DNA of 64,000 nt. Source: Endomicrobiales bacterium. GTDB taxonomy: Bacteria; Elusimicrobiota; Endomicrobiia; Endomicrobiales; CAWCFT01. A program made the translations under genes and the position numbers. The stretch covers positions 1-64,000 of the forward strand of contig CAWCFT010000003.1 in NCBI GenBank assembly GCA_963794945.1. Direction: 5' to 3'. This document shows, in pieces, positions 1 to 64,000 of this stretch; positions within the stretch are counted from its first letter, which is position 1, and the number at the start of each line of letters is the position of its first letter. The notes below the pieces were generated by a model that did not search any database, was not told the DNA's origin, and worked only from the letters and a program-made list of their open reading frames with translations.

Positions 1-1229
1 CTTTTTCATTTCTCGTCCGCGAGCTCCTTGGACTTGTTAAGGCTTTCGTACTGTTCTTTAGAGGTGTCCATATCGTGAACATATTTTTTTACTTCAGTAC
101 GGACCATCTCCTCGGCGTACGCCGCGTATTCGTTGAGCATGTTTATCTCTTTTTTGGAGGACATAAGGTCGAAGGCGTCTGTCCCGCCGCCAAAAATATT
201 AATTTTGGCAGTTACGCCGGCGGCCCATTCCGGGTCGAGGAAGGTAAGGTCATCTTTATAAAGCTCGTACCTGCCGAAAGCCGCTACGGTGGGAAGAAAG
301 TTACCCTTGATAGCGTTCATTTTGTGCCTCAACATGCCTTTCTTTCGGTTGAGGATAAGAAGGTTTGGGTTAAGCTGAAGGGCCGCGCCGGTATAATATT
401 CCAGGGCCTCTGTTTTGGAAGGCAAGGGAATATCCGTCGTGAACGCGTAACCGGAGGTGGGCCTCTCAAGCGTGTTGTCAAAAAACATTATAGCGAGTTC
501 CCTGTCGCGGAGAGCTTTATAGTACTCCCGCTGGGCTTCGGACAGCGCTACCTTGGCGCGCATGCGCGCGGAATTGGATATGAGGCCCTGCGAGTACATC
601 TTTTCCGCGTCGGAGTTGTGCTCCGAGATACCGTCCATGACATCTTTCCTTATGCCGACCACGTTGTCCATGAGCTTTATCCTGTAATAATTCACGACGG
701 TTTCAGCGATAACCTTGTTCCTGGCCGCCGTCTCCAGGTCTTTGGCTATACCGCTCTCAAGCGATTTTACTTTAGAGTTGGCGTATATCCTGCCTCCGGC
801 AAAAATAGGCTGGACAATGGTCGCCGAAAGGTTGTAAAAGCTGTCTTTCTGTATAGTATAAGTAAATATTGGGAGCGCGGAGTTGAGGTTGGCAGCAAAG
901 CCCTGAAGCATTGCGGGGTTCGAAACGCCGGAGGCGCCAAGCGTGGCGACATCGGCGCTTATCATCGCGTTCTTGATCTCGCCTAAGTCCATTTCGATAG
1001 GGCCGTTCATCTTGGTATATTTGCCCTCCACGTCTATCTGCGGCAGGAATTTGCCCTTGCTGGCTTTTGAAGCGTACTCGGCGCTCTCGGAATTGAACCT
1101 TGAAGCTTTAAGCTCCCTGTTGTTCTCAACGGCGATGTTGACGGCATTCTCGAGCGTAAGAGTATCTGCGCGGGCAAGGCTCGTGAAAATCACTAACGTA
1201 AATGCGATCGGTAAAAGACAGTATTTCAT
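1..1229 (-). CDS. TolC-family outer membrane efflux protein (3' end runs off the window)
   Basis: Signal peptide MKYCLLPIAFTLVIFTSLARA, then LTLENAVNIAVENN, FLPQID, QPIFAGG and a second FLPTV repeat typical of OEP/TolC. The TGA at 6-8 lies in an A-run (GAGAAATGAAAAAG) and is probably an indel of ...ENEK. Confidence 0.85.
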
Positions 1230-1239
1230 ATTAACATCC

Positions 1240-1836
1240 TCACTGCTGCTTTTTTGATATACCATTTAGGAAAATGTCCATCAGCGCGCCAATGTCGCTT
1301 TCTATTTCCTGGTCGGGTTTGTTCTCCCTGATGGTCCACTCATATTCTATGCCCTTTAGCACAGTAACGATAGTTCTCGCCGTAAGCTCGATATCGTTTA
1401 TCACGAAAGCGCCCTGGTCTATGCCTTCCTGCAATATGCTCTTCATAAGCATGATCTCGCGGGCGTCGTAATCCTTTCGCATGTCTTCAAAAAAAGCGTA
1501 ATCGGAAAGATAACTGTCTTTAAGCGCGGGAAACTTATTCTTGAGTTCTTTTAAACATTGAGTCCTTGCAGTGCCAAAAGCCTTGAGTTTTTCATGCAGC
1601 CCGGGGGCATTGTTCACGGCGTCCCGTATCTTCCGGCTGAAGGATTCAACCTCTTTGTCCAGAACGGCTTTGAATATGTCGTCTTTGCTTTTAAAATAGT
1701 AATATAATGAGCTTTTGCCCATTTTCAGAGCCCTAGATATATCATCTATTGTGGTCTTAGAAATACCGTATTTAGAAAAGTAAGTGCTTGATTTTTCAAT
1801 GATAATATTCTTAAAGTCATCTTTAGAAACCTTCAT
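1240..1836 (-). CDS. TetR/AcrR family transcriptional regulator
   Basis: N-terminal HTH FSKYGISKTTIDDISRALKMGKSSLYYYFKSKDDIF; directly upstream of the TolC gene. Confidence 0.95.
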   Translation of the reverse strand: MKVSKDDFKNIIIEKSSTYFSKYGISKTTIDDISRALKMGKSSLYYYFKSKDDIFKAVLDKEVESFSRKIRDAVNNAPGLHEKLKAFGTARTQCLKELKNKFPALKDSYLSDYAFFEDMRKDYDAREIMLMKSILQEGIDQGAFVINDIELTARTIVTVLKGIEYEWTIRENKPDQEIESDIGALMDIFLNGISKKQQ

Positions 1837-1856
1837 GTATTTTCTCCTTAATAGAA

Positions 1857-1913
1857 AATTAGAACAATTCGTTCTTACGTTCTAATTATAGCCGTTTAAA
1901 TTGATTTTGTCAA
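1857..1913 (-). promoter_or_regulatory. Consensus sigma70 promoter with overlapping inverted-repeat operator (probable TetR autoregulation)
   Basis: Minus strand TTGACA (1913-1908), 17 bp, TATAAT (1890-1885). Perfect 9-bp inverted repeat AATTAGAAC (1857-1865) / GTTCTAATT (1879-1887) overlaps the -10 and start site. Confidence 0.85.
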
Positions 1914-1981
1914 GGTTAAATTTACTCTTAAGGGTTTATCAAGAGAAGATTTAGAAGTGCTTGTTGATAAGAAAGTAAAAA

Positions 1982-3289
1982 TCAGTCCACGCGCATGGCG
2001 GACTGTGAAGAATCCATCAGAGGCTTAATGCCGGTGATGCTGAAGAAGAGGTCAAGGTTCGAAGCGCTGCACACATGTTTGACTTCTTTGATCCTGGGAA
2101 TGAAAAAGAACCTAAATAAAAGCCTTAAGACACCGGAAACAAGGAATATCGTTAGCAGGCAGCTCCCGAATATAAGCGGGAGTTTTGAGACTATCATGCC
2201 GCCGATAAGCGCGCCTGAGAAGGTTCCGAGGCCGATTATCAGATTGAAATAAGCCACGCACCGCACGCGTTTTTCTTCCGATACCGCATCAAAGATGAAG
2301 TTAGAAGCCGCGAGGTTGAACCCGCCCCACGCGAACCCGCTGAAAGCCTGAGCAAAACCCAGATATATTTTAGACGTGGAAAACAGCCACAATACGGGGA
2401 TGATCGGCACCAAAAGGCTGGCAAAACGGATAACCTGCACACAGCCCGCCTTGTCAGTGTGCCTGCCCCAGGCCGGAAGGCTAAGCAACATTGCGATGGT
2501 AGGAATGCCTGATAATATTACGTAAGTAATATAATCAAATTTTAGTTCCTTAAGCATGTAAACGGTAAAGAACGGACTCGAAACTCCGATAGCAAAGTTA
2601 ATTGCACCTACAAAAAACACAAATTTCGCAAAGTTGCTGTGTTTAGTCCTAGAAATAAAATCCCAGAAAGAAAAATAGGCGCCGGGGTGTTTAATAAGTT
2701 TTGGTTCATACATTTTCCCCGTAAAATACCATGAAATGAAACGCGCCGTCATAGCAATGGCCATAATAAGAGTGAACCCGTAAATGCTGGATCTTGGGAA
2801 AAGGTAGAGTATTACGCCTCCAGAGCCGGCAGCAGCTATTGTTATCGCGCCGCAAACCTTTTGACGCCAGGAAAAATACTGTCCGCGCTTTGACGCGGGA
2901 AGGTATTGAGTAATAATACTTGACCATGCCGGAAGGGATATGGAATACGAGACAGTATATATAGTTACGGCCGCTATCAGCCAGGGCACGGGGTTGAGTT
3001 TGAAGACGAAAGGAATAACAATTATAGGAATATAAATTAGCGCCTGCAGGAAAACCGCGAACATCATAAAACGTTTGCGGCCTGTTTTTTCGGTCAACTC
3101 CGGCGACCTGAGCTGGAACAAAGAAGAAAACAGCCCCGGAAGAGCCGTCAAGAGGCCTATCTCGAAGTTGGAGGCCTTAAGAAAAATGGCGTAAGGGTTA
3201 AAATAGTTGTCACCAAACCCGAACATCAAGCCAAAAAAAGCCCCGTCGAGGAAAGAGAACTTCAGGCTATTTCTTATTTTATTTTTCAT
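1982..3289 (-). CDS. MFS transporter
   Basis: About 12 hydrophobic segments; motif-A-like loops TEKTGRKR and WGRHTDKAG. Confidence 0.9.
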   Translation of the reverse strand: MKNKIRNSLKFSFLDGAFFGLMFGFGDNYFNPYAIFLKASNFEIGLLTALPGLFSSLFQLRSPELTEKTGRKRFMMFAVFLQALIYIPIIVIPFVFKLNPVPWLIAAVTIYTVSYSISLPAWSSIITQYLPASKRGQYFSWRQKVCGAITIAAAGSGGVILYLFPRSSIYGFTLIMAIAMTARFISWYFTGKMYEPKLIKHPGAYFSFWDFISRTKHSNFAKFVFFVGAINFAIGVSSPFFTVYMLKELKFDYITYVILSGIPTIAMLLSLPAWGRHTDKAGCVQVIRFASLLVPIIPVLWLFSTSKIYLGFAQAFSGFAWGGFNLAASNFIFDAVSEEKRVRCVAYFNLIIGLGTFSGALIGGMIVSKLPLIFGSCLLTIFLVSGVLRLLFRFFFIPRIKEVKHVCSASNLDLFFSITGIKPLMDSSQSAMRVD

Positions 3290-3299
3290 AGTAAAATAC

Positions 3300-3383
3300 G
3301 ATTACACGGATTAGAAATGAGATTACACAGATATGTCAAAGGCTTAATAGGTTTTGCCTGAAAAGGGGATAATCGGTGTAATC
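3300..3383. repeat. Short REP-like palindromic element (GATTACAC(G/A)GAT units)
   Basis: GATTACACGGATTA (3300-3313) and GATTACACAGAT (3321-3332), with inverted TAATCGGTGTAATC (3370-3383); the same unit recurs at 44426-44439. Confidence 0.55.
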
Positions 3384-3430
3384 TGAATTTAATCTGCTTA
3401 ATTAAGGGCTGCCAGTTTTTTGACAGCCCT

Positions 3431-5085
3431 TTACATTTTTTCGGGCGCATTGACGCCAAGCAGCCCGAGGCCGTTCTTTATTATTATCGCGACGGAGCTT
3501 ACAAGCGAAAGCCTCGCATTAGTTAAATCCTTGTCATCGCTTAGTACCCTGCATTTTTCATAGAACCGGTGAAAAAGGTCGGCGCATTCCATAAGGTAGC
3601 CGGTCAAATGGTGCGGTGTAAAGTTCTTTGCGCAAAGCTCTAAAGTGTCAGGGAACATAACAAGCTTTTTTATGAGTTCACGTTCTTCAGGCGTACTTAA
3701 AAGAGAGAGGTCCGGTTCCGCTCGTACCGCATCCGGATTTTTGGAATTGAACTCTTTGAATATGGAACAGCACCGCGCATGAACGTACTGGACGTAAAAG
3801 ACCGGGTTTTCAGATGACTGTTTCTTGGCGAGTTCCAGGTCAAATTCAAGTTGGGATTCAGGAGACCTGAGCATAAAAAAGAACCTGCAGGCGTCTACCC
3901 CGACCTCTTTTATAACTTCTTCAAGCGTAACGAACTCGCCCGCACGCGTGGACATGGCAACAGGCGTACCGTTGCGCACAAGCGAGACAAGCTGATAAAG
4001 TATAATCACAAGGCTCTCGGGGTCTTTGCCAAGAGCCTGCATGGCGGCTTTCATGCGGGCGACATAGCCGTGGTGGTCAGCGCCCCAAAGATTTACAAGT
4101 TTAGTAAAACCCCGTTCAAGTTTATTTTTGTGATAAGCTATGTCGGAAGCAAGATAAGTGTAGCGGCCATCGGACCTGCGCAAAACCCTGTCCTTGTCGT
4201 CGCCGAATTTTGTAGAGAAGAACCACAAAGCCCCATCCTTCTCTCCGGCAAGGCCTTGCTGAACCAGATACTCGCAGGCAAGGTTGACCTTTGTCTTGCC
4301 TGAAGCGTCTTTGTCGAGGGCGATAACGGATTCCGAGAACCAGTTGTCGAAAGCTACGCTGAAACCCTTGAGGTCAGAGTCGATCGTTGCCATCATCGAG
4401 TCAAGGGCTTCCTTTTTGAAATTTATGAATTCCGCGGGCAGCTTTCTTTCAATAAGTTTAACCGCGATATCTTTTATGTACTCGCCCTTGTAACCGTCCG
4501 TGGGAAACTCAACTTCTTCACCGGAAAGTTCACGGAAACGTGATTCCAGCGAGCGCCCGAGCATCTCCATCTGGTTGCCGACGTCGTTTAAATAATATTC
4601 CCTGGTGATATCGTAGTCGAGGTGCTTAAATATCCTGCAGAGCGAGTCGCCTATCGCCGCGCCGCGCCGTGGCCTATGTGAAGAGGCCCCGTAGGGTTGG
4701 CAGATACGAACTCGAACAAGAGCCTGTCGGCTCTTTTTTCAGAAGACCGCCCGAAGTTAGCCCTTTCACTAAGTATCTTTTCAAGCTCACCGGTGAGGAG
4801 TTCGCTGGAAAAGGTTATGTTCAGAAAGCCGGCGCCTGCGATATCGACTTTGCCAGCGTAGCCTTTAAGCGAGTTGAGTATAAGCGGGGAAAGCTCTTCC
4901 GCGATCTTTCTGGGGTTGCTTTTGAGCAGTTTCGCGCAGAGCATCGCGATATTAGTTGAAAGGTCGCCACCGATATTTTTCGGCGGCTCTTCAAGCGAGT
5001 ACTGAGGCAGAGTTTCAAGCCCTTTTCCCTTTGCCCAATCCGAGAGTGCTTTATTAAGCTGGTTTTTAACAGTTTGCTTTATCAT
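3431..5085 (-). CDS. argS: Arginine--tRNA ligase (one apparent frameshift near 4660)
   Basis: EFVSANPTGPLHIGH motif in ORF 4651-5085. It continues in another frame as GRGAAIGDS...EYYLNDVGNQM into ORF 3431-4570, which has GADHHGY, MSTRAG and YVQYVHAR. Confidence 0.97.
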
Positions 5086-5097
5086 AGGAATATTTTT

Positions 5098-5126
5098 ATT
5101 CTATCAAAAACGATATCATTTTCCAA
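5098..5126 (-). promoter_or_regulatory. Putative sigma70 promoter of argS
   Basis: Minus strand TTGGAA, 17 bp, TAGAAT, with TG extended -10. Confidence 0.55.
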
Positions 5127-5307
5127 ATTCCTTGCAAAAGATCATATCGAAAATGTAACGGGTGCGCCATATTTGAAATACGGTTCCTAAATATATACAA
5201 TCAAGGTGTTTCTCCTGTAATACCGGCATTAAAACGGTATTTGCAGAGAAGGGTATAAATATCACTTTGCTGGTTTCGGTATCCCTATCTTAAATGACTA
5301 AACTCAA

Positions 5308-8300
5308 ATGAGCAACAACGAATATATTGGCAGATTAAACTACGCAAAAGAAATACTTTCCAAGCATAACGCCGTAGAAGCGCTTACCGCTTTCGAGAGC
5401 ATTATAGAAAGCCTGCGCAACGAACCCCCCACAATGGAAAACGAACAGATCATCCTCAATGCCGTGAGCGGGTCAATAGACTCGATGATCGCCACCGGCG
5501 ACCACGCTTCCGCTTTAAATCTGGTTCAAAAGGCTACGGCCGAATATGGGCGTCTTCCATCGCTTCTCCTCCAATCGGGAAGAATATATATGCTGGAGAA
5601 AAATTATACTTATGCATTAAAAGAATTTAAAAACGGTATTTCATCTATCCCTGCCGGTGGAGAAGACGCTGGCTTGCGATTGAACCTGCACCTGCATTTA
5701 ATTGAGGCCCTGATATTGATGCAGGAATATGAAGAGGCTGAAAGATATTGTCACGAAGCTTTATCGGAAGATCCTGCGAATCCGGAATTATTGGTAAAGC
5801 GGATAAAAATATTATACGTGAAAGATAAAAAGCCAAACGCTTTAATAGAGTTAAAGAAGCTAAAGGCGATGTTTGGAGGCATTGAAAACCCTTGTTTCTA
5901 CAGAGAGATGTTATTGTTATCAGCGGAAGTAAATCAACTGTTGAAAGATTGGACAGAAGTGTGGGGCATAGCCGGCAAAGATACTCAATATGAGACAGAT
6001 GTCCGGGAAAGGATAAGAAATTCCGGAAGGCAGTTAATGGACTCTTGCGCGTCACTCAAGAAATGGGGAAAGGCATGGAAAATATGCAGGGAACTACTGA
6101 GCAATGACGATAACTGTTACGTTTGGCACATTTGGGCCGGGCGCGCCAATGTTGCCATGAAGCAATATGTTGAAGCACAAAAATATTTTGAGCAAGGGCT
6201 TGTATTAATCAGGAACTGCGCGGATGATGAATCGCGCTGGCTCAGGGAAAAGGCCTACGAAGGGATTGTTGAGATATCTTTGCAGACTGGAAATATTAAG
6301 CTTCTTGAAGAAGCAGCGCCGCGAATATTGTCAGAAAGACAGCCGAGTTTGTTGTATATTGTAATTAACATTATTGAAAAATTTAGAAGTGAAAGGCGCT
6401 TTGAGCAAGCTGAGAAACTGTGCCTTGAACTGTTGGATACGATTAACACAGGCGTATTCCCGATTAAGAATAGTGAGTATGAAAATAAATTATTGGATAC
6501 ATACTTATTGCTTATCCGTATTGCGTATGACCAGCAGGATTATCAAAAAACACTTACATATGCCGCAAAATTGATTTCGTTATATCCAAAACAAAGCGAT
6601 GCTAATATAATTTGCGCAGAAATATATATTAAGCAGGGAGACCAAGAAAAGGCATTGAGCCATCTTCGTTCGGTTAATAGTGTGTCAAAATCCGGCCCAT
6701 TTATTCTGTGGAAAGAATTATACCATTGTTATGAAGGGCTTAGCGAACTGCTGATAACACAAAAGGATTATACAAGAGCAATAGAGTGTTTCAGGAGCAT
6801 GCTGATCTTTGCGTTTTGCCCAGTTGGTAATGCTGAGGAATTGGATATAGACGCGCTCTATGAAAAGCTAAACGCTGAATTAGAGAAAACCACCGGTATG
6901 CCTATTGATGAAGCTGAAGTTAGCTCCGAAGGTGTAAAAAGTTTCGATACTGCGCGCGCGCATGAGGAACTTTATCTTAACCAGAGTTTAAATGAAGTAC
7001 ATCGCCAGAATCCCCGCAGTTTTTTAAATACGATATATAACATGGTTGAGCTGCTTAGAGGTGACAAAGTGCTCAAAACAAAACCTGTAAGCATGGTAGT
7101 ATCATTAACCGGAAAATGCAACCTAAATTGCGTTATGTGCGGCGAGAGTGGGCTTAAGAGCTGGGACATTCCTGTCTCTATAGTAGAGGAGATTAAGTCG
7201 CTTTATCCATATTTGAAGTCAATCCAGTGGCGGGGAGGCGAAGCGTTCTTGTCGCCGTATTTTGTTGGGCTTGTGGAAACAGCCCTGCAATACCCACATC
7301 TTGAACAATCTCTCAATACAAACGGATTACTGATCGATGAAGCCTGGGCAGAGAGGCTAGCGAGAGGAAATTTTAACGTTATTTTTTCTATTGACGGCAT
7401 ATGCCTTAAGACATATGAAGCTGTAATGCGTGGCGGCAAATTTGAAAAACTTTTAAATAGCCTGCGCTTGATAAAAAATGCTAGAGAAAAGACTAATTCT
7501 AAAATGAAAATATCAATGACGTTCATAATAATGAAGGCCAACTATCAAGATCTTCCTTATCTTGTTGATTTTGCCAAAGAATACGGTATTGATGAGTTAA
7601 GAGTCACTAAACTTGCGCCATATGGACAGCATAGCTTTTATGATGAGAGCATCCTGTCGGATATATTGGTATGTAACGAGGTCAAGCAATATCTGCGTAA
7701 GATCGCTGTTGATGCGCCCAACAACAGGATTACTTTTTGCAACTGGTTTGGCGGCATAGAAATAGACGAGGCCCCAAATAAAATTTCAGTAGATGAGGTA
7801 TTGAAGGACGTTCCTGCCAAGAATTTATCTAATAACTATGCAGATGGAAAAATCTGCATGGCGCCATGGCAAAACCTTTTTATTAATACAGGAGGAGATA
7901 TCTTTCCGCATTGTTTCTGTGCGACAAAATTGGGAAATATCTCGAGCGGATCATTATCAAGCTTTTGGAACGGGGCAGTTATGCGTTCATTAAGAGTTCC
8001 CGATCCAAAATGTAGGCCGACTAAGTTGTCCCGATGTGAAGAGGTTTTTTTAAATAAAAGCATAACGTCAGTGTTAAATATGCCCTCTATTTATGCAAAA
8101 AAAGTGGAATATGACAAAGAAAAGCTAAGCGACAGCAGGCTTATTATGCTGGAGAAATACGCATCGTCCGGAACATGGGATAAAGCTTGGGAAGAGTGTA
8201 GAGAATTATTGTTCAAAGACGAAAGCAACGTGAATTTGCATATATGGGCCGGGCGGATAAAAACAGGGATGAAACAGTATAAGGAAGCGGTGGAGAATTA

Positions 8301-11300
8301 CAGGAAAGTATTGGAGCTGATAGGAGAGAACAAGGATGACGAGTCGGTAATACTGAAGAAAGCGGCATATAGCGAGATGATAGAGGAATATTTTAAGGTA
8401 GGAGAGATCGAGAAGGCGGACAAGGTATTGAGTGAGCAGTTGCTATGGCTGGAGAGCTTATCCGAGGGCAAAGTGGATGAAGATATAATTTTACAGTTGT
8501 GGCGAGGGCGAATAAAGTCAAAGCTGAAGCAGCACGTGGAAGCGGCGGGAAGTTATGCAAAGGTATTTGAGCTAACAGGAGAGAAGCAGGAAGAAGGGAT
8601 GGAATGGGTAAAAGAAACTGCGTATAGAGGGATGGTAGAGGCATACATAGAGAGAGGGGAAACAGATAAAGCGGAGGGGCTAGCGATAGAGTTGTTAGGG
8701 AAGGGAGAGGAAAAGGCAGAAGACCTGATAAAAAGTATAAATGACGGATATAAGAAGGGTAAAGAATTAAGAAAGATATATAAATTTGGGATGAGGATAT
8801 ATAAGAAACTTCCAGAAGGAGCGGAACAGCTAAGGCAGGAAGTGAGAGATACGGGATTAAAGTTGATAGCGGAGCATGTAGAGAAAGAGGAATGGGGTAA
8901 GGCGTATGAGATATGTGAAGGATTAATAAATGAAGACCCAAAGAACGTGAATTGGTATATATGGGCAGGGCGGGTAAAAGCAGGGATGAAGAAGTATAAG
9001 GAAGCAGCGGAGAATTACGAGAAGGTGTTAGAGCTGGTAGGCGGAGCGAAGGATGACGAGTCAGTCATGCTGAAGAAGGCGGCGTATAACGGGATGATAG
9101 AGGCATATTTAGGGACAGGAGAGATCGAGAAAGCGGATAATGTGTTGAGTGAGCAGTTGCTATGGCTGGAGAGCGTACCCGAGTGCAAAGAAGCTGGAGA
9201 AGAAGTTTTGGAGTTATGGAGGAGAGGGCGAATACAAGCAGGTATGAAGCAACATAAGGAAGCCGGTGAAAGTTACGAGAAGGTGTTAGAGCTGGTAGGC
9301 GGAGCGAAGGATGACGAGTCAGTCATGCTGAAGAAGGCGGCGTATAACGGGATGATAGAGGCATATTTAGGGACAGGAGAGATCGAGAAAGCGGATAATG
9401 TGTTGAGTGAGCAGTTGCTATGGCTGGAGAGCGTACCCAAGTGCAAAGAAGCTGGAGAAGCAGTTTTGGAGTTATGGAGGCGAGGGCGAATACAAGCAGG
9501 TATGAAGCAACATAAGGAAGCGGGTGAAAGCTACGAGAAGGTGTTAGAGCTGATAGGCGGAGCGAAGGACGACGAGTCAGTCATGCTGAAGAAGGCGGCG
9601 TATAACGGGATGATAGAGGCATATTTAGGGACAGGAGAGATCGAGAAGGCTGATAAGGTGTTGAGTGAGCAGTTGCTATGGCTGGAGAGCGTACCCGAGT
9701 GCAAAGAAGCTGGAGAAGAAGTTTTGGAGTTATGGAGGAGAGGGCGGATCAAAGCAGGTATGAAAAAGTATAAGGAAGCGGCGGAGAATTACGGGAAGGT
9801 ATTGGAGCTGATAGGAGAGAAGCAGGAAGAAGGGATGGAATGGGTAAAAGAGACAGCGTATAGAGGGATAACGGAGGCATATATAGATGGAGGGGAAACA
9901 GATAAAGCGGAAGAGCTAGCGATAGAGTTGTTAGGGAAGGGAGAGAAGAAGGCGGAAGACCTGATAAAGAGTATAAATGACAAATATAAGAAGGGTAACG
10001 AAACAAGGAAGGAACATGAATTTGGGATGAGGATATATGCGAAACTTCCAGAAGGAGCAGAACAACTGAGGCAGGAAGTGAGAGATACGGGATTAAAGTT
10101 GATAACGGAGCATGTAGAGAAAGAGGAATGGGAGAAAGCGCAGGAGATAAGTGAAGGATTAATAAATGAAGACCCAAAGAACGTGAATTGGTATATATGG
10201 GCAGGGCGGGTAAAAGCAGGGATGAAGAAGTATAAGGAAGCGGCGGAGAATTACGAGAAGGTATTTGAGCTAACAGGAGAGAAGCAGGAAGAAGGGATGG
10301 AATGGGTAAAAGAAACTGCGTATAGAGGGATGGTAGAGGCATACATAGAGAGAGGGGAAACAGATAAAGCGGAGGGGCTAGCGATAGAGTTGTTAGGGAA
10401 GGGAGAGGAAAAGGCAGAAGACCTGATAAAGAGTATAAATGACGGATATAAGAAGGGTAAAGAATTAAGGAAAGATATATAAATTTGGGATGAGGATATA
10501 TACGAAACTTCCAGAAGGAGCGGAACAACTGAGGCAGGAAGTGAGAGATACGGGATTAAAGTTGATAACGGAGCATGTAGAGAAAGAGGAATGGGAGAAA
10601 GCGCAGGAGATAAGTGAAGGATTAATAAATGAAGACCCAAAGAACGCGAATTGGTATATATGGGCAGGGCGTATAAAAGCAGGTATGAAGAAGTATAAGG
10701 AAGCGGCGGAGAATTACGAGAAGGTATTTGAGCTAACAGGAGAGAAGCAGGAAGAAGGGATGGAATGGGTAAAAGAAACTGCGTATAGAGGGATGGTAGA
10801 GGCATACATAGAGAGAGGGGAAACAGATAAAGCGGAGGGGCTAGCGATAGAGTTGTTAGGGAAGGGAGAGGAAAAGGCAGAAGACCTGATAAAAAGTATA
10901 AATGACGGATATAAGAAGGGTAAAGAATTAAGAAAGATATATAAATTTGGGATGAGGATATATAAGAAACTTCCAGAAGGAGCGGAACAGCTAAGGCAGG
11001 AAGTGAGAGATACGGGATTAAAGTTGATAGCGGAGCATGTAGAGAAAGAGGAATGGGGTAAGGCGTATGAGATATGTGAAGGATTAATAAATGAAGACCC
11101 AAAGAACGTGAATTGGTATATATGGGCAGGGCGGGTAAAAGCAGGGATGAAGAAGTATAAGGAAGCAGCGGAGAATTACGAGAAGGTGTTAGAGCTGGTA
11201 GGCGGAGCGAAGGATGACGAGTCAGTCATGCTGAAGAAGGCGGCGTATAACGGGATGATAGAGGCATATTTAGGGACAGGAGAGATCGAGAAGGCTGATA

Positions 11301-12487
11301 AGGTGTTGAGTGAGCAGTTGCTATGGCTGGAGAGCGTACCCGAGTGCAAAGAAGCTGGAGAAGAAGTTTTGGAGTTATGGAGGAGAGGGCGGATCAAAGC
11401 AGGTATGAAAAAGTATAAGGAAGCGGCGGAGAATTACGGGAAGGTATTGGAGCTGATAGGAGAGAAGCAGGAAGAAGGGATGGAATGGGTAAAAGAGACA
11501 GCGTATAGAGGGATAACGGAGGCATATATAGATGGAGGGGAAACAGATAAAGCGGAAGAGCTAGCGATAGAGTTGTTAGGGAAGGGAGAGGAAAAGGCAG
11601 AAGACCTGATAAAAAGTATAAATGACGGATATAAGAAGGGTAAAGAATTAAGAAAGATATATAAATTTGGGATGAGGATATATAAGAAACTTCCAGAAGG
11701 AGCGGAACAGCTAAGGCAGGAAGTGAGAGATACGGGATTAAAGTTGATAACGGAGCATGTAGAGAAAGAGGAATGGGAGAAAGCGCAGGAGATAAGTGAA
11801 GGATTAATAAATGAAGACCCAAAGAACGTGAATTGGTATATATGGGCAGGGAGAATCAAGGCAAGTCAGAAGAATTATAAGGAAGCAGAGAATTATTTTA
11901 CAAAAGGCATAGAGCTTATCGGAGAGCAAAACAATGGCGAGTTGGGATGGTTAAAAAAAATAGCATATGCCGGGTTAATAAATATATTTAATGAAATTGG
12001 CGAAATAGCAAAAGCAAAAAATATTACTGAAAAGCAACAGATAAATACTACATCTATTGAAGATATAGAAGGAGACATGCAAATAGCTGTGTTTGAAAGC
12101 AAATTATTAGTATGTCAGGGCGACCCTAAAACACTGGGCATGTTGACAGCTTTGTATTATTTAAAAAGGGAATATGACAAGGCAGAACGCAGTATTGAAA
12201 AAGCTTTAATGATCGCGCCGAACGATATTTGGCTGAACCGCTGGCAAGGGGATGTTCTTAGTGCAGTAAACAAGCCCGGAGCAGTTGAAGCATATCAGCG
12301 GGCGATTGATTTATCGGTAAATAAGCAAGATGCAAAGTTCGAAGTAGGGTCAGCATACTTTGGCCTTGCAAATTACTATTTCCGGCATGGCGATAAAGAA
12401 AAAGCGCGCAAAAACGCAATCAAGGCCCATGAACTTGATAATAATAATACGAACATCGTTGAGTTTTTAAAGTTATCGGAACAATGA
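5308..12487 (+). CDS. Giant TPR-radical SAM/SPASM-TPR repeat protein (~2390 aa; +1 frameshift at ~10470)
   Basis: N-terminal TPRs; CNLNCVMC radical SAM motif, GGEAFL and NTNG; SPASM-like CMAPWQNLFINTGGDIFPHC; then repeated TPR-like modules. Comparing repeat copies shows one extra G at ~10470 (GAATTAAGGAAAGAT vs GAATTAAGAAAGAT) joining ORFs 5308-10482 and 10490-12487. Confidence 0.88.
8301..11900 (+). repeat. Intragenic tandem array of 258-bp (A) and 462-bp (B) modules, order A' B A A A B B B A B
   Basis: A starts at 9021, 9279, 9537 (258-bp spacing) and 11182. The B marker GAGAAGCAGGAAGAAGGGATG occurs at 8581, 9817, 10279, 10742 and 11462. Confidence 0.93.
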
Positions 12488-12690
12488 CACGGATAGTATA
12501 AAACGAAAAATGTGTTTTGAAATATAATTGACATATCAAATCCGGCCTAAAATATCCACACAGTAGGAAAATACCAATTTTAACAAACACCGCCCAAGCC
12601 GACGTAATTAACTATTGAACCATGCAAGATCCAAATAAATTTATTCGAAAGTAATTTTTCAAATGTATTAATTGCAGATAAAGCAGAAAG

Positions 12691-12719
12691 TTGCGGGTTT
12701 GGGCGCTATTTGATATAAT
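12691..12719 (+). promoter_or_regulatory. Putative sigma70 promoter of pcrA
   Basis: TTGCGG, 17 bp, TATAAT, with TG extended -10. Confidence 0.6.
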
Positions 12720-12753
12720 CAATCGCAAATATTCGTCGTAATATAAGGCGGCA

Positions 12754-14934
12754 ATGGAAACATTTCTTGATAAACTAAACACTACACAAAAAGAAGCAGT
12801 GCTTCATGTGGACAGCCCACTCATAATTTTCGCAGGAGCAGGCACCGGCAAGACCCGCGTTATCACGCACCGTATAGCCTACCTTGTGTCAAAAGGCATT
12901 TCCCCTTTAAATATCCTAGCCGTGACTTTTACTAACAAGGCCGCCGAAGAAATGAGAAAGAGGGTTGACGCGCTGGTGCCCGGCAAGGGAAGGGCAGTCT
13001 GGATATCGACGTTCCATTCTTTCTGCGCCCAGCTCCTGAGGATAGAGGCAAAGAACATTGGCCTCAACCCGGAGTTCCTGATATACGATTCTTCAGACCA
13101 GAAAAGCGTGCTCAAATCTTGTGTTAAAGAGTTGAACCTTGACGAAAAGAAGTTCAAACCTGGAAGGCTCATAGAGCTTATAAGCCGCGCGAAAGACGAC
13201 CTCCTGGATGCCGATTCTTATGCCATCCATTCGCAGGCCGCAAACGATTATTTAAGGGAAACGGCCGCATCGATCTACACGCTCTACCAGAAAAAACTCA
13301 ATGAGGCAGGCGCCCTGGATTTCGGCGACCTGCTTATGAAAACGGTCAACGCCCTCAAAGAACACGATGCCGTGCGGGAAAAATACCAGGAGCGGTTCCG
13401 CTATATCCTTGTTGACGAGTACCAGGACACTAACCATGCCCAGTACATACTGACGAAGTGCCTCTCCGCCAAGCATAAGAACATCTGCGTCGTTGGCGAC
13501 GACGACCAGTCGATATATTCCTGGCGCGGCGCGGACATAAGGAACATTTTAGAGTTTGAGCGAGATTATCCGGGCTGCCGTACTGTGAAACTCGAAAAAA
13601 ATTACCGCTCGACCACGAACATACTTTCAGCCGCATGGCAGGTCATAAAGAACAACAAGACCCGCGTTGAAAAAAAGCTCTGGACAGAAAACCCCGAGGG
13701 CCAGGCCATACAGGTTTTCGAGAGCACGAACGAGACAGAGGAAGCCGAGAAGATAACAGACGAGGTTCAGTGTCTTGTGAAATCAAAAGGCCTCAAGCTG
13801 AACGATTTCGCCGTGTTCTATAGGACGAACGCCCAGTCGCGCGTTATGGAAGACGCGTTCCGCCGCGCGGGCATACCCTACGCGGTTGTGGGAACCGTAA
13901 GATTTTATGAGCGCGCCGAAGTAAAAGACATCATGGCCTACCTGCGCCTCGTCCATAATCCGAACGACAACGTCAGCTTCAAAAGAGTCATAAATGTTCC
14001 ACGCCGCGGTATAGGCAAGACAAGCTTAGAGACTCTTGAGAGCAAAGCGTCGGATGCCAATCTCTCACTATGGGGCGCGTCGGCTGATTGCAGCTACCTC
14101 CCTCCATCGGCACGCCGGGCGTTGCAGCAATTCAGGCTGTTGATTGACGAGATAAGGAGTGAGAAAGAACATCTCACCGTCAAGCAGATCGCAACGATGG
14201 TTATCGATAAAACCGGCTACATGAGAGAGCTGGAGGCAGAAGACAGCCTTGAAGCCAAGAACAGAATTCAGAACATATACGAACTTATTTCCGCCATAGA
14301 CGAATTCGAACAGAAATCGTTCGACAAGTCTCTTTCAGGTTATCTCACCCAGGTCTCGCTTGTTTCCGATATAGACGAATGGGCGGAGGAGGCTGACAGA
14401 GTCACAATGATGACACTACATCTAGCCAAAGGTCTCGAGTTCAACACGGTATTTGTTGCGGGACTTGAAGAAGGGCTTTTCCCCATAGGAGAGGCATCTT
14501 TCGATGAGGCCGAACTCGAAGAAGAAAGGCGGCTGATGTATGTTGGAATGACGCGCGCTAAGGAGAATTTATACTTAAGCTGGGCCGCGGAACGTAAGAT
14601 ATACGGAAAGAGCCGGTGGAACCTGCAGTCGAGGTTCATACAGGAAGCAGGTTTTGGCACCAGCGTGAAGCTCGAGGTTTCTGCGGTGTCCGAAAAACGG
14701 TATGAAAGCCGCAACAGATATGACGATGATGGTGGTTACGAAAGAGGCCGCGTAACGGAAGACAAAAGCACCGGTGCGTACGCGCTTGGCACCCGGGTTC
14801 GGCACCAGCAGTTCGGAGAGGGTAAGGTAATCGACCGCTCAGGCGCGGGCGATGACCTGAAACTTGTGGTACTCTTTGATACTGGCCAGTGGAAAAAGCT
14901 GGTGGTCAAATACGCGAACCTTGAAGTGCTTTAA
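12754..14934 (+). CDS. pcrA: ATP-dependent DNA helicase PcrA/UvrD
   Basis: AGAGTGKT, VTFTNKAA, VDEYQDTN, VGDDDQSIY, TLHLAKGLEF, EEERRLMYVGMTRA; C-terminal Tudor-like RVRHQQFGEG. Confidence 0.97.
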   Translation: METFLDKLNTTQKEAVLHVDSPLIIFAGAGTGKTRVITHRIAYLVSKGISPLNILAVTFTNKAAEEMRKRVDALVPGKGRAVWISTFHSFCAQLLRIEAKNIGLNPEFLIYDSSDQKSVLKSCVKELNLDEKKFKPGRLIELISRAKDDLLDADSYAIHSQAANDYLRETAASIYTLYQKKLNEAGALDFGDLLMKTVNALKEHDAVREKYQERFRYILVDEYQDTNHAQYILTKCLSAKHKNICVVGDDDQSIYSWRGADIRNILEFERDYPGCRTVKLEKNYRSTTNILSAAWQVIKNNKTRVEKKLWTENPEGQAIQVFESTNETEEAEKITDEVQCLVKSKGLKLNDFAVFYRTNAQSRVMEDAFRRAGIPYAVVGTVRFYERAEVKDIMAYLRLVHNPNDNVSFKRVINVPRRGIGKTSLETLESKASDANLSLWGASADCSYLPPSARRALQQFRLLIDEIRSEKEHLTVKQIATMVIDKTGYMRELEAEDSLEAKNRIQNIYELISAIDEFEQKSFDKSLSGYLTQVSLVSDIDEWAEEADRVTMMTLHLAKGLEFNTVFVAGLEEGLFPIGEASFDEAELEEERRLMYVGMTRAKENLYLSWAAERKIYGKSRWNLQSRFIQEAGFGTSVKLEVSAVSEKRYESRNRYDDDGGYERGRVTEDKSTGAYALGTRVRHQQFGEGKVIDRSGAGDDLKLVVLFDTGQWKKLVVKYANLEVL

Positions 14935-15051
14935 TTATCAATTTTAAGCTGTAAGTTTAAGGATAATTGATAAATATTTTAAATAACTGGTAAAAAATAC
15001 AATTTTCTGATATAATATCGCATTGAGAATACATGATGTTTTGGTAATGGG

Positions 15052-15346
15052 ATGAAGATAACAGAAAAAGATGTTGAATATGTGGCACGCCTCGCGCGCC
15101 TGAGACTTTCCGATGAAGAGAAAGAGAAATTCACCGGGCAGCTCGAATCCATTCTTTCCTACATAGACAAACTGAACACTCTCGACACAAAAAATATACC
15201 TCCGACGAGCCACGCGATGGCGCTTAAGAACGTTCTGGCGTGAAGACAAGCTTGAGCCATGCTCTGAAATAACAAGGGAGGCAATTCTTGCAGATGCACC
15301 GGATCGCGAAGACGATTTTTTCAGGGTAAAGAAGGTCATCGAGTAA
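15052..15346 (+). CDS. gatC: Asp/Glu-tRNA amidotransferase subunit C (frameshift near 15237)
   Basis: [17 protein letters not shown]...IPPTSH...NV, then REDKLEP...[16 protein letters not shown] in the next frame; directly before gatA. Confidence 0.93.
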
Positions 15347-15348
15347 AA

Positions 15349-16812
15349 ATGAGCGACGATATATTCAGCCTTTCAGCAGTGGAACTCGCGGGCAGGATCA
15401 GGTCAAAACAGGTCTCGAGCGTAGATGCCGTAAAAGTTTTCCTCGGCAGGATAGAAAAAATTGAACCTAAGATAAAGGCGTTCGTAAAGCTGATGGGCAA
15501 CGAAGCCATAGAAAGCGCGAAGAAAATTGACGAAAAAATCGCGCGTGGCGAAAATGCGGGAAGCCTCGCAGGCGTGCCGATAGCCGTAAAAGACAACATG
15601 ATGGTGATGGGTGTACAGACTACGTGCTCGTCAAAGATATTAAAAGACTACATAGCGCCTTATGACGCGACAATTATAGAAAAGCTTAGAAGCGAAGGCG
15701 CGGTATTCCTGGGCAAGACGAATCTCGACGAGTTCGCGATGGGGTCGTCCACCGAAAATTCCGCGTTCGAAGTTACACGTAACCCATGGGACACTAGCCG
15801 CATACCGGGTGGTTCTTCCGGCGGAAGCGCGGCGAGCGTCGCGGCTCGCATGGCGCCACTGGCGTTGGGTTCAGATACGGGCGGCTCCATACGTCAGCCG
15901 GCATCCTGCTGCGGTGTTGTCGGGCTTAAACCCACTTACGGTCGGGTCAGCCGTTACGGGCTTGTGGCTTTCGCGTCGAGCCTAGACCAGATAGGACCTT
16001 TTGCCGGCAACGTTGAAGACGCGGCGGCACTATTGCAGGCGATGGCGGGACACGACCCGAAAGATTCGACATCAGCGGATATCGCGGTTCCGGACTATGT
16101 TTCTTCGATAAAAAAAGAAATCAGAGGGCTTAAGATCGGCCTTCCGGAAGAATATTTTTCGAAAGGGTTGGACAAAGGGGTAGAAAACGCTGTCAGAGAG
16201 GCCGTGAAAGTCTTAGAAAAACTAGGCTGCGTGATAAAAAAGATATCACTACCCCATACCGAATACGCGGTCGCGGTCTATTACATAATCGCGCCGTGCG
16301 AAGCTTCGGCCAACCTTGCGAGATATGATGGAGTTAGGTACGGATTTAGAGCGGAATGCTCGGACCTTCTTGAAGAGTACGAGAAAACACGCGGGGAAGG
16401 GTTCGGGCCGGAGGTAAAAAGAAGGATAATGCTGGGAACGTACGCGCTTTCGGCGGGCTATTACGATGCATACTACGGAAAAGCCCAGAGGGTGAGGACG
16501 TTGGTAAGCAGGGATTTTGAGCAGGCGTTCAAGGAAGTAGACGTTATAGCGGCGCCGACCGCGCCGACGAGCGCTTTTAAGATAGGCGAGAAAGCGCAGG
16601 ACCCGCTGCAAATGTATTTGTCGGACATTTACACGATCTCATCAAATCTCGCGGGCATACCCGCGTTGTCTGTGCCATGCGGATTCACGCCGGATAATCT
16701 ACCGGTAGGCCTGCAGCTGATGGGAAGACCCTTTGACGAAGAGACTGTACTAAGAGCCGGATACGCATATGAAAAAAATACCGAATGGAGTGAGGAACAT
16801 CCTAATGTATAG
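15349..16812 (+). CDS. gatA: Asp/Glu-tRNA amidotransferase subunit A
   Basis: Amidase signature [49 protein letters not shown]. Confidence 0.98.
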
Positions 16813-17743
16813 GCAATCAATAATCATCGTGGTGCTTTTCCTGACCGCGCTGGCCGTAGTTTATCCCGTGCTCAATAAGAACGCGGGCGAAGGTGGTGGC
16901 GCGGGCGCAGCCGAGCAGGACGCAGCTCTGGACTATAGCAGGGCGGTCAGCTACCGCGAGCTCATGAGCGAGCTCGAGACTCGCGCTACAAAATTCCGCG
17001 GCGAGGCAGGGATACTTGTTAAGGACCTTAAAACCCACCAGACGCTCGGCATCAATTCCTCAAGGCTTTTCCCGAGCGCGAGCCTGGTTAAGGTGCCCAT
17101 AATGGCAGCGGTTTATCAGGCAGAAAAGGAAGGGCGCATAAAATTCAGCGATGAGCTTATAGTCGAACGAAAGGAAAAAATTAGGTCCAGCAGCAAGCTG
17201 TACCGGGCCAGGTCAGGCGCGAAGTTCACTGTGAGGGACGTTGTTGAACGCATGATAACTGAAAGCGATAACACGGCGTGCAACATGATAGTTGACGCGC
17301 TGGGTTTTGGGTATTTAAACCAGAAGTTCGTCGAGTTTGGACTTAAGAACACCGATTTGCGCCGCGGGGTAATGGACCTCAAGTGGCGGAAAGCCGGAAT
17401 AGAGAATTATACGACAGCTGAAGACATGGCGCTGCTGTTGGAGAAGATATATAACGGCGAGCTAGTGAGTAAAGAAGCCAGTGCGCAGATGCTTGCGACA
17501 CTGAAGAGGCAGAAGATAAACGACAGGCTGCCAAAAGGGCTTCCCGTAAATATGGTCATAGCCCACAAGACGGGCCTTCTCTGCGACACGGTAAGCGACG
17601 TGGGAATAATATTCACAGACGAAGGCGATTTCATAATCTGTGTCCTGACCGCGGACATACATAACTTCAGGGCCGCGAAAAGGTTTATACGTAAGATCGC
17701 GGGATGCACTTATGAAAAGTGCTACAGGAAAGTGTCTCTATAA
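16805..17743 (+). CDS. Class A beta-lactamase-related serine hydrolase (membrane-anchored or exported)
   Basis: N-terminal hydrophobic segment; FPSASLVK (SxxK), SDN and AHKTG motifs. Confidence 0.88.
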
Positions 17744-17744
17744 C

Positions 17745-19226
17745 ATGAATTTCGAAACGGTGATAGGGCTGGAAGTCCACGCGCAGCTTAAGACAATATC
17801 AAAAGTATTCTGCGGATGCTCTGCTGAATACGGCGCGCAGCCGAACAGGAACATTTGCCCCGTGTGCACGGGTCAACCCGGAGTGCTACCGGTCCTCAAT
17901 AAGAAAGCAGTCGATTTCCTGGTAAAAACCGGGCTCGCGCTTAATTGCGGCATCAACCAGCGTTCAATATTCGCGAGAAAACAGTACTTCTACCCGGACC
18001 TACCTAAAAACTACCAGATATCCCAATACGAACTGCCGCTTGCCGAAAAAGGCTACCTTGATATTGAAGTAAATGGTGAAAAGAAGCGCGTAGGCATAAC
18101 AAGGATTCACCTTGAAGAAGACGCAGGCAAACTACTGCACGCGATAGGGGCCCGCGAGCTCGACTACTCGCTTGTGGACCTAAACCGCACCGGAGTGCCG
18201 CTTATGGAAATAGTTTCAGAAGCGGATATGCGCTCGCCCGATGAAGCCTACGGATACTTGAGCACCTTAAAAAGCATACTCGAATACCTCGAGGTCTCGG
18301 ACTGCGACATGGAAGAGGGCAAGTTCCGCTGCGACGCTAACGTCAGTATACGGCCTTATGGGCAGAAAGAGTACGGCACGAAAGCCGAGATAAAGAACAT
18401 GAACTCGCTTTCCGGAGTAAGGGACGCGCTGGCCTATGAGGTGGAGAGGCAGATAGATATAGTTTCCGGCGGCGGAAATATAAAGCAGGAGACGCGGCTG
18501 TGGGACGCCGGCAAAAAAGAGAGCCGGCCCATGCGTTCGAAAGAAGAAGCCCACGACTACAGGTATTTCCCCGAACCGGATCTTGTGCCTATGGAGCTTG
18601 GCGAAGAATATATTTCAGACATAAGAAAAACGCTTCCTGAGCTTCCCGAAAAAAGGAAAGAGAGGTTTGTTGCAGAACTCGGGCTTTCGGAGTACGACGC
18701 TGGGGTGCTGACCGCCGAAAAAGCCCTTGCAGATTATTTTGAACAAGCATTGAAACATGCCTCGAATAAACTTCCCCAAAAAAAAGTTGTTAAAACGCTT
18801 ACTAATTGGATAACAAATGAATATATAGGAAAATTGTACTCAGGTCCTGATAAATATTCAAAATCTTTATCGAAATTGATTCAGCGATATCCAATTACAC
18901 CCGCAGACATGGCCGATCTTGTCATTATAATAGAGAATGGTACGATTTCAGGTAAAATTGGAAAAACTGTTCTAGATGAGATGTTTGCTTCAGCGAAATC
19001 TCCGGAAGAAATAGTTAAGGAAAAAGGCCTTCTCCAGATATCCGACGAAGGCGCGATAATTAAACTCTGTGAAGAAGCCATAAACGATAACCCCAAGGCG
19101 GTCGCCGAATATAAATCTGGCAAGGCCCAGGCGCTTGGCTCGCTCGTTGGCGCTGTTATGAAAAAGTCCCAGGGCAAAGCCAATCCCCAGATAGTCAACA
19201 AGATACTCAAAGAAAAACTTTCTTAA
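17745..19226 (+). CDS. gatB: Asp/Glu-tRNA amidotransferase subunit B
   Basis: [54 protein letters not shown]. Confidence 0.98.
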
Positions 19227-19252
19227 CTGACAATATTTTACAGGGAGAAAAA

Positions 19253-20361
19253 ATGGGAACAGCCGCAGTCTGGGTGAAATTCGATCTGCTTGAAAAGTTC
19301 ATCGCGGATGTTTTTGAGGACCTCGGCGTTCCTGCAAACGACGCTAAAGTATGCGCCGAAGTTCTTATCGACGCTGATAAAAAGGGCATTGATTCCCACG
19401 GCATAGGCCAGGCTTAAAGACCATATATTACGACCGGATAAAAGCCGGCATCCAGTTCCCCGTAACTAAATTCGAGATAGTCAAAGAAGGCCCCACGACT
19501 GCCGTAATTGACGGCCACGACGGCATGGGCCAGGTGATAGCGATCAGGTCAATGGCCCTCGCCATAGACAAAGCCAAAAAGTTCGGCATGGGTATGGTCG
19601 CAGTTAGGAACTCCACGCATTATGGCATAGCCGGCTATTACGCCGGGATGGCCACAAAAGCAGGCATGATAGGCATTACCGGAACCAACGCCCGCCCTTC
19701 AGTTGCCCCTACATTCGGTATTGAGAATATGCTTGGAACGAACCCTCTTACCATAGGAATGCCTACAGATGAAGATTTTCCTTTTATGATAGATTGCGCC
19801 ACTTCTCTTACCCAGCGCGGCAAGATAGAGGTTTACGCTAGACAGGGAAAGCCACTGCCGGAAGGCTGGGTTATAGACGAGAACGGAAAAACCACAACTA
19901 ACTCCAAGGAAGTTTTGGACGACTTGATAAAAGGCACGGCAGCGCTTACACCGCTTGGCGGAATAGGGGACGAGACCGCCGGTTACAAAGGATACGGCTA
20001 TTGCACCGCAGTTGAAATACTTTCGGCGGCGCTCGCTCAGGGGGCATACCTGAAGATGTTGTTGGGGTTCAAAGACGGCAAAAAACAGCCGTACCATTTA
20101 GGCCACTTTTTCATAGCAGCCGACATATCGGCTTTTGTAGAATTAAAAGAGTTCAAAAAAACAGCCGGAGACATATTAAGATCTTTGCGGGCCTCAAAAA
20201 AAATGCCGGGCTGCAAAAAGATATATACAGCGGGCGAAAAGGAATATCTTATCTGGACACAAAGGAAAGATAAGGGCGCTCCTATAACCGAAGAAACACA
20301 AAAAGAAATAAAAACCATGGTGGCGGAACTCGGCCTTAAGAAATATAATTTTCCTTTTTAA
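19253..20361 (+). CDS. Ldh_2 family (malate/L-lactate/sulfolactate dehydrogenase-like) oxidoreductase (frameshift near 19410)
   Basis: ATG at 19253 gives ...ADKKGIDSHG, which continues after a shift into AVIDGHDGMGQ, RNSTHYG, GTNPL and GYKGYG. Confidence 0.88.
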
Positions 20362-20468
20362 CTTGGGCATAAATGAAAAAATCTATAATAATAAAACATC
20401 CAAAGAAGCGGGTATTTCTTGAGGCTTGCGATTCCGACCGGAAACTCGGATCGGGATACGCTTTGTCC

Positions 20469-20905
20469 ATGAAAGGATTCACTCTTATCGAATTGATGAT
20501 AACTGTTGCGATAATGGGTATACTGCTCTCAATAATGATCCCGAAGTTCACTGACCTTATAAGGCGCGGCAACGAAGGCGCCACAAAGGGTAATCTCGGA
20601 GCCATACGCAGCGCTATCAATATTTATTACGGGGAAGCAGAAGGGTGGTACCCAGCATCCGACCCAGGGCCGATCCTCACCATGGACGGCGGCAAGTATC
20701 TCAAGGAAGTACCGGACTGCTACTGCCCCCCTTATCACGCGAAAGTGTCAATGTTCGATATTTCGGGCACTACCGAAACGACCAACGCCGGCTGCTGGTC
20801 GTATCAGAGCAATATTACAGCGGCGGCCCAGCCAGCCCCTGGGGTAATGTCTGGATCAACTGCACACATACCGATTCAAAAAGTTTTACCTGGTCAAGTT
20901 ACTAA
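20469..20905 (+). CDS. Type IV pilin / pseudopilin-like protein, copy 1 (frameshift near 20830)
   Basis: Prepilin cleavage motif KG|FTLIELMI. The C-terminus PWGNVWINCTHTDSK lies in another frame and matches the paralog at 21784. Confidence 0.85.
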
Positions 20906-20920
20906 TGCCGGGCACATTTC

Positions 20921-21580
20921 ATGATGAAAATCTTCCTATTTTCAATCCCTAAAAACATTCTCAGATGTTTTACCGGTTACAACTGGCTTTGGCACATTAT
21001 AGCCATAGTGTTAACTTTTGTCCTTGTAAAAACGGATGCGGACTGGCACTATTTTATTTGCGCCAGATCTATGTCAATTCGATACTTGTTTTTCCCAGCA
21101 TTAGTTCTGGGAGGCCTGCTGCCTATCACTGTACCGCTCTATCTTGTTGTCAGCGGGCACATTATAAAAGTGAAAATAAGACAAACTCTGGGTTGGGCGC
21201 TCGGGCAGTCGGCGTGCATAGGCTCAATTATTTCTTCGGTTTACAAGGCTTTTACCGGGAGGGTGCAGCCGAATTTATACGACACCACTCACAATACAAG
21301 CCATGGTTTCAACTTTGGTTTTCTCAAGCACGGGATTTTCTGGGGATGGCCATCTTCTCACACAACAATAGCTTTTGCCATGGCGCTCACATTAATAAAG
21401 TTATTTCCAAAAAAAAGGATTACCGCGGTCCTGTGCCTATGCTACGCTCTGTATATCGGCTCTGGAGTGTCGTTTTCGATCCACTGGCTGTCAGAATATG
21501 TGGCGGGGGCAATAATAGGCTCTCTGATCGGGATGGTTGTTGCTAATAGTTATAAGAACGAAATCGGGTCAGGAAACTGA
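20921..21580 (+). CDS. PAP2-family membrane phosphatase
   Basis: KAFTGRVQP, WPSSHT and HWLSE motifs; several TM segments. Confidence 0.85.
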   Translation: MMKIFLFSIPKNILRCFTGYNWLWHIIAIVLTFVLVKTDADWHYFICARSMSIRYLFFPALVLGGLLPITVPLYLVVSGHIIKVKIRQTLGWALGQSACIGSIISSVYKAFTGRVQPNLYDTTHNTSHGFNFGFLKHGIFWGWPSSHTTIAFAMALTLIKLFPKKRITAVLCLCYALYIGSGVSFSIHWLSEYVAGAIIGSLIGMVVANSYKNEIGSGN

Positions 21581-21690
21581 AAAATATATCAACATTTAGC
21601 TTAAGCCAGAAAGCTTTAAAGAAAATGGCTAATAGATACCTCAGGCATTCATGGCATGTCGATAGCACTAGAAATATAATCCCCAGCAGT

Positions 21691-21748
21691 GGTAAATATG
21701 CAGCTGGTAAATATGCAGCTTGACAAACACTATTAGTTGTGTTAAACT
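21691..21748 (+). promoter_or_regulatory. Sigma70 promoter of pilin copy 2 with a 15-bp tandem direct repeat abutting the -35
   Basis: GGTAAATATGCAGCT x2 (21691-21720), TTGACA (21720-21725), 17 bp, TAAACT (21743-21748); RBS GGAGGTG follows. Confidence 0.7.
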
Positions 21749-21783
21749 TTATTGGGAGTTTTCCCAAAAGGGAGGTGAGAACA

Positions 21784-22236
21784 ATGAAGAAAACACACGG
21801 TTTTACGCTCATTGAGCTTATGATCGTAGTTGCAATCATCGGTATCCTTTCGGCAATCGCCATTCCCAAGTTCGCTGATCTTATCCGTAAATCCAACGAA
21901 GGCGCGACGAAGGGTAACCTTGGAGCCATCCGCAGTGCAATGTCCATTTATTATGGAGAAATTGAAGGATGGTATCCTGTAGCAGATCCGGGCCCGATCC
22001 TGACCATGGACGGCGGCAAATACCTTAAGTCGATACCGACTTGCAATTGCCCTCCGTACCATGCACAGTTCGCCTCGTTCGACATCACTGGCACCACGGA
22101 GACAGTAGCAGCCACAGCGGGCAGCTGGTCGTACCAGCCGCTCAACACAGCTGTAGCACCTGCGAGGCCATGGGGAGATGTGTGGGTAAACTGCACACAC
22201 ACCGACTCAAAGTCTTCAACATGGGGACTGTATTAA
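21784..22236 (+). CDS. Type IV pilin / pseudopilin-like protein, copy 2 (likely the major pilin)
   Basis: MKKTHG|FTLIELMIVVAIIGILSAIAIPKF; own promoter, strong RBS and terminator. Confidence 0.92.
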   Translation: MKKTHGFTLIELMIVVAIIGILSAIAIPKFADLIRKSNEGATKGNLGAIRSAMSIYYGEIEGWYPVADPGPILTMDGGKYLKSIPTCNCPPYHAQFASFDITGTTETVAATAGSWSYQPLNTAVAPARPWGDVWVNCTHTDSKSSTWGLY

Positions 22237-22255
22237 TCGCGTAATCAGTTAGTAT

Positions 22256-22299
22256 AAAGAGCCCCGCCCTTCTTCAAACGAAGAGCGGGTTTCTTTTTT
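22256..22299 (+). terminator. Intrinsic terminator after pilin copy 2
   Basis: GC-rich stem (CCCGC...GCGGG) followed by TTTCTTTTTT. Confidence 0.75.
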
Positions 22300-22395
22300 A
22301 GTCTGCCGTGTTTATGGAAGCTTTATGGTAACGGCAGTCTCTGATCAACCAAACACAATAGTAAAAGAGCAGCTTCCACCCCCTCCTTTCTTTGC

Positions 22396-22424
22396 TTGAT
22401 AAGACAAACAGAACTTGCTATAAT
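22396..22424 (+). promoter_or_regulatory. Sigma70 promoter of parAB
   Basis: TTGATA, 17 bp, TATAAT, with TG extended -10. Confidence 0.7.
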
Positions 22425-22438
22425 CGGTACAGATTAAT

Positions 22439-23257
22439 ATGAGCAAAATACTAGCCGTAGCTAACCAGAAAGGCGGAGTCGGAAAAACAACGACCGCCAT
22501 AAACCTTGCAGCAAGCCTCGCGCACTTGGGCCAGGAAACTCTCCTCATAGACATGGATCCACAGGGCAACACAACGAGCGGACTGGGGATAGACAAGAAA
22601 AAACTCGAGAAAAATATATACAGGGTGCTGATAAACGAGATGATGCTCGAAGATGTCCTTATGACGACCGAGCTTGACTGGCTCGATATCGCCCCTGCGC
22701 ATACTGACCTGATCGGCGCTGAAGTTGAGCTCGTCAACATGGAAAAACGCGAGCTTAAGCTCAAAGAAGCGTTGGATAAATTCCATAAAGTTTACAAATA
22801 CATAATAATAGACTGCCCGCCGTCATTGGGGCTATTGACGCTTAACAGCCTGGTCGCGGCGCAATCAGTGATAATACCTATACAGTGCGAATACTATGCG
22901 CTTGAAGGGCTCGGACAGCTGCTAAAGACAATAGACCTCATAAGGAACGGTTTCAATCCCGAACTTCTTCTTGAGGGCGTCCTTCTGACAATGTATGACA
23001 GCCGTATGAACCTTTCACAGCAGGTAGTTGACGAAATCAAAAAATATTTCGGGGACAAGGTTTACGATACTAGAATACCAAGAACGGTTAGGCTTGCAGA
23101 AGCGCCCGGGTTCGGAAAGCCCGTGCTATTATACGATAAATCCTGCAAGGGCACCGAGGCGTACCTTAATTTTGCTAAAGAGTTCATGGCTCATCAGAAT
23201 GAAAAAGGAGCCCAGGCAGGCGTTATCCCGCCATGGCGGGAAAAACCCAAAGCCTAA
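22439..23257 (+). CDS. parA: Chromosome partitioning ATPase ParA/Soj
   Basis: NQKGGVGKTT deviant Walker A, DMDPQGN, IDCPPSLG, PIQCEYYALEG. Confidence 0.97.
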   Translation: MSKILAVANQKGGVGKTTTAINLAASLAHLGQETLLIDMDPQGNTTSGLGIDKKKLEKNIYRVLINEMMLEDVLMTTELDWLDIAPAHTDLIGAEVELVNMEKRELKLKEALDKFHKVYKYIIIDCPPSLGLLTLNSLVAAQSVIIPIQCEYYALEGLGQLLKTIDLIRNGFNPELLLEGVLLTMYDSRMNLSQQVVDEIKKYFGDKVYDTRIPRTVRLAEAPGFGKPVLLYDKSCKGTEAYLNFAKEFMAHQNEKGAQAGVIPPWREKPKA

Positions 23258-23336
23258 TTTAGAGATAAGTAAAGAGTAATTTATAAAAATGAGTTCACTT
23301 ACCCCTTTAACTGCACCACTATAAACAGGAGACAAT

Positions 23337-24206
23337 ATGCATAAGGCACTGGGCAGGGGATTAGAATCGCTTATCCCGCAGACATCACACCCCGGTCAAA
23401 AAGGGGATATGGTCATAACGATCCCTATCGATAGTATCAAACCAAACAGGTATCAGGCACGAAAGGATTTTAACCCGGAAAAACTCAAAGAGCTTTCGGA
23501 ATCCATCAAGCAGCACGGGCTCGCGCAGCCGCTTCTTGTGGCGCCGGCGGCTGTGCCTGGAGATTACGAGCTTATCGCCGGCGAACGCAGGTGGCGGGCC
23601 TCGAAGGCGGCTGGGCTTAAGGAAGTGCAGGTAATAGTCAAGCAGGCCGATGACAAGGAACGTTTCGAGCTCTCGCTTATAGAAAACATCCAGAGGGAAA
23701 ACCTTAACGCTATAGAAGAAGCTAAAGCCTATAAGAGGCTTTGCGAAGAATTTAACCATACACAGGAAGAGCTCGCGACGGCCCTGGGAAAGGACCGGTC
23801 AGTTCTAGCCAATATGATGAGGCTGCTCACCCTTCCAGAAGGCCTGCAGGACGCCATCTCGTCGGGTTTTGTATCCGCTGGGCACGGCAGGGCTATAGCC
23901 GGGATAGATGACGAAAAGAAACAGAAGTTCCTTCTTGAGAAAATACTTAAGGAAAAGCTCACGGTCAGGGACATAGAAGCGATAGTGGCCCAATGGAAAG
24001 CCGGTATAGCCCCCGGTTTGAAAACAAAAGTAAAAAAGCAGGAAGTTGAACTCGTAAATCTTGCCGAAGAGCTGCAGCGCCGGTTCGGAACAAAGATCAA
24101 GATCTCCGGCAAACCTTCTAAAGGCAAGATAGAGATACATTATTACTCGCTTAAGGAACTCGAGAGAATTTCGGAGATACTGAAAACGAAAAAACACAAG
24201 GAGTAG
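23337..24206 (+). CDS. parB: Chromosome partitioning protein ParB/Spo0J
   Basis: ALGRGLESLI, IAGERRWRA, ENIQRENL. Confidence 0.97.
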   Translation: MHKALGRGLESLIPQTSHPGQKGDMVITIPIDSIKPNRYQARKDFNPEKLKELSESIKQHGLAQPLLVAPAAVPGDYELIAGERRWRASKAAGLKEVQVIVKQADDKERFELSLIENIQRENLNAIEEAKAYKRLCEEFNHTQEELATALGKDRSVLANMMRLLTLPEGLQDAISSGFVSAGHGRAIAGIDDEKKQKFLLEKILKEKLTVRDIEAIVAQWKAGIAPGLKTKVKKQEVELVNLAEELQRRFGTKIKISGKPSKGKIEIHYYSLKELERISEILKTKKHKE

Positions 24207-24219
24207 AAAGACAGCGGTT

Positions 24220-25350
24220 ATGTCAAAAATATTTCTTTTCTCAGGTTTTGTGATGTTTATCGTGTGTGCCGCGCAGCCGTATTGTTTTGCAGGGCCGCAA
24301 ACATCAAATATGCAATACAGCGAGGCCGGACAAACGCCCAAAGACGCGTCGCTTGCCGGAGGCGGTCTTCAACATTCCCCTAATATTGCATCCCAGGAGA
24401 ACGGCGATTCTTGTCCTGTACCCGATCGCCCGCTGCCGGTATATCTTGCCGAGCTTTCTAACTTGAACGATTATTCGATCTTCGCAAACTCGGGCTGGGA
24501 CGGGAACTGGTACGTGGGTTTCAACGTTTGCTGGATGGAGGAAATACCCGCCCCGCCCGCCGGCAATTATGTTAGGGCATTCATAGGAGCAAAATTGGGC
24601 CGGATGAAAACGCGGCCGGTCACGGGGAAGCCGATCTGGGAAAAAGAACCCATACCAGGCAGCATATATATATCGCTAAATTCTACTCCGTCATGGAAAC
24701 AGGCTGACAGCTATTTCCTCACTGACAGCAGGGACATACCTCTTGAAGGCGACCCGGAGAACGCTCCGGAAGGCGTTGGCGAATCCCGGTGGTTCTGGAC
24801 AGAAGTGCCGGTGAGCATGGTTAGCATGACCGGCCCAAATTATATCGCGCTATGGTCGCCAACGGAATATTTTGTTTCAACAGCATCAAGCCCTATACTT
24901 GCCGGAGGCTGGGGCAGCAATAAAGTGAATTCCTGGCTTAACAACGATGTGAAAGGGTATCCGCCGCTTAACCCGGCGACTTCGCTCAAAACACCCATCA
25001 CCGCTTTTGAGCCCGCCATTGCTGTTAAGCTCATTCCCGCAGGGACACAGCAGGATATAATAGTCAAGATTCGGCAGATAGCTGACGGCAGGGCAAAGAC
25101 CCCTAACAAAACTTTTATTGCATCTGTCACTGGAGAAGAGATCGAAAAGGCCTGGCTGGAAGTTAACGATTCAACCGGCCCCTGGAAAAAGCACGGGCGT
25201 TATGTATATAATGTGCCTTTCTCTTTCACACTAAAACCCGACCTCCTTCCGGAAGGGAAAATGAAAGTGAGAGTGCCCGCTTCCGATATATGGGGCAACA
25301 CGGGTTTTAGCATGCCGGCAGAGATCGCAGTCGAGAAACAGAAGAAATGA
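24220..25350 (+). CDS. Exported protein of unknown function
   Basis: 376-aa ORF with a signal-peptide-like N-terminus and a Trp/Pro-rich, beta-type body; in line with parAB. Confidence 0.75.
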   Translation: MSKIFLFSGFVMFIVCAAQPYCFAGPQTSNMQYSEAGQTPKDASLAGGGLQHSPNIASQENGDSCPVPDRPLPVYLAELSNLNDYSIFANSGWDGNWYVGFNVCWMEEIPAPPAGNYVRAFIGAKLGRMKTRPVTGKPIWEKEPIPGSIYISLNSTPSWKQADSYFLTDSRDIPLEGDPENAPEGVGESRWFWTEVPVSMVSMTGPNYIALWSPTEYFVSTASSPILAGGWGSNKVNSWLNNDVKGYPPLNPATSLKTPITAFEPAIAVKLIPAGTQQDIIVKIRQIADGRAKTPNKTFIASVTGEEIEKAWLEVNDSTGPWKKHGRYVYNVPFSFTLKPDLLPEGKMKVRVPASDIWGNTGFSMPAEIAVEKQKK

Positions 25351-25359
25351 GCCTCGAAA

Positions 25360-27157
25360 ATGGGCCCAAAATCCGCGCCAAACACTGAAACCAACTACAA
25401 ACATGAATTGCTAGATAATATCGTCGTATCCGCACCTTTTCTCATATTCTGCGCATTTTTGTTCTTAGCTCCCATTATACCTGATGTAAAACTCACCAGA
25501 CCGAAACTTTTTCTGACCAAGACATGCCTCTACGGGATACTTTTCCTTTTGGCGGCCGGAAGTTTATATTTCGGCAGGCTGAAGTTCAGAAAATCCCTCT
25601 TTAATATTCCCATATTAACTTACGCGGCGTCGGTCGCTGTGTTCTATATTTTTTCACCCGACAAACCAGTGGCCTTAAGCGAGCTGAAGCGAAGCCTGCT
25701 CTCCCTTACGGCGTACCTTGCAGCGGCTAATGTTTTAGATACCATAAAGAAACGCGATACTGCCCTTGGTTTCCTCCTTAGCGGCAGTTCGATCGCCATT
25801 CTTTACGGTATCATGCAGCGTTACGGCGGATTGTGGCGGATACAGGTGCCCCAGTTCGGGAGAGTAATATCAACCTTCGGCAACCCGATATTTTTTGCTG
25901 CGTATGCGGTGATAGTACTGCCCATGGCACTGGGAATGTTTTTCTACTCAAAAAACTTTTTCTCGAAGCTGCTGCTTTGCTGTTTCCTGACTGCCGGACT
26001 AATTGCAGTATATTTTACCCAAACAAGAGCCGCTTTTATCGCTATCGGAGTTTCCGCCGCAGTTTTTATAATACTTTCAATAAAGTCCGCAATAAAAAAA
26101 GGTACATTTATCGCGGCACTGATATTGGCCCTAGCGGTTTTTACTTTTGCCACAAAAAATATATGGTCAAGACAGCAGGCTCATACCCTGATATGGCGTG
26201 ACACCTTGACCATGTGGGCGCAACAGCCGTTCTTTGGAACCGGGCCCGGCACTTTCCATATATATTTTCCTCAGTACGCTTCCAAGGAACTGAGGGCGAT
26301 ATGGCCGCAGGAACAAAGCATAATAAACGATGCTCATAATGAGTATATACAGTATCTTGCTGAAACGGGGATAGTCGGCTTTGGTATATTTTTGTGGATG
26401 ATAATAGCCTTGTTCAAGAACGCCGCGGCTCTCAGAATAAAATCTACGGGGCAGTCAGAAAATTATCTTATTTCAGGTTTTATAGCAAGTGCAGCGGGAA
26501 TACTGGCCCAAAATATGTTCTCTGTTGATATGCGGTTTATCATCTCATCCGTTTACCTGTTCATTACGGCAGGTTTCATTGAGAGCTTTGGAGACAATTT
26601 TTACTTAAAAGAGAACCTTGCAAAGCCGTTGCGGGTTGTCGGGGTTGTAGCCTGCGCCGTGCTGGCCGTTTTAACGTTCCAGAAAGTACTTGAGCCATAT
26701 GCTGCGCAAAGAAAAGTCGCGGCAACGCCGGATTTTTTCGACGAGAAAATTCTTGAGCCAGCAAAGACCCTTGCCGACCTTGAGGCACTCGCGGCGAAAT
26801 ACCCGGGTCAGGCTTCTATATTTGAAAAACTTGGCTGGCTCTATTCCAAGGAGAAGGATTGGCCGCACGCGGTAGAAAATTTTGTGAGGTCGTCGCAGAC
26901 TTGACCCGCACAGGGCGGGACCACTTAATAACCTGGGCAATATATATTTTCTTCTGGGTGACAGGACGAACGCCATAAAATACTGGAACCGCTCGCTGGA
27001 AGTAAATCCTGCACAGGTAGACAGCCGCTTGAACCTTGCGCTGGCATATTATTACAAGGGCATGCTTAAAGAAGCATCCGATCAATTGAAAGAAGTGCTA
27101 AAGATCGACCCGCATAACGACAAGGCGATCGTGATGCTAAAACAAATGACAGAGTGA
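25360..27157 (+). CDS. O-antigen ligase (Wzy_C) family membrane protein with C-terminal TPRs (frameshift near 26900)
   Basis: STFGNP, TQTRAAF, PFFGTGPGTF and AHNEY motifs. TPRs continue in another frame (NNLGNIYF...KAIVMLKQMTE*, stop 27155-27157). Confidence 0.85.
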
Positions 27158-27215
27158 AGATCTGGAATAACTTTCGGAAGATACAGAGTTTCTGTTAAGC
27201 AAAAAAGAATGTTTT

Positions 27216-27680
27216 ATGAGAAGAAAAGATAAAGAAATAACTGATATAAGCGAGATAGAGCAAATATTGTCCAATGCGCAAGTGATCAGGCTTGGGCTTT
27301 GCGAAGACGGTTTTCCGTATGTCGTGCCGTTATGTTTCGGTTACATAAGGGGCAGGTTATATTTTCACGGAGCAAAAGAAGGTAGAAAACTGAATATACT
27401 TAAGTCAAACCCGAATATTTGTTTCGAGGCTGACATCGATTGCGAAATTGTCAGGTTTGATAAACCGTGCAATTGGGGGATGAGGTTTCGTTCAGTTATA
27501 GGGTTTGGAAAAGCATATAACGTCTTGGACAGGAAAGAAAAAATAGAGGCATTAAACCTTATAATGAAACATTATGGGCCGGGCTCTTGTGAGTTTCCTG
27601 CAAATATGCTTGAAAGAACTGAAGTCATAAGGATTGAGATAGAGAGTCTGTCGGCAAAGATATCGGGTTACGGTAAGTGA
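27216..27680 (+). CDS. Pyridoxamine 5'-phosphate oxidase-like flavin-binding protein (NimA family)
   Basis: MRRKDKEI, PYVVPL, YFHGAKEGRK, FRSVIGFG. Confidence 0.9.
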   Translation: MRRKDKEITDISEIEQILSNAQVIRLGLCEDGFPYVVPLCFGYIRGRLYFHGAKEGRKLNILKSNPNICFEADIDCEIVRFDKPCNWGMRFRSVIGFGKAYNVLDRKEKIEALNLIMKHYGPGSCEFPANMLERTEVIRIEIESLSAKISGYGK

Positions 27681-27741
27681 AAACAATGCTGATAGATTGA
27701 TGCTAATATAGAAACAGAATTCGAGTCGAGAAGAGTGTAAA

Positions 27742-28176
27742 ATGAAAAAAAGTGAAATAGCGCTTCAGTTATTGAAAGACGGGTACAACTGCGCCCAGGC
27801 AGTCAGCACGGCGTTCAGCGAAGATCTCGGGGTTCATAAGGAAACTACCGCGAGAATGGCGTGCGCGCTGGGGGCGGGTATGTCTCGCTGCGGCGAGGTT
27901 TGCGGAGCGGTTTCCGGGGCGCTTATGATCACTGGGCTCAAACATGGGAGTTCAAAGCCCGAAGACAAGATAGCAAAAGAAAAGTCTTACAAAACAGGAA
28001 AAGAATTTATAAAAATGTTTGAAACGAAGCACGGAACCATTATATGCCGCAAGCTGATAGAAATGGATATCAGTACTCCGGAGGGCCTAGAAGCCGCTCA
28101 CAAGAAAGGCGTCTTCGAAAATATATGTAAAGGCCTGGTAAAAGATGCAGTTGAGATAATCGAGAAAATTATTTAA
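27742..28176 (+). CDS. C_GCAxxG_C_C family putative redox protein
   Basis: YNCAQAV, CGAVSG, IICRKL and a C-terminal Cys. Confidence 0.9.
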   Translation: MKKSEIALQLLKDGYNCAQAVSTAFSEDLGVHKETTARMACALGAGMSRCGEVCGAVSGALMITGLKHGSSKPEDKIAKEKSYKTGKEFIKMFETKHGTIICRKLIEMDISTPEGLEAAHKKGVFENICKGLVKDAVEIIEKII

Positions 28177-28412
28177 CCAGCATGCCCACTGGTTGGTGAT
28201 AAATGCTCAGAATCGATATTTCATTATTATAATTTTAAAAATCTTATCAAAAGTCATTAAAAGATAAAAAACAGTTATTAAACGGTAAAATATAGCAGTG
28301 GGATTGTTAAATAAACCAAGTGGGACGAAATTGTGGCAATTCATAACATGAAACATGAAAAATAGGTTTACAGAAAAATCAATAAATGTCCATATTTTGC
28401 AAGTAAAATATG

Positions 28413-28440
28413 TTGACATTTGTTAATAATTTGGTATAAT
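28413..28440 (+). promoter_or_regulatory. Sigma70 promoter of the chemosensory operon
   Basis: TTGACA, 16 bp, TATAAT with TG extended -10; AT-rich upstream region. Confidence 0.7.
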
Positions 28441-28697
28441 TTGTTTAATTGATGTAGCTATGGCGGGTTACTATATAATAATGCACAAACATCATAACAG
28501 TTTGTTGTCCGGTTTCGCGAACATTGCCTTCTATGTCCCGCATATATTTTCCGGGGTTGTTGGGTATTTAAAGGTACTGAAAATGTGGCGGCAGAAACAC
28601 TTTCCCGTGCGTAACACCGCAAACCAATTAAATACTGTTAGATTGTCGCCTACCAGAACAATTAATTCCGCAAATTATTCTTCACGGAGGCCAATAT

Positions 28698-29174
28698 ATG
28701 CCGACTATTTCGAACAATAACCAACAGCTTGTTGTATTTAGTCTGGCGAATGAAGAATACGGTGTTGCGATAACCCAGATCCAGGAGATAATACGCCAGC
28801 CGGATATAACAAGGATACCCGGCATGCCGGCCTTTATCGAGGGCGTGGTCAATTTGCGTGGAAAAATCATTCCAGTTATAGATCTAAGAAAAAGATTTTG
28901 CTTAGAACAAAAAGAAGAGAGTGACAAGACGCGCGTGGTGGTCGCGGATGCTGGCGGGCAAACCATAGGACTTGTTGTCGACAGCGTTTCGGAAGTTGTT
29001 AATCTGCCAACAGACCAGATAGACCCGATACCGCCATCTATAGCTTCGATAGATGCAGAATATCTGTCGGGTGTAGGCAAACTGGAAAAACGGATCGTTA
29101 TACTTCTTGACCTAGTGAAACTGCTTGGTGACCTAGAGAAAGTTGCGATAGATGAACTGGGAAAAAAACAGTGA
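28698..29174 (+). CDS. cheW: Chemotaxis adaptor CheW
   Basis: QLVVFSL..EEYG, GVVNLRGKIIPVIDL, GLVVDSVSEV. Confidence 0.97.
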   Translation: MPTISNNNQQLVVFSLANEEYGVAITQIQEIIRQPDITRIPGMPAFIEGVVNLRGKIIPVIDLRKRFCLEQKEESDKTRVVVADAGGQTIGLVVDSVSEVVNLPTDQIDPIPPSIASIDAEYLSGVGKLEKRIVILLDLVKLLGDLEKVAIDELGKKQ

Positions 29175-29214
29175 GACTGATAAAGTAATTTTTCGTAGTG
29201 TTTGAGAGTAAAAT

Positions 29215-30138
29215 ATGAGAATTTCGTTCGTTAGAATTTCTACAATAATCTTAAGCTGCATGATTTTCGGCTGTGTTGGCGCTTTTGCCGAAGGAAAAAA
29301 CATATCTATCATTCTTTCTTCTGATTTCGAACCATTTATTCAGTCAGCTAATGGGTTCAAACAATCAGTTGGAGAGAAGAATCTGGGCGTGAACATTACG
29401 GAGTCTAATTTGAAGGCAGCTGACCCTGCAGCAGTAACTTCGCAGGTTGCACAAACAAAACCTGTGATTATTTATGCTGTTGGAACCGATGCGATAAAAC
29501 TCGCAAAAGCTAAATTTAATGATACTCAAATCGTTTTTAGCATGGTACTAAACCCGGCGGAATTCATTGATGCCAATACAACCGGTGTTTCCTTGGCCCT
29601 GCCTCCGGAGCTGAAGATAAGGAACATGAAGAAGATATTGCCGTTCATAAAAAACATAGGCATAATTTATTCGGCAGGTTCCGACCCAGATTACAAAGAG
29701 CTGTCAGCGGAAGCTGACAACCAGGGTCTGAAAATAATCGGAAAAAAGATAAGCACCGATAGCGATTTTCCAGATGCCTTAGCAGCTCTCATCGGCCAGA
29801 TGGACTGTTTCATGATGGTCGCGGATTCGAAAGTGTATTTCAGCCAGTCAGTTAAATACCTTCTTCTTGACAGTTTAAAAAATAAGTTTCCGGTTATAGG
29901 GCTTTCTTCTTTTTATACAAAAGCGGGCGCACTTTTGTCTTTTGATTGCGACTATGAAGATATCGGTAAACAAGCTGGAGATATTGCGGTCAAAATTTTG
30001 AATGGCGAAAAGGCTGCGGAAATTAAAGCTCTGCGGCCACGCAAAATTAAATACAGCATAAATAGTATCGTTGCAGACAGAATGCAGATAAATATATCTG
30101 CTCAAGCCAAGAAAGACGCGTCAGAAATATTCAATTGA
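29215..30138 (+). CDS. Periplasmic solute-binding protein (ABC_sub_bind-like), copy 1
   Basis: Signal peptide; IVFSMV, TGVSL, IGIIYS, PVIGLSSFYTKAGAL, DIGKQAG. Confidence 0.85.
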   Translation: MRISFVRISTIILSCMIFGCVGAFAEGKNISIILSSDFEPFIQSANGFKQSVGEKNLGVNITESNLKAADPAAVTSQVAQTKPVIIYAVGTDAIKLAKAKFNDTQIVFSMVLNPAEFIDANTTGVSLALPPELKIRNMKKILPFIKNIGIIYSAGSDPDYKELSAEADNQGLKIIGKKISTDSDFPDALAALIGQMDCFMMVADSKVYFSQSVKYLLLDSLKNKFPVIGLSSFYTKAGALLSFDCDYEDIGKQAGDIAVKILNGEKAAEIKALRPRKIKYSINSIVADRMQINISAQAKKDASEIFN

Positions 30139-30217
30139 TGTTTTTGTAGGTTTGTTGTAAAATTCAGTCATTGTTTTAGAGGCTCAATGACAAAACACTG
30201 AAATATCGGAGTTCCTA

Positions 30218-31135
30218 ATGAGAACAAGTCGACAAGTATTTATCCTATCTATTTTTCTATTTTTTTTCAGCTTATGCCATGCCAAAGATGCGGTAGTGTC
30301 GGTGCTTCTTTCGTCTGATATGGAATTTTACAAAGAAGTATCAGGTGGTTTCAAAATGTTCTTTGCCGATAAGGGCACTCAAATACATATATCTGAATAC
30401 AGCCTGAAAGGCCAGGATCCGGCAGCTATTTTTCCTAAAATAACTGCTGAAAAACCAGATCTTCTGTTGACTGTCGGCGAAGACGCCTTAAAAGCGGCAA
30501 AAGAACAAACAAAAGGCATACCGATAGTATTCACAATGGTCTTTAACTCAAAACCGATGATGGATGAAAATACAACTGGTATACTTCTGGATATTTCACC
30601 GGAAATGAAGATTTCGGGAATAAAAAAGGTTTTACCGCATGCGAAAACTATAGGGTTGCTCTATTCGCCCAACAGTGTAGGCTCCTTTGAGGCCATGAAG
30701 GCCGAATGTGATAATCGTGGGATCGGGCTTAACGCTAAAATAGTTAATGATGATGCAGGGTTTACCGATGCATTGAACTCGGTGTTTTCCGGCAGTGACT
30801 GCTTTCTGGTTATTCTCGACCCTAAAATCTACTTCAGCCAGACACTTAAGTTCCTTCTTCTTGAGAGTATAAAACAGAAAGTACCGGTCATAGGGCTTTC
30901 ATCGTTCTATACCAAAGCCGGCGCAATAGCCTCGTTCGATTGCGATTACAAAGACCTTGGCAAACAGGCCGGTGAGATCGCTTCAAGGATACTCAGTGGT
31001 GAAAAAGCATCAATGATAAAGCCAGCTCACCCAAGAAAATATAAATATTCCGTGAATTTAATAACCGCGGACAAGATCGGGATCACAATACCTCCCGATA
31101 TCATCAAAGAAGCTACAGATGTATTTGATAAATAA
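30218..31135 (+). CDS. Periplasmic solute-binding protein (ABC_sub_bind-like), copy 2
   Basis: Paralog of 29215-30138 (shared YFSQ, PVIGLSSFYTKAGA, FDCDY, GKQAG). Confidence 0.85.
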   Translation: MRTSRQVFILSIFLFFFSLCHAKDAVVSVLLSSDMEFYKEVSGGFKMFFADKGTQIHISEYSLKGQDPAAIFPKITAEKPDLLLTVGEDALKAAKEQTKGIPIVFTMVFNSKPMMDENTTGILLDISPEMKISGIKKVLPHAKTIGLLYSPNSVGSFEAMKAECDNRGIGLNAKIVNDDAGFTDALNSVFSGSDCFLVILDPKIYFSQTLKFLLLESIKQKVPVIGLSSFYTKAGAIASFDCDYKDLGKQAGEIASRILSGEKASMIKPAHPRKYKYSVNLITADKIGITIPPDIIKEATDVFDK

Positions 31136-31161
31136 TCTATTTCCTGAAACGGAGGACAAAC

Positions 31162-33127
31162 ATGTTCTTGTTTTCATCGGGTAAATCGAGCATCAAGAAG
31201 CGGATAATCGCGAATTTTCTTGCGATTATGTTTTTTGCCATGCTTCTTATTGTCCTTATTACCGTTTCAAAAGTGCGCAGTATTTTGAACTCTGTCCAGC
31301 TTGATAACGCAAAAATCGTCACGACAAATCTTGCGATAGCGTGTAGCGAACCAATGATGTCAATAGCATACGCTGACCCCATGATGTCCGGTGAGAGCGA
31401 TAGGCTTACGAAGATCCTGCTGGGAGTCAAAAGCTCGGACAAGAATGTAGAGTATGTAATCCTTCTGGGCAATGACGGGAAATGCATAGCTTCTTCAAAG
31501 GAAGAACTTAAAGACAAATCCCTCAATAAGACCAATATAGAAATCAAAGCTTTCGCAGCGAAAGAATTCGAGGTCAACGAAAACACGGGGCAGCCGGATG
31601 TTTTTGAAACGGCGATCCCGGTTGTTGCTGCAAGCCAGAAGATGGGTGTTTTAAGGATCGGCTATACCACCAAGTACATCTCGGCCATGGCAAGAAATAT
31701 GGCGTTGATCATAGTTCTTGTTGTTATTGTCATCGTTGCTGCTGGAAGTATAATTTATAACTATATGATAGAAAAGGGTATTATAGAGCCGCTTGGCCAG
31801 GTCATGGTGGTCGCGCAAATGATAGCGGATGGCAACCTCTCGCAGAAACAGGTGCGAATAACCTCTAATGATGAGATTGGACGACTGGCCGATATATTCA
31901 ACAAAATGCTCGCGGGTCTGGGCGAGCTTGTTACGCGCGCTGAACTCATAGCTAACGGCATGATCGGTTCTGACACCATAGAAGAAAAGCTAGAAAAAGG
32001 CATAACTCTGTCGGATGCACTAGCTTCTTCTGCTCAGTCAAAAGGCGATCTTGCCGTAGCCTTTGATAAGATGCAAGGTGAACTGAGAAAACTTACAATA
32101 CAGGCTAGAAGGATATCAACTGACGATTTGAACAATCCGCTTCTTGAAGAAAGGATCGCAGGTGAACTTGGCGAAGCTTTTAATCAGATGACGTTCAATC
32201 TAAAAGAGCTGGCAAAAATAGCGGAACAAATATCCAACAACGACCTGAGCGCGAACGTGATGATCCATTCCGACAAAGACGTGCTCGGTAAAGCATTTTT
32301 TAAGATGGTAAGTAACCTTAAGAACCTTATAGGTGTTGTTGTGCAGCTTGCCAACACATCGCACAATTCAGCGAGTTCAATGGCCGAGTCAACAAAGCAG
32401 GTTAACCAGACGATGGACCAGGTACAGAACTCAATTCAGCAGATAGCCTCAGCAACGAACCAGGTCGCGAAGAGCACGCAGGAAATATCGGTGCTTATGC
32501 GCAATGCGAACAACGCAGTTAACACGGGAAGCGACAACATCAATAAAGTTATTGACAAATTCGGTTCCGTTCAGAACCACTATAGAGAATACTGGAATGT
32601 CGATAAACAAGCTTGAGCAGCGTTCTCAGGAGATATCTGAGATAGTGGGGCTTATAACTAAAATAGCCGACCAAACCAATCTCCTGGCCCTAAATGCAGC
32701 GATCGAGGCAGCTCGTGCCGGAGAGGCCGGTAGAGGCTTTGCGGTCGTCGCAGATGAAGTACGCAAGCTTGCCGAGTCTTCGGGCAACTCTGCGGAAAAA
32801 ATATCAAAAATAATAAAAGAGATACAATCGGACATGGTAGGCGTGGTTTCATCTTCCCAAAATTCGCTCGAAGAAGCCAAGATCGTTTTTGAGCTGACAA
32901 ACAACATGCAGGCCGGATATTCCGACATTGTGGAAGCGATAAAGGCGATGAACCAGCAGGTGGAGCAGATTGCCGCCATATCAGAAGAAACAGCGGCCTC
33001 AGCGGAAGAAATAACGGCCGGCGCGCAGGAACAAACGTTTGCAGTGACCGAGATCGCAGGTAATTCGAAAACTCTGGTTGACCAGGTTAATATGCTAAAG
33101 AACGAAGTAAACAAATTCAAACTTTGA
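31162..33127 (+). CDS. Methyl-accepting chemotaxis protein (frameshift near 32578)
   Basis: TM-periplasmic domain-TM, several HAMPs ([30 protein letters not shown]) and hairpin tip [38 protein letters not shown]. Confidence 0.95.
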
Positions 33128-33159
33128 TGTATCGCAGGAACTATAATTAACGGAAATAA

Positions 33160-34060
33160 ATGACGGACAATACAGAACATTAAAGAAATTTTTGACATAG
33201 TGTTCAGGATTTTCAAGCTAGACTGCCGATCATACAATGAATCTTATATGCACAGGCGCGTCAACGCGAGGATCATGGCGAACAATATCGCGCCTGATGA
33301 TTTTGGTTCCTACGCGGAACTGTTGCTTTCGAGCAGGGAAGAACAAAGAAGTCTCTATGATGCTCTTACAATAAACGTTACGCAGTTTTTCAGGGACATA
33401 AAGCTTTGGGATTTTATTAAGAATGATATCATCCCGAAAACAATCGAATACAAAAAAGTCAGGTCCGAAAAAGCTATTCAGATATGGTCTTGCGGAAGTT
33501 CTTCCGGAGAAGAGGCCTATTCGCTAGCCATCCTGTTAAGGGAGGCCCTAGGCGAGCGCAAAGATATAGTGCCTAGTATAATAGGCACAGATATTGACGA
33601 GCTTTCTCTCTCAAAGGCCAACGAGGCTGTTTACGATATAAACGCCTTCAAGAGCATGCCGCAGGAGTATTTCAAAAAGTATTTTAAACCTGTCACGATA
33701 AAAGGGGCAGAAAAATATACTCTTGATAGCTCAGTCAAACCGATTGTCCAGTTTAGGCGTAGTAATTTTTTAAGCGATGCGCCTCCCTTAAAAAACGCCG
33801 ACATGATATTTTGCAGGAATGTCATTATATACTTTACTCCTGCCGCGAAGGACAAGTTGATGAACGCGTTTTACCAGACCCTATCTGACTGCGGATGCCT
33901 GGTGCTTGGTAAATCAGAAGTTCTCTTTACTACAAAAATGCAACAACGTTTTTATCTATACAACGTCGAAGAAAGAATTTACCGCAAAGAGCGGAGAAAA
34001 AACCAAGTTAAAGTAGACATTGAAAGACGAAAGAACTGGTGGATTGGCTATCCAAAATAA
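33160..34060 (+). CDS. cheR: Chemotaxis methyltransferase CheR (probable 5' frameshift near 33169)
   Basis: LTINVTQFFRD, IWSCGSSSGEEAYSLA, GTDID, IFCRNVIIYF. Confidence 0.95.
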
Positions 34061-34102
34061 TATTTTCATAGATAAATAAATCACTAACCAGGAGCTCTCC
34101 CA

Positions 34103-34474
34103 ATGGCAAAGATCCTAATTGTTGACGATTCAAAATTCATGCGCCTTACATTGAAGAACGTGCTTGAAAAGCAGTTTAACGGCCTGCACACAGTAGTTGG
34201 TGAAGCCAGTACGGCTCAAGAGGCGGTAGAAAAATTCCTCCAGCTCAGACCTGACCTGATAACGATGGACATAATAATGCCAGAAGAATCCGGCCTTGAG
34301 GCAGTAAAAAAAATAGTCGCGCACAACCCAAACGCTAAGATAATCATGGTTTCCGCAATGGGTCAGGAGAAGATCGTTGAAGAAGCGATAGCTTTAGGCG
34401 CGAAGTCGTTCGTGGTTAAACCGGTGAAGACCGACGACCTGATAAAAACTGTCGAGAAAGTGCTGGGAGCCTGA
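34103..34474 (+). CDS. cheY: Single-domain response regulator CheY
   Basis: ILIVDDSKFMR, MDIIMP, MVSAMGQ, VKP (Firmicutes/Thermotoga/archaeal-type CheY). Confidence 0.93.
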   Translation: MAKILIVDDSKFMRLTLKNVLEKQFNGLHTVVGEASTAQEAVEKFLQLRPDLITMDIIMPEESGLEAVKKIVAHNPNAKIIMVSAMGQEKIVEEAIALGAKSFVVKPVKTDDLIKTVEKVLGA

Positions 34475-34479
34475 CATTT

Positions 34480-36093
34480 ATGATAAAACTGCTCATCGTT
34501 GATGATTCGACTTTCATGCGTAAGGCATTCAAGCATATGGTGACCTCCGACCCCGAGATCGAGGTAATAGGTGAAGCCGGGGACGGGAAAGAGGCTATGG
34601 ATAAGGTACTTACGCTTAAGCCTGATGTTGTTACTATGGATCTCATAATGCCTGGAGTTGACGGGCTGTGGGCTCTAGAAGAGATAATGAAACAAAGACC
34701 GACCCCGGTAGTTATTGTAAGTTCTGTTGGGACGAAGACATCTGAGATCACAAAAGAAGCATTTGCGATGGGTGTTGTTGATGTATTGTGCAAGCCCGAC
34801 AACCCGCAAAATATCGCTGTTATCCAGAAAGAATTCATTGAAACAATAAAAGCTGCATCCAGGGTGAGCAGGATGCGGCTTCTTGAATATAAATCGACGG
34901 CCATCGCAAAAAAAACCTCATCAACATTGATGGCGCATCAGGTAGTAGTAATAGCCACTTCGGCCGGCGGCCCGACATCTCTATACGAAGTTATGCCTCG
35001 GTTCTCTAACAATTTCTACGGATCTGTCGTAATCGCCCAGCATATGCCGCCCCAATTCATGACCTCTTTTGTGGGGCATATCCAGACAATGACTCCTTTC
35101 CCTGTAAAGATATCTGAAAAGGGTGACCTGCTTTATTCAAGAAGAGTGCTTTTTTCACCCACGGATTCCACCCTGGAAGTGCACAGAACCAAAAAGGGTT
35201 GTATCGCCGATATGGTTGATTTTAAAGTGCGGCTGCAGCCGGATATAAACCACGTGATAATTTCCTGCGCCGAGGCTTTTAAATCCTCAACTGTTCTTGT
35301 AGTACTTTCCGGGTTGGGTAATGACGGAGTGAAGGGAGCGGAAGCGGTCAGGAGCTATGGCGGTAAGGTGATAGTAGAGGACGAATCAACAGCGAGCGTA
35401 TATTCAGGGATGCCTTCGAATGTTGTAAGGTCCGGAAATTATGACATCTTGTGCCCGTCGTACAAAATTGCCGAGGCTATTGAGAGCTGTCTGGCGAACA
35501 AACCGTTTAAGCAGGACAAGAAGGAGTTCATGGTCAAAGGGATAGTAATAAGGAACGCGTTGCAGTTCATTAAAAATAAATTTTCGCAGGAAACAGCGGA
35601 TAAAATAGTTTTAATGCTTACAGAGGAGAACCGTGTTCTTATAACAAGTAATCTGAAACAGTACAACTACTATTCAAGCACAATTTATTACGATCTATAT
35701 CAGAAGATCCAGAATACGCTTGGCGCGACTTCAACGGGGATACTTGAGGAATTGGGCGAAGAGAACGCACGCGAGTGTATAGAATCATACAAGACTGCTC
35801 TGGCACTTTCGTCTCTGTCAGATTTCGACACGTTCTTGAAAGGTCTTTATAAGATTATATTTCCCGGTATATCAAGCGATCACCTGGAAATAAAAACAGA
35901 AATGAAATCAGCGTCCTACATTCTTAGGAGCGGCGGCTATAACGAAGAGAACATAAAAATATCAGAAAAGACCGTAAAAGGCTGGCTAAACTATATCACA
36001 AAATACTTAAAACTAAATTTGGTCTCGAGCTCCTGCACGGGGGCGAAAGATGAGAACGGTATCAAGATCACATGCGAATTTAACTGGAAATGA
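34480..36093 (+). CDS. cheB: Chemotaxis methylesterase CheB with a ~190-aa extra C-terminal domain
   Basis: REC domain; catalytic triad ATSAGGP, QHMP, GNDG; additional domain starting MVKGIVIR. Confidence 0.92.
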   Translation: MIKLLIVDDSTFMRKAFKHMVTSDPEIEVIGEAGDGKEAMDKVLTLKPDVVTMDLIMPGVDGLWALEEIMKQRPTPVVIVSSVGTKTSEITKEAFAMGVVDVLCKPDNPQNIAVIQKEFIETIKAASRVSRMRLLEYKSTAIAKKTSSTLMAHQVVVIATSAGGPTSLYEVMPRFSNNFYGSVVIAQHMPPQFMTSFVGHIQTMTPFPVKISEKGDLLYSRRVLFSPTDSTLEVHRTKKGCIADMVDFKVRLQPDINHVIISCAEAFKSSTVLVVLSGLGNDGVKGAEAVRSYGGKVIVEDESTASVYSGMPSNVVRSGNYDILCPSYKIAEAIESCLANKPFKQDKKEFMVKGIVIRNALQFIKNKFSQETADKIVLMLTEENRVLITSNLKQYNYYSSTIYYDLYQKIQNTLGATSTGILEELGEENARECIESYKTALALSSLSDFDTFLKGLYKIIFPGISSDHLEIKTEMKSASYILRSGGYNEENIKISEKTVKGWLNYITKYLKLNLVSSSCTGAKDENGIKITCEFNWK

Positions 36094-36140
36094 TGTAAGC
36101 AGCAGGCTAAGCGTTAACGGTTGATAACAGGGCAAATATT

Positions 36141-37937
36141 ATGGATGAGATGGATCTGTCTCAATTTAAAGAAGTCTTCGTTTCTGAATCTAAAGAGCAT
36201 CTCGTGGCCCTTAATGCCGCTCTTATAGAACTAGAAAAGAGGCCTTCGAATAAAGAAGTCTTGAACGACATTTTCAGGGTGGCCCACACGCTCAAGGGGA
36301 TGTCAGCGACGATGGGTTACGATAAATTAACCAATCTCGCACATCATATGGAAGATGTTCTGGACAGCTTGCGCAAGGGCGAAGCACAGGCCAAGGGCAA
36401 CATTGTAGATGTGATCTTTGAATGTTTTGACAAGATTGAAAGCCTGATAGAGGAAATAGAGACCGGTGTCGAATCTAAAGCTGACATAGACGGGCTCGTG
36501 GCTAGATTAGAGGGACTTATAAGCGAAGAAGAAGTTAAGCCGCAGGAGCCAAAAGCTCAGCCAGAGCCGCAAACTGTCCCGGCACAGACACAGACGACGC
36601 AACCTCAACCACAATCGCTTGCCAAGGAACAAATACAAACGCCGACACCTCAGCCTGTCCCTGAGCAAAAACAAACTCAGCCTCAGTCTGCGGCGCAGGA
36701 ATCGCAGGCGATGGCAAAAGCGCCCGAAGAGGAAGCCAAAAGCACCGATGAAATCGAAGCGACAGCAGGCGCGGCCGGCAAGAAATCTAAGACCAGCATC
36801 AGAATTAATATTTCCCACCTTGATAAAATGATGAACTTAGTTGGGGAAATGGTTATAAGTAAGTCTCAGCTTGAGCAGATAGCTGTTGTTCACGGCATCG
36901 AAGAACTTAAGGAAACACTCCAGCAGCTTGATAGAATAGCGGTTGAGCTGCAGGAAGCTGTGTTGAAAACCCGCATGGTTCCGTTATCGCAGATATTCGA
37001 CAGGTATCCGCGCATGGCAAGGGACCTCGCGCTTAAGCTCGGCAAAGAAGTAGAGTTTGAGATAATCGGAGCGGACATTGAAATAGACCGCATGCTGATT
37101 GAAGAGATCAATGAGCCTCTTGTGCATCTTCTGCGAAACGCGCTTGATCACGGCATAGAAACTCCGGAAAAACGTCTTGAGGCCGGAAAACCTCGGAAGG
37201 GGAAGGTGGTCCTTTCAGCGAGGAGAGAACGCGGGTATATATCCATAAATGTTTCAGACGATGGCAAGGGTCTCGATCCGGAGCAAATAAGACGAAAAAG
37301 CGTTGAAAAAGGAATATTAACCGCTGAAGAAGCCAAGGCGACAAGTGATGAAGATTCATTTCTTGTGATTTGCGACCCCAGGTTTACAACCGCCGAAAAG
37401 ATCACTGATATTTCCGGGCGCGGCGTTGGAATGGACGTGGTAAAAAATGCGATAGAATCTTTCGCGGGCAGGCTGGTAATTAATTCTAAAAAAGGCGAAG
37501 GCTCATCGTTTACTGTAAATCTTCCTTTAAGCATCGCCATAATTACATCTTTGCTTGTGAAAGTAAAAACAGAGATCTATGCCATACCGCTTAATAATAT
37601 TACAGAAGTCGTCCCATTCTCTCAAAACGACGTAAAAAGCATAGAAAAACGCGAGGTAATTGTGCTCAGGGACGAAGTATTGCCGCTCGTTTGGCTTGAA
37701 AAACTGCTCGGGGTAAGCGCTCACCCTGAAACTAAGCAGAGCGCAAACAGATATATACTCAGGGTGGAGATCGGCAACAAGTCGGTCGGGCTTGTAGTAG
37801 ATAATTTTATAGGTAGAAAAGAAATAGTGATAAAATCTTTGAGCGGTCTCATTAAGAAAGCCAAAGGTTTTTCAGGAGCAACGATTCTTGGCGATGGTTC
37901 TGTTGTTTTAATACTTGACGTAAATTCGTTGTTTTAA
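36141..37937 (+). CDS. cheA: Chemotaxis histidine kinase CheA (P2 replaced by a Q/P/E-rich linker)
   Basis: Hpt FRVAHTLKGMS, LVHLLRNALDHGIE, DDGKG, SGRGVGMDVVK, C-terminal CheW-like domain. Confidence 0.97.
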   Translation: MDEMDLSQFKEVFVSESKEHLVALNAALIELEKRPSNKEVLNDIFRVAHTLKGMSATMGYDKLTNLAHHMEDVLDSLRKGEAQAKGNIVDVIFECFDKIESLIEEIETGVESKADIDGLVARLEGLISEEEVKPQEPKAQPEPQTVPAQTQTTQPQPQSLAKEQIQTPTPQPVPEQKQTQPQSAAQESQAMAKAPEEEAKSTDEIEATAGAAGKKSKTSIRINISHLDKMMNLVGEMVISKSQLEQIAVVHGIEELKETLQQLDRIAVELQEAVLKTRMVPLSQIFDRYPRMARDLALKLGKEVEFEIIGADIEIDRMLIEEINEPLVHLLRNALDHGIETPEKRLEAGKPRKGKVVLSARRERGYISINVSDDGKGLDPEQIRRKSVEKGILTAEEAKATSDEDSFLVICDPRFTTAEKITDISGRGVGMDVVKNAIESFAGRLVINSKKGEGSSFTVNLPLSIAIITSLLVKVKTEIYAIPLNNITEVVPFSQNDVKSIEKREVIVLRDEVLPLVWLEKLLGVSAHPETKQSANRYILRVEIGNKSVGLVVDNFIGRKEIVIKSLSGLIKKAKGFSGATILGDGSVVLILDVNSLF

Positions 37938-37969
37938 GTGCGGGAAAACATATTCTCGCCAGGTTATAA

Positions 37970-38737
37970 ATGATGATAAAGCGTGTATTGCTTGTTGACG
38001 ATGATGAAGGTGTTCTGGCTCTTCTCTCGGCTACATTGGAAAGAGCGGGTTACGGCACATCCGGGGTGGAGAACGGGAAGCAGGCCCTAAACAAGCTTAG
38101 TGAAGAATTTTTTCCGGTCATAATTTCGGATATCATGATGCCGGATATGGATGGCTTGACGTTACTTAAACGGGTCAAAGAAATAAATCCTGACATTCAG
38201 GTAATAATGGTAACCGCACATGCGACCGTAGATGTTGCGATTACGGCACTGAGAAATTCGGCCACAAGCTTTTTAAAAAAGCCGTTCGATCCGGACGACC
38301 TGGTTTCGCAGACAGGGCAGGCATTTGAAAAATACAGGCTTCTTGAAGATAATAGAAAACTTATAGCTGAGCTCAGGTACGCAAAAGAATATAATGAGAA
38401 GATAATAGAGAACCTTGTGTATACGTTGATCGTTATCGATGAACAAGGTAAAATAGTGAAGATAAACAGGGCGCTGGAAGATATGCTTGGCTACTCGCAA
38501 AAAGATGTAGCCGGCGCGCCTCTCTCAAAGATATTTGCGGATGAACTCAAGAATACAAGCTGGGAAGAACTCGCTAAAGAAAAAAAGCTTGAAGACTTTC
38601 CGGTTGAATTCATTGCCAGAGACGGAAACAAGATAAAAGCTCTATTCACAGGCACTATAATAAAGGGACCTGATGGAAATGTGGCGGGTTTTATCGGGAC
38701 CACAAAAAACATCAAAGATAAGGCAGACTTAAAATGA
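37970..38737 (+). CDS. Response regulator with C-terminal PAS domain and no output domain
   Basis: REC (LLVDDD, SDIMMP, KKP), coiled coil, PAS (IDEQGKIVKINRA..MLGYS). Confidence 0.88.
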   Translation: MMIKRVLLVDDDEGVLALLSATLERAGYGTSGVENGKQALNKLSEEFFPVIISDIMMPDMDGLTLLKRVKEINPDIQVIMVTAHATVDVAITALRNSATSFLKKPFDPDDLVSQTGQAFEKYRLLEDNRKLIAELRYAKEYNEKIIENLVYTLIVIDEQGKIVKINRALEDMLGYSQKDVAGAPLSKIFADELKNTSWEELAKEKKLEDFPVEFIARDGNKIKALFTGTIIKGPDGNVAGFIGTTKNIKDKADLK

Positions 38738-40960
38738 ACGATACAATATTCTCGCTTGATATTGGAACAAGGAAGATCGGGATATTCGCTACCAGGCACT
38801 ACGATGATTATGCTGAGGTCCTGGTCAACAAGATCGTAGAACATAAGAGCAGGGCTGTCCGCGCGGGGCAGATCCATGATATTGATAAGGTAGCTGCGCT
38901 GGTTTCGGAGATAAAGGCAGTTGTTGAAAAAGAGAGTGGTCTTGAAGTTAAAAAAGTTGCGACGGCCATCGCGGGCAGGAATCTTAAATCAATGAGAGCA
39001 GTTGGTGAAATCAAATTTGACGCGTCGCGTGAGATAACTGAAAGCGAGCTGCGCCAGGTTGAGCTCTCTGCGATCCAGGATGCCATCAACCGTTCGCAGG
39101 ATGAAATAGACGATTACCTTTTTGTCGGGTATACAGTCGTTTCCTGGCAGCTTGACGGGGAAGACATGACAAACCCGTTGAACCATTATGCGAACAGTCT
39201 GCGGACCAATATCATTACCACTTTTCTTCCCAAAAAGGTGTTAGAAAGTCTTTTTGCGGTGATAAAAAAAGCAGGCCTTGAGATATCGTATCTTACGCTT
39301 GAACCCATAGCCGCGGCCGAGGCCGTGCTTCCCGCGGAAATGAGGCATATACCGCTCGTTTTGGTAGACATCGGAGCCGGTACGTCTGACATCGCTATTG
39401 TCTCAAGGGGAAGCATTCAGTCTTTCGGCATGATACCTTCGGCTGGCGATTTCATGACTGAATATATCTGCGGTGAGATGCTGGTAGATTTTATCGAAGC
39501 GGAAAGGATAAAACGTGAGTTTGGCAGTGATACCGGCGCCGAATCTGACGATACCCGGACCATCAAGTATAAAGACATATTTTCCAGAGAATACGAAAAA
39601 AGCTTTAAAGAGATACGCGAACTTACGGCTCCTGCGGTTAAAGAACTCTCTGAAAAGATCGCTTCTGAAATAAAGACCCTGGTGTCCAGCCCCGACGTTG
39701 CGTTAAAGAATTATGCGGTCGTGCTTGTGGGAGGTGGAAGCCTTACGTATGGGCTCGTGTCTCGCCTGGCTGCCACACTAGGCATCCCTGAAAACCGCGT
39801 GGGCCTGCGTTCGCCGGCCATGGTTAACAGGTTCATACTTAATCTTCAACTAATAAAAGACCTACAGCTTAACGAGGCAGGCAGTTACAGCCTCAATAAT
39901 GTATTTGGGCCGCAAACGGCTGTACTGCTGGGGGTTTCGTGCCTATCAGCAAAAATGCCAGCCGCGGCACTAATTCATGTGACGATAAACGACAAAAAAT
40001 CTGAAATAATAAATTTTAAGGAAGGCGGATTAACAGTCATTTCGGCGCTTGTAGCTGAAGGTATCAACAGGCAAAAGATCACCGGCAGGGTCGGTCTTGC
40101 AAAGATATTCTCCTTGAATGGAGTTCAAAGGGTCATTAAAGGGAAACTTCCGGAGCCGGCCAGGATAATAGTTAACGGTGAGCCAGCCGGAATAAATACC
40201 CTGCTTAAAGAAGGCGACAGGATAGAGTTTTTCCAGGCCTCAGACGGCAATGACGCCCGCGTGAGGGTCGCTGATATTCTGCCCCCGCCGGAAACATTTT
40301 TATTTAATCAAAAGCTTTTAAGCTTCCCGGTCAAAGTTACTATAAACGGACAGAGTGCAGTACTAGAAGAAGAAATCCCCGACAACGCGAAGATCGAGAT
40401 CGTAAATGATTATTCGTTATCATCCGCTCTCGTTGTGGCGGGCGTAGCGCCAGAGAACCTTATGGAGCAGACCGTCTCATTTGATGTTCTGGGGCAAAAG
40501 ATTGAAAAAAAGGTCAGGAACTGCATTTTGAAGGTCAATGGGAAAGAGTTTGTTGGCCCGAGTGACATCATTAACGCCACTATCAGCCCATGCGACGGTA
40601 TAATATGTGAAAATATCAGAACCGGCGATAAGAGCTGGAGAACTTGTTGCGGTACCGGGCAAGGGAAGGGACCTCAGGATAAAAATTAACACCGAAGAAT
40701 TTATTTTCCCTGGATCGCACGGAAAAATATTGTTGAACGGCAGAGAAGTTTCGGAAGAGACCGAAGTCAACGACGGGGATATTTTGCGTACTATGTCAGG
40801 CCGCGACGCGGAGGCGGTGCTAGTAGATATTTTTCGCTATATATCACTTGAACCGCGCGACACAGCAGGCAAACGCCTTAAGTTGCTGGTAAACCAGCAG
40901 GAAGCGAATTTCACGACGCCGTTGAGTCATGATGCGGATGTTAAGATCAGTTTTGAGTGA
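38734..40960 (+). CDS. FtsA/PilM-like actin-fold ATPase with C-terminal ThiS/ubiquitin-like repeats (frameshift near 40620)
   Basis: LDIGTRKI, LEPIAA, VDIGAGTSD and VGGGS actin motifs; repeated (I/V)NG...L..GD.I beta-grasp units that continue into ORF 40607-40960. Confidence 0.85.
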
Positions 40961-40968
40961 GGGTTTAA

Positions 40969-41589
40969 ATGAAAAACATGACATTTTCAGAGATCCAGGT
41001 AGACGCGATAAAAGAAATATGCAGCATAGCCTCCGGGACCGCTGCGGGTGCTCTCTCGCAGATCCTCAACAAAAAGATAACCATGAAAGTGCCTGAGATA
41101 AAGATAGTGCCTATAGAGGTCGCTGTCGACACAATGGGCGACCCGAATTCAATAGTGGCCGGCGTATATTCAAGGCTTATGGGAGACTTTAGTGGCGGGC
41201 TTCTGCTTACTTTTCCAAGAGAAGACGTGATAATGCTGGTCGATAAACTCACAGGCAGTGAAGTCAAGGTTCATAGCTTAAGCGAATTGGACGTTTCCGC
41301 TGTGTCGGAAGTGGGTAACATTATTGCCGCTTCTTTTGTCTCGGCTATAGCGAAAATTATCAATAAAACTATTCTTATCTCGGTTCCAAAGCTAGCTTTT
41401 GACATGATGGGCGCGATAGTTGATTTCATACTTATAGAGCTCGCGGAAAACGCCGAGCAGGCCTTAATAATGAAAATTGAATTCGAAGATGTGCCAAGGA
41501 CTATATCAGGGCATTTTTTCATTATTCCGAACCCGGGCTCACTCGAGATGCTCCTAAACAGCATAGAATTATACCATCCGGGCAAATGA
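40969..41589 (+). CDS. cheC: CheY-P phosphatase CheC, copy 1
   Basis: DAIKEICSIASGTAAGALS and SAVSEVGNI repeats; only the second has an intact ExxN. Confidence 0.9.
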   Translation: MKNMTFSEIQVDAIKEICSIASGTAAGALSQILNKKITMKVPEIKIVPIEVAVDTMGDPNSIVAGVYSRLMGDFSGGLLLTFPREDVIMLVDKLTGSEVKVHSLSELDVSAVSEVGNIIAASFVSAIAKIINKTILISVPKLAFDMMGAIVDFILIELAENAEQALIMKIEFEDVPRTISGHFFIIPNPGSLEMLLNSIELYHPGK

Positions 41590-41596
41590 TTCATGG

Positions 41597-42232
41597 ATGA
41601 AAGCAGTTTACTATAGGATGGACGATATTATGAGAGAAGATATTCGAACAGACGCGTTGCTCGAAGTTACAAATGTTGGCGCCGGGCAGGCCGCGACCGC
41701 GCTTTCCAGGATGCTCCAGAAAAAAGTCTTGATAACGGTGCCGAGCCTGAAGCTCATGCCGATAGAAGAAATACCAAAAGCTCTGGCAGGCACCGAGTCT
41801 ACGGTAATAGGCATATACTTTTATATGGTGGGCGATCTTACAGGCCGCATCCTGCTCGTGTTTGAAAAGGACAGCGGCCACAGGTTGGCGTCTCTGATCA
41901 CCGGAGATGAAAATTTGAAGGCCGGCCAACTAGACGAGATGGGCAGGTCGGCAATGATGGAGATGGGTAACATTATAACCAATTCATATCTTAACGGCCT
42001 AGCGGGACTTATGGATATAACACTCTTCCCGTCCGTGCCGTATCTCGCCGAAGATGTTCTGGGTGCGGTGATCGATACACTGCTGATTGAGATATCGATG
42101 GTTGCTGATAAAGCCTTGCTCATTGATACGCAGATATCGATAGAGAATGAAAACCTTAACGGAAGCTTTCTGGTGTTCCCTGATGAAGAATTCATGAACA
42201 AGATATATGCTAAACTTGGCCTGTTAAGATAA
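41597..42232 (+). CDS. cheC: CheY-P phosphatase CheC, copy 2
   Basis: DALLEVTNVGAGQAATALS and SAMMEMGNI. Confidence 0.92.
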   Translation: MKAVYYRMDDIMREDIRTDALLEVTNVGAGQAATALSRMLQKKVLITVPSLKLMPIEEIPKALAGTESTVIGIYFYMVGDLTGRILLVFEKDSGHRLASLITGDENLKAGQLDEMGRSAMMEMGNIITNSYLNGLAGLMDITLFPSVPYLAEDVLGAVIDTLLIEISMVADKALLIDTQISIENENLNGSFLVFPDEEFMNKIYAKLGLLR

Positions 42233-42264
42233 TAATCTGTTAAAAAGGAGTGTATTTAAATAAT

Positions 42265-42747
42265 ATGGAAACAGTTTGCGTAAATATAGCGGAATATGCG
42301 GTCATCAAAGCTCCGGCGACGATAGAGACTAGGAGCCTTGGCTCGTGTGTGGGCATAATACTGTACGATATTGTATCAAAGATCGGAGGCCTCGCTCACA
42401 TAATGTTGCCAGATTCCAAAAAAGTGAGCATTGGCGGTAAGCCGGGCAAATATGCCGATATCGCCATAGAACTAATGCTAAATAAGATGGTAGAGATGGG
42501 GGCGAACAGGAACAATGTCATCGCAAAAATGGCCGGTGGCGCTTGTATGTTCACAGGAACCAATATTTCCGATTTTATGAATATTGGGTTAAGAAATGTA
42601 ACCGCGATAAAAAGTATCCTTAAAGAATTCAAGATCAACCTTATAGCTGAAGATTGCGGGGGTTCTCATGGACGGACGATAGAATTCCATTCCGATACGG
42701 GAAAACTTGTAATAAAATCTTCTATGGCACCGACAAAAGAGATTTAA
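42265..42747 (+). CDS. cheD: Chemoreceptor glutamine deamidase CheD
   Basis: LGSCVG, GGLAHIMLP, KYAD, AKMAGGA, IGLRN, EDCGGSHGRT. Confidence 0.96.
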   Translation: METVCVNIAEYAVIKAPATIETRSLGSCVGIILYDIVSKIGGLAHIMLPDSKKVSIGGKPGKYADIAIELMLNKMVEMGANRNNVIAKMAGGACMFTGTNISDFMNIGLRNVTAIKSILKEFKINLIAEDCGGSHGRTIEFHSDTGKLVIKSSMAPTKEI

Positions 42748-42756
42748 AGAGGCCTT

Positions 42757-43122
42757 ATGGCGAAGATACTTATAGCAGATGATTCGGACATGATGAGAAA
42801 GATAGCGAAAATGACCGTAGCGAAGGGCGGCTACGAAGTTGTTGAGGCTGCCAACGGCGCGCAGGCTGTTGAGGTCGCGGTTAAGGAGTTGCCGCAGCTG
42901 ATATTGCTTGATGCAGAAATGCCGGAAATGGATGGCTGGGAAGCAAGCAAGGCCATAAAAGCAAATCCCATTACAGCGAGTATACCTATTCTTATCTGTA
43001 CGGGGCATGATCTGAGCGACGAGGCCGAACTTTTAAAGGAATCCGGCGTGAGCGGGTATATCACTAAACCTTACAATCCATCGCAAATGATAACGAAGAT
43101 CAAGGAAGTGCTCGGACAATAA
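42757..43122 (+). CDS. Single-domain response regulator (second CheY-like)
   Basis: ILIADDS, LLDAEMP, CTG, TKP. Confidence 0.9.
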   Translation: MAKILIADDSDMMRKIAKMTVAKGGYEVVEAANGAQAVEVAVKELPQLILLDAEMPEMDGWEASKAIKANPITASIPILICTGHDLSDEAELLKESGVSGYITKPYNPSQMITKIKEVLGQ

Positions 43123-43165
43123 GGTCAAAGCAAATTTCGACAAGCGTTAACGGAGGTACGATATT

Positions 43166-44386
43166 ATGGTAAAAATTCTGATCATGGACGACGAGCCGGG
43201 CTTAAGAAATATAGTGTACAACATTGTAAAACCGCTCGGTCATCCGGTTTTTACTTCCGAAGACGGTCATCAAGCTCTGGAGGTTGCGAAAAGGGAGAAT
43301 CCTGATATCGCCTTGCTTGATGTCAGAGTGCCGGATATGGACGGGCTGGAAGTACTGGCTGAGCTCAGAAAGATCAATCCGAACATAAAAGCTATAATGC
43401 TCTCTGGTTTTGGGGACGTGGAAAGCGCAGTTTTTGCTCTCAAACAGGGGGCGTTCGATTATATAAGCAAACCATTTAAAGTGGATGACGTAATTAAAAC
43501 GGTCAATAAGGCAATAAGCGCTATGGGTCAAGGTCAAGCAGCAGCTCCAGCAGCAAGTTCTGCTGGTCAGCAGCCAGCACAGGCACCTGCTATGGCCCGC
43601 GACAAGGCCACGAAACCGGAAACTGCCGCAACAAAGCTACAGAACAAGCCGCCCATTGGTCTTATAGCTGGCGGGGCACTGGTCCTCGCAGTGGCGGGCA
43701 TTTTTCTTTTCAAAGGTATTCTGACTAAATCACATGCCGAAAGCTATACGATACCCTACTCAAATCCTATAGGTATGTGCTGGATAAAACCATACCTTTG
43801 GGTAAGCGATTGGGTCGTGGGCAATATCTACCAACATAACAATGACGCGACACTTTCGATAGCTTCTGTTTATAAAACCAATAACACCCAGCCGACAGGC
43901 ATCACTTTTGATGGTGAAGCGTTGTGGACATGCAGTTCGGTAGAGAAAAGGATATACAAACATAGAATGGATAAAAATCTGTCGGTATCAGAGATATTCT
44001 CCACCCCGAACAGCAGCCCGGCTGGATTATACTTTGATGGAGCCAACCTCTGGGTACTAGATACCAACGCGGCGAAGATCTATAAGCATAAAATGGACGA
44101 AACTCTTTCTATTGTGAGCGTTTTCGACAGCCCAGCTGTCAGCCCTTGCGGTATGTTCCGGGACGGCGAGTATTTCTATATAGGCGACTATAAAACTTCA
44201 CGAATTTACAAGGTGTCGGTAAATGATTTTTCCGTAAGAGAAGTGTATTCAATGCCGGATTTTGAGGAAGGTAAGAATAAGCTGGCCAGCATCACATGGG
44301 ACGGTTCCAGCATCTGGGCTACGGCTGATGGTGTTGGAAAGATATTTAAAATACCGTTTAAATCTTTAAAAACAATCAAATTTTAG
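43166..44386 (+). CDS. REC-linker-TM-periplasmic beta-propeller protein
   Basis: Intact REC (MDDE, LLDVRVP, SKP), Ala/Pro/Gln linker, TM (IGLIAGGALVLAVAGIFLF), repeated P.G..FDG..LW..D....IYKH blades. Confidence 0.85.
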   Translation: MVKILIMDDEPGLRNIVYNIVKPLGHPVFTSEDGHQALEVAKRENPDIALLDVRVPDMDGLEVLAELRKINPNIKAIMLSGFGDVESAVFALKQGAFDYISKPFKVDDVIKTVNKAISAMGQGQAAAPAASSAGQQPAQAPAMARDKATKPETAATKLQNKPPIGLIAGGALVLAVAGIFLFKGILTKSHAESYTIPYSNPIGMCWIKPYLWVSDWVVGNIYQHNNDATLSIASVYKTNNTQPTGITFDGEALWTCSSVEKRIYKHRMDKNLSVSEIFSTPNSSPAGLYFDGANLWVLDTNAAKIYKHKMDETLSIVSVFDSPAVSPCGMFRDGEYFYIGDYKTSRIYKVSVNDFSVREVYSMPDFEEGKNKLASITWDGSSIWATADGVGKIFKIPFKSLKTIKF

Positions 44387-44503
44387 TTTAGTAAATGCTA
44401 CTATTTATTATACTGATTTTAACAAGATTACACAGATTATAGGCAACAATATACCATAAACTTTGTGCAATAGTTTGGTTCAAAAAGACTAACAAAAAAG
44501 GTC

Positions 44504-44534
44504 TTGACAAATAACAGGATCTGTGTTATATAGT
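44504..44534 (+). promoter_or_regulatory. Sigma70 promoter upstream of the riboswitch leader
   Basis: TTGACA (44504-44509), 17 bp, TG-n-TATATA(GT). Confidence 0.65.
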
Positions 44535-44550
44535 TAGTGGAAACAAGAAG

Positions 44551-44660
44551 GCTGTCTGAAAGTTAACGACAATAGCAAACTCCGGGAAACCGGAGGACGC
44601 AAAGCCACGGGGCTAAAGATAGGGGGCTATCAACGCCAGCCGGGTTACCGAAAAGACAGC
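44551..44660 (+). ncRNA. GEMM-I (c-di-GMP-I family) riboswitch aptamer 1, A20 variant (candidate 3',3'-cGAMP sensor)
   Basis: CGACAATAGCAAAC-TCCGG GAAA CCGGA-GGACGCAAAGCC...CTAAA...CAGCCGGGTTACCGAA matches the GEMM-I consensus; closing helix GCTGTCT/AGACAGC; discriminator base at 44574 is A. Confidence 0.93.
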
Positions 44661-44725
44661 TGCAAGACGGGTCTCAAAACGTTATTTGTTTGACATTAAA
44701 TCAGCAATACAAGTCCCCCTATCTT

Positions 44726-44768
44726 AAGCTACCGGGCATCACGAAAGTGAGCGGTAGTTTTTATTTTT
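44726..44768 (+). terminator. Intrinsic terminator, expression platform of riboswitch 1
   Basis: AAGCTACCG...TCAC GAAA GTGA...CGGTAGTTT followed by TTATTTTT. Confidence 0.85.
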
Positions 44769-44811
44769 GATGTGAGATCGCCCCCGATTTCACGCAAAGT
44801 TCTTTAAAAGA

Positions 44812-44914
44812 AGTTCCGATAAAGGCAAACTCCGGGAAACCGGAGGACGCAAAGCCACGGGCCTAAAAGGCGGAGTTGATCAGCCGCTTCAAGGTAGCCG
44901 GGTTACCGAAGACT
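44812..44914 (+). ncRNA. c-di-GMP-I (GEMM-I) riboswitch aptamer 2, G20 variant
   Basis: CGATAAAGGCAAAC-TCCGG GAAA CCGGA-GGACGCAAAGCCACGGGCCTAAA...GGTAGCCGGGTTACCGAA; discriminator base at 44824 is G. Confidence 0.95.
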
Positions 44915-45021
44915 AAGCCGTTTTCAAGTTCCGCGCGTATCGCGGGATGAGAGCCCCCAAACGGCTGATAAAGAGCAAGGGTTAACGCGATTTATGACCC
45001 GAACTCCTTAAAAGTTTAGGT

Positions 45022-45059
45022 AACCGGATTGTCCGTGGCGACGATTCGGTTTTTATTTT
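45022..45059 (+). terminator. Intrinsic terminator, expression platform of riboswitch 2
   Basis: 12-bp stem AACCGGATTGTC / GACGATTCGGTT (two G-U pairs), 6-nt loop, then a T tract, 15 nt before the first start codon. Confidence 0.85.
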
Positions 45060-45073
45060 GCGAGGGTAAAAAG

Positions 45074-45460
45074 ATGGAGAAAAAAATGGTTTTGAAAATG
45101 ATTCTCACGGCACTGGCTCTTCTGGCTGGCTGGACGGTTCTCCCGTCTGCCGGTTCTGAGCAGGCTTACAGTATCGTTACAAATTTTCCGAATCCATTTG
45201 ATAGCCGGGAAGGGTCAACGACCATCTGTTACACACTTTCCTCCGAATCGGAAGTACAGGCAAAGATATACGATCTCCTTGGAAATCTTGTCAGGGAGTA
45301 TCCGTCCAAGATCGAAACAGCCGGGATAAAAACGGTTGTTTGGGATGGGACGGACCAGTATGGCGCCAAAGTTTCCAAAGGCGGCTATATTCTGACGGTT
45401 GAGATTAAAAGCGGTTCCGAAAGCATAATTGCTACCCGCAAGATTGGCGTGATCCACTAA
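45074..45460 (+). CDS. Small exported protein made of a single FlgD-Ig / T9SS-CTD-like domain
   Basis: Signal peptide, then NFPNPF...T.I.Y.L...IYDLLGNLVR...VVWDGTDQYG..V..GGY. Confidence 0.85.
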   Translation: MEKKMVLKMILTALALLAGWTVLPSAGSEQAYSIVTNFPNPFDSREGSTTICYTLSSESEVQAKIYDLLGNLVREYPSKIETAGIKTVVWDGTDQYGAKVSKGGYILTVEIKSGSESIIATRKIGVIH

Positions 45461-45472
45461 GAGAGGAAGAAA

Positions 45473-47104
45473 ATGGAAAGGTCGATGAAAAACACGAATC
45501 TTAACAAGACCATAAGCAAAATCGCATTGATTTTGCTGACGGGATTCGTATTTTTATCGATAAATGTCATCAGTCCGGAGCGCATATTCGCTGACGCTAC
45601 CGGCGGTCAACCTGGACAATTCCTTGCGTGGGGCGCGGGCGCAAGGTCGCTTGCGATGGGCAGTGCCTTTTATTCCGTTTCGGATGACGCCTCTGCTACT
45701 TACTGGAACCCGGCGGGACTTGCCCAGATGGACCGCAAAGAATTAATGGCTCTGCATGTCAGTCTGTTTGCCGACACGAACTATGATTTTATTTCTTATG
45801 TACACCCGACCCCAAAGTACGGCGTGTTCGGGTTGAACCTGACAAGGCTTGATTCGGGCGGCTTTGAAAAGGTCAATATCACCTACGATTCGACTCAAAC
45901 CGATATAATAAATATTCAGAACATGGGCACTTTTGATGATGTGCAAACCGCGTTAACCGGCGCTTACGGCAAGAAGATCAGCGAGCATCTTTCGATAGGA
46001 GTATCAGGCAAATACATAACGCACACATTAGACACGTCAACAAACGGTTTCCTGACTTTCGATGTTGCCACAATGGTGCAGGGGGTCAGTAAAGAGCTTC
46101 CCAAGCTTAAGCTTGGGTTCGGCATACAGAACCTTATGGGCACTAAATTCGGCGATACGGATGACGTGTTGCCTATAATATTTCGCGCTGGAGTAAGTCA
46201 CCCCTTCTTAAGAGATAAACTTTTAGTAGCTTTCGATATAGATAAAAACATGAATACCAGCATGGGCTGGCACATAGGAACCGAATACTGGTTGTTGAAT
46301 TTCGCGGCCCTCCGCATCGGTTTCCAGGGCGGCAATGGTCTGACAGAAACTGACGCTGGGTTTGGAGTAAAATACAAGGATTATGGCATAGATTATGCAT
46401 TCGGTATACAAGACCTGGGGCTTTCAAGCAGGATATCGGGTACCTGGAGATTCGGGCCTTCCATCTCTGAGAACCGCGAAATCCTAGTTCGCCGCTACAT
46501 GCAGGAAGGCATGGAGGCGTACCGTCAAGGCAACTTCCTGCTTGCGTTCAACAGGCTTGAGGCAAGTCTTGACATAGACCCCGCGAACAAGGATGTTCAA
46601 AAGATGCATAGCAGGATGCAGCTTATAGTAGGATACCTCCAAACAGCTGCGGGTGAGAGCGAAGAAGCGGTATCTATCAGAAAGGGCGTTGCCGGATATG
46701 TTGAAAGCGATGAGAAGGGTGCTGTAAACGCTTTCAGATATGCTTATTACAAGAACCCAAATAATACAAAACTGCTTGCTTTATTAAACAGAATCGAAAA
46801 AGATGCCGGTATAACGACAACCGAGGCCTACAAAGAAGATGTTGTCGGCTTTACAATCATAGACCAGAAAGTTTACGACGCACGCCAGTCAATAGTAGAA
46901 GGTAAATATGATCAGGCGCTTATAAAGTGCCAAGAAATACTGAACCTTGAGCCCGCGAACCTTACAGCTATGGAAGTCATGGGTTCAGCGTTCTTCATGA
47001 TGGACCAGCCGGATAAGGCGAAACAGGTGTGGATGAAGGTTATGGAACTTGATCCGACAAACAAGGTCGTGCCCGAGTTCATTAATCAGCTCAAAGAGAA
47101 ATAA
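45473..47104 (+). CDS. PorV/PorQ (UPF0164)-like outer-membrane beta-barrel with C-terminal TPRs
   Basis: Signal peptide; FLAWGAGARSLAMGSAF..VSDDASATYWNPAGLA family motif; alternating beta strands ending IDYAF; helical TPR tail. Confidence 0.85.
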   Translation: MERSMKNTNLNKTISKIALILLTGFVFLSINVISPERIFADATGGQPGQFLAWGAGARSLAMGSAFYSVSDDASATYWNPAGLAQMDRKELMALHVSLFADTNYDFISYVHPTPKYGVFGLNLTRLDSGGFEKVNITYDSTQTDIINIQNMGTFDDVQTALTGAYGKKISEHLSIGVSGKYITHTLDTSTNGFLTFDVATMVQGVSKELPKLKLGFGIQNLMGTKFGDTDDVLPIIFRAGVSHPFLRDKLLVAFDIDKNMNTSMGWHIGTEYWLLNFAALRIGFQGGNGLTETDAGFGVKYKDYGIDYAFGIQDLGLSSRISGTWRFGPSISENREILVRRYMQEGMEAYRQGNFLLAFNRLEASLDIDPANKDVQKMHSRMQLIVGYLQTAAGESEEAVSIRKGVAGYVESDEKGAVNAFRYAYYKNPNNTKLLALLNRIEKDAGITTTEAYKEDVVGFTIIDQKVYDARQSIVEGKYDQALIKCQEILNLEPANLTAMEVMGSAFFMMDQPDKAKQVWMKVMELDPTNKVVPEFINQLKEK

Positions 47105-47112
47105 ATATCCTA

Positions 47113-47141
47113 TTGAAATGATTGATAATTCAATCTATACT
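47113..47141 (+). promoter_or_regulatory. Possible internal promoter with a palindrome in the spacer
   Basis: TTGAAA, 17 bp, TATACT; the spacer contains GATTGA-TAAT-TCAATC. Confidence 0.5.
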
Positions 47142-47162
47142 AAGTACTGTGAGGGATTAAGA

Positions 47163-48969
47163 ATGGAAAAAATTATTAAACGAATTCTAATTGTTTTTGC
47201 GGCTGTTTTTCTAACAGTAGCGCTTCGCTTTCCGCTTGGCTGGTCTCAGAGCACGCAGGATGATTCCCAGCAAAACAACCTGATGGACAAAGAGGCGAAA
47301 TTCGAGAAAGATAAAGCAGAATACCTGCAGTCGTTCGTGCTCGACAAGATACTTGGCCCCGGCAAGGCTATAGTTATAGTAGATGTACAAATGGGCACAG
47401 AGACAAAGGTTACAAAACAGGAAGCAAACCAGAAGAAATCAGAAAGAAAGAAAAGGCTGGGCGAAGTAGAATACCTACTTCCCGGAGTTCCGAACCCTAA
47501 ATCGGTAGCGCAGGAGTCAGCACCAGGCGAGTCTAAAGAAGAAACAGGCCAGGCGCAGGAAACAAAGGTGCAGGTGTTGACTGTTATAAAGAAACTTATA
47601 GTGACCGTTTTGTACGATGAAAAGATCACCCAGGATAAGCTTGATATAGTTAAAGACGCGATCATGTCTTCTATGAAGATAGACGTAAAAAGAGGAGACA
47701 AAATAGAATTTAAAAAAACAAAATTCACGCAGGGTTTTGTTGACGAACTGATGAAACCTCAGATACTCGTGCCTATCATTTTCGCTATGATGCTATTGTT
47801 TTTCCTGTTCGGCCCGGTAGCCAGTTTCCTGAGGTCTTTTGTCAAGACAATGCGCGAAAAAGGCGGAACAGAGGTCACCGTGGACTCGAAATTCGAGGGC
47901 GCTGGAGATGAAGAAGGAAAGGGCGGTGGCGGCGGCAACGGAGCCCTCACGGCATCAGAACTCGAGGCGCTGGAGAAAGAGAAAAAGAAATATCATCCTT
48001 TTGATTACATCAATGATGAAAACCTCAAGCGCATGGTTTACCTTATAAGAAGAGAGCCTCCACAGAGCGTGGCCCTTGTCGTGAGTTATCTTAAGCCCGA
48101 ATACGTCAGAGAGGTCTTGAACGCACTGACCCCTGAAATGCAGGCAAAAGTCGCTTTGGAAATGGCCACTATACGTTCCATGGATGAAGAGCAGGTCAAA
48201 AAAATAGACGACCACATCAAAGAAAAAATAGAGTTCCTAATTGGCGGTATATCGCACCTTCTTGAGGTTATCGACCAGGTAGACAAAGTTACACAGAACA
48301 ATATTTTTGATTATTTAAGGAATGAAAAACCAGAGCTCTATGATAAGGTAAGGAAATTCGTTCTTATGTGGGAAGATATACCGAATTTCCCGGATCAGGC
48401 GATGCAGGTGATAATAAGGGAGCTGAAAACACAAGATATGGCAAAGGCTCTGCGTAACGCAAGCTCAGAACGTGCTTAATAAGTATTTTGCCAATATGTC
48501 GGCCAATGCCGCGGCTATATTAAAAGAGGAAATGGAATACGGAAGGCCGCTTACGGACGCAGAGATTGAAGAGGAAAGAAAGCGAATAATAAATTTGATA
48601 AAGCAGCTTGAGAAAGACGGTCGCGTTTTCATAAGAGAAAAACCGAAGACCGACGTTCTTGAAGGAATAGAAGACAACGGCGGCGAACCCGTGCCTGAAG
48701 AGCAGGGCACGGCGAGTTACGAAGAGTATTATAACGCAGGAGCCCAATATTATGAGTTGTCGCAATTTGAAGAGGCGTTATCGTATTTTGAGTACTGCGC
48801 GCAGTTGGATCCTAACCAGCCGGCAATCTATCAGTATCTTGGAAATACATATTATGCGCTCGGCCGCAGCGCCGAAGCGATAGCGTCATTTGAAAAGGCA
48901 TTGGAACTCAATCCGGAGGATCAGGGTCTTCGGGCGTGGCTCTCAGAGCAAAAAAACGCCATAAGTTGA
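47163..48969 (+). CDS. FliF C-terminal (RBM3)-TM-FliG middle/C-terminal-TPR fusion protein (frameshift near 48470)
   Basis: LDKILGPGKAIVIVDV and IKKLIVTVLYD...KRGDKIEF (FliF ring motif); TM; PFDYI...REPPQSVALVVSYL (FliG EHPQ), GG, LMWEDI (MFxFEDL), ALRNA, NMSANAAAILKEEM (torque helix); C-terminal TPRs. Confidence 0.85.
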
Positions 48970-49081
48970 AATAATATTTCTGTTAAAAAAGCGGTTTTAA
49001 GGCAAAATACAACAAAATTCGCTTTTTTGGCAGAAATTGATTTATTTGTGAATAAAAATAACTATTTTTACGGAGGTAAAG

Positions 49082-52000
49082 ATGGGCTTGTTCAAGAAAG
49101 ATAAACTAAAAGAAGAACAAAAACTCTCTGAGGCAAAATTGCCGAAAAGCCTAGAAGAAAAAAAGTCTATTTTGCCTGAAAGTGAAGACCTCTCACACTC
49201 AAGACAACGCGCTGAGGAACAGATAAGGGCGCTTGAAGAAAAAATTCAGAACCAGAGAGACAGCTGGGGCGCCAAAATGAAGGAGAAGGAAGAAGAAAGG
49301 ATATCTCTAGGCGCTCAGCTTGAGATGCTTGTACGTAAGGTTCAGAACGAGCGCGAGAAAAAAGAAGGTGAGTTGAACCTCCTTGAACAGCAGGTACAAA
49401 GAGACCTGGTTGAAGCCCAAAAATCTCTTGAAAATGAGATCAAAACATGGAATGAACGCCTTAGCGTTAAAGATAAAGAGATCGAACAAACAAAAGAGGA
49501 AGCGGAGTTGATCGAAACCAGAAAGAGGATAGAGAGCGATCAGAATTCAAGAGCTTTGAAATCCCAGTTGGAACAGATCGATCAAAAATATAAGACTCTT
49601 GAAAGAAAAATGCTCGAAGAGCAGAATACGTGGATAACTAGGATCAAAGGCAAAGAAGAAGAAATTTTAGGCGTAAAAACACAGGTCTCGCTTAAAGAAT
49701 CACAGATATCTATTGAAAACGAGAAGGATCAGACGCTAAAAAAAGAAAAAGAAACGGCATGGCAAGGCCAGGTTCAGGAATTAGAAACAAAGCTTAAGAC
49801 GCAGGAGCTTGAGTTCGAAAAAGAATACAAGAGGAAGCAGGATGAATTATCGGCCTTAAAAACAGCTATCGAGGCCAGGCTCAGCTCCATAACCATGGAA
49901 GCTGAGAAAAGGGAAAAAGAAACTCTGAGCCTTATTGCCAGGACCGAAGACAGGATAAAGATAATAAACGGGCATATTACCGAAGAGAATAAACATTGGC
50001 AAACTGTGCTTAAAGCCCGGGATGAGGAATTCAATAAGCTTAAAGTCGAACTTATGCTCCGCGAAAGCCAGGAAAAATCCGAAAGAGAGAAAAAGTTTCA
50101 GGAACTCGGAGAAGCTGAATCGCTGGCCAATAGAAAAATTAAGGAAATACGGCAGAAAATTAATGATGAAAAAGAAAACTGGAAAATTAGCCTCGATGCA
50201 AAAGAAGAAGAACTGAAGCTGCTGAAGATACAATCAGAACTTAAGCTCAAAGAAGTTCAGGAAATGTGGGAAAGCAGGAAGACAAGAGCTCAGGAAGAGA
50301 AATCGATCCTTGAGAAAAAACTCGTAGCGATCAGGGACAATTTTGAGCAGGAAAAGAATAACCTGAAAAAAGAACTAGATATTAAGACCGCGGATATAGA
50401 ACAGTATGAGCAAAAATGGCAGCAGAGGCAGAATGAGATCGCTGCTGCGAACACAAAAGAGCTGGAAGAGCTCAAGGCTCGCAAAGAAATACTTGAGGTG
50501 GAACTAGAGGAGCTTGAGGAAAACCTTAAAAATGAGAAGGCGAAGTGGGCAGGCCTGATACTTCAGAAAGAACAGGAAGCCAATGTCGTAAAAAATGAGC
50601 TAAAAGGCCGAGAATCTTCAGCTTTGAGGGATCTTGAGATCCTTGATATGCAGTTAAATAAGGAACAGCAACCGCTTCTCGATAAAGTCCGGGATATGGA
50701 AAAGCGTTTTGAAGACCACAAAAAACTTGTCAAGGCTGAACTCGGGCGCCGGGAAGCCGCGAAAACGGCACTTGAGGAACAATTCCGTGTAAGAGAAGAA
50801 AATTTGCTTCTGCGCCATAACAAGCAATCTGAAAAAATTAAAGTCCTTGAACAGGAAAATCTTTTAAAGATCTCAGAACTGAAAAAAAGCATGGAGGAGC
50901 AGTCTCAGTCCGCTCTTAAGAGGATAAATGAACTTAAGTCGGAAGAAAACATGGTCAAAGAAAAGCTCTCTTCGCAAGATAAGACAATAGCGGAAGAAAA
51001 GGCCAAACTTGAGGAACAGTATAAACACCGTAACAATATTTTGTTAGAATCGATACAAAATCTTGAGATAGAAAATGAGCGGCAAAGAGGACAACTGCAG
51101 GCCGAATTGGAAAATATGACAAAGGCTGCGGAAGAGATTAAAACAGAACTTGAGAAAAAAGAAAATCAGCTTTTGGCAGACCTGAAGCTTAAAGAAAAAG
51201 AGCAGGCATCGATAAAGACGTCTTCGGAAGCTGAGGTCGCAAAACTAGCCGAGGCGCTGACCAAAAACAATGAAGAATATGAGCGTGAGATAAAAGCTCA
51301 CAGGGAATCAATAGAGGCGCTGGAAAAGTCGTTCAAGAGCAAAGATGCCCAATTTCAAGCTGAAATAAAGAACATAAAAATAGAATGGGATAACAAGCTT
51401 CAACCCTTAAATGACGAACGCAAACAGCAGGAAGCGCGTCTGGCATTGTCAAAAAAAGAAGCCGAAGACAGAGCGCTCGCTATAGAGAATGCCATAAAAA
51501 TGTCCAGGGAGCAATACAAAATACAGGAAGAGAACGCCGCCAGAAATATATTGCAGGAAAATTTAAGGATTCAAGCGATAAAAGAAAAGCTTGCAAAAGA
51601 GGCTGCCGCTCTGAATCTGGAGATTGATACGCAATCCAGGCAGGCAAAGGAAATAATTGAAAAGCTTGCGCTTAGAGAGAAGGCCCTCGAAAACAATATT
51701 GCCGTTGAAGACCAGAGGCTGCACGCAGAAAGGGTCAGGGTAACCCAATTCTACGAAAATCAGCAAAAACAGCTCAACGAAACAATTAACAAGCTTGAAA
51801 AGGATTATTCGGATTTCGTAAAAAGCGTTGATGCGGATATAAAACTTAAAAATGCTGAACTGGTTCGGGAAGAAAAGAGAGTGAGAGATCTTGAGATGGA
51901 AAATCTCAAGGATATGAAACAAAAAGAGCAGGAGCTTTCGTTATTAGAAAATGAAAACAAAAAAGAACTCGCCGCGTTGTTTGCAGAGTACAATAGGATT

Positions 52001-54653
52001 AAAAATGAAAAAAGCGCTGAGATTAAATCAAAAGAAGAAACAATGGTGTCGCTTGTAAAATCACTGCAGGAGAACAAGGTCATTTATGATAGAGAGCTCG
52101 AGGCGCTCAAATCCAGTCTTGCCGCGGAACTGGAGCCGGTATCAAAGCGCAGGCAGGAGTTAAAAACGGATTTTGAACGGGCCAGAAAAGAGGCTGAAGA
52201 GAAGCTTGTCGCGGCCGCTAAAAGAATAGAATCTCTTAAAGCCGAGCAGGTAGCTTTGACCGCGGAATTTGAACGAAGACACGCTGAGTCTTCCGCGAAG
52301 ATGTCCTCCGCTAAAGCTGATTTTGACGGCCAGGTCAAAACACTGCTCGAACAGAAAGCTGGATATGAAAAAGAGGCAGCGGAAACTATAGCCGCCAAGG
52401 AATCTGAGATAAGCGCGCTAGAAAGCGAGGCCAACCAAAAGAAACTCGCTTTCGAAAAGCAAAAAGGGGGTTTGCAGTCACAGGGGCACTCGCTGATAGA
52501 AAAGGTTAAAGAAGAGATCTCGTCACTGGAAAAGGAAATGTCGCGGCTGGAAAAAGAATACCCGCAGGTCCTGCTGGAGCGTGAGAAAGAAATATCGCTG
52601 CTGACCTCCAGAATAGAGCAAAGATCTATAGAGAACAAGGACAAGTTGGACCTCGCAGAAAAAAGTACTGAAAATTATCAAAAGCGAGCTGAACGCCGTA
52701 TCACACAGCTTAAGGGGCAAATAAAGGAAGCGCAGGAGCACCACAAAAAAGAACTGGAATCGATCGAGGCCAGGCTCTCCAATATTCACTCGGATATAGC
52801 AAAGAAGGAGAATTCATACCAGGAAGAATTCTTAAGAGAAGGAAAAATATTTGCCGAGCAAAAATACGTTCTCGAGAAACAGAAAGCAGAATTTGGCGAA
52901 AAACTCAGGGACCTGCAGTTGTATTCAAGGGAGCAGTTGAGGCAAAAAGAGAAAGAAATACTTATCCTCCAGAGTGATCTGGCTGAAAAAGAAAAAGCCT
53001 GGGAAGAAAGTTGGAAGCAAAAGGAGCAGGAGCTGGCGATAGAAAAAAATTCGCTTTTGCAAGAGCTCGAGAGTCTTGACGCAAAGCTGAAAGACGAAGA
53101 GGAAACGGTCAAAAAAAGAATAAATGAAAAAGAACGTGAAATACAGTCTCTGGAAAATACATACTATACAAAACTTGAAAACATGTCGGCCGAGATGTCT
53201 TCAAAAAAGAAAGTGTGGGAAGACACTAATTTAGGCCTTAAGAACCAGGCTGAACAGCTAAAAAATAGCCTGGCCTCGCTAGAAAACAGTTGGGAAGAAA
53301 CAAAGGCACAAAAAGAGAAAGAGTTGTCCGTTCTTAAATCCAATCTTGAATTTTGGGAATTACGTTCAAAGAACGAAGAAGAAAAAAGACTGGCCGCGTG
53401 GGAAGAAGAAAGATCCGGCCTTGAGAGCAAAGTTAAAGACGCAGAAAATAAGCTGGCCGCGCTGAAAAAAGAATATTCTGCGAAGAACGAGGAGAAGGAA
53501 GCCGCGTTAAATGCCTTAAGGGTCCAGGGTGAAGAGAACGAAAAGGAAAAACTGAATGAACTAAAAAAGATTGAGACAGACTATACAGCGGCACAGAACT
53601 CACTTGCGCTGGAGATATCAGCCTGGGAAAAGAAACTCAAAGAAGAAACTCTCAGGACGGAGAAGGAAAAGAAAGAGATAGAGCGTGAGCTTGAAAAGCT
53701 GAAACTTGAAAGCGCCCTAAAAGAGAACGCAGCAATGTTCTGAGCAGCAAAAGAACGAAAGGAAATGGCGTAAACTCCAGAGAGACCTTGAAGAACAGCT
53801 GATAGACTATGAACGCCAATTTGCCGACGAAAAAGAGAGCTTAAAGAGTAAGCTTAACATGAAGGCAGAAGAGATCAGTACGCTTAAAGTAAGAATGTCG
53901 CTTAGAGAAGAAAGACGCCAGTCAGAGATAAAGCACCGCCAGGAAGAGACACAAAAGATAATATCCGGCCTGGAATCAGAGCTCAAAGTGCTAGAAGATA
54001 AATACGGTAATAATATGGGCGCCTTAAATACAAGCCTGGGAAAATCAAGAAAAGAACTTGAAATGTTGAAGCAAGAAGCTATGGAAAAAGAAGAGAAGTG
54101 GGAAAAAGAAAACGAAAGCAGGGAAAATGCCGCGTCGAGCGCATATGCTTTGATAAATAAAGATCTTGAGGATGTGGAAAACGAATTGAGAAAGGAGAGC
54201 GAAAGGCTTGAGAGGATGCTGGATATAAAGCAGAAACAAATCGCCAATTTGACAGCACAGATGCAGTCTAAAGAAGCCGGCCTTATAACTGAAAGGGATT
54301 ATTCTCAGATAATACTGCAGGGGTTGCAGAAAAAAGCCGGCGATCTTCAGGGAGTACTGAACAAGCTCCAAAGGAATGGCAAAGAAAACGAAAAAGAAGG
54401 TCTTGGGCGCGTTTTCGAAGAAGCTATCGAGCATTATAACAGTGGTAATTACGAGAAAGCGAAAGAAAAACTGGGGCAAATATTGAAATCAAATCCGGAG
54501 TTCGCCGGGGCTTATCAATATCTTGCGCTATGCAGCTGGAACCTGGGAGAAAAAGAAGAGTCTTTGAAACTTGCCAGGAAAGCGTTCGAGCTTGAACCCC
54601 ACAATGAAGAATTGAAACTCTGGATAGAATATATAGAAAAAGAAAGTAAATAA
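49082..54653 (+). CDS. Giant coiled-coil protein (~1855 aa) with C-terminal TPRs (frameshift near 53738)
   Basis: E/K/L/Q-rich with almost no Pro or Gly; ORFs 49082-53743 and 53859-54653 are contiguous in composition; TPR pair at the C-terminus; RBS GGAGG. Confidence 0.85.
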
Positions 54654-54678
54654 AAACAAATCACTCAGGAGGACTAAA

Positions 54679-57600
54679 ATGGCTGACGACAAAAAACCAA
54701 AAATTCCGCCTCTTCCGCCGCAGAGGCCGCCAATGCCGAAACCGGCGGGTGGAGCGACTATACCTAAAGCGGGCCTGCCACCCCAGGCGCCAAGGCCGCA
54801 AGGGGTGCCGGTTAAACCTGTGATGCCTGCGATGAAACCTCCGGTAGCCGAACAAGCTCCTGCGAAGTACGCGCAGGGAAATCTTTCTCCAGCATCTAGT
54901 GAAGTCGACGAGATAAGAAAACAAATGGAATCTCAGATCATGGGCCTGCAGTATCAGCTGCAAGAAGAAAAAGAAAAACTCCTTCTTCAGACAGTCCGCG
55001 CGAAAGAAGAAGAAGCTATGGCGGCGAAAGTCGAAGAATCTCTTAAAGATATACAAGACAGGTTGCGCCGCGAGAAACGCGAGCAGGAACTGCAGGACTC
55101 CTTAGCGAAGTCCGAGCTCCAGGTAAAGGAACTCGAGCAAAGGGTCAGTGCGGAACGCCAAACGTGGGTTGAAACTTTGAAATCGCAGGTCGGTCAGAGG
55201 GAGAGCCAGGATAAGGAGCTCGAGCGCGATTTTGAGTTGAAGCTTAAGGAACTTGAGCGGCGCTGGCACGAAGAGAAGCTTGGCTGGTCTCAGGCTCTAA
55301 GGGGTAAAGACGAAGAGGTGGCTAGGCTCAAAAGGGAAGCTGAAGCGGCCATTACCGCTGAAAAAGGCAATTCCGAAAAACGCATCTCACAGCTGGAAAC
55401 AGAAAGGGACGCTTTCAGAAGGGAGATCAAGGAGATCGTTGACGTACGTGACCAGGAACGCGCGATGACCGCCTCAAAACTCGAAGCTCGCGACAAAGAG
55501 TTCCTATCGCTCAAGGCTCAGCAGGCGATGGTAGTTACCCAGTTGCGCCAGGGAAAAGAAAAAGAGGACCAACTTAGGGCGCTTCTGGAAAGAATGCGCG
55601 CCGAGAAAAACGGCCTCATCACCCAGCTGGACGCGAAAGACAAAGAATACTTTATGCTAAAAACGCAGTTCGCTCTCTATCAGAACACGGGCAAAAACTG
55701 AGCAGGAAAAGCTGATGAAAGAGATGCTGCTCTATAAAGAACAAATGCAGAAAGACCGGGATAACTGGGAAGTGAATATAAAAACTAAAGAGAACGAGCT
55801 GAGGATAATTTCCGATAACGCTAAGGATCGCGAGAACTCTTTAAAACAGTTGCTTGAGAAAAAAGAGATTGAACATACGTCATTTGTCAGGGAATACGAG
55901 GACAAGCTGAGGGCTCAGGAAGCTGCGTTCAGTCAGGTTGTCGAGAAGAAAGAAAGCGAAGCGTCTGCAGCGGTCAGGAAGGCTGAAGAGAAGATCATTG
56001 CCCGGGAGATCGAGTTTAAACAAGCGCTTGAAAAAAAGGACCTCGAGAAGGTTTTGCAAATAAGAGAGATGGAAGAGAAGATGCGTTCCCAGGAAGCTGT
56101 TTTCAGGCAGGCCGCTGAAAAGAAAGAAATTGAATTATCGGCTTTTGCCAGAACAGGCTGAGGAAAAACTTAAAGCCAGAGAGATTGAGCTGAGGCACTT
56201 GATAGAACAGAAGGATGCTGATATAAAAGAAGCGGTTAAAGACAATGTGGTAAAGATAACGGCCCTCGAGCAAGCTCACGGTCAGCAGATCGCTCAGAAA
56301 GACCATGAATTCAGAAATCAGCAATTGCAGTGGATCGAACGTATTCAGGTGAAAGAAAAAGAGATCAACGCGGCCGCAGAAAAGGAGAACACGTTAAAGG
56401 TGAGGATCGCACAGGTAGAACAAGTTGTACACCAGCTGGAAGAAAAACTTAAAAATGAGACCGAGTCACTTATCGCTGAGCGGGCCCACAATGAACAGAA
56501 CGAGAGGGAGTTCAATGCCGCCATCGTGCGAAAAGAAAATGAGTTCAAAGAAGCAGTTTCGAAGCAGGAAGAAAAATTACGCGCCATTGGAAAAGAGCTC
56601 GCCGAGTCTCTTGCCCACTCGCAGATACTTAACCTCGAAATAGCCAAAAGAGAGCAGCAACTCATTCAATTCAAGTCTGATATAGAACGGAGCGCACAGT
56701 CGGCTGCCTTGCTAGCAAAAGAGAACGAGAGCAAATCAATAGAGCTAACAGAAGCCTTGTCTCGCGCTCAAGGCCTAAGCCTTGAAGTGGCGATGAAAGG
56801 TCAGCAGCTGATTCAGTTCAAAACGGAGCTCGATAGGAGCGAAAAAACAATTGAGGCGCTCAAGAGCGAAAACGAAATAAAAATAAAGGAATTAGCCGAT
56901 GCCGCGGCGCGTGCTCAGGGCCTCGGCCTAGAACTCGCCAAGAAAGAGCATGAGCTCGTTCAGGCAAAGATCGATATAGATAGGGCTTCACAGGCGTTCC
57001 TCGTCATGGAGAAGGAAAAAGAAGGCAGGATGAAAGAGGTGTCCGAGCTTATCGAAAAGAGCAGAGAACTCAGCTCTCGCCTTATTGAACAAGAACGTAA
57101 CAGTAGAGAGCTCTCAGAGCGCATAAGAGATAAGTCGGAAGAGGCCGCGCGTGTGACAGAAATTTTAGCGCGGACGGAGAATGAGCTTAAGGTGGCACGC
57201 TCGGGCTTCCTAACAGAACTTTCAAAAAAAGAGAATGAAATAATCTCTTTCAGGGAGAAAGACAGCGACTCAAGGGTCAAGATATCATCCTTTGAGCAAA
57301 GGATTAGAGAACTTGAGGAAAAACTTGAAAATGGGGAACAGGCCATTAAGGGAAAAGATGATATGCTGCGCGATAAGGAGACAGAACTTCTTATACAGCA
57401 GGAAAAGACGGAGCAGGCAAAAAAGGAGCTCAATGATAGACTTTTAAAAGAGCAGGAAAAATTCACACTCGCGGTCGATCAACTTAAAAAAGAGTCGGGT
57501 GATAAGTTATTACAGGAAGAATCTAAATTGAAGGCGCAAACGGATCTCTTAAAAGAAGAGGCCAGGAATGCCGTAAATTTGAAAGAGCTTGAAATAAGGG

Positions 57601-58676
57601 ACCTGAGGAATGAAAAAGAGAATCTGAAGACAGAAGCCGCGAAGATGTCGATGGAGATAGTTTCCAAGGAAAAGGATATATATGAATTAAAGAACAGCCT
57701 GCTCTCCAAGGAAAGAGAAATAACCCATGAAGTGGAGCGCAGGGAGTCTGTGTTTGCTGGCGAAAGGAACGCGATGTCGGAAAAAATACGGATGCTTGAA
57801 GATGCCCTGAGAGAGGCTCAGAACAATTCAGGGGAAGGGGCTAAGCGCCTGGAACAAGAACTCAAGGAAAAAGTAGAGGAGTTTACCGCAGAAAAGAGAA
57901 ATAAAGACGAAGCGATAACCGCCCTAAAAGCGGAGAATAATGCCTGGCGCCTGGAAAAGGAAAAGCTGCTCGAGCTTAAGGCCCAGTCTGAAGACATGAA
58001 CCAGGCGGAGCTTATGAGCGTGCAGAGGAAACTCTGGGAAAACAAAGAGAAGTCCAACGAGCAGCTCAAGGAAATGGAGCGGGAGATCACCGCACTCAGA
58101 GATGCTCAGAAAGACGTCGAAGAAAAGGTAAGAACGGAGCTACTGAATAAATACAGCGCGAAGATAATGGAGCTGGAAAAAGAGAATGAGACGCTGTCAA
58201 AAGATGTTTCTACAGAGGTGCGTACGCTCAGGAGCTCGCTGCAGGAGGAACTTAAGAAAAAAGAGGAGCAGCTAAGCACCGAACGCTCTAGCTGGGAAAT
58301 GAAGCTTAAGGAGAAAGAAGACATTATCGCCGACATGGCGAAAAAAATGGAGAGTGCCGGTGAGAAACAAAAGGAAAAGGACGTTATGTCCACCGTGCAG
58401 GCGATAAAGAACGCCGTAGAGACAAGAACTGTGGGCTCTGACGCTTCTATAAACGACAAAACGTTGGTCATAGAAAGGGCTAAAGACCTATTTGATAAAA
58501 CCGCGGTAATAGAGCCTCGTTCGAAAAGCGATGACACTATCCCGGCTGTTAAGGGCATAGACCTGCCGTCTAGCGATAAAAGGTCGCTTTCCGGTCTGAT
58601 CTGCGGTATATGGAAGAGCATCAACGAGCCCGTCATAGAAATTAACGTTAAAAAAAATGAAGATAGAAAAGGATAA
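54679..58676 (+). CDS. Giant coiled-coil protein (~1330 aa) with Pro-rich N-terminus (frameshifts near 55685 and 56148)
   Basis: Three abutting ORFs (54679-55701, 55715-56161, 56130-58676) of continuous coiled-coil character; RBS AGGAGG at the first. Confidence 0.8.
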
Positions 58677-59190
58677 TTTAGCTATGGGAACAAAAACGGA
58701 ATTTGAATGGGAAAAATATGAGAAGCGATTTGCTGAGCTGGAAAATCGTATTTCCTGCCCTTCGCGCCTAAAACCATCGGCCTCTAATAATAAATCAAAT
58801 GATATAACGGACTGTTTTGGGAAACACGATAGCCAAAAACACGAAGAAACAGTTGTTTTGCCTGCTGTGCGGGACAGCTCCTCTTATATGCTCGCAGAAG
58901 AGGTCAGATTTTTGAAGGCGGAGATAGCGCAGCTAGCGCAGATTAAAGAAGAGTCACTAAAACTCAAATATGACATAGCAAACATAGCAAGCCTTAAAGA
59001 TTCCGAAATAGCCAGACTTTTCGCAAGGAATAGACTGCTTGAAGAAGAAAATAACGGGCTTAAACTGAAGATCAGTAGATACAATTTTGACACTGCGGAA
59101 AGCTTCCGTGAAAGAGAACACAGGCACCATAAGAAAGAAGGACTGCTTGGATGGCTGAAGAAGCCTATGTTAGTTATTGAACCGGAATAG
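58657..59190 (+). CDS. Short coiled-coil protein of unknown function
   Basis: 177-aa ORF overlapping the upstream stop; heptad-rich centre; amphipathic tail GLLGWLKKP. Confidence 0.65.
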   Translation: MKIEKDNLAMGTKTEFEWEKYEKRFAELENRISCPSRLKPSASNNKSNDITDCFGKHDSQKHEETVVLPAVRDSSSYMLAEEVRFLKAEIAQLAQIKEESLKLKYDIANIASLKDSEIARLFARNRLLEEENNGLKLKISRYNFDTAESFREREHRHHKKEGLLGWLKKPMLVIEPE

Positions 59191-59194
59191 GATC

Positions 59195-60315
59195 ATGGGG
59201 CATATAAAGATATACATTTCGTTTTCGTTGCTCTGCGCGGTGACTTTGTTCTGCGTGCGCGAGCAACATGTCGCGCTCAAAAAAGATGCGTCCAATCCCG
59301 ACCAGCCTGCCGGGAATGGGCAATATTAAACCCGCAAAAACAGCACCTATATCTGCAACGCCGGCCGAGCAGAAAGGGGCGCCAGAAAAGGAAAAGCCAC
59401 AAGAGGTGAAAACTCCTGAGGCCGCCGAACCGGCAGTTAAGGAAGAAGAAACAGAACACCTTAGGAAGCACAATGCCGGGCGCAGGTGTTGAAAAATCAA
59501 CAAAAAGTGAAATAGCTCCGGAACCGGCGATAAAAATCAACGCAAGCGCAAAAGAAGAGCAGAAGGCGCCAAGCTTAAATTTGCTGCCGCTCAAAATTAT
59601 TTTTAGTAATTCTGGGAACGCAAAGTCACTGGATGACAATGAATCTCACCCGAGCGTAACCGTCAAGCAGCCTGTGCCTGAAGTCAAGCAGGAACAGACT
59701 AAGCCGCCAGAACCTGTTATAAAAGAAGAACAAAAGCCTGTACCAGCGCCCATTGAAGAAAAACCGCAGGAAACAGAAGAAACAATAAATACTCCGCCTC
59801 CTGTTCCAGTGCCAGAGCAAAAGCCGTTAGTTCAAGAAGAAGAGAAACAGGCGCCGGCCGCTCCGGTAAAAGAAACACAGGAAAATGTGGCCCAGCCTGA
59901 GCCGGTAAATAGCGCCGAGCCCGAAGTTAAAGAAAAAGAGGAACAGAAAAGCGTTATTGAGAAGAAGGCGGAGCCTGTCGAAGTGGAGCCGGCCCCCACG
60001 GCACCGGCAAAGGTGCCCGCACCGGTTCCTGCACTCATCCCGGCTCCCGTGAAGAGTGCGGCCAGCGTTGCAGGCGTTAAAATTGACAAACAGGCAAAGA
60101 AAAAATTATTTCTAGAGCATAAAAAGTCGCAACAGGCAAAAGCCGAAAACCAGCGCCAGGCCAGGATGCATACGGTTGTCGTTGGGGACAACCTGCAGTC
60201 GCTGGCCGAAAAATATTATGGTGATAAATCCATGTGGGTAAAATTATACGACGCAAATAAAGATAAGTTAGAGAAAGGCACGCTGGAAGCAGGCCAAACA
60301 ATTTTGATCCCATAA
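59195..60315 (+). CDS. LysM peptidoglycan-binding lipoprotein with a long Pro/Glu/Lys-rich linker (frameshifts near 59240 and 59465)
   Basis: Hydrophobic leader from ATG 59195, lipobox-like SAC|ASN, low-complexity linker, C-terminal LysM HTVVVGDNLQSLAEKYYGDKSMWVKLYDAN...GQTILIP. Confidence 0.8.
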
Positions 60316-60365
60316 ATTTCAGAACCGTTTTACATATGGGCCCATTAAACCGGGCGGAGGCTATA

Positions 60366-62424
60366 ATGGACGAATTTAAAGACATCGATACCGAACTCAT
60401 GAGGCTCAAGGAAGAGCTCAACTCAAAACATGAAGATTTCAGTCACGTGAAATTCCCATCGTCCGGTGATTACTGGCGTTCGCGCCTTGATGAAGAAAGG
60501 GTGCTCTGGGATAAAAAAGTTGTGCTTGGCAGCGAAGAGAGAAAGGCGCTCGAGAAGAAGCTAAACGAGCAGGAAGAGCTCCTTTCGCGCTACAACCAGA
60601 GCGTCAGGGAAATGGAAAGAAAGATAGAGAACGATACAAAACTCTGGGAGGACCGCCTAAGGATCAAAGAAGCCGACATAATGATCGAAAAAAGCCGGCT
60701 ACAAAGCGAAGCCAGGGTCAAAGAGATCGAGCTCGAAAGGCAGAGCCTCATGAAACACGTAACCGAGCTCTCTCTTAAAATATCAGAACTGCGCGACGAC
60801 CAGGCAGCAGAGATAGAAATACTGAACATGCATGCGAAGCAAGACGCCGACCTTTATGAACAAAAACTCAAGGTTGCTGCGGCCGAATCCGACGCGCTGA
60901 AGAACAGGATGTCCGATGCGGAGAGCGTACTGAAAGCCCGTATATCGGAACTTGAAAAGCTTAAAGAAGAGTACAGGGTAAGGCTTGAGGCAGCGGAAAA
61001 GAAGGCCGAAGAGGAAGCACGAGCAAGGTTCGCAAGCGATGAAGCGGCGTCAAAAACAAGAGCTAAGTCGGAAGAAGACAAGATCCAGATAAGAAAATCA
61101 TTTGAAACCACAACTATTAAATTCGCCGGTATCATCAATAAAGATGTGGGTGCCCTGGCCGGCCTTTCCGGCATTGCCGCCGATCACGAGCTAAAAAAAG
61201 AGACACTACTTATCATTAAAGGTTTGACCGGAAAACTGCAGTCGGAGTTGGGCGGGTTCGAGAAAGAACTTAACTTAAAATTCGATGTGGACGACAATTT
61301 CAAAGCCGCTATCATCATGAGTGAAGATGAAGCCGCCTACTGGGAAGCGGCCCTCTCCGGCACGCGCGTGACGATGGAAAAACTCGGCGTAAAATCGAAT
61401 GTCAAAAAGTCGATTCCCGCTTTGAAACCGTGCGTTTGTGTCGTTTCGTTAAAAAAAATCAAGGCGGCGAGAACGATCAAAGCCAGGTGGCCATTCGTCC
61501 CGGTTATAATATATGGAGAACTCCCCGAGAAACGCAAGGCAAAACTTGAAAAGGGCGGTTTCATAACGGTATCTTCATACGGAACAGCGGACGATATGTA
61601 CCAGTCGCTTTGCGACGCTGCAAAGAACAGCGCTGCCCAGCCGGACTACTGGGGCAAAGTAAAAATTAAAAGCAGGTGGGTCCTGCCTACTATGTACGCG
61701 GCCGCGACTATGTTGCTTGCCGGCCGGCTTCATTTACATGAACAACCCTGCCCTGCTCGAAAGGTTCGGCAGGGTGGCATCCTACAGCGTGCCTTACAGC
61801 CAGCCTTCCAATATAACATTTGACGGCGCATACCTCTGGGGCTGCGATTGGTACGGCCAGAGCATATACAAACATGACACAACCCAGGGGCTGAAGCTCC
61901 TTAGGATATTCTGTTTTCCCGGCAAGCATTTTACGGCTATAACCTGGGCCGGCGGCTACCTCTGGAGCGCGGACGCTTGGGAAAATAAGATATACAAACA
62001 CAACACGGACGATAACTTCACCGTGCTTGAGACCTTCTCTACGCCCGGCACCGCAATAAGCGGCCTCGCTTTCGACGGGAAAAACCTATGGTCGTGCGAT
62101 TCCTCGGCTGGCATGATATACCGCCACACAATCGACGCCAACCTTACCGTTGAGGACGCTTTCGAGAGCCCCGGCGCGAGCCCGTCAGGGTTGTTCTTCG
62201 ATGGGAAAAATCTCTGGAGCGTCGATTCAAAGATAAACAGGATATTCCGCCACAAGATGGATGCTACCCTCAGCGTTGAGAAGTCGTTCATCCCGCCGCT
62301 TTACGACCAGAAGAATTACAACCTCAGCGGTATCGCCATAAAGAACAACAAGTTCTACGTGTGTTCAGAAAAGCTTGGAAAAGTATTTAGTTTTCCCGCG
62401 GAGAAAATGGAAGAGGTAAAGTGA
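60366..62424 (+). CDS. Coiled-coil-degenerate REC-TM-beta-propeller protein (frameshift near 61720)
   Basis: Coiled coil, pseudo-receiver (KPCVCVVS...IKARWPFVPVIIY), TM, and a propeller paralogous to 43166-44386 (YSVPYSQPS vs YTIPYSNPI; FDGKNLW; RHKMD). Confidence 0.8.
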
Positions 62425-62467
62425 GCGCCTGCGGCGAGGCGTTTAAACCATAAATATTCAAATATAA

Positions 62468-62509
62468 TAAAAAAGCCCCGAGTCTCAAGACCGCGGGCTT
62501 TTTTATTTA
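62468..62509. terminator. Bidirectional intrinsic terminator
   Basis: AAAAAAGCCC...GGGCTTTTTT between convergent genes. Confidence 0.85.
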
Positions 62510-62528
62510 TAGTCAGTTAAGGAATATG

Positions 62529-62896
62529 CTATTTCGCTTTACGGCCCGCCTTCGCCAGAATTACTTTCCTTGCGCCGAACCATATTTTTTCTAGCGCGAA
62601 AGTGTCCCTCGATTCCTTGTTCATTACATGCACCACAAGACCGCCATAGTCGATAACGGCCCAGTGCGGCGAGCCTATCCCGTCCCGGTGCGACGGCAGT
62701 ATATCGTGTTCGTCGCGGAATGTCCTGTAAATACCGTCCGCTATCGCCCTTATCTGCGGCGAGGATTCCCCGTGACAATCAGGAAGTAATCCGCGATAGT
62801 CGTCAGCCGCGCGACGTTAAGCAAAACGGGTTTCAGCGCTTTCTTTGAGTCCGCGATCTCGTAAGCTTTCCGTGCGAGTTTAAGGTACTTGCTCAT
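62529..62896 (-). CDS. rsfS: Ribosome silencing factor RsfS (frameshift near 62770)
   Basis: Own translation: DSKKA...IADYFLIVTG/ESSPQIRAIAD...WAVIDYGGLVVHVM...R..FALEKIW. Confidence 0.92.
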
Positions 62897-62902
62897 AGTT
62901 GT

Positions 62903-63837
62903 TTAGTATGACTGCTTCGCGTTCGTCAGGCGTTGCCTGTCACGTTCCTCCTGTTGGTGTCGTATGTTCTTTATGGCTTCCGCGAGCTGGCTTGAGACGG
63001 TTGTGACGAGAAGCAGATGGCTGCTCCTGAATGCTCCCGCCGCGGATTTGCTCCACAGCAGAATAAAACCCATCAGCGCCGAATCCTTTGTTATGGGCGA
63101 AACAAGCAGCGATTTCGCGCCTTCTAAAATACTCTCGCCGAGCGGGCTTATGCTTTCAGGTGAAGCGAGGAGCGTGCCCGTCGCCTTCTGCTTTAACAAA
63201 ACCGCCAGAGGGCTTGCCGGGGAGACCTCTCTGGCGTCAGGGGGTGCGCGGCCGGATCAAATTCGTCGTTGAACTCGTTGTAAATGTAACCGCCCCGTCC
63301 TCTGCTTCCGGTATGGCGAGCAGCACCTCATCGAGTATGTTCTTAAGCATATCGCTTTCTTTCTTGTCGCCGGATATTATCTTGCCCGTGTGATAAATGG
63401 TCGCGAGCTCTCTCGAGGTCTCGGTCCAGCCTGTCCATCGTCACCTGCAGAAGGCCCGAAAGCACGCGAAGCCCGGCCCTGGGCTCGTTTGAAATGAACC
63501 TTACGAAATCGCCCCGCTCTATCTTCCACAGGGCCGAGTCCGTCATTGAAACGGCGCCTGCAGTCCTCGGCGAATCCGAGAAAAAGGCCATCTCGCCGAA
63601 AACGCTTCCCGGCCCAAGCACCGCCAGCGTTTTCTCGTGGCCTGGCCCCAGCTTCTTGGATATAGAGATTTCTCCCGAGCTTACTATAAAAAACGAATCC
63701 GCCGCGCGCCCCTGCGGGAATATCTCGGCGCCGGCGCTGAATTTTACTTCTTTCAGCATTTCTGATATTTTCAAAAAAAGGTTCTCTTCCAGGCCGCGGA
63801 AAACGAAAACAGTCCTCAAAAGCGCAAGTTTGTCCAT
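62903..63837 (-). CDS. Cyclic-nucleotide-binding domain plus GAF domain protein (frameshifted)
   Basis: cNMP domain (IFPQG...GSVFGEMAFFSDSPRTA) in ORF 63343-63837; GAF-like C-terminus (SLLVSPI...GFILL...F...L..VSSQLAEAIKN) in ORF 62903-63199. Confidence 0.8.
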
Positions 63838-63858
63838 CTTATTCCCTCCGGTACCTGC

Positions 63859-64000
63859 TTACAACGCTCCGCTAGAGCCTCTGCCGCCGCTGCGGATAAA
63901 CTCCGGGTCGTGCGCCTTCGCCGCCGCGTCTTCGGGCGAAACCAGGCCTTCCTGAACAAGTGTAAGGAGCGCCCTGTCGAGGCTCACCATGCCGAACTTA
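63859..64000 (-). CDS. C-terminus of a PilT/PilU-family type IV pilus retraction ATPase (partial)
   Basis: Own translation: KFGMVSLDRALLTLVQEGLVSPEDAAAKAHDPEF...*, resembling the PilT tail GMxxLDxxLxxLVxxGxI. Confidence 0.7.
   Translation of the reverse strand, partial: KFGMVSLDRALLTLVQEGLVSPEDAAAKAHDPEFIRSGGRGSSGAL

Follow-up and report, generated by a model that had tools for sequence, protein, structure and literature searches.

The window analysed here, a 64,000-nucleotide stretch, comes from an Elusimicrobiota MAG (85.9% complete, 5.9% contamination) with many assembly breaks. From 28.7 to 62.4 kb it holds a block encoded entirely on the + strand, in which a chemotaxis (Che) operon is followed by tandem c-di-GMP riboswitches and then by genes for a CTD protein, an outer-membrane barrel, a FliF-FliG fusion and coiled-coil proteins. 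Single-base breaks fragment several of the window's ORFs. The same genes are whole in the closest relative, L012/L099, which served as the reference for intact gene structure. Domains were called with Pfam and riboswitches with Rfam. Every element listed in the first-pass annotation of this DNA was found on the + strand where that annotation had placed it. The features are as follows.

28698..29174, +: CheW (PF01584, 148 bits)
29215-30138 and 30218-31135, +: two periplasmic ABC-type substrate-binding proteins (ABC_sub_bind) between CheW and the MCP (PF04392, 99 and 117 bits)
31162..33127, +: methyl-accepting chemotaxis protein, MCP (HAMP in the first ORF, MCPsignal in the second)
33200-34060, +: CheR (PF01739, 176 bits)
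34103-34474, +: CheY (PF00072, 98 bits)
34480..36093, +: CheB fused to an H-NOX (HNOB) domain (REC, CheB_methylest, PF07700 at 31.6 bits)
36141..37937, +: CheA (Hpt, H-kinase_dim, HATPase_c and CheW domains)
37970..38737, +: REC-PAS response regulator (Pfam; genome G054 has the same gene after CheA)
38734..40689, +: FtsA/PilM-like actin-fold protein, 651 aa (TIGR01174 ftsA, 144.5 bits, below the 175.85 cut-off)
40969-41589, +: CheC (PF04509)
41597-42232, +: CheC, second copy (PF04509)
42250-42747, +: CheD (PF03975)
42757-43122, +: CheY, second copy (PF00072)
43166..44386, +: REC, TM segment (164-182) and C-terminal propeller-homologous domain, last gene of the Che operon (PF00072; TM scan)
44564..44652, +: c-di-GMP-I riboswitch aptamer (RF01051, 83.9 bits, gathering score 35)
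44815..44911, +: c-di-GMP-I-GGC variant aptamer, tandem copy (RF03167, 72.1 bits, gathering score 59)
45022..45051, +: terminator-like hairpin with T-run (12-pair stem; consensus match only)
45029..45460, +: small exported T9SS type-A CTD protein with FlgD_ig fold (PF13860, 42.8 bits; TIGR04183, 26.1 bits, cut-off 23)
45473..47104, +: PorV/PorQ-like outer-membrane barrel with C-terminal TPR domain (NF033709, 140.3 bits, cut-off 90)
47163..48969, +: FliF(RBM3/collar)-TM-FliG(M,C)-TPR fusion, ~601 aa (Pfam, homologues, Foldseek)
49082..54653, +: giant coiled-coil protein with a TPR end, ~1850 aa (one ORF in L012; junction frames)
54679..58676, +: second coiled-coil protein, ~1330 aa, proline-rich N-terminus (single 1087-aa ORF in the relative)
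58657..59190, +: 177-aa coiled-coil ORF (weak match to a 238-aa ORF of the relative)
59200..60315 (ORF 59473-60315), +: LysM protein (PF01476, 24.5 bits)
60336..62424, +: coiled coil, TM and beta-propeller-like protein, ~690 aa (weak SGL/Vgb_lyase matches)

The full Che operon that had been reported is present, with Pfam matches from CheW at 28698 through the REC and TM gene ending at 44386. Reading of the sequence places a +1 break near 32504-32616 that splits the MCP in two ORFs. The actin-fold protein has one hydrophobic helix in the TM scan (396-414) and is matched beside CheA in 7 of 11 CheA regions (those named being L108, L109, L111 and L113-L115), as well as in G054.

Two c-di-GMP-I-class aptamers precede the CTD gene, as expected of the riboswitch-led run described earlier, and such aptamers lie upstream in 11 of the 14 related loci examined. 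The hairpin that follows them is likely the expression platform. The CTD protein, which had been described as Ig/CTD-like and exported, is scarcely more than the CTD itself, with a hydrophobic N-terminus; its true start is likely the ATG at 45074. The structure model of the barrel (pLDDT 84.6) has 14 strands and 11 helices, and its best Foldseek matches are PorV chains of T9SS complexes (8gl6_F, E 1.3e-13; 6h3i_F, E 2.8e-12), in agreement with the PorV/PorQ-like assignment first proposed. Its TPR domain is predicted to be periplasmic.

The fusion gene is read in two ORFs, one carrying FliF_C, FliG_M and FliG_C (47049-48479) and one carrying the rest of FliG_C and the TPR tail in the +1 frame (48472-48969), given one extra base near 48471. 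An intact homologue, P0002, has 601 aa and is 89% identical; overall 128 homologues were found, ~600 aa long where intact, at 33-89% identity. Against T. maritima FliG, the FliG_MC part of the L012 orthologue yields E 4.8e-43 and the family profile E 5e-61. For the FliF part, the YscJ_FliF_C profile is covered end to end (27.3 bits, cut-off 23.8), and hhalign aligns it to true Elusimicrobiota FliF from the start of RBM3 (probability 88%, E 3e-6). The model of the fusion (pLDDT 82.4) has a periplasmic domain of alpha-beta-beta-alpha-beta order and Foldseek matches to FliG (1.7e-12) and to the FliF RBM3/collar (8.8e-5 and 5.2e-4). RBM1/2 are absent (no PF01514 match at E<=0.01). The PF08345 match is missing in the distant members P0083 and the G054 protein, for which the FliF assignment is weaker. 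The FliF-FliG fusion of the first-pass annotation is thus a single protein with an additional TPR tail. Profiles and model together indicate a topology of periplasmic RBM3/collar, TM helix, cytoplasmic FliG M and C domains and TPR tail.

The genes downstream are similarly broken. The giant coiled coil is interrupted near 53740, its two parts (Giant1553, 1553 aa, and TPR264) forming one gene in the relative, and it has no signal peptide or TM segment in the TM scan. The second coiled coil is split twice (p340, p148 and p848 are one gene in the relative). Both giant coiled coils expected here are therefore present, each whole in the relative. A three-frame reading shows the 5' part of the LysM gene to be broken, and the propeller gene is split near 61720, with the propeller-like end at 61717-62424 (p495 and p235 are one gene in the relative). 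As they stand, neither ORF of the window has a signal peptide or TM segment in the TM scan. The names "LysM lipoprotein" and "TM-propeller" do not hold for these ORFs as read, yet they are right for the intact genes, because the relative's copies carry the features in question: its LysM gene (L099:7759-8784) has a TM segment at 17-35, a signal peptide and a lipobox, LVLGC, and its propeller gene is a single 683-aa ORF with TM 434-452.

The window holds no flagellin, hook, rod, FlhA, FliM/N or MotA/B gene, as had been claimed; MotA_ExbB matches in the genome are confined to contigs C4, C12 and C15. A full flagellar set elsewhere in the genome would make the fusion an ordinary flagellar rotor, or its decaying remnant, a reading that could draw on the closeness of the FliG and MotA parts to flagellar ones and on the frameshift in the window copy. 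No such set was found: the source genome yielded 0 matches each for FlhA, flagellin, FliMN_C and the rod/hook motif. Among 201 sampled Elusimicrobiota genomes, 72 have FliG_C and 5 have FlhA; FlhA is present in only 5 of the 72 and absent in 67. Each of the 5 FlhA genomes has a separate canonical FliF, which in four (G064, G170, G104, G062) adjoins a canonical-length FliG_C frame (335-356 aa). Furthermore, the homologues are intact, and the frameshift is one of many assembly breaks not in the relative. The ordinary rotor was tested and is not supported, and we regard this reading, remnant included, as highly improbable.

A search of GTDB species genomes gave 113 fusion-encoding loci, of which 80 were kept; their titles read Elusimicrobia/Elusimicrobiota, Endomicrobia/Endomicrobiales or plain "bacterium", with Ignavibacteria the one exception. 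Gene order around the fusion is conserved, as the proposal of a dedicated machine had called for. By script, 58 of 71 loci have the PorV-TPR gene immediately 5' of the fusion gene (62 when four ORF-calling artefacts are counted), usually with the gene of a CTD-bearing surface protein ahead of it; in 62 of 72, the next gene after the fusion encodes a coiled coil. MotA and MotB genes follow on the same strand in 44 of the 80 loci, at gaps of 431-8038 nt, and such a flagellar-type pair closes the operon in most of the phylum. By hand cross-tabulation, MotB_plug occurs in 71 of the 72 FliG_C genomes and in 7 of the 129 others. Against C. sporogenes MotA, the MotA of the G054 operon scores E 6e-51, and it has K and E at the R90/E98 positions. 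The source genome itself has two flagellar-type pairs of MotA and MotB (plug and OmpA), on contigs C12 and C4. Given MotAB shares an operon with the fusion in 44 of 80 loci and occurs on other contigs here, the machine probably has a stator; flagellar-type MotA/MotB belong to the fusion system, as judged from gene content and order, with their genes outside the view of the first-pass annotation.

The window operon and its closest relatives have no MotAB within ~10 kb downstream. Since this operon ends in the LysM lipoprotein and the coiled-coil/TM/propeller gene rather than in MotAB, the local ring may work without a stator. In this lineage it could be a static, non-rotating trans-envelope scaffold or tether, serving either to maintain the envelope in the manner of Tol-Pal or to tie a cytoskeletal coiled coil to the outer membrane, with the LysM lipoprotein and giant coiled coils in the place of MotAB. 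Loss of the E. coli R281 equivalent in the FliG part (N or G; the R297 equivalent is S or T) would agree with this. However, the rest of the stator face is kept: the acidic pair of the torque helix is EE at the D288/D289 positions, and E454 of the KEEMEY stretch is invariant across 111 sequences. In addition, two MotAB pairs are retained in a genome without a flagellum, and the one on C12 is accompanied by a homologous coiled-coil gene and by a CTD/PorV-TPR pair. A static ring is hence improbable.

The machine had been proposed to be the output of the Che system, which would hold for a minority of genomes only. Besides the window itself, one related locus of 80 (L012) has Che genes next to the module. 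In G054, of another family, the same Che gene order, including the REC-PAS and FtsA-like genes, lies between the fusion and coiled-coil genes and MotAB. CheA was found in 14 of the 72 FliG_C genomes and not in the other 58, so Che control is not a general feature. CheC occurs in 16 of 201 genomes, and no FliM/FliN or general CheC-like partner was found. The Che operon might instead drive type IV pili (twitching) or some other output, its adjacency to the module being a coincidence of gene order. Twitching has been proposed by Uzun et al. (bioRxiv 10.1101/2022.07.08.499144); the source genome has pilin-like N_methyl genes and a PilB-like ATPase, the PilM/FtsA-like gene could equally point to type IV pili, and in G065, G119, G075, G007, G133 and G152 the Che operon stands apart from the fusion gene. 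Set against this are the whole Che operon inside the G054 PorV-TPR/fusion/coiled-coil and MotA-MotB operon, and an actin-like gene that scores as FtsA and not as PilM (44.5 bits). Moreover, the last Che gene shares its C-terminal domain with the module's last gene, whose ORF, as a tblastn query, retrieves the L012 orthologue of the REC-TM gene (29% identity, E 2e-36). We consider a separate output for the Che operon rather unlikely, and the comparison of loci indicates a link that is real and lineage-limited.

The source genome has 22 CTD matches, ~20 pairs of CTD and PorV-like genes and three paralogous CTD/PorV/FliF-FliG modules. It also encodes a SprA/Sov-like protein of 1754 aa (TIGR04189, 139.6 bits, below the family cut-off of 200), while no GldK was found and PorU is matched solely via CTD-like ends; a search for GldM is uninformative, since its control gave no match. 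Together with the PorV matches of the barrel, these results would fit a module that supplies the energy transduction of a T9SS-like pathway: a MotAB-driven FliF-FliG ring would stand in for the motor and ring of GldLM/PorLM-PorKN and power the export or anchoring of CTD proteins via the SprA-like translocon and PorV-like shuttles. This is unlikely, given the fusion gene is attached to only 3 of the ~20 pairs, the SprA-like gene lies outside the operon with a score under its cut-off, and a Che operon with CheR/CheB adaptation inside the G054 operon suits taxis better than secretion.

The best explanation, which we hold to be reasonably probable, is that these genes specify an envelope-spanning machine which is not a flagellum but derives from the core of its motor, and in which a MotAB-driven FliF-FliG ring is coupled to a PorV-like barrel and a CTD surface protein. 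The missing flagellar set and the conserved synteny support the envelope machine first put forward from the window alone. The fusion protein would assemble into a ring resembling the MS-ring, with MotAB stators, encoded in this genome on C12 and C4, turning its FliG face. The barrel's TPR domain would link the ring to the barrel and, at the cell surface, to the CTD cargo, and the coiled-coil proteins may build a scaffold or track in the cytoplasm on the TPR tail of the fusion. Expression would be gated by the tandem riboswitches, and in Che-bearing lineages, including the source genome, CheY-P from the adjacent operon could modulate the ring. As its output we tentatively predict that surface proteins are moved or actuated, whether for gliding-like motility over surfaces or for regulated adhesion; powering the export or anchoring of CTD proteins ranks second, secretion being less favoured. 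A flagellum-free bacterium keeping a fused torque core points to an undescribed envelope-spanning motor, on which the published literature was found to hold only a remark that these genomes contain fliG and motAB.

In comparison with the flagellar motor core (FliF MS-ring, FliG, MotA5B2), the module is alike in the RBM3/collar fold, the TM helix and the FliG M and C domains, with the E-x-P-Q...R motif and the acidic torque-helix pair in common, and its MotA/MotB are of the same type as the flagellar stator. It differs in that the fusion is one polypeptide without RBM1/2 or FliG_N and with an added TPR tail, in lacking export gate, rod, hook, filament and FliM/N, and in having a PorV-like barrel, CTD proteins and giant coiled coils as partners. 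Engineered FliF-FliG fusions are functional in Salmonella. The deposited fusions 8z4d/8z4g ([quoted passage not shown]) are also one chain, and the family profile matches their FliG part. They join full-length FliF to full-length FliG and were made for structure work on the true flagellar motor, whereas the Elusimicrobiota fusion is natural, cut down and from flagellum-less genomes.

Myxococcus Agl-Glt gliding combines an ion-driven motor, an envelope complex with outer-membrane barrels and TPR proteins, cytoplasmic coiled-coil partners and Che-like control by Frz. Its likeness to the module is one of analogy only, and its Agl motor is TolQR-like, without a FliG rotor. The T9SS/gliding machinery of Bacteroidota (GldLM or PorLM, PorKN, SprA, PorV, CTD cargo, SprB) shares a PorV-family barrel, type-A CTD cargo, an SprA-like protein encoded by the genome and an ion-driven motor of 5:2 type that presumably works across the envelope. 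In the present system the motor would be MotAB on FliG and not GldLM, no GldK was found, and PorU matched through its CTD end alone; in addition, a TPR domain is appended to the barrel, and every cargo gene is paired with a barrel gene of its own. The PorQ-PorZ and PorP/SprF-type-B-CTD anchor pairs of the T9SS, as outlined in Gorasia et al. 2022 (PMC9143113), are similar in that the gene of a CTD protein neighbours that of a dedicated outer-membrane barrel, which presumably holds the protein, an arrangement repeated ~20 times here. Compared with the PorP/SprF pairs outlined there, the barrels of this genome are of PorV/PorQ type, the CTDs are type-A-like, and three of the pairs are extended by a FliF-FliG gene.

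ORFs were listed for positions 26 to 64 kb of the window, and 29 plus-strand ORFs were scanned against Pfam and NCBIfam. By these two libraries, the first half of the block is a complete chemotaxis operon, in which CheA, CheW, MCP, CheR, CheB, CheY and CheC/CheD each exceed the Pfam cut-off. It is followed by the riboswitch-led genes around the fusion gene, referred to as the module. The gene inventory of the first-pass annotation (Che operon, riboswitch, CTD protein, PorV barrel, FliF-FliG fusion, coiled coils, LysM and propeller proteins) was recovered in full, in the following order.

Features of the block, all on the plus strand
Start of the Che operon, plus strand: CheW, then a pair of ABC-type substrate-binding proteins and an MCP broken into two ORFs
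Middle of the Che operon, plus strand: CheR, CheY, CheB fused to H-NOX, CheA, a REC-PAS protein, and an FtsA-like actin-fold protein (651 aa)
End of the Che operon, plus strand: two CheC, CheD, CheY, and a REC protein with one TM helix
First gene after the riboswitches, plus strand: small exported protein, essentially a T9SS type-A CTD
Second gene after the riboswitches, plus strand: PorV/PorQ-family barrel with a C-terminal TPR domain
Third gene after the riboswitches (47163-48969), plus strand: the fusion gene, with FliF_C, FliG_M and FliG_C, the last running on into the following ORF (+1 frame), then TPR
After the fusion gene, plus strand: several coiled-coil ORFs, a LysM ORF and a propeller-like ORF

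Within these 34 kb, reading frames are broken at eight or more places, among them 31162-33127, 48471, 53740, 55700-56130, 59100-59473 and 61720. At 48460-48480, a single extra base separates ...ASSE from VLNKYF..., and an intact 601-aa database homologue of the fusion protein (P0002, 89% identical) is colinear through this point. In the closest relative (locus L012, the same record as L099), whose comparison covers the genes downstream of the riboswitches, its MCP lying outside the fetched sequence, Giant1553 and TPR264 form a single 1851-aa gene, p340, p148 and p848 a single 1087-aa gene, and p495 and p235 a single 683-aa protein whose TM helix spans 434-452, while the LysM protein carries a signal peptide and an LVLGC lipobox. 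Given this colinearity and the whole genes of the relative, the breaks in the window are most likely artefacts. Contigs from three DNA sequencing runs of one study, aligned to 45000-49200, leave the break near 48471 uncovered. The coiled-coil proteins matched no Pfam or NCBIfam family, and in the ESM Atlas they fell only into crescentin-like or unnamed coiled-coil clusters (0.86-0.91), which is a lead at best.

Elsewhere in the window, positions 5308-12487 encode a giant TPR protein (ORFs of 1724 and 665 aa) in which a radical SAM/SPASM domain is embedded, and show unusually strong GC skew (0.5-0.6) and AT skew; two small proteins with a type IV pilin N-methylation motif (20373-20924 and 21739-22236) are encoded upstream of parA/parB.

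The fusion protein has 128 homologues, with an intact length of about 600 aa. Where source names are given, they are Elusimicrobia/Elusimicrobiota or Endomicrobia/Endomicrobiales, with one "Candidatus Omnitrophica" and one plain "bacterium". In the alignment, the order runs from an N-terminal hydrophobic segment through a roughly 170-aa periplasmic domain, a conserved TM helix and a glycine-rich linker to FliG_M, FliG_C, a further linker and TPR on the cytoplasmic side. The FliG domains exceed their curated cut-offs (PF14841 with 51-56 bits; PF01706 with 90 bits in the intact homologue), and the FliG part of the L012 orthologue aligns with Thermotoga maritima FliG (1lkv) at E 4.8e-43, the family profile doing so at E 5e-61. 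The periplasmic domain matches YscJ_FliF_C (PF08345) over the full profile length with 27.3 bits against a cut-off of 23.8, and it matches the RBM3 start of true FliF from flagellated Elusimicrobiota with an hhalign probability of 88%. The AlphaFold model of the fusion (pLDDT 82.4) presents an alpha-beta-beta-alpha-beta domain with two long strands, and Foldseek retrieved FliG at 1.7e-12 and the FliF RBM3/collar of the Salmonella MS-ring at 8.8e-5 (6sd3_Q) and 5.2e-4 (6sd1_A), with TM scores of 0.43-0.48 on the target. By profile and predicted structure, the protein thus belongs to the FliG_M and FliG_C families with the same fold as solved FliG, and its periplasmic domain is similar to the FliF RBM3/collar in both sequence and modelled fold, with ring formation as a prediction.

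In the EHPQ motif the fusion has EPPQ and retains the arginine of EHPQR. According to the available text of PMC12505986, R281, D288 and D289 of E. coli FliG are charged torque-helix residues that contact MotA. When the torque helix is aligned to T. maritima FliG, with E. coli numbering by our own mapping, the equivalents of D288/D289 are EE, that of R281 is N or G, and that of R297 is S or T.

In the genome of the window (2.9 Mb in 19 contigs, 85.9% complete, 5.9% contamination), the FlhA export gate (PF00771) had no match, the control having matched in four genomes, and flagellin (PF00669), rod/hook (PF00460) and FliM/N (PF01052) had no match each, with positive controls. In the fusion itself, only YscJ_FliF_C matches, with no YscJ_FliF domain of RBM1/RBM2 (PF01514) at E<=0.01, and the FliG_N match overlaps FliG_M and scores weaker. 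The missing FlhA, flagellin, rod/hook and FliM/N matches in this 85.9%-complete genome, together with the lack of full-length FliF and of a separate FliG with FliG_N, argue against an ordinary rotor, and the complete flagellar gene set elsewhere that the first-pass annotation named as a refutation was not found. Across 201 sampled genomes of the phylum, the picture is the same: 72, representing 53 of 77 genera, have FliG_C, in most cases within a 480-700 aa frame, and five have FlhA. Canonical FliF occurs only in these five, as a separate gene in each, and in four of them adjoins a FliG_C frame of canonical length (335-356 aa). FliG_C without the export gate is thus found in 67 genomes, 66 of which also have MotB_plug.

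The stator was sought with Pfam profiles and, in 80 related loci taken from species genomes of GTDB, with jackhmmer searches using MotA and MotB of the window's genome. This genome has four MotA/ExbB-family genes, two of which are ExbB-ExbD and two MotA with MotB (plug and OmpA-like domain). The MotAB pairs lie on contigs C12 and C4 (PF01618, PF20560, PF13677, PF00691), and neither adjoins a fusion gene. The C12 locus (C12:71002-84562, L092) joins stator and barrel genes but has no fusion gene; it encodes MotA, MotB, OmpA and a coiled coil, then a response regulator, a GAF histidine kinase, a response regulator, a Kelch/CTD protein (1202 aa), a response regulator, PorV-TPR, TPR and HEAT proteins. 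The coiled-coil protein encoded here and the N-terminus of the window's giant coiled coil are homologous, and the locus is a possible source of the stator for the module in the window.

In 44 of the 80 loci, both MotA and MotB follow the fusion gene on its own strand, after gaps of 431-8038 nt. Of the 36 without, 17 have less than 5.1 kb of downstream sequence, and the rest are mostly of the Endomicrobiia type with giant coiled-coil genes. MotB_plug is present in 78 of the 201 genomes; cross-tabulated by hand, these are 71 of the 72 with FliG_C and 7 of the 129 others. MotA from the corresponding operon of genome G054 aligns with Clostridium sporogenes MotA (6ysf) at E 6e-51, and carries K where E. 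coli MotA has R90 and E where it has E98 (residue names from the available text of PMC12505986). By sequence, these are flagellar-type MotA/MotB stator proteins, encoded with the rotor gene in relatives, and the machine probably has a MotAB stator.

PorV-TPR lies directly upstream of the fusion gene in 58 of the 71 loci with enough upstream sequence when counted by script, and in 62 once four ORF-calling artefacts are added; in the nine real exceptions, MotAB follows the fusion gene at once. A coiled-coil gene lies directly downstream in 62 of 72 loci, and a CTD-bearing gene directly 5' of the barrel gene in 36 of 54, so the synteny that the first-pass annotation proposed to test is conserved in relatives. 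Within the window's own genome, the FliG_C profile finds three loci, and the other two, on contigs C4 and C16, have the same neighbour order of CTD protein, PorV-like barrel with TPR, and FliF_C/FliG.

The barrel scores 140.3 bits with NF033709 (cut-off 90) and the CTD protein 26.1 bits with TIGR04183 (cut-off 23). The barrel model (pLDDT 84.6; 14 strands, 11 helices) retrieved, as best Foldseek matches, PorV chains of T9SS complexes at 1.3e-13 (8gl6_F) and 2.8e-12, ahead of FadL. On profile and model evidence, a PorV/PorQ-family barrel and type-A CTD cargo of Type IX secretion are present. The genome has 22 CTD matches, and about 20 times a CTD gene is paired with a PorV-like gene; the CTD protein is often only 100-170 aa and is followed by its own PorV/PorQ-like barrel gene (e.g., C2:27774-29390, C12:48787-51092, C15:41467-42843, C15:173036-174549 and C6:16310-19192), and only three of these pairs are joined to a FliF-FliG gene. 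A SprA/Sov-like protein of 1754 aa (C5:39154-44418, L107) scores 139.6 bits with TIGR04189, under the equivalog cut-off of 200, and 38.7 bits with PF14349, over the cut-off of 27. GldK had no match in the genome, PorU matched only through its CTD-like last 100-230 positions and always under the cut-off, and GldM had no match, its control likewise matching nowhere. In loci of other classes, the giant CTD proteins encoded upstream occupy open frames of between 1817 and 2697 aa, which the 10-kb flank has probably truncated. Among six of these frames that were scanned, the FlgD_ig/CTD end was the sole match in three and a weak GEVED domain in one, and two had no match. With this T9SS context, a role in secretion or anchoring is a further candidate.

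The 640-nt gap after the Che operon holds two aptamers according to Rfam: a c-di-GMP-I (GEMM-I) aptamer at 44564-44652, with 83.9 bits against a gathering score of 35, and a GGC-variant c-di-GMP-I aptamer at 44815-44911, with 72.1 bits against 59. As both pass the covariance-model gathering scores, they are predicted c-di-GMP-I riboswitches. A terminator-like hairpin (45022-45051) lies directly 5' of the ATG at 45074. Such aptamers are found upstream in 11 of 14 related loci examined (6/7 close, 5/7 distant).

That the machine is the output of the Che system, as the first-pass annotation proposed, stands in part. In its favour, the two are adjacent in the window and in L012, the only one of the 80 loci in which Che genes adjoin the module (the adjacency in genome G151 being the same record and not independent), and in G054, which is of a different family, the window's Che gene order sits inside a rotor-stator operon, as follows.

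The G054 operon, in order
Start, minus strand: NHL/TPR protein, 173-aa ORF, PorV-TPR, fusion protein, 778-aa coiled coil
Next, minus strand: CheY-CheW-CheW-CheR-CheY-CheB-CheA-REC/PAS-FtsA-like-CheC-CheD-CheY-MCP, then MotA and MotB

The last Che protein of the window, the REC protein with a TM helix (43166-44386), and the last module protein (61717-62424) also have a common propeller-like C-terminal domain, with 29% identity between the window and the L012 orthologue (E 2e-36). Against it, CheA is present in just 17 of the 201 genomes, only 14 of which are among the 72 with FliG_C, and CheC in 16. Since both are rare, Che control was rejected as a general feature, and is instead lineage-specific. 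The CheC family was also rejected as a universal FliM-like switch partner, given that it tracks CheA rather than FliG_C. Where pathway and machine both exist, gene order provides good evidence, not proof, that the former acts on the latter; it is the basis for this assignment of the output, for which type IV pili are a rival.

The same Che operon with its FtsA-like gene is present, but unlinked to the module, in G065, G119, G007, G152, G133 and G181. Of 11 other CheA regions retrieved, 7 (G054 among them) have a match to the window's FtsA-like protein next to CheA. The window's FtsA-like protein (38734-40689) has one hydrophobic helix, and its CheB is fused to an H-NOX (haem-NO-binding) domain (34480-36093); the operons of G065, G133 and G181 hold CheB ORFs alike in length (542-544 aa), by a comparison of length only. 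A second kind of Che cluster was observed in L112 (G007:C23:70000-89999, at 6123-19706, minus strand), with a ParA-like protein, double CheW, a multihaem cytochrome with a T9SS CTD, PorV, a porin, MCP, CheA-REC, CheB and CheR-TPR.

Overall, the envelope machine described in the first-pass annotation is supported, amended by the probable MotAB stator and by the restriction of Che control to some lineages. We infer its ring, rotation, trans-envelope coupling and output from homology and gene order only. It is possible, if rather doubtful, that free-living Elusimicrobiota have a third kind of chemotactic engine, in which a flagellum-independent FliF-FliG ring would be turned by MotAB, steered by a dedicated Che pathway and c-di-GMP, and would drive giant CTD-anchored surface proteins through the PorV-like barrel. 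The cytoplasmic coiled-coil proteins would serve as a track, and the outcome would be cell movement or surface actuation.

The available text of Uzun et al. (bioRxiv 10.1101/2022.07.08.499144) reports numerous motAB, flbD and fliG homologues in flagellum-less free-living Elusimicrobiota, calling their role unclear and the fliG and motAB of the magnetotactic ones "enigmatic". Rotor genes without filament genes are reported for 11% of non-motile species in the accessible part of an ISME J article (PMC12199754). In our literature search of main article texts, the fusion, the operon and the Che link were nowhere found described. If true, the proposed machine would add a class to the known ion-driven machines of the envelope, could explain how Elusimicrobiota with chemotaxis genes but no flagella move, magnetotactic ones included, and would offer structural work a natural minimal rotor.

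FliG and MotAB are usually regarded as meaningful only within the flagellum. Here, they persist in genomes that lack the export gate, in a fused form and with new partners: outer-membrane components of T9SS type, giant coiled coils, a c-di-GMP switch and, in certain lineages, a whole chemotaxis operon. If the proposed reading is right, the role of the rotor-stator pair before or without the type III export apparatus becomes directly testable. Were this pair to fall outside the flagellar clades, it could represent a sister or a relic of a pre-T3SS proto-motor, not a cut-down flagellum.

Follow-up and report, generated by a model that had tools for sequence, protein, structure and literature searches.

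Canonical FliF assembles into a ~33/34-mer ring. Its RBM1 and RBM2 form the YscJ_FliF/SctJ-homology region, which houses the export gate, and its tail is bound by the N-terminal domain of FliG (FliG-N). FliG binds FliM through the EHPQR motif, and the charged residues of the E. coli FliG torque helix are K264, R281, D288, D289 and R297. To our knowledge, FliG is known only as a flagellar part, and all other uses of MotAB-family motors (Ton, Tol, Agl, GldLM and Zorya) work without it. A FliF-FliG fusion occurs in Chlamydiaceae; its description (Bergeron 2016, PMC4768692) gives a protein of ~330 aa with RBM2, an unassigned RBM-like segment and, from FliG, a FliG-M-like region only, which is proposed to meet the injectisome in organisms where FlhA, FliI and others are present. 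Engineered full-length FliF-FliG fusions of Salmonella and Vibrio still form MS-rings, according to PMC11481574 and 10.1101/2023.02.06.527414. A preprint on Elusimicrobiota (10.1101/2022.07.08.499144) reports that non-flagellated, chemotactic members of this phylum carry fliG and motAB, and calls their role unclear. These three were the only relevant items in a search of the literature outside subscription journals, which returned no description of the fusion reported here; a term search of the main texts of PMC12505986 and PMC13277936 gave no mention of Elusimicrobiota.

In the window (the whole 64,000-nucleotide stretch of DNA that was analysed), positions 47163-48969 of the forward strand are the coding region for one protein of ~600 aa. 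It consists of an N-terminal signal or anchor segment, a FliF RBM3/collar domain, one TM helix, a Gly-rich linker, the FliG M and C domains and two TPRs (Table 1). Translation starts at ATG 47163, with GAGGGA 7 nt 5' of it; the TTG at 47049 given in the ORF list is an unlikely start, as it would overlap the upstream gene. The initial annotation had proposed this architecture, with RBM3 as the only FliF ring motif, one TM, and FliG M and C without FliG-N ahead of the TPRs, and Pfam confirmed it. Its statement that the FliF-TM-FliG junction lies inside an unbroken ORF, so that the fusion is independent of the frameshift further downstream, was also borne out. The TM helix and the linker tie the RBM3/collar domain 1:1 to FliG M and C, and FliG-N and the FliF tail are therefore not needed. 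A rotor that occurs naturally as a single chain, at 1:1 stoichiometry and without FliG-N, would be tractable for structural work.

Table 1. Features of the fusion gene and its surroundings in the window (L012 and L013 are related loci)
Feature	Position	Strand	Basis or remark
Chemotaxis operon	28698..43122	+	
Response-regulator receiver, TM helix and NHL-like propeller	43166..44386	+	Also beside the cluster in L012 and L013
Small secreted protein, FlgD_ig/T9SS-CTD-like domain	45071..45460	+	
PorV/PorQ-family 14-strand outer-membrane barrel with ~210-aa C-terminal TPR domain	45473..47104	+	Conserved upstream neighbour
Fusion gene, part 5' of the extra base	47163..48471	+	ORF and Pfam
Hydrophobic N-terminal signal peptide or first TM anchor	47163..47243	+	Hydrophobic segment likewise in the L012 ortholog
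Periplasmic FliF RBM3/beta-collar-like domain	47244..47750	+	Pfam, predicted structure
TM helix ILVPIIFAMMLLFFLFGPVASF, aa ~201-222	47763..47828	+	
Gly-rich cytoplasmic linker, aa ~240-262	47880..47950	+	Stands in for FliF tail and FliG-N
FliG middle domain, EHPQR site degenerate (here EPPQ)	48036..48233	+	Pfam, alignment
FliG C-terminal domain, broken by the extra base	48312..48630	+	Pfam
Single extra base (+1 shift needed) within FliG_C	48469..48471	+	Alignment with relatives
Fusion gene, part 3' of the extra base: second half of FliG_C and TPR tail	48472..48969	+	
Torque helix NMSANAAAILKEEMEYGRPLT	48493..48555	+	Alignment
Two cytoplasmic TPR repeats	48721..48942	+	Pfam
Cytoplasmic coiled-coil protein, ~1800 aa, TPRs at its end	49082..54653	+	One frameshift near 53730
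Conserved coiled-coil protein U, Pro-rich N-terminus	54679..58676	+	Two frameshifts here

Profile and structure searches matched all three flagellar domains that had been read from the sequence, FliF RBM3, FliG_M and FliG_C. Within the translation of 47163-48479, Pfam YscJ_FliF_C covered aa 60-188 with its complete profile (positions 1-147; 27.3 bits, cut-off 23.8), FliG_M aa 292-357 (56.2 bits) and FliG_C positions 2-54 aa 384-436. The translation of 48472-48969 continued with FliG_C positions 57-107, followed by TPR_1/TPR_2 in two stretches; the two FliG_C halves scored 41.8 and 41.6 bits. A profile made from 26 family members matched T. maritima FliG-MC (1lkv, chain residues 3-223) with an E value of 5e-58, and the alignment with T. 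maritima FliG begins at the M domain, without FliG-N. The sole FliG_N match (29 bits, aa 300-355) overlies FliG_M and was rejected as a separate domain. YscJ_FliF (RBM1/2, PF01514) matched neither the fusion protein, whose periplasmic part is ~170 aa, nor anything else in its own genome. An intact relative (P0002) scored 135.1 bits with the NCBIfam fliG equivalog TIGR00207, below the cut-off of 226.7. When an AlphaFold monomer model of the periplasmic domain (45-sequence alignment, pLDDT 67, residues 60-105 unmodelled) was searched with Foldseek, all 18 matches with E <= 0.001 were FliF S-ring/RBM3 chains (5e-7 to 2e-5), and SpoIIIAG came next with 5.6e-3. VIA-align gave this model Z scores of 13.2, 12.2 and 11.7 for FliF versus 8.0 for SpoIIIAG and EscJ. 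The periplasmic domain has the FliF RBM3/collar fold, the builder of the S-ring in flagella; an invariant LPGVPxPKSV motif sits in its poorly modelled insert.

The protein resembles each of the described systems in part. Like the Chlamydiaceae fusion, it is a natural FliF-FliG fusion with a shortened periplasmic region in a non-flagellated host; it is set apart from the latter, as described, by RBM3 in place of RBM2, FliG M and C, TPRs and MotAB partners, with no T3SS genes found. It shares the covalent 1:1 FliF-FliG arrangement with the engineered fusions, and the solved Vibrio chain 8z4d is among its best structural matches. Those fusions are designed and keep both partners in full length, whereas the Elusimicrobiota fusion is natural and lacks RBM1/2 and FliG-N. 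SpoIIIAG also belongs to an RBM3-like ring outside flagella and has an insertion of the beta-collar type, but it is the clearly weaker match given above and has neither FliG nor a stator.

The fusion family is confined to Elusimicrobiota. The family search gave 140 matches with E <= 0.001, and among the matches listed most were of ~600 aa. In a sample of 201 genomes of the phylum, the family, recognised by its RBM3-like domain, is present in 67 and FHIPEP/FlhA in 5, a single genome having both, so FlhA is absent from 66 of the 67 family-bearing genomes. Profile searches of the window's own genome, which is 85.9% complete and encodes three fusion paralogs, found none of FHIPEP/FlhA, YscJ_FliF, Flg_bb_rod, Flagellin_N and FliMN_C. 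These results agree with the earlier suggestion of a ring without a T3SS gate. The family is a concrete candidate for the puzzle, set out in 10.1101/2022.07.08.499144, of fliG and motAB in non-flagellated chemotactic Elusimicrobiota.

MotA lies shortly downstream of the fusion gene in 41 of 78 related loci, and MotB in 35 of the 78; more widely, MotA lies <= 15 kb from 62 of 113 RBM3-like matches, 58 times on the same strand. Short fusion paralogs without TPR adjoin a second MotA type. MotA (E <= 1e-30) is present in 66/67 family-bearing genomes versus 8/134 others, 4 of these 8 being flagellated, although these counts are dominated by two large families without both genes (0/63 and 0/58) and are not independent observations. 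The window's own genome has two MotA/MotB pairs, away from the window cluster, and none next to any of its three fusion paralogs. Its MotA matches the solved flagellar MotA of C. sporogenes (E 1e-47), keeps the R90- and E98-equivalent residues and is adjoined by a MotB with plug and OmpA domains. None of the 23 loci with a giant coiled-coil gene has an adjacent MotA. Judged from sequence, the stator is of the ordinary flagellar type. The inference of the initial annotation that the ring has a different stator or does not rotate is unsupported. A conserved FliF-ring/FliG fusion is paired with flagellar-type MotAB in a phylum mostly without other flagellar parts.

The torque helix was described at the outset as altered, with the acidic pair kept and the equivalents of R281 and R297 lost, and this description holds. 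Aligned with the T. maritima helix (NMSKRAAALLKDELEYMGPVR), and with the numbering checked against Salmonella chain ranges, the window helix (NMSANAAAILKEEMEYGRPLT) has N at the R281 equivalent, E and E at D288/D289 and T at R297. Across the family alignment, position 281 is G in 66, N in 6 and S in 1 of 73 sequences, and position 297 is T in 60, S in 5, A in 4 and otherwise another residue; neither is basic in any of the 73. Position 288 is E in 73/73, 289 is E in 33/73 and 264 is R or K in 40/73. By this alignment, the missing R281 and R297 are a family-wide trait and not a quirk of the window gene. PMC12505986 gives R90/D288-D289 and E98/R281 as MotA-FliG pairs. In the 39 linked MotA proteins, the equivalent of residue 90 is always K or R, and that of residue 98 is either Q (26) or E (13). 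The loss of R281/R297 is mirrored in the linked MotA, where position 98 is often Gln, and the R90-D288 pair is retained on both sides. Together, the torque-helix change and the matching MotA change amount to a natural experiment that bears on which charge pairs torque cannot do without. Patterns of covariation in 36 linked pairs, with FliG positions 264/289/294 set against MotA positions 98/99/100, were put aside, as they follow clades and are not independent evidence.

The genes around the fusion differ from those of a flagellar motor. The barrel encoded directly upstream scored 140.3 bits with NCBIfam PorV_fam NF033709 (cut-off 90); its model (pLDDT 85) has 14 strands and is FadL-like, and its best Foldseek matches are F. 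johnsoniae T9SS PorV, 8gl6_F (3e-12) and 6h3i_F (7e-11). A PorV-TPR barrel precedes the fusion gene in 63/78 loci. It is not universal, as a clade with MotAB (e.g. L029, L034, L040, L049 and L053) has no adjacent PorV barrel, and PorV barrels are numerous in the window's own genome (33 PorV-family matches), so adjacency to one is less telling. Giant proteins encoded upstream end in a FlgD_ig-like domain. In other lineages, an ortholog of U lies between the fusion gene and MotA. With T9SS and Bacteroidota gliding, the locus has in common a motor of the MotAB family, a barrel of the PorV family and giant surface proteins that end in an Ig-like domain of the sorting type, whereas its motor, in place of GldL/GldM, is flagellar-type MotAB with a putative FliG ring. 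A GldM search matched nothing in the window's own genome, and the control search likewise matched in no genome; for SprA there were two weak matches elsewhere in that genome (58 bits, cut-off 200).

Further upstream lies a chemotaxis operon with CheW, two SBPs, MCP (split), CheR, CheY, CheB-HNOB and CheA, followed by RR-PAS, an FtsA-like protein, two CheC, CheD and CheY. No CheA, CheW or CheD was found in the window's own genome outside this operon, and the presence of the only CheA pathway directly upstream suggests chemotactic control of the machine. The operon precedes the fusion gene in only 2/79 loci, the window and its closest relative (L012), and a gap of ~680 bp separates the RR-NHL gene from the fusion cluster; the linkage may therefore be a local accident.

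Compared with the flagellar motor, the fusion has the same RBM3/collar fold and FliG M and C domains, flagellar-type MotA/MotB partner genes and the pair of basic MotA-90 and acidic FliG-288. Unlike the flagellar proteins, it is one polypeptide without RBM1/2 and FliG-N, its R281/R297 equivalents are never basic, its EHPQR site is degenerate and it carries an added TPR tail. FliM/N, export gate, rod, hook and filament were not found in its 85.9%-complete genome, and the genes next to it encode a PorV-type barrel, giant surface proteins and coiled-coil proteins. On balance, the product of the fusion gene is probably the rotor subunit of an envelope machine that is driven by MotA/MotB, is not flagellar and is specific to Elusimicrobiota. 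Fusion subunits would form a membrane ring with the FliG-C torque helices on its cytoplasmic face, lacking export gate, rod and FliM/FliN switch. MotA5B2-type stators would push on this ring through the basic MotA-R90 equivalent and its partner, the FliG-E288 equivalent. The periplasmic collar, with its invariant loop, would face the TPR domain that the adjacent PorV-type barrel has in the periplasm. If this barrel acts like PorV of the T9SS, it would hold the giant surface proteins encoded upstream by their CTD-like tails. Ion-driven rotation or force could then reach the surface proteins, whether to handle them, to move adhesins or to power gliding. In the lineage of the window, the cluster has the ~1800-aa coiled-coil/TPR protein instead of an adjacent MotAB, and two MotAB pairs lie elsewhere in the genome.

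If this rotor reading is correct, it would show that a rotor-stator core is workable, or at least selectively kept, without export gate, rod and switch complex, which bears on the origin of the flagellar motor and its minimal requirements. We put forward only tentatively that free-living Elusimicrobiota have a new organelle for surface motility or for driving surface proteins, in which MotAB turn an RBM3-TM-FliG ring without an axial rod. It is equally speculative that in this organelle the collar couples to the PorV-TPR barrel with giant CTD-tailed adhesins, that the ring is also coupled, on its cytoplasmic face, to long coiled-coil filaments and that, in this lineage, CheA-CheY steer it. Such an organelle would explain flagellum-free movement of chemotactic, even magnetotactic, Elusimicrobiota, and would represent a stage of motor evolution with rotor and stator but no secretion system. 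Several points count against the rotor reading: of the three arginines canonical for the FliG torque helix two are absent, the window genome has no MotAB beside its own paralogs, one clade lacks the barrel and che adjacency is rare.

The same loss of arginines, and the fact that no rod or bearing was found, would also fit a static inner-membrane platform or force transducer. In such an arrangement, FliG-C would dock MotAB, which energises an outer-membrane step at the PorV barrel, where CTD-type surface proteins might be released, attached or turned over, without continuous rotation, in the manner of ExbBD-TonB, TolQR-TolA or GldLM of the T9SS. The fusion gene is indeed flanked by genes for the PorV-type barrel and for proteins whose tails are CTD-like, and the cytoplasmic TPRs and huge coiled-coil proteins could fix the ring. 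However, the stator, whose MotB has plug and OmpA domains, belongs to the flagellar MotA type and not to the ExbB/TolQ type; FliG-C is strictly retained, as is the key charge pair; and no TonB-, TolA- or GldM-like shaft protein was recognised in the cluster. We therefore regard a static platform as rather unlikely.

A link to type IV pili was considered because the conserved MotAB pair of the window's own genome directly adjoins pilin, PilC, PilT and PilB genes, and because 10.1101/2022.07.08.499144 suggests that non-flagellated Elusimicrobiota move by twitching. On this view, the che operon would in truth act on twitching, with the FliG-like ring and MotAB as modulators. This is improbable, since in 41/78 loci MotAB follows the fusion gene and not pilus genes, the conserved cluster has no recognised pilus gene, and the che operon has CheC, CheD and CheX-type genes without ChpA/PilG-type genes.

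In contrast to its relatives, the window copy is interrupted by the extra base, which falls between GAA (48466-48468) and GTG (48472). It reads NASSE-R-A-stop and restarts at (V)LNKYFANMS, where intact relatives read NASSEVLNKFF. The fusion ORF is unbroken (>= 570 aa) in 73/77 related loci, and the extra base is absent from all five relatives whose DNA was aligned. Within the same assembly, breaks of this kind also split MCP, ArgRS, the coiled-coil gene, U (at two sites), a MotB gene elsewhere in the genome and both other fusion paralogs. Since at least seven further genes, including the essential ArgRS, are split in this way and the relatives are intact, the extra base is probably an assembly error. 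A soil-metagenome run with 0.21 of the sampled words gave contigs over 47598-47748, 47794-47944 and 48706-48959 at a depth of ~2. Programmed +1 frameshifting, with a slip at GCT-TAA that brings the product back to full length, is unlikely, as relatives are unshifted and many other genes of the assembly are broken. We give little credence to a real break, be it a fresh pseudogene, +1 read-through or two separate proteins (RBM3-TM-FliG-M with half of FliG-C, and the other half with the TPRs). The base does stand in the assembly at a site that is not a homopolymer, the read contigs do not reach 48469 and the GCT-TAA slip would yield a product of the same length. Such a break would nevertheless cut one compact domain in two, at a site with no conserved slippery motif, in a gene whose relatives are intact and in an assembly with many alike breaks.

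It is very improbable that the fusion is a functionless leftover of a lost flagellum: a few Elusimicrobiota do have flagella (5/201), so flagellum loss has occurred in the phylum, but the gene is intact, 33-89% identical across classes, kept in 1-3 paralogs per genome and conserved in its invariant motifs and gene order. Fused sequences and the flagellar FliG of flagellated Elusimicrobiota were also separate (support 100/99) in a FliG-MC tree, which has two non-Elusimicrobiota outgroups only, a midpoint root and long-branched short paralogs and gives no direction or date.

At the FliM-binding site, the family keeps E/D and P, none of its members has H, and the R160 equivalent is E in 59/74; a site degenerate in this way fits the absence of FliM/N. 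CheC-like proteins are homologous to the FliM middle domain. Those of the window are at most tentative candidates for FliM substitutes, being CheC-sized and having CheC as best match (135 and 163 bits, cut-off 250). They give weak NCBIfam FliY matches and lie beside the cluster solely in the window and in L012.

The fusion gene encodes one protein on two overlapping ORFs. According to Pfam, the first ORF contains the whole YscJ_FliF_C profile (27.3 bits, cut-off 23.8, amino acids 60-188), FliG_M (56.2 bits) and FliG_C up to about its midpoint (profile positions 2-54), and the second contains the remainder of FliG_C (positions 57-107) followed by two TPRs. Translation likely starts at ATG 47163, as judged from a GAGGGA seven bases upstream and the match to the N-termini of relatives. 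The window reads ..AAC GCA AGC TCA GAA C GTG CTT AAT AAG.. at the break, where P0002, the closest intact relative (601 aa, 89% identical), has ..NASSEVLNKFF.., and none of five related genes has the extra base in a nucleotide alignment. Hence, the gene is interrupted by one inserted base halfway through a compact domain. The fusion ORF has at least 570 aa in 73 of 77 relatives; of the four shorter ORFs, three run off the end of a contig and the other is a FliG-MC-TPR ORF (locus L050) without RBM3 or TM, which lies away from contig ends in the same MAG as locus L013. The source assembly (19 contigs, 2.9 Mb, 85.9% completeness, 5.9% contamination) contains an indel every several kb or so, which makes any frameshift in it suspect. 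Four other window genes are each broken into 2-3 overlapping ORFs, and motB on contig 4, both other fusion paralogs of the genome and their neighbouring barrels are also split. Public reads matching the fusion gene came from one dataset and covered three short stretches, all away from the break, which is very probably an assembly error.

Positions of the fusion gene, its neighbours and related features (G000, source genome of the window; L012, closest relative locus)
Sequence	Coordinates	Strand	Feature
Window	3431-5085	-	Arginyl-tRNA synthetase, split
Window	5308-12487	+	1724-aa protein with many TPRs, radical-SAM and SPASM domains, then 665-aa TPR protein
Window	31162-33127	+	MCP, split (31162-32616 / 32504-33127)
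Window	34480-36093	+	CheB (receiver and methylesterase) with C-terminal haem-NO-binding HNOB/H-NOX domain (31.6 bits)
Window	38734-40689	+	FtsA/MreB/PilM-like actin-fold ATPase (651-743 aa)
L012	1769-4000		Same ATPase, kept in closest relative
Window	43166-44386	+	Response-regulator receiver, TM helix, NHL-like beta-propeller
Window	47163-48969	+	Fusion gene (ORFs 47049/47163-48479 and 48472-48969)
Window	49082-54653	+	Giant coiled-coil gene, one frameshift
Window	54679-58676	+	Coiled-coil protein U, two frameshifts
Window	61717-62424		Propeller-only ORF, cluster end
G000 C7	55334-56534		Full receiver-propeller copy
G000 C4	251121-257568		Conserved MotA/MotB pair
G000 C12	70000-89999		Second MotA/MotB pair and cluster (L100)
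L050	10001-10975		346-aa FliG-MC-TPR ORF

We modelled the periplasmic part with AlphaFold from a 45-sequence alignment (pLDDT 67). The model consists of a helix, a long strand, an unmodelled insert (residues 60-105) containing the family-invariant LPGVPxPKSV, a second long strand, a helix and a strand. Foldseek against the PDB returned 18 matches with E <= 0.001, all of them FliF S-ring/RBM3 chains (5e-7 to 2e-5), with SpoIIIAG next at 5.6e-3. A Foldseek-independent search gave Z scores of 13.2 for Vibrio FliF (255-452), 12.2 for Salmonella FliF (223-438) and 11.7, and of 8.0 each for SpoIIIAG and EscJ. Both searches indicate that the modelled domain is RBM3 plus collar, with FliF itself the closest. 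The TM helix is joined straight to the FliG M domain via a Gly-rich linker. A 26-sequence family profile matched T. maritima FliG (1lkv) over the full length of the M and C domains (E 5e-58), and by this profile the cytoplasmic part is a bona fide FliG-MC. The intact relative P0002 scores below the NCBI fliG equivalog cut-off (135 vs 226.7 bits). Neither Pfam nor the family profile alignment detected a separate FliG-N in the protein, and RBM1/2 were absent from it (Pfam) and from a profile search of the 85.9% complete genome. The initial annotation had described a natural fusion of FliF RBM3, TM, linker, FliG M+C and TPRs without RBM1/2, FliG-N or an export gate; the Pfam, structure and profile matches confirm this architecture, and a survey of 201 Elusimicrobiota genomes, sampled evenly, found FHIPEP in five and together with an RBM3-like domain in one only.

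Torque-helix residues were mapped via Salmonella FliG 8umd_B (profile 297-495 = residues 121-325) and a T. maritima alignment, which place profile positions 451, 458, 459 and 467 at E. coli FliG residues 281, 288, 289 and 297. The loss of the R281 and R297 equivalents, proposed from the window alone, characterizes the entire family: neither position is basic in any of 73 sequences (281: G 66, N 6, S 1; 297: T 60, S 5, A 4, others 4). Position 288 is Glu in all 73, and 289 is Glu in 33 and Ser in 32; K or R occupies position 287 in 71 and position 294 in 46. The FliM-binding site is degenerate as well, with His in no family sequence and mostly Glu at the R160 equivalent, which fits the absence of FliM/FliN from a profile search of the genome.

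The suggestion that the ring has a different stator or does not rotate was not borne out, as the linked stator is an ordinary flagellar-type MotA/MotB with the R90 equivalent kept. The genome has four MotA_ExbB genes, belonging to two ExbB-ExbD-TonB sets and two MotA/MotB pairs. MotA on contig 4 aligns with flagellar MotA and PomA of known structure (E 1e-47 to 7e-22). Its identity to the MotAs encoded directly 3' of the fusion gene in other lineages is 63-75%, and it retains a KAR...LE motif, in which the spacing points to the R90 and E98 equivalents. Among 39 MotAs adjoining the fusion gene, the R90 equivalent is always K or R, and the E98 equivalent is replaced by Q in 26 and retained as E in 13. 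PMC12505986 gives the MotA-FliG charge pairs as R90/D288-D289 and E98/R281. The pair kept on the family FliG (288) is also kept on MotA (90), and the one lost on FliG (281) is often lost on MotA too (98). This is the pattern expected of a cognate working interface, but it follows clades and is not proof. The contig 4 pair lies directly 3' of pilin, PilC, PilT and PilB genes and adjoins a 994-aa protein with a FlgD_ig-like tail match at its C-terminus. The second pair heads a cluster (L100) lacking the FliF/FliG fusion and encoding an extra OmpA-like protein, coiled-coil proteins, three receivers, a GAF kinase, a Kelch/fn3 surface protein with a CTD-like tail, a PorV-TPR-like barrel, a TPR protein and a HEAT-repeat protein; this cluster may encode a related machine that uses another rotor.

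A homologue search gave 140 matches with E <= 0.001, and each named source was an Elusimicrobia or Endomicrobia MAG. We retained 80 related loci; 78 have the fusion, all labelled Elusimicrobiota except L016 ('Ignavibacteria') and L027 and L077 ('bacterium'), and two are ordinary FliG loci from other phyla. In the phylum survey, an RBM3-like domain is present in 67 of 201 genomes (57 of 170 high-quality ones), being absent from two large families (0/63 and 0/58) and present in most others. MotA (E <= 1e-30) occurs in 74 genomes, 66 of which are among the 67 with RBM3; it lies within 15 kb of 62 of 113 RBM3-like matches, on the same strand in 58 of those 62, and at least one adjacent pair occurs in 43 of the 67 genomes. 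Many genomes carry 2-3 fusion paralogs, and shorter ones (∼480-580 aa, without the TPR tail) adjoin a second MotA type, ∼35% identical to the first. The source genome has three (contigs 3, 4 and 16), unusually none adjoining MotAB, and their torque helices diverge further, with Asp at the 281 equivalent. A maximum-likelihood FliG-MC tree (39 rows, drawn from 29 of the 78 loci, the source genome and further retrieved sequences) separated 33 fused sequences, long and short, from 6 canonical FliGs, including four of flagellated Elusimicrobiota (support 100/99). With thin rooting and outgroups, this split indicates that the fused lineage did not branch off recently from the flagellar FliG that the phylum has today.

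The natural FliF-FliG fusion of Chlamydiaceae (PMC4768692) has ∼330 aa with RBM2, an RBM-like segment and FliG-M only; full-length fusions made by engineering are reported to form rings. Most free-living Elusimicrobiota, according to a preprint on magnetotactic members of the phylum (10.1101/2022.07.08.499144), lack flagellar structural genes and carry homologues of motAB, flbD and fliG whose role is given as unclear. The literature searched contained no account of the fused architecture, of the cluster or of its link to PorV. The rotor-stator core is best explained, with slightly better than even chances, as a non-flagellar rotor subunit that a flagellar-type MotAB would drive. This rotor would be connected to an outer-membrane barrel of the PorV type and to surface proteins; the output of the machine and its chemotactic control are what we infer.

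The 78 fusion loci share several neighbours: a PorV-TPR barrel upstream (63), coiled-coil protein U downstream (56), MotA (41), a small or giant FlgD_ig-tailed protein (38), MotB (35) and a ∼1600-1850-aa coiled-coil protein (23, none with adjacent MotA). The barrel belongs to the PorV/PorQ family (NCBIfam 140 bits, cut-off 90). Its model (pLDDT 85) has 14 strands and then about 210 aa of TPR-like helices, and best matches PorV of the F. johnsoniae T9SS translocon (E 3e-12, 7e-11), followed by FadL. With an even strand number, its C-terminal TPR should be periplasmic. The giant upstream proteins have a FlgD_ig-like domain at the extreme C-terminus, where T9SS sorting domains likewise lie. The coiled-coil proteins, the large one with C-terminal TPRs, lack signal peptides and TM segments and hence should be cytoplasmic. 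The genome has 33 PorV/PorQ-family matches, a large expansion outside Bacteroidota; 11 exceed the cut-off alone and one more does after joining same-frame neighbouring pieces. An ORF of 1767 aa on contig 5 has weak matches of the SprA type.

Immediately upstream of the fusion cluster is a complete che operon, in the order CheW, two binding proteins, MCP, CheR, CheY, CheB-H-NOX-type, CheA, RR-PAS, FtsA-like ATPase, two CheC, CheD and CheY, and the receiver-TM-propeller gene follows after 44 bp. The closest relative locus, L012 (fusion 74% identical), has the same order, found in none of the other fusion loci; the receiver-propeller gene also adjoins the cluster in L013, which lacks che genes. 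Because tblastn found no second CheA, CheW, CheD or CheC in the genome, the only CheA pathway of an organism without flagellar genes adjoins the rotor cluster. This arrangement in two related loci is suggestive of chemotactic control. The CheB-HNOB fusion is unusual and would place gas sensing on the adaptation enzyme. Within the operon, RR-PAS and CheC flank the actin-fold ATPase, and the propeller is presumably periplasmic. Elsewhere in the window, the radical-SAM/TPR region has a very strong GC skew (0.5-0.6) and also an AT skew.

Follow-up and report, generated by a model that had tools for sequence, protein, structure and literature searches.

A Giant Gene Split by a Probable Assembly Frameshift

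The stretch of Endomicrobiales DNA analyzed here (64,000 nt of contig CAWCFT010000003.1, referred to as the window) contains a gene for a very long coiled coil, which raises the question how this protein is built and what it could do for the cell. An earlier reading of the letters alone (the sequence-only reading) had described a protein of approximately 1855 aa. We found that a single gene does encode a protein of approximately 1,856 aa, but that no single open frame covers it, as the assembly breaks the gene by one surplus base into frames of 1,553 aa and 310 aa. The gene and its product are organized as follows:

49082..53743, + strand: first reading frame, covering the N-terminal tail and the larger part of the rod (1,553 aa, then TGA)
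49082..49099, + strand: conserved N-terminal motif M-x-x-F-K-K (MGLFKK), from the homolog alignment
49202..54300, + strand: phase-coherent coiled-coil rod, residues ~41 to ~1,720-1,740, approximately 28 units of 61 residues
53721..54653, + strand: continuation in the +1 frame, with the rod end, a linker and the TPR domain (310 aa and a stop)
53735..53741, + strand: frame-change zone with one base too many, from homolog consensus and phase continuity
54414..54647, + strand: C-terminal TPR domain, two TPR motifs and a capping helix (Pfam, AF2, Foldseek)

Over its full extent, the first frame shares 64% identity with the intact 1,855-aa homolog P0002. The homologs have no internal stops and read continuously where the window gene is split, and their consensus agrees with the first frame until ...ALKENAA and with the second from SEQQK... 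onward. Across the join the hydrophobic phase differs by 0 to -13 degrees, only when zero residues are gained or lost. On this evidence an indel of the assembly is the most probable cause of the frame change. A decaying pseudogene, or an annotation artifact of low-complexity sequence, would fit the frame broken at ~53738 and the several broken neighbors, but is extremely unlikely: argS, an essential gene, and at least four other genes of the window are broken by frameshifts in the same way, which points to assembly indels, the orthologs are intact, and both pieces of the gene retain the phase and the sequence of the rod family.

The protein starts with M-x-x-F-K-K, of which M1 and F4 are invariant in all eight aligned homologs, followed by a variable tail of ~40 residues, a rod of ~1,700 residues and a small TPR domain. 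The MGLFKK start and the TPR end had both been recognized before, and translation and Pfam bear them out. Inspection of the translation revealed no signal peptide or hydrophobic segment.

A 61-Residue Period Extends Through the Rod

The sequence-only reading had noted the motif E-x3-W-x3-[LIM]-x2-[KR]-[ED]-x-E at eight positions in exact 183-nt steps, with Phe and Leu replacing Trp once each. Codon by codon this is correct, with TGG at 49265, 49448, 49631, 49997, 50180, and 50546, Phe (TTC) at 49814 and Leu (CTG) at 50363, corresponding to residues 62, 123, 184, 245, 306, 367, 428, and 489:

49253..50590, + strand: eight N-terminal Trp-motif repeats, from codon positions and motif matching

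The strict motif is present at five of the eight positions (123, 184, 306, 367, and 489); residues 245 and 428 are the F and L already described, but W62 also deviates, with Q for E at -4. Five strict matches compare with a shuffle mean of 0.002 and a maximum of 1 (2,000 shuffles). Seven of the 17 Trp residues of the first frame fall in one class modulo 61; in 5,000 random placements the count never rose to six.

The period spans the whole protein and is not confined to the N-terminus, as seen by autocorrelation, Fourier analysis and phase. BLOSUM62 autocorrelation gave z = 14.3, 14.4, 11.4, and 14.2 at lags of 61, 122, 183, and 244 (200 shuffles). The hydrophobic Fourier spectrum of the protein has a sole dominant peak at 61/17 = 3.588 (power 21.5, z ~115, 300 shuffles), with a power of ~0.1 at the heptad period of 3.5. 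In 61-residue windows whose first residue ranges from 41 to 1687, the phase remains within -27 to +21 degrees. Among 1,544 ORFs of at least 250 aa in the genome, the giant-rod ORF is the sole outlier (power 20.9, the next 7.8).

Within each unit we identified 17 core positions, whose spacings of 4 and 3 make up seven heptad-type pairs and three extra 4-steps. This is equivalent to four heptads and three hendecads (4x7 + 3x11), arranged as 25+18+18. The composition had been suggested beforehand as an example, and the 61-residue unit is kept in all homologs. As previously remarked, no repeat is evident at the DNA level: Tandem Repeats Finder reported no 183-nt array and only two trivial short runs, and a DNA repeat search of the gene returned nothing beyond short degenerate matches. 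Judged from the sequence, the 61-residue repeat is old.

The family is rare, with 33 matches among 1.84 billion representatives, all of them giant rods. The period of 61/17 is held exactly in 20 of 20 full-length homologs, at identities down to ~20%. The best period is 3.588 in the first frame, in 8/8 homologs of the first search, in 9/9 further full-length matches and in the genome-derived copies. The power of full-length members is 12.7 to 29.4 at 3.588 vs. 0.0 to 0.5 at 3.5, which rules out a canonical heptad coiled coil of the myosin/tropomyosin type (7/2 = 3.5). The periodicity first reported is thus real, and stronger than originally stated; its interpretation is partly supported, the structural part in detail.

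Rod Length Changes in Steps of 244 Residues

Full-length family members fall into three length classes of ~1,610, ~1,855, and 2,098 aa, and differ by exactly 244 residues (four repeats, ~36 nm) or 488 residues (eight repeats). MAFFT placed these differences as single gaps of exactly 244 or 488, apart from one alignment in which the gap is split (52+192 = 244), and in a one-gap scan these sizes beat all others by ~900 to 1,260 score units in six of six pairs. Of the 13 proteins having both a Trp motif and the TPR anchor, 12 have the first-found motif at a distance of n x 61 + 40 to 43 from the anchor (P0009 is the exception; G011, with no TPR anchor match, was left out). The insert could be located to rod residues ~430 to 900, no finer, and a 244-residue super-repeat is weak in autocorrelation, with lag 244 exceeding lags 61, 122, and 183 in three of eight homologs. 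In a quick tree search with midpoint rooting, in which inner branches are poorly resolved, the long form groups with a medium form as its sister (SH-aLRT 100) and short forms occupy every deep branch, a topology that implies at least two separate +244 events.

The rare prolines of the rod fall at every fourth repeat, and in the window protein three of them lie 244 residues apart:

50672..50674, + strand: Pro531, column 43 of repeat 8, first of the three
51404-51406, + strand: Pro775, second of the three
52136-52138, + strand: Pro1019, third of the three
52562-52564, + strand: Pro1161, column 2 of repeat 19

The proline of column 43 is found at repeat 8 in 12/12 proteins, at repeat 12 in 10/12, at repeat 16 in five of six medium forms and at repeat 20 in the sole long form. 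From these comparisons we conclude that rod length is evidently held exact by selection, with growth only by whole four-repeat blocks.

The Rod Is Predicted to Be a Parallel Two-Stranded Coil

An AF2 model of residues 41-345 (five repeats) consists of one uninterrupted helix, H2-304, with a mean pLDDT of 88.8, and Gly and Pro are outside the top five residues in every column of the 61-residue profile. Spectrin-type three-helix repeats were rejected, as there are no loops, AF2 predicts one helix of 303 residues and the phase is coherent between units. The hydrophobic seam of the amphipathic helix is sustained over many turns, and its period of 3.588 lies in the range of ~3.5 to 3.7 that is general for coiled coils. 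The coherent rod, proposed earlier at up to ~270 nm, amounts to ~1,700 residues or ~250 nm. With a seam of 3.588, the rope is expected to run almost straight, with a slight left-handed twist.

Abundant E, K, and R, opposite charges that covary strongly at i+3 and i+4 within the helix, and the single straight helix of the AF2 monomer would also suit a single stable alpha-helix of the ER/K type, serving as a spacer without partner strands. ER/K helices are not known to have such a hydrophobic seam, and here a seam of z ~115, with Leu/Ile at 12 of each 61 positions, would lie exposed, which makes this explanation very unlikely.

Lys/Arg dominate core columns 8, 22, and 33. Long polar side chains in the core are described in one study as tolerated in dimers, where they are able to reach solvent (PMC13580157), and these columns thus hint at a dimer. 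The proline positions are not palindromic (e.g., 529 and 1400 vs. 773 and 915 in P0006), so that the prolines of two strands coincide only if these are parallel and in register. A core-pairing scan gave 0.79 to 0.88 for the parallel in-register arrangement vs. 0.45 to 0.52 for the best antiparallel register, with a crude score that favors the former partly by construction. Opposite charges at i to i+5 are the classic g-e' signature of parallel dimers, and no excess of them was detected (sum -34, mean z -0.13).

The missing g-e' signature would fit antiparallel pairing, in which two head-to-tail chains, or one chain folded back as in SMC/Rad50 arms, bring the N-terminus beside a TPR domain. Such enforced pairing would explain why indels are limited to blocks in the central third, and at lags of 915 to 1220 the N- and C-terminal repeats are closer to each other than either is to the middle repeats. 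Nevertheless, we consider it quite improbable: the hydrophobic phase runs straight through the center with no hinge, loop or globular domain, the prolines are symmetric about no center, no antiparallel register stands out in the (partly parallel-biased) scan, and Pfam, NCBIfam and the PDB profile search found no Walker or hinge domains. On balance, two strands coiled in parallel and in register are the most probable form of the rod.

The C-Terminal TPR Domain and the Conserved Operon

The C-terminal domain matches Pfam TPR_2 at 37.3 bits (cut-off 27), and AF2 predicts helices at 244-257, 262-274, 278-291, and 296-309 of the 310-aa piece. Foldseek aligned it to CTPR2 (1na3_A) with an rmsd of 1.0 over 80 columns, and gave a probability of 1.00 for CTPR2/3 and for the TPRs of CHIP and SGT, at rmsd ~1 A over ~80 columns. 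In a PDB search with the family profile, nearly all matches were TPR proteins.

The genes around the giant rod gene comprise:

45029..45460, + strand: small secreted protein with a FlgD-Ig / T9SS-tail-like domain, operon partner
45473..47104, + strand: PorV/PorQ-family outer-membrane barrel with C-terminal TPR (NF033709, 140.3 bits, cut-off 90)
47049..48969, + strand: FliF-C / FliG_M / FliG_C / TPR protein, frameshift-split at ~48472
54679..58676, + strand: second long coiled-coil protein, split into 340+148+848 aa
59473..60315, + strand: LysM protein, operon partner, with a PorP/SprF-like region in the G003 ortholog
60336..62424, + strand: ~690-aa protein with an N-terminal Trp motif, split into 495+235 aa

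The order PorV-TPR, FliG-TPR, giant rod, second coiled coil is conserved in six of six flanked loci, one of them at 26% identity, and a PorV/PorQ-TPR ortholog was found directly upstream in all six loci examined. This synteny is association, not physical contact. Relatives of the FliF/FliG-like protein measure 600-627 aa and have two membrane segments, and those of the second coiled coil measure 828-1,244 aa with one conserved copy of the Trp motif. Related TPRs end three consecutive operon proteins, and the Trp motif is also present in two other operon proteins. The C-terminal ~215 aa of the ~690-aa protein share homology with the output domain of a response regulator encoded at 43166-44386. 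A chemotaxis cluster adjoins the operon, and an FtsA/MreB-like gene lies near the giant rod gene.

The conserved operon belongs to free-living Endomicrobiales (Elusimicrobiota). Of 31 genomes of the order, 11 carry FliG_C genes, among them all eight rod-bearing genomes, and the genome under study has FliG_C in three genes and MotA_ExbB in four. We rejected a component of the flagellar apparatus, as core flagellar genes (FlhA, FliF, flagellin) were not seen alongside the giant rod gene. The FHIPEP, Flagellin_N and YscJ_FliF profiles, which matched in four flagellated control genomes, were not found in the genome itself, which at 85.9% completeness does not prove their absence. According to passages of a preprint, magnetotactic and most free-living Elusimicrobiota are without structural flagellar genes and carry many motAB, flbD, and fliG homologues of unclear role; in these passages neither the giant coiled coil nor the TPR fusions nor the operon comes up (bioRxiv 10.1101/2022.07.08.499144). 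The genome under study fits this picture, with its FliG_C and MotA_ExbB genes and with the flagellar profiles not found.

Comparison With Known Long Coiled Coils

For Scy/FilP-type coiled coils a '51-residue repeat', with a period of 51/14, was reportedly described by Walshaw and colleagues in 2010. Scy is described as dimeric, with a rod of more than 1,000 residues that is nearly all hendecads, and the Streptomyces proteins Scy and FilP resemble the giant rod in being very long bacterial rods with non-heptad periodicity and nearly abolished supercoiling (PMC9858780). In contrast, the period here is 61/17 = 3.588 and not 11/3 = 3.67 or 51/14, and the cores are made of Leu/Ile/Trp with Lys/Arg instead of being Ala-rich; in the twelve core columns that are strongly hydrophobic, Ala makes up 3 to 11%. 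The giant rod further differs in its C-terminal TPR domain, its Elusimicrobiota host and its operon with FliG-like and PorV-like genes. Membership of the DivIVA-like Scy/FilP family was rejected on period and core composition, and on the N-terminus, where no DivIVA-like domain is present (residues 1-1553: zero Pfam and zero NCBIfam families). No sequence relationship to Scy/FilP was detected, as 33 of 33 matches of the family search are giant rods.

A free-standing cytoskeletal filament former of the intermediate filament, crescentin, FilP or Scy type, making lateral cables or a lattice independently of its neighboring genes, is unlikely but deserves attention. The composite non-heptad repeat of a long bacterial rod, as in Scy and FilP (PMC9858780), the periodic sequence and the FtsA/MreB-like gene nearby are in its favor. 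However, long-range charge periods of 61, 61/2, or 61/3 that would set an axial stagger are absent from the rod, and Pfam finds no DivIVA-like or other head domain on it. In addition, the gene is strictly linked to FliG-like and PorV-like genes, and the rod length, changes in which filament formers usually tolerate, is fixed but for whole 244-residue blocks. Of the roles proposed earlier, a 9-nm-banded filament gains no support, given the missing charge periodicity, while that of a ruler or strut gains some from the exact length and its 244-residue steps. The lack of long-range charge banding in itself indicates lateral assembly neither way.

Myosin II and paramyosin rods combine a 28-residue charge repeat, a 196/197-residue super-repeat and skip residues; they are heptad-based, with four skip residues, and their strong 28-residue charge banding sets the filament stagger. 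The giant rod is comparable as a long rod, probably two-stranded, in which a short period is nested in a super-period and length is exact, but differs in its negligible heptad power and in lacking the long-range banding. SMC and Rad50 likewise are very large prokaryotic proteins with hundreds of coiled-coil residues. This family was rejected, in agreement with the earlier reading, given that the giant rod has no ATPase head, Walker motifs or hinge and an unbroken phase at mid-length; no SMC chain is among the listed PDB matches of the family-profile search, and the rod has no Pfam or NCBIfam match.

Spc110 of the yeast spindle pole body and the transverse filaments of the synaptonemal complex are length-setting coiled-coil spacers. 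We propose a likeness in that the residue count of a rigid coiled coil would set the distance between two attachment sites, which in the giant rod are putative; Spc110 and the transverse filaments are eukaryotic, heptad-based and unrelated in sequence.

A Proposed Ruler or Strut in an Envelope-Spanning Apparatus

The explanation that we favor, and hold with somewhat better than even confidence, is that the gene encodes one cytoplasmic protein whose non-heptad rod serves as a fixed-length strut, spacer or ruler of an envelope-spanning apparatus encoded by the operon. This apparatus would include the PorV-like barrel-TPR protein, the membrane-anchored FliF/FliG-like-TPR protein and the second coiled coil, and the TPR end of the giant protein, together with its Trp motifs at 9-nm intervals, may provide the docking points. 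The rod would extend only by 244-residue blocks (~36 nm) bounded by the conserved prolines.

A bolder version, speculative and rather unlikely, sees the rod as both molecular ruler and track of an undescribed motility or surface-organelle machine of flagellum-less Elusimicrobiota. A jointed coiled coil of 215, 250 or 290 nm would position a ring-forming FliF/FliG-like rotor, the PorV-like barrel and T9SS-type adhesins, with the 9-nm-spaced Trp motifs docking the TPR domains common to three operon proteins. The chemotaxis cluster may control such a machine via the response regulator that has its output domain in common with the ~690-aa protein. The proline-delimited segment of 244 residues, the sole length change allowed, would come near to a full turn of the shallow supercoil, for which we estimate 250 to 310 residues if the relaxed helix has 3.63 to 3.64 residues per turn, so that an added segment would leave the two ends azimuthally aligned.

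For the strut or ruler of an envelope-spanning apparatus, the reading that we prefer, the exact rod length and its 244-residue quanta provide support.

Gene structure and frame break

In the window, the gene for the giant rod is carried in two pieces, and argS is broken as well:

49082..53743, + strand, first frame of the rod gene (1,553 aa; starts MGLFKK, ends at TGA)
53859..54653, + strand, second ORF of the rod gene (ATG-bounded, 264 aa, in the +1 frame)
3431-5085, - strand, arginine-tRNA ligase (argS), broken into at least two frames

The +1 frame is open already from 53721, giving an overlap of both frames of ~20 nt. The consensus of the homologs is matched by the first frame up to ...ALKENAA and by the +1 frame from SEQQKNERKWRKLQ..., which places the break, one base too many, at ~53735-53741. 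Internal stops are absent from intact homologs of 1,851 to 1,860 aa. An assembly error is the likely cause, because argS and at least four other genes of the locus are split in a similar way: positions 2-131 and 223-569 of the ArgS model lie in separate ORFs, and the genes for the FliG-like protein, the downstream coiled-coil protein (in three pieces), the ~690-aa protein and the FtsA-like protein are all split relative to their orthologs. As argS is essential, indel errors reach essential genes in this assembly. A search of sequencing runs returned one partial DNA match and no RNA match; the sole contig obtained spans 53774-54067, outside the frameshift zone.

Elsewhere in the window, 5308-12487 encodes a 1,724-aa protein with TPR/PPR-like repeats and a radical-SAM/SPASM domain and, after it, a TPR protein of 665 aa. 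The region 8001-12000 shows an extreme strand composition (GC skew 0.53 to 0.59, AT skew 0.33 to 0.40).

A 61-residue period in unbroken phase

The sequence-only reading had named eight Trp, Phe or Leu codons, spaced in exact steps of 183 nt, as sites of the Trp motif E-x3-W-x3-[LIM]-x2-[KR]-[ED]-x-E. All eight positions are correct; the strict motif is present at five of them, and the other three hold conservative variants. Against these five matches, 2,000 shuffles gave a mean of 0.002. Seven of the 17 Trp residues fall into one residue class modulo 61, which none of 5,000 random placements approached. No 183-nt repeat was found at the DNA level, in agreement with the earlier observation.

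The period is present throughout the protein, by autocorrelation as well as by Fourier analysis. Written in rows of 61, the sequence keeps its register from residue 62 onward, as far as the first ORF extends. In BLOSUM62 autocorrelation the peaks lie at 61, 122, 183, 244, 305 and 366 (z 11 to 14), and the secondary lags of 18, 25, 36 and 43 indicate that 61 = 25+18+18; a 244-residue super-period is weak and inconsistent in this analysis. The Fourier transform of the LIVMFWY residues has one dominant line, at 61/17 = 3.588 residues (power 21.5, z about 115), and none at 3.5 residues. In 61-residue windows, the phase of the 3.588 line varies only from -27 to +21 degrees over residues 41 to 1687, is 0 to -13 degrees beyond the join, provided that the +1-frame piece is numbered without gain or loss of a residue, and decays only at ~1,710 to 1,750, ahead of the TPR. 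Since a slip of one residue equals a phase shift of 100 degrees, the helix seam is unbroken over about 1,700 residues. As a whole-genome control we analyzed the 1,544 stop-to-stop ORFs of at least 250 aa in the source assembly (G000), among which the rod ORF is the sole outlier (power 20.9 at 3.588); the runner-up, a 531-aa ORF (contig C12:73574-75166), reaches a power of 7.8 at 3.56, near 25/7. Fourier analysis of charge in the rod yielded helical harmonics only (61/27, 61/30) and no long-range banding.

Conservation of the period among homologs

A word-indexed search identified eight homologous proteins, and phmmer, run exhaustively against 1.84 billion representatives with residues 1 to 1,200 as query, only 33 matches, 17 of them full-length. 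In every full-length member the best period is exactly 3.588 (power 12.7 to 29.4), down to about 20% identity, and the phase is coherent along the entire rod in each homolog laid out. The 61-residue periodicity first noticed in the window protein is confirmed, and extends along the rod and across its homologs. In an order-level sample, the rod protein occurs in 8 of 31 genomes (that of the window included) and in 0 of 16 genomes of one small-genome family. Searching genome contigs with the family alignment gave a single locus. For GatB of the window, the best relatives that bear a name come from MAGs labelled Endomicrobiales or Elusimicrobiota.

Composition and predicted fold of the repeat unit

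We pooled 270 units from 11 proteins into a repeat profile, in which a column is a position within the 61-residue unit. Twelve columns are strongly hydrophobic (1, 5, 12, 15, 19, 26, 30, 37, 44, 48, 51, and 55), and five are weaker core columns, of which 8, 22, and 33 are mainly Lys/Arg, and 40 and 58 Glu/Leu. The resulting 17 core positions per unit, in 4/3 spacing, correspond to seven pairs of heptad type and three additional steps of four residues. This profile matches the 3x11+4x7 composition proposed earlier, and the interpretation as an old composite non-heptad repeat was correct. Column 1, where Trp is found in 31%, is one of the three stutter sites.

Given an alignment of 5 rows, AlphaFold2 predicts residues 41-345 as a single helix (H2-304, mean pLDDT 88.8), so the repeat unit is neither a hairpin nor a spectrin-like bundle. 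The C-terminal 310 aa are predicted as a helix (2-95), a four-residue break, a second helix (100-240) and four short TPR helices (pLDDT 82.2). In Foldseek the final ~80 residues match two- and three-repeat TPRs (CTPR2, CHIP, SGT) at ~1 A rmsd, and the ESM Atlas returned generic TPR clusters only, each under 0.9.

Rod length changes in steps of 244 residues

The full-length members fall into three length classes: short (1,533 to 1,637 aa; 14 of the 20 proteins in the tree), medium (1,851 to 1,860 aa; 5 of 20, plus the window protein) and long (2,098 aa; one member, in the related genome G012). Between classes, MAFFT places one gap of exactly 244 or exactly 488 residues, with no other net indels in the rod. 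When all gap sizes were scanned in ungapped alignments with one gap, 244 (or 488) outscored every other size in 6/6 pairs, with a margin of about 900 to 1,260 units. Thirteen proteins have both anchors; in 12 of them, the distance from the first Trp motif found by the scan to the TPR anchor equals n x 61 + 40 to 43, n being 23 or 24, 27 or 28, or 32; the exception is the homolog P0009, and the protein of G011 has no match to the TPR anchor.

In a quick maximum-likelihood tree, read with a midpoint root, the deep branches are all short forms. The medium and long forms lie inside one well-supported clade, whose inner branches are not resolved, with a medium form as the sister of the long form (SH-aLRT 100). 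By this topology, 244 residues were added on two or more separate occasions. We dropped the argument that the insert is central (symmetric), since its best position differs between pairs, from rod residue ~470 to ~790.

The prolines, only 3 to 6 per rod and nearly all in three column classes, provide better evidence for the 244-residue unit than autocorrelation does. A column-43 proline (E-x-x-P-[LVF]) is found in repeat 8 of 12/12 proteins, in repeat 12 of 10/12, in repeat 16 of 5/6 medium forms and in repeat 20 of the long form, with a spacing of four repeats. In 11 of 12 proteins, all but P0005, a column-2 proline comes 142 residues after it, and a column-60 proline lies 485 residues past the latter in 8 of 11 whole proteins. 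From this spacing, 244 residues emerge as a structural unit. Judged by its prolines, the rod looks segmented by potential kinks into stretches of about 490 residues, one to three times 244, 142 and 485, and a final part that reaches the TPR.

Strand number and orientation

Dimers are described in PMC13580157 as allowing long polar core side chains to reach solvent, and the Lys/Arg at 3 of the 17 core positions fit a dimer. The prolines are not arranged as a palindrome, so kinks in two strands line up only if the strands are parallel and in register; we infer from the sequences that the rod probably pairs in this way. Counting against a parallel dimer, the rod shows no enrichment of opposite charges at i to i+5. 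A core-pairing score favors the parallel over the antiparallel arrangement, largely by construction. A complex prediction for a pair of 41-345 segments, run twice on an alignment of 23 rows, yielded no answer (score 0.00 both times; controls not folded) and is taken as evidence neither for nor against. An undistorted helix has 3.63 residues per turn (PMC9858780); relative to it, a value of 3.588 indicates a left-handed supercoil of about one third the steepness of that of heptads; by our own arithmetic, one supercoil turn would take roughly 250 to 310 residues.

Relation to known families

No Pfam or NCBIfam family was found on the rod. Compared with PDB sequences, the family profile retrieved almost only TPR proteins, besides three marginal coiled-coil-type rows with E above 2e-4. 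We considered and rejected membership in SMC/Rad50, the Scy/FilP DivIVA-like family, the heptad rods and the spectrin-repeat class, as the rod lacks the defining features of each. Its closest analogues in working principle are non-heptad rods of the Scy type and coiled-coil spacers that set a length, but it lies outside these families. Our literature search found neither a description of the rod family nor a 61-residue coiled-coil repeat, and the hendecad literature retrieved consisted of Scy/FilP and design papers only.

The FliG-like/PorV-like operon

The gene order PorV-TPR, FliF/FliG-TPR, giant rod, second coiled coil is kept in 6/6 related loci for which flanks are available, among them a locus of an unclassified MAG with 26% identity. 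The neighbors of the rod gene are:

before the FliG-like gene, PorV/PorQ-family barrel with C-terminal TPR (conserved in 6/6 loci)
47049-48969, FliF-C/FliG/TPR protein (600 to 627 aa in relatives; frameshift-split here)
after the giant rod, second coiled-coil protein (828 to 1,244 aa)

The FliF/FliG protein consists of two membrane segments, a FliF-C-like periplasmic part, a Gly-rich linker, FliG_M, FliG_C, and a C-terminal TPR. A small FlgD-Ig-like protein is encoded immediately upstream in 5/6 flanked loci; further downstream follow a LysM/PorP-like protein and the ~690-aa protein, and in the related genome G003 also a CHU_C (T9SS type B signal) adhesin-like protein. No coherent 61/17 line was found in the second coiled coil, which has one conserved Trp motif (EKLNWAQ.LKNKEEEI) near residue 205 in 4/6 orthologs and a copy at another place in the other two. 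The ~690-aa protein carries one Trp motif near its N-terminus.

Upstream of the operon in G003 (L012 1-8940) lies a protein of >2,960 aa that ends in a FlgD-Ig-like domain, and ORFs of ~2,900 to 2,970 aa resembling it adjoin the operon in G005 and G012. Such giant proteins may be surface cargo of the apparatus. Weak, sub-threshold matches to the T9SS translocon SprA, in ORFs of ~1,770 to 1,900 aa (e.g., G008:C39 and G005:C1), are present in 29/31 genomes of the order and are thus independent of the operon.

Directly upstream of the operon, the window and G006 have a chemotaxis cluster (CheB, CheA, RR-PAS, FtsA-like, CheC, CheX, CheD, CheY). Within it, 38734-40960 encodes an unusually long FtsA/MreB/PilM-like actin-fold protein, split here (651+117 aa) and 743 aa long in G006. 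The response regulator at 43166-44386 and the ~690-aa protein at 60336-62424 have a homologous C-terminal region of ~215 aa (29 to 35% identity between the paralogs), for which no family assignment was obtained. To judge from this homology, the common domain may link chemosensory output to the operon.

Searches of the source genome of the window (85.9% complete) found no FlhA, flagellin or FliF ring domain, but did find FliG_C in three genes (two besides that of the window, on contigs C4 and C16) and MotA/ExbB in four. FliG_C is present in 11/31 genomes of the order, all eight rod carriers among them. Free-living Elusimicrobiota are described in a preprint (bioRxiv 10.1101/2022.07.08.499144) as being without structural flagellar genes, yet carrying motAB, flbD, and fliG homologues of unclear role.

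Implications

The putative function of the rod narrows towards a fixed-length strut or ruler tied to the FliG-like/PorV-like operon; that it serves as ruler and track of a new chemotaxis-controlled envelope machine we consider unlikely. For coiled-coil biology, the rod would be a natural composite 61/17 rope that, in all members analyzed, stays in phase without a break over 1,450 to 1,950 residues, and it offers a clean test of how periodicity sets supercoiling and stiffness. It may be a rare bacterial protein of residue-exact length, changing only in 36-nm quanta. The rod is also tied to the orphan FliG-like proteins of free-living Elusimicrobiota, and its operon is a concrete candidate for a new envelope machine.
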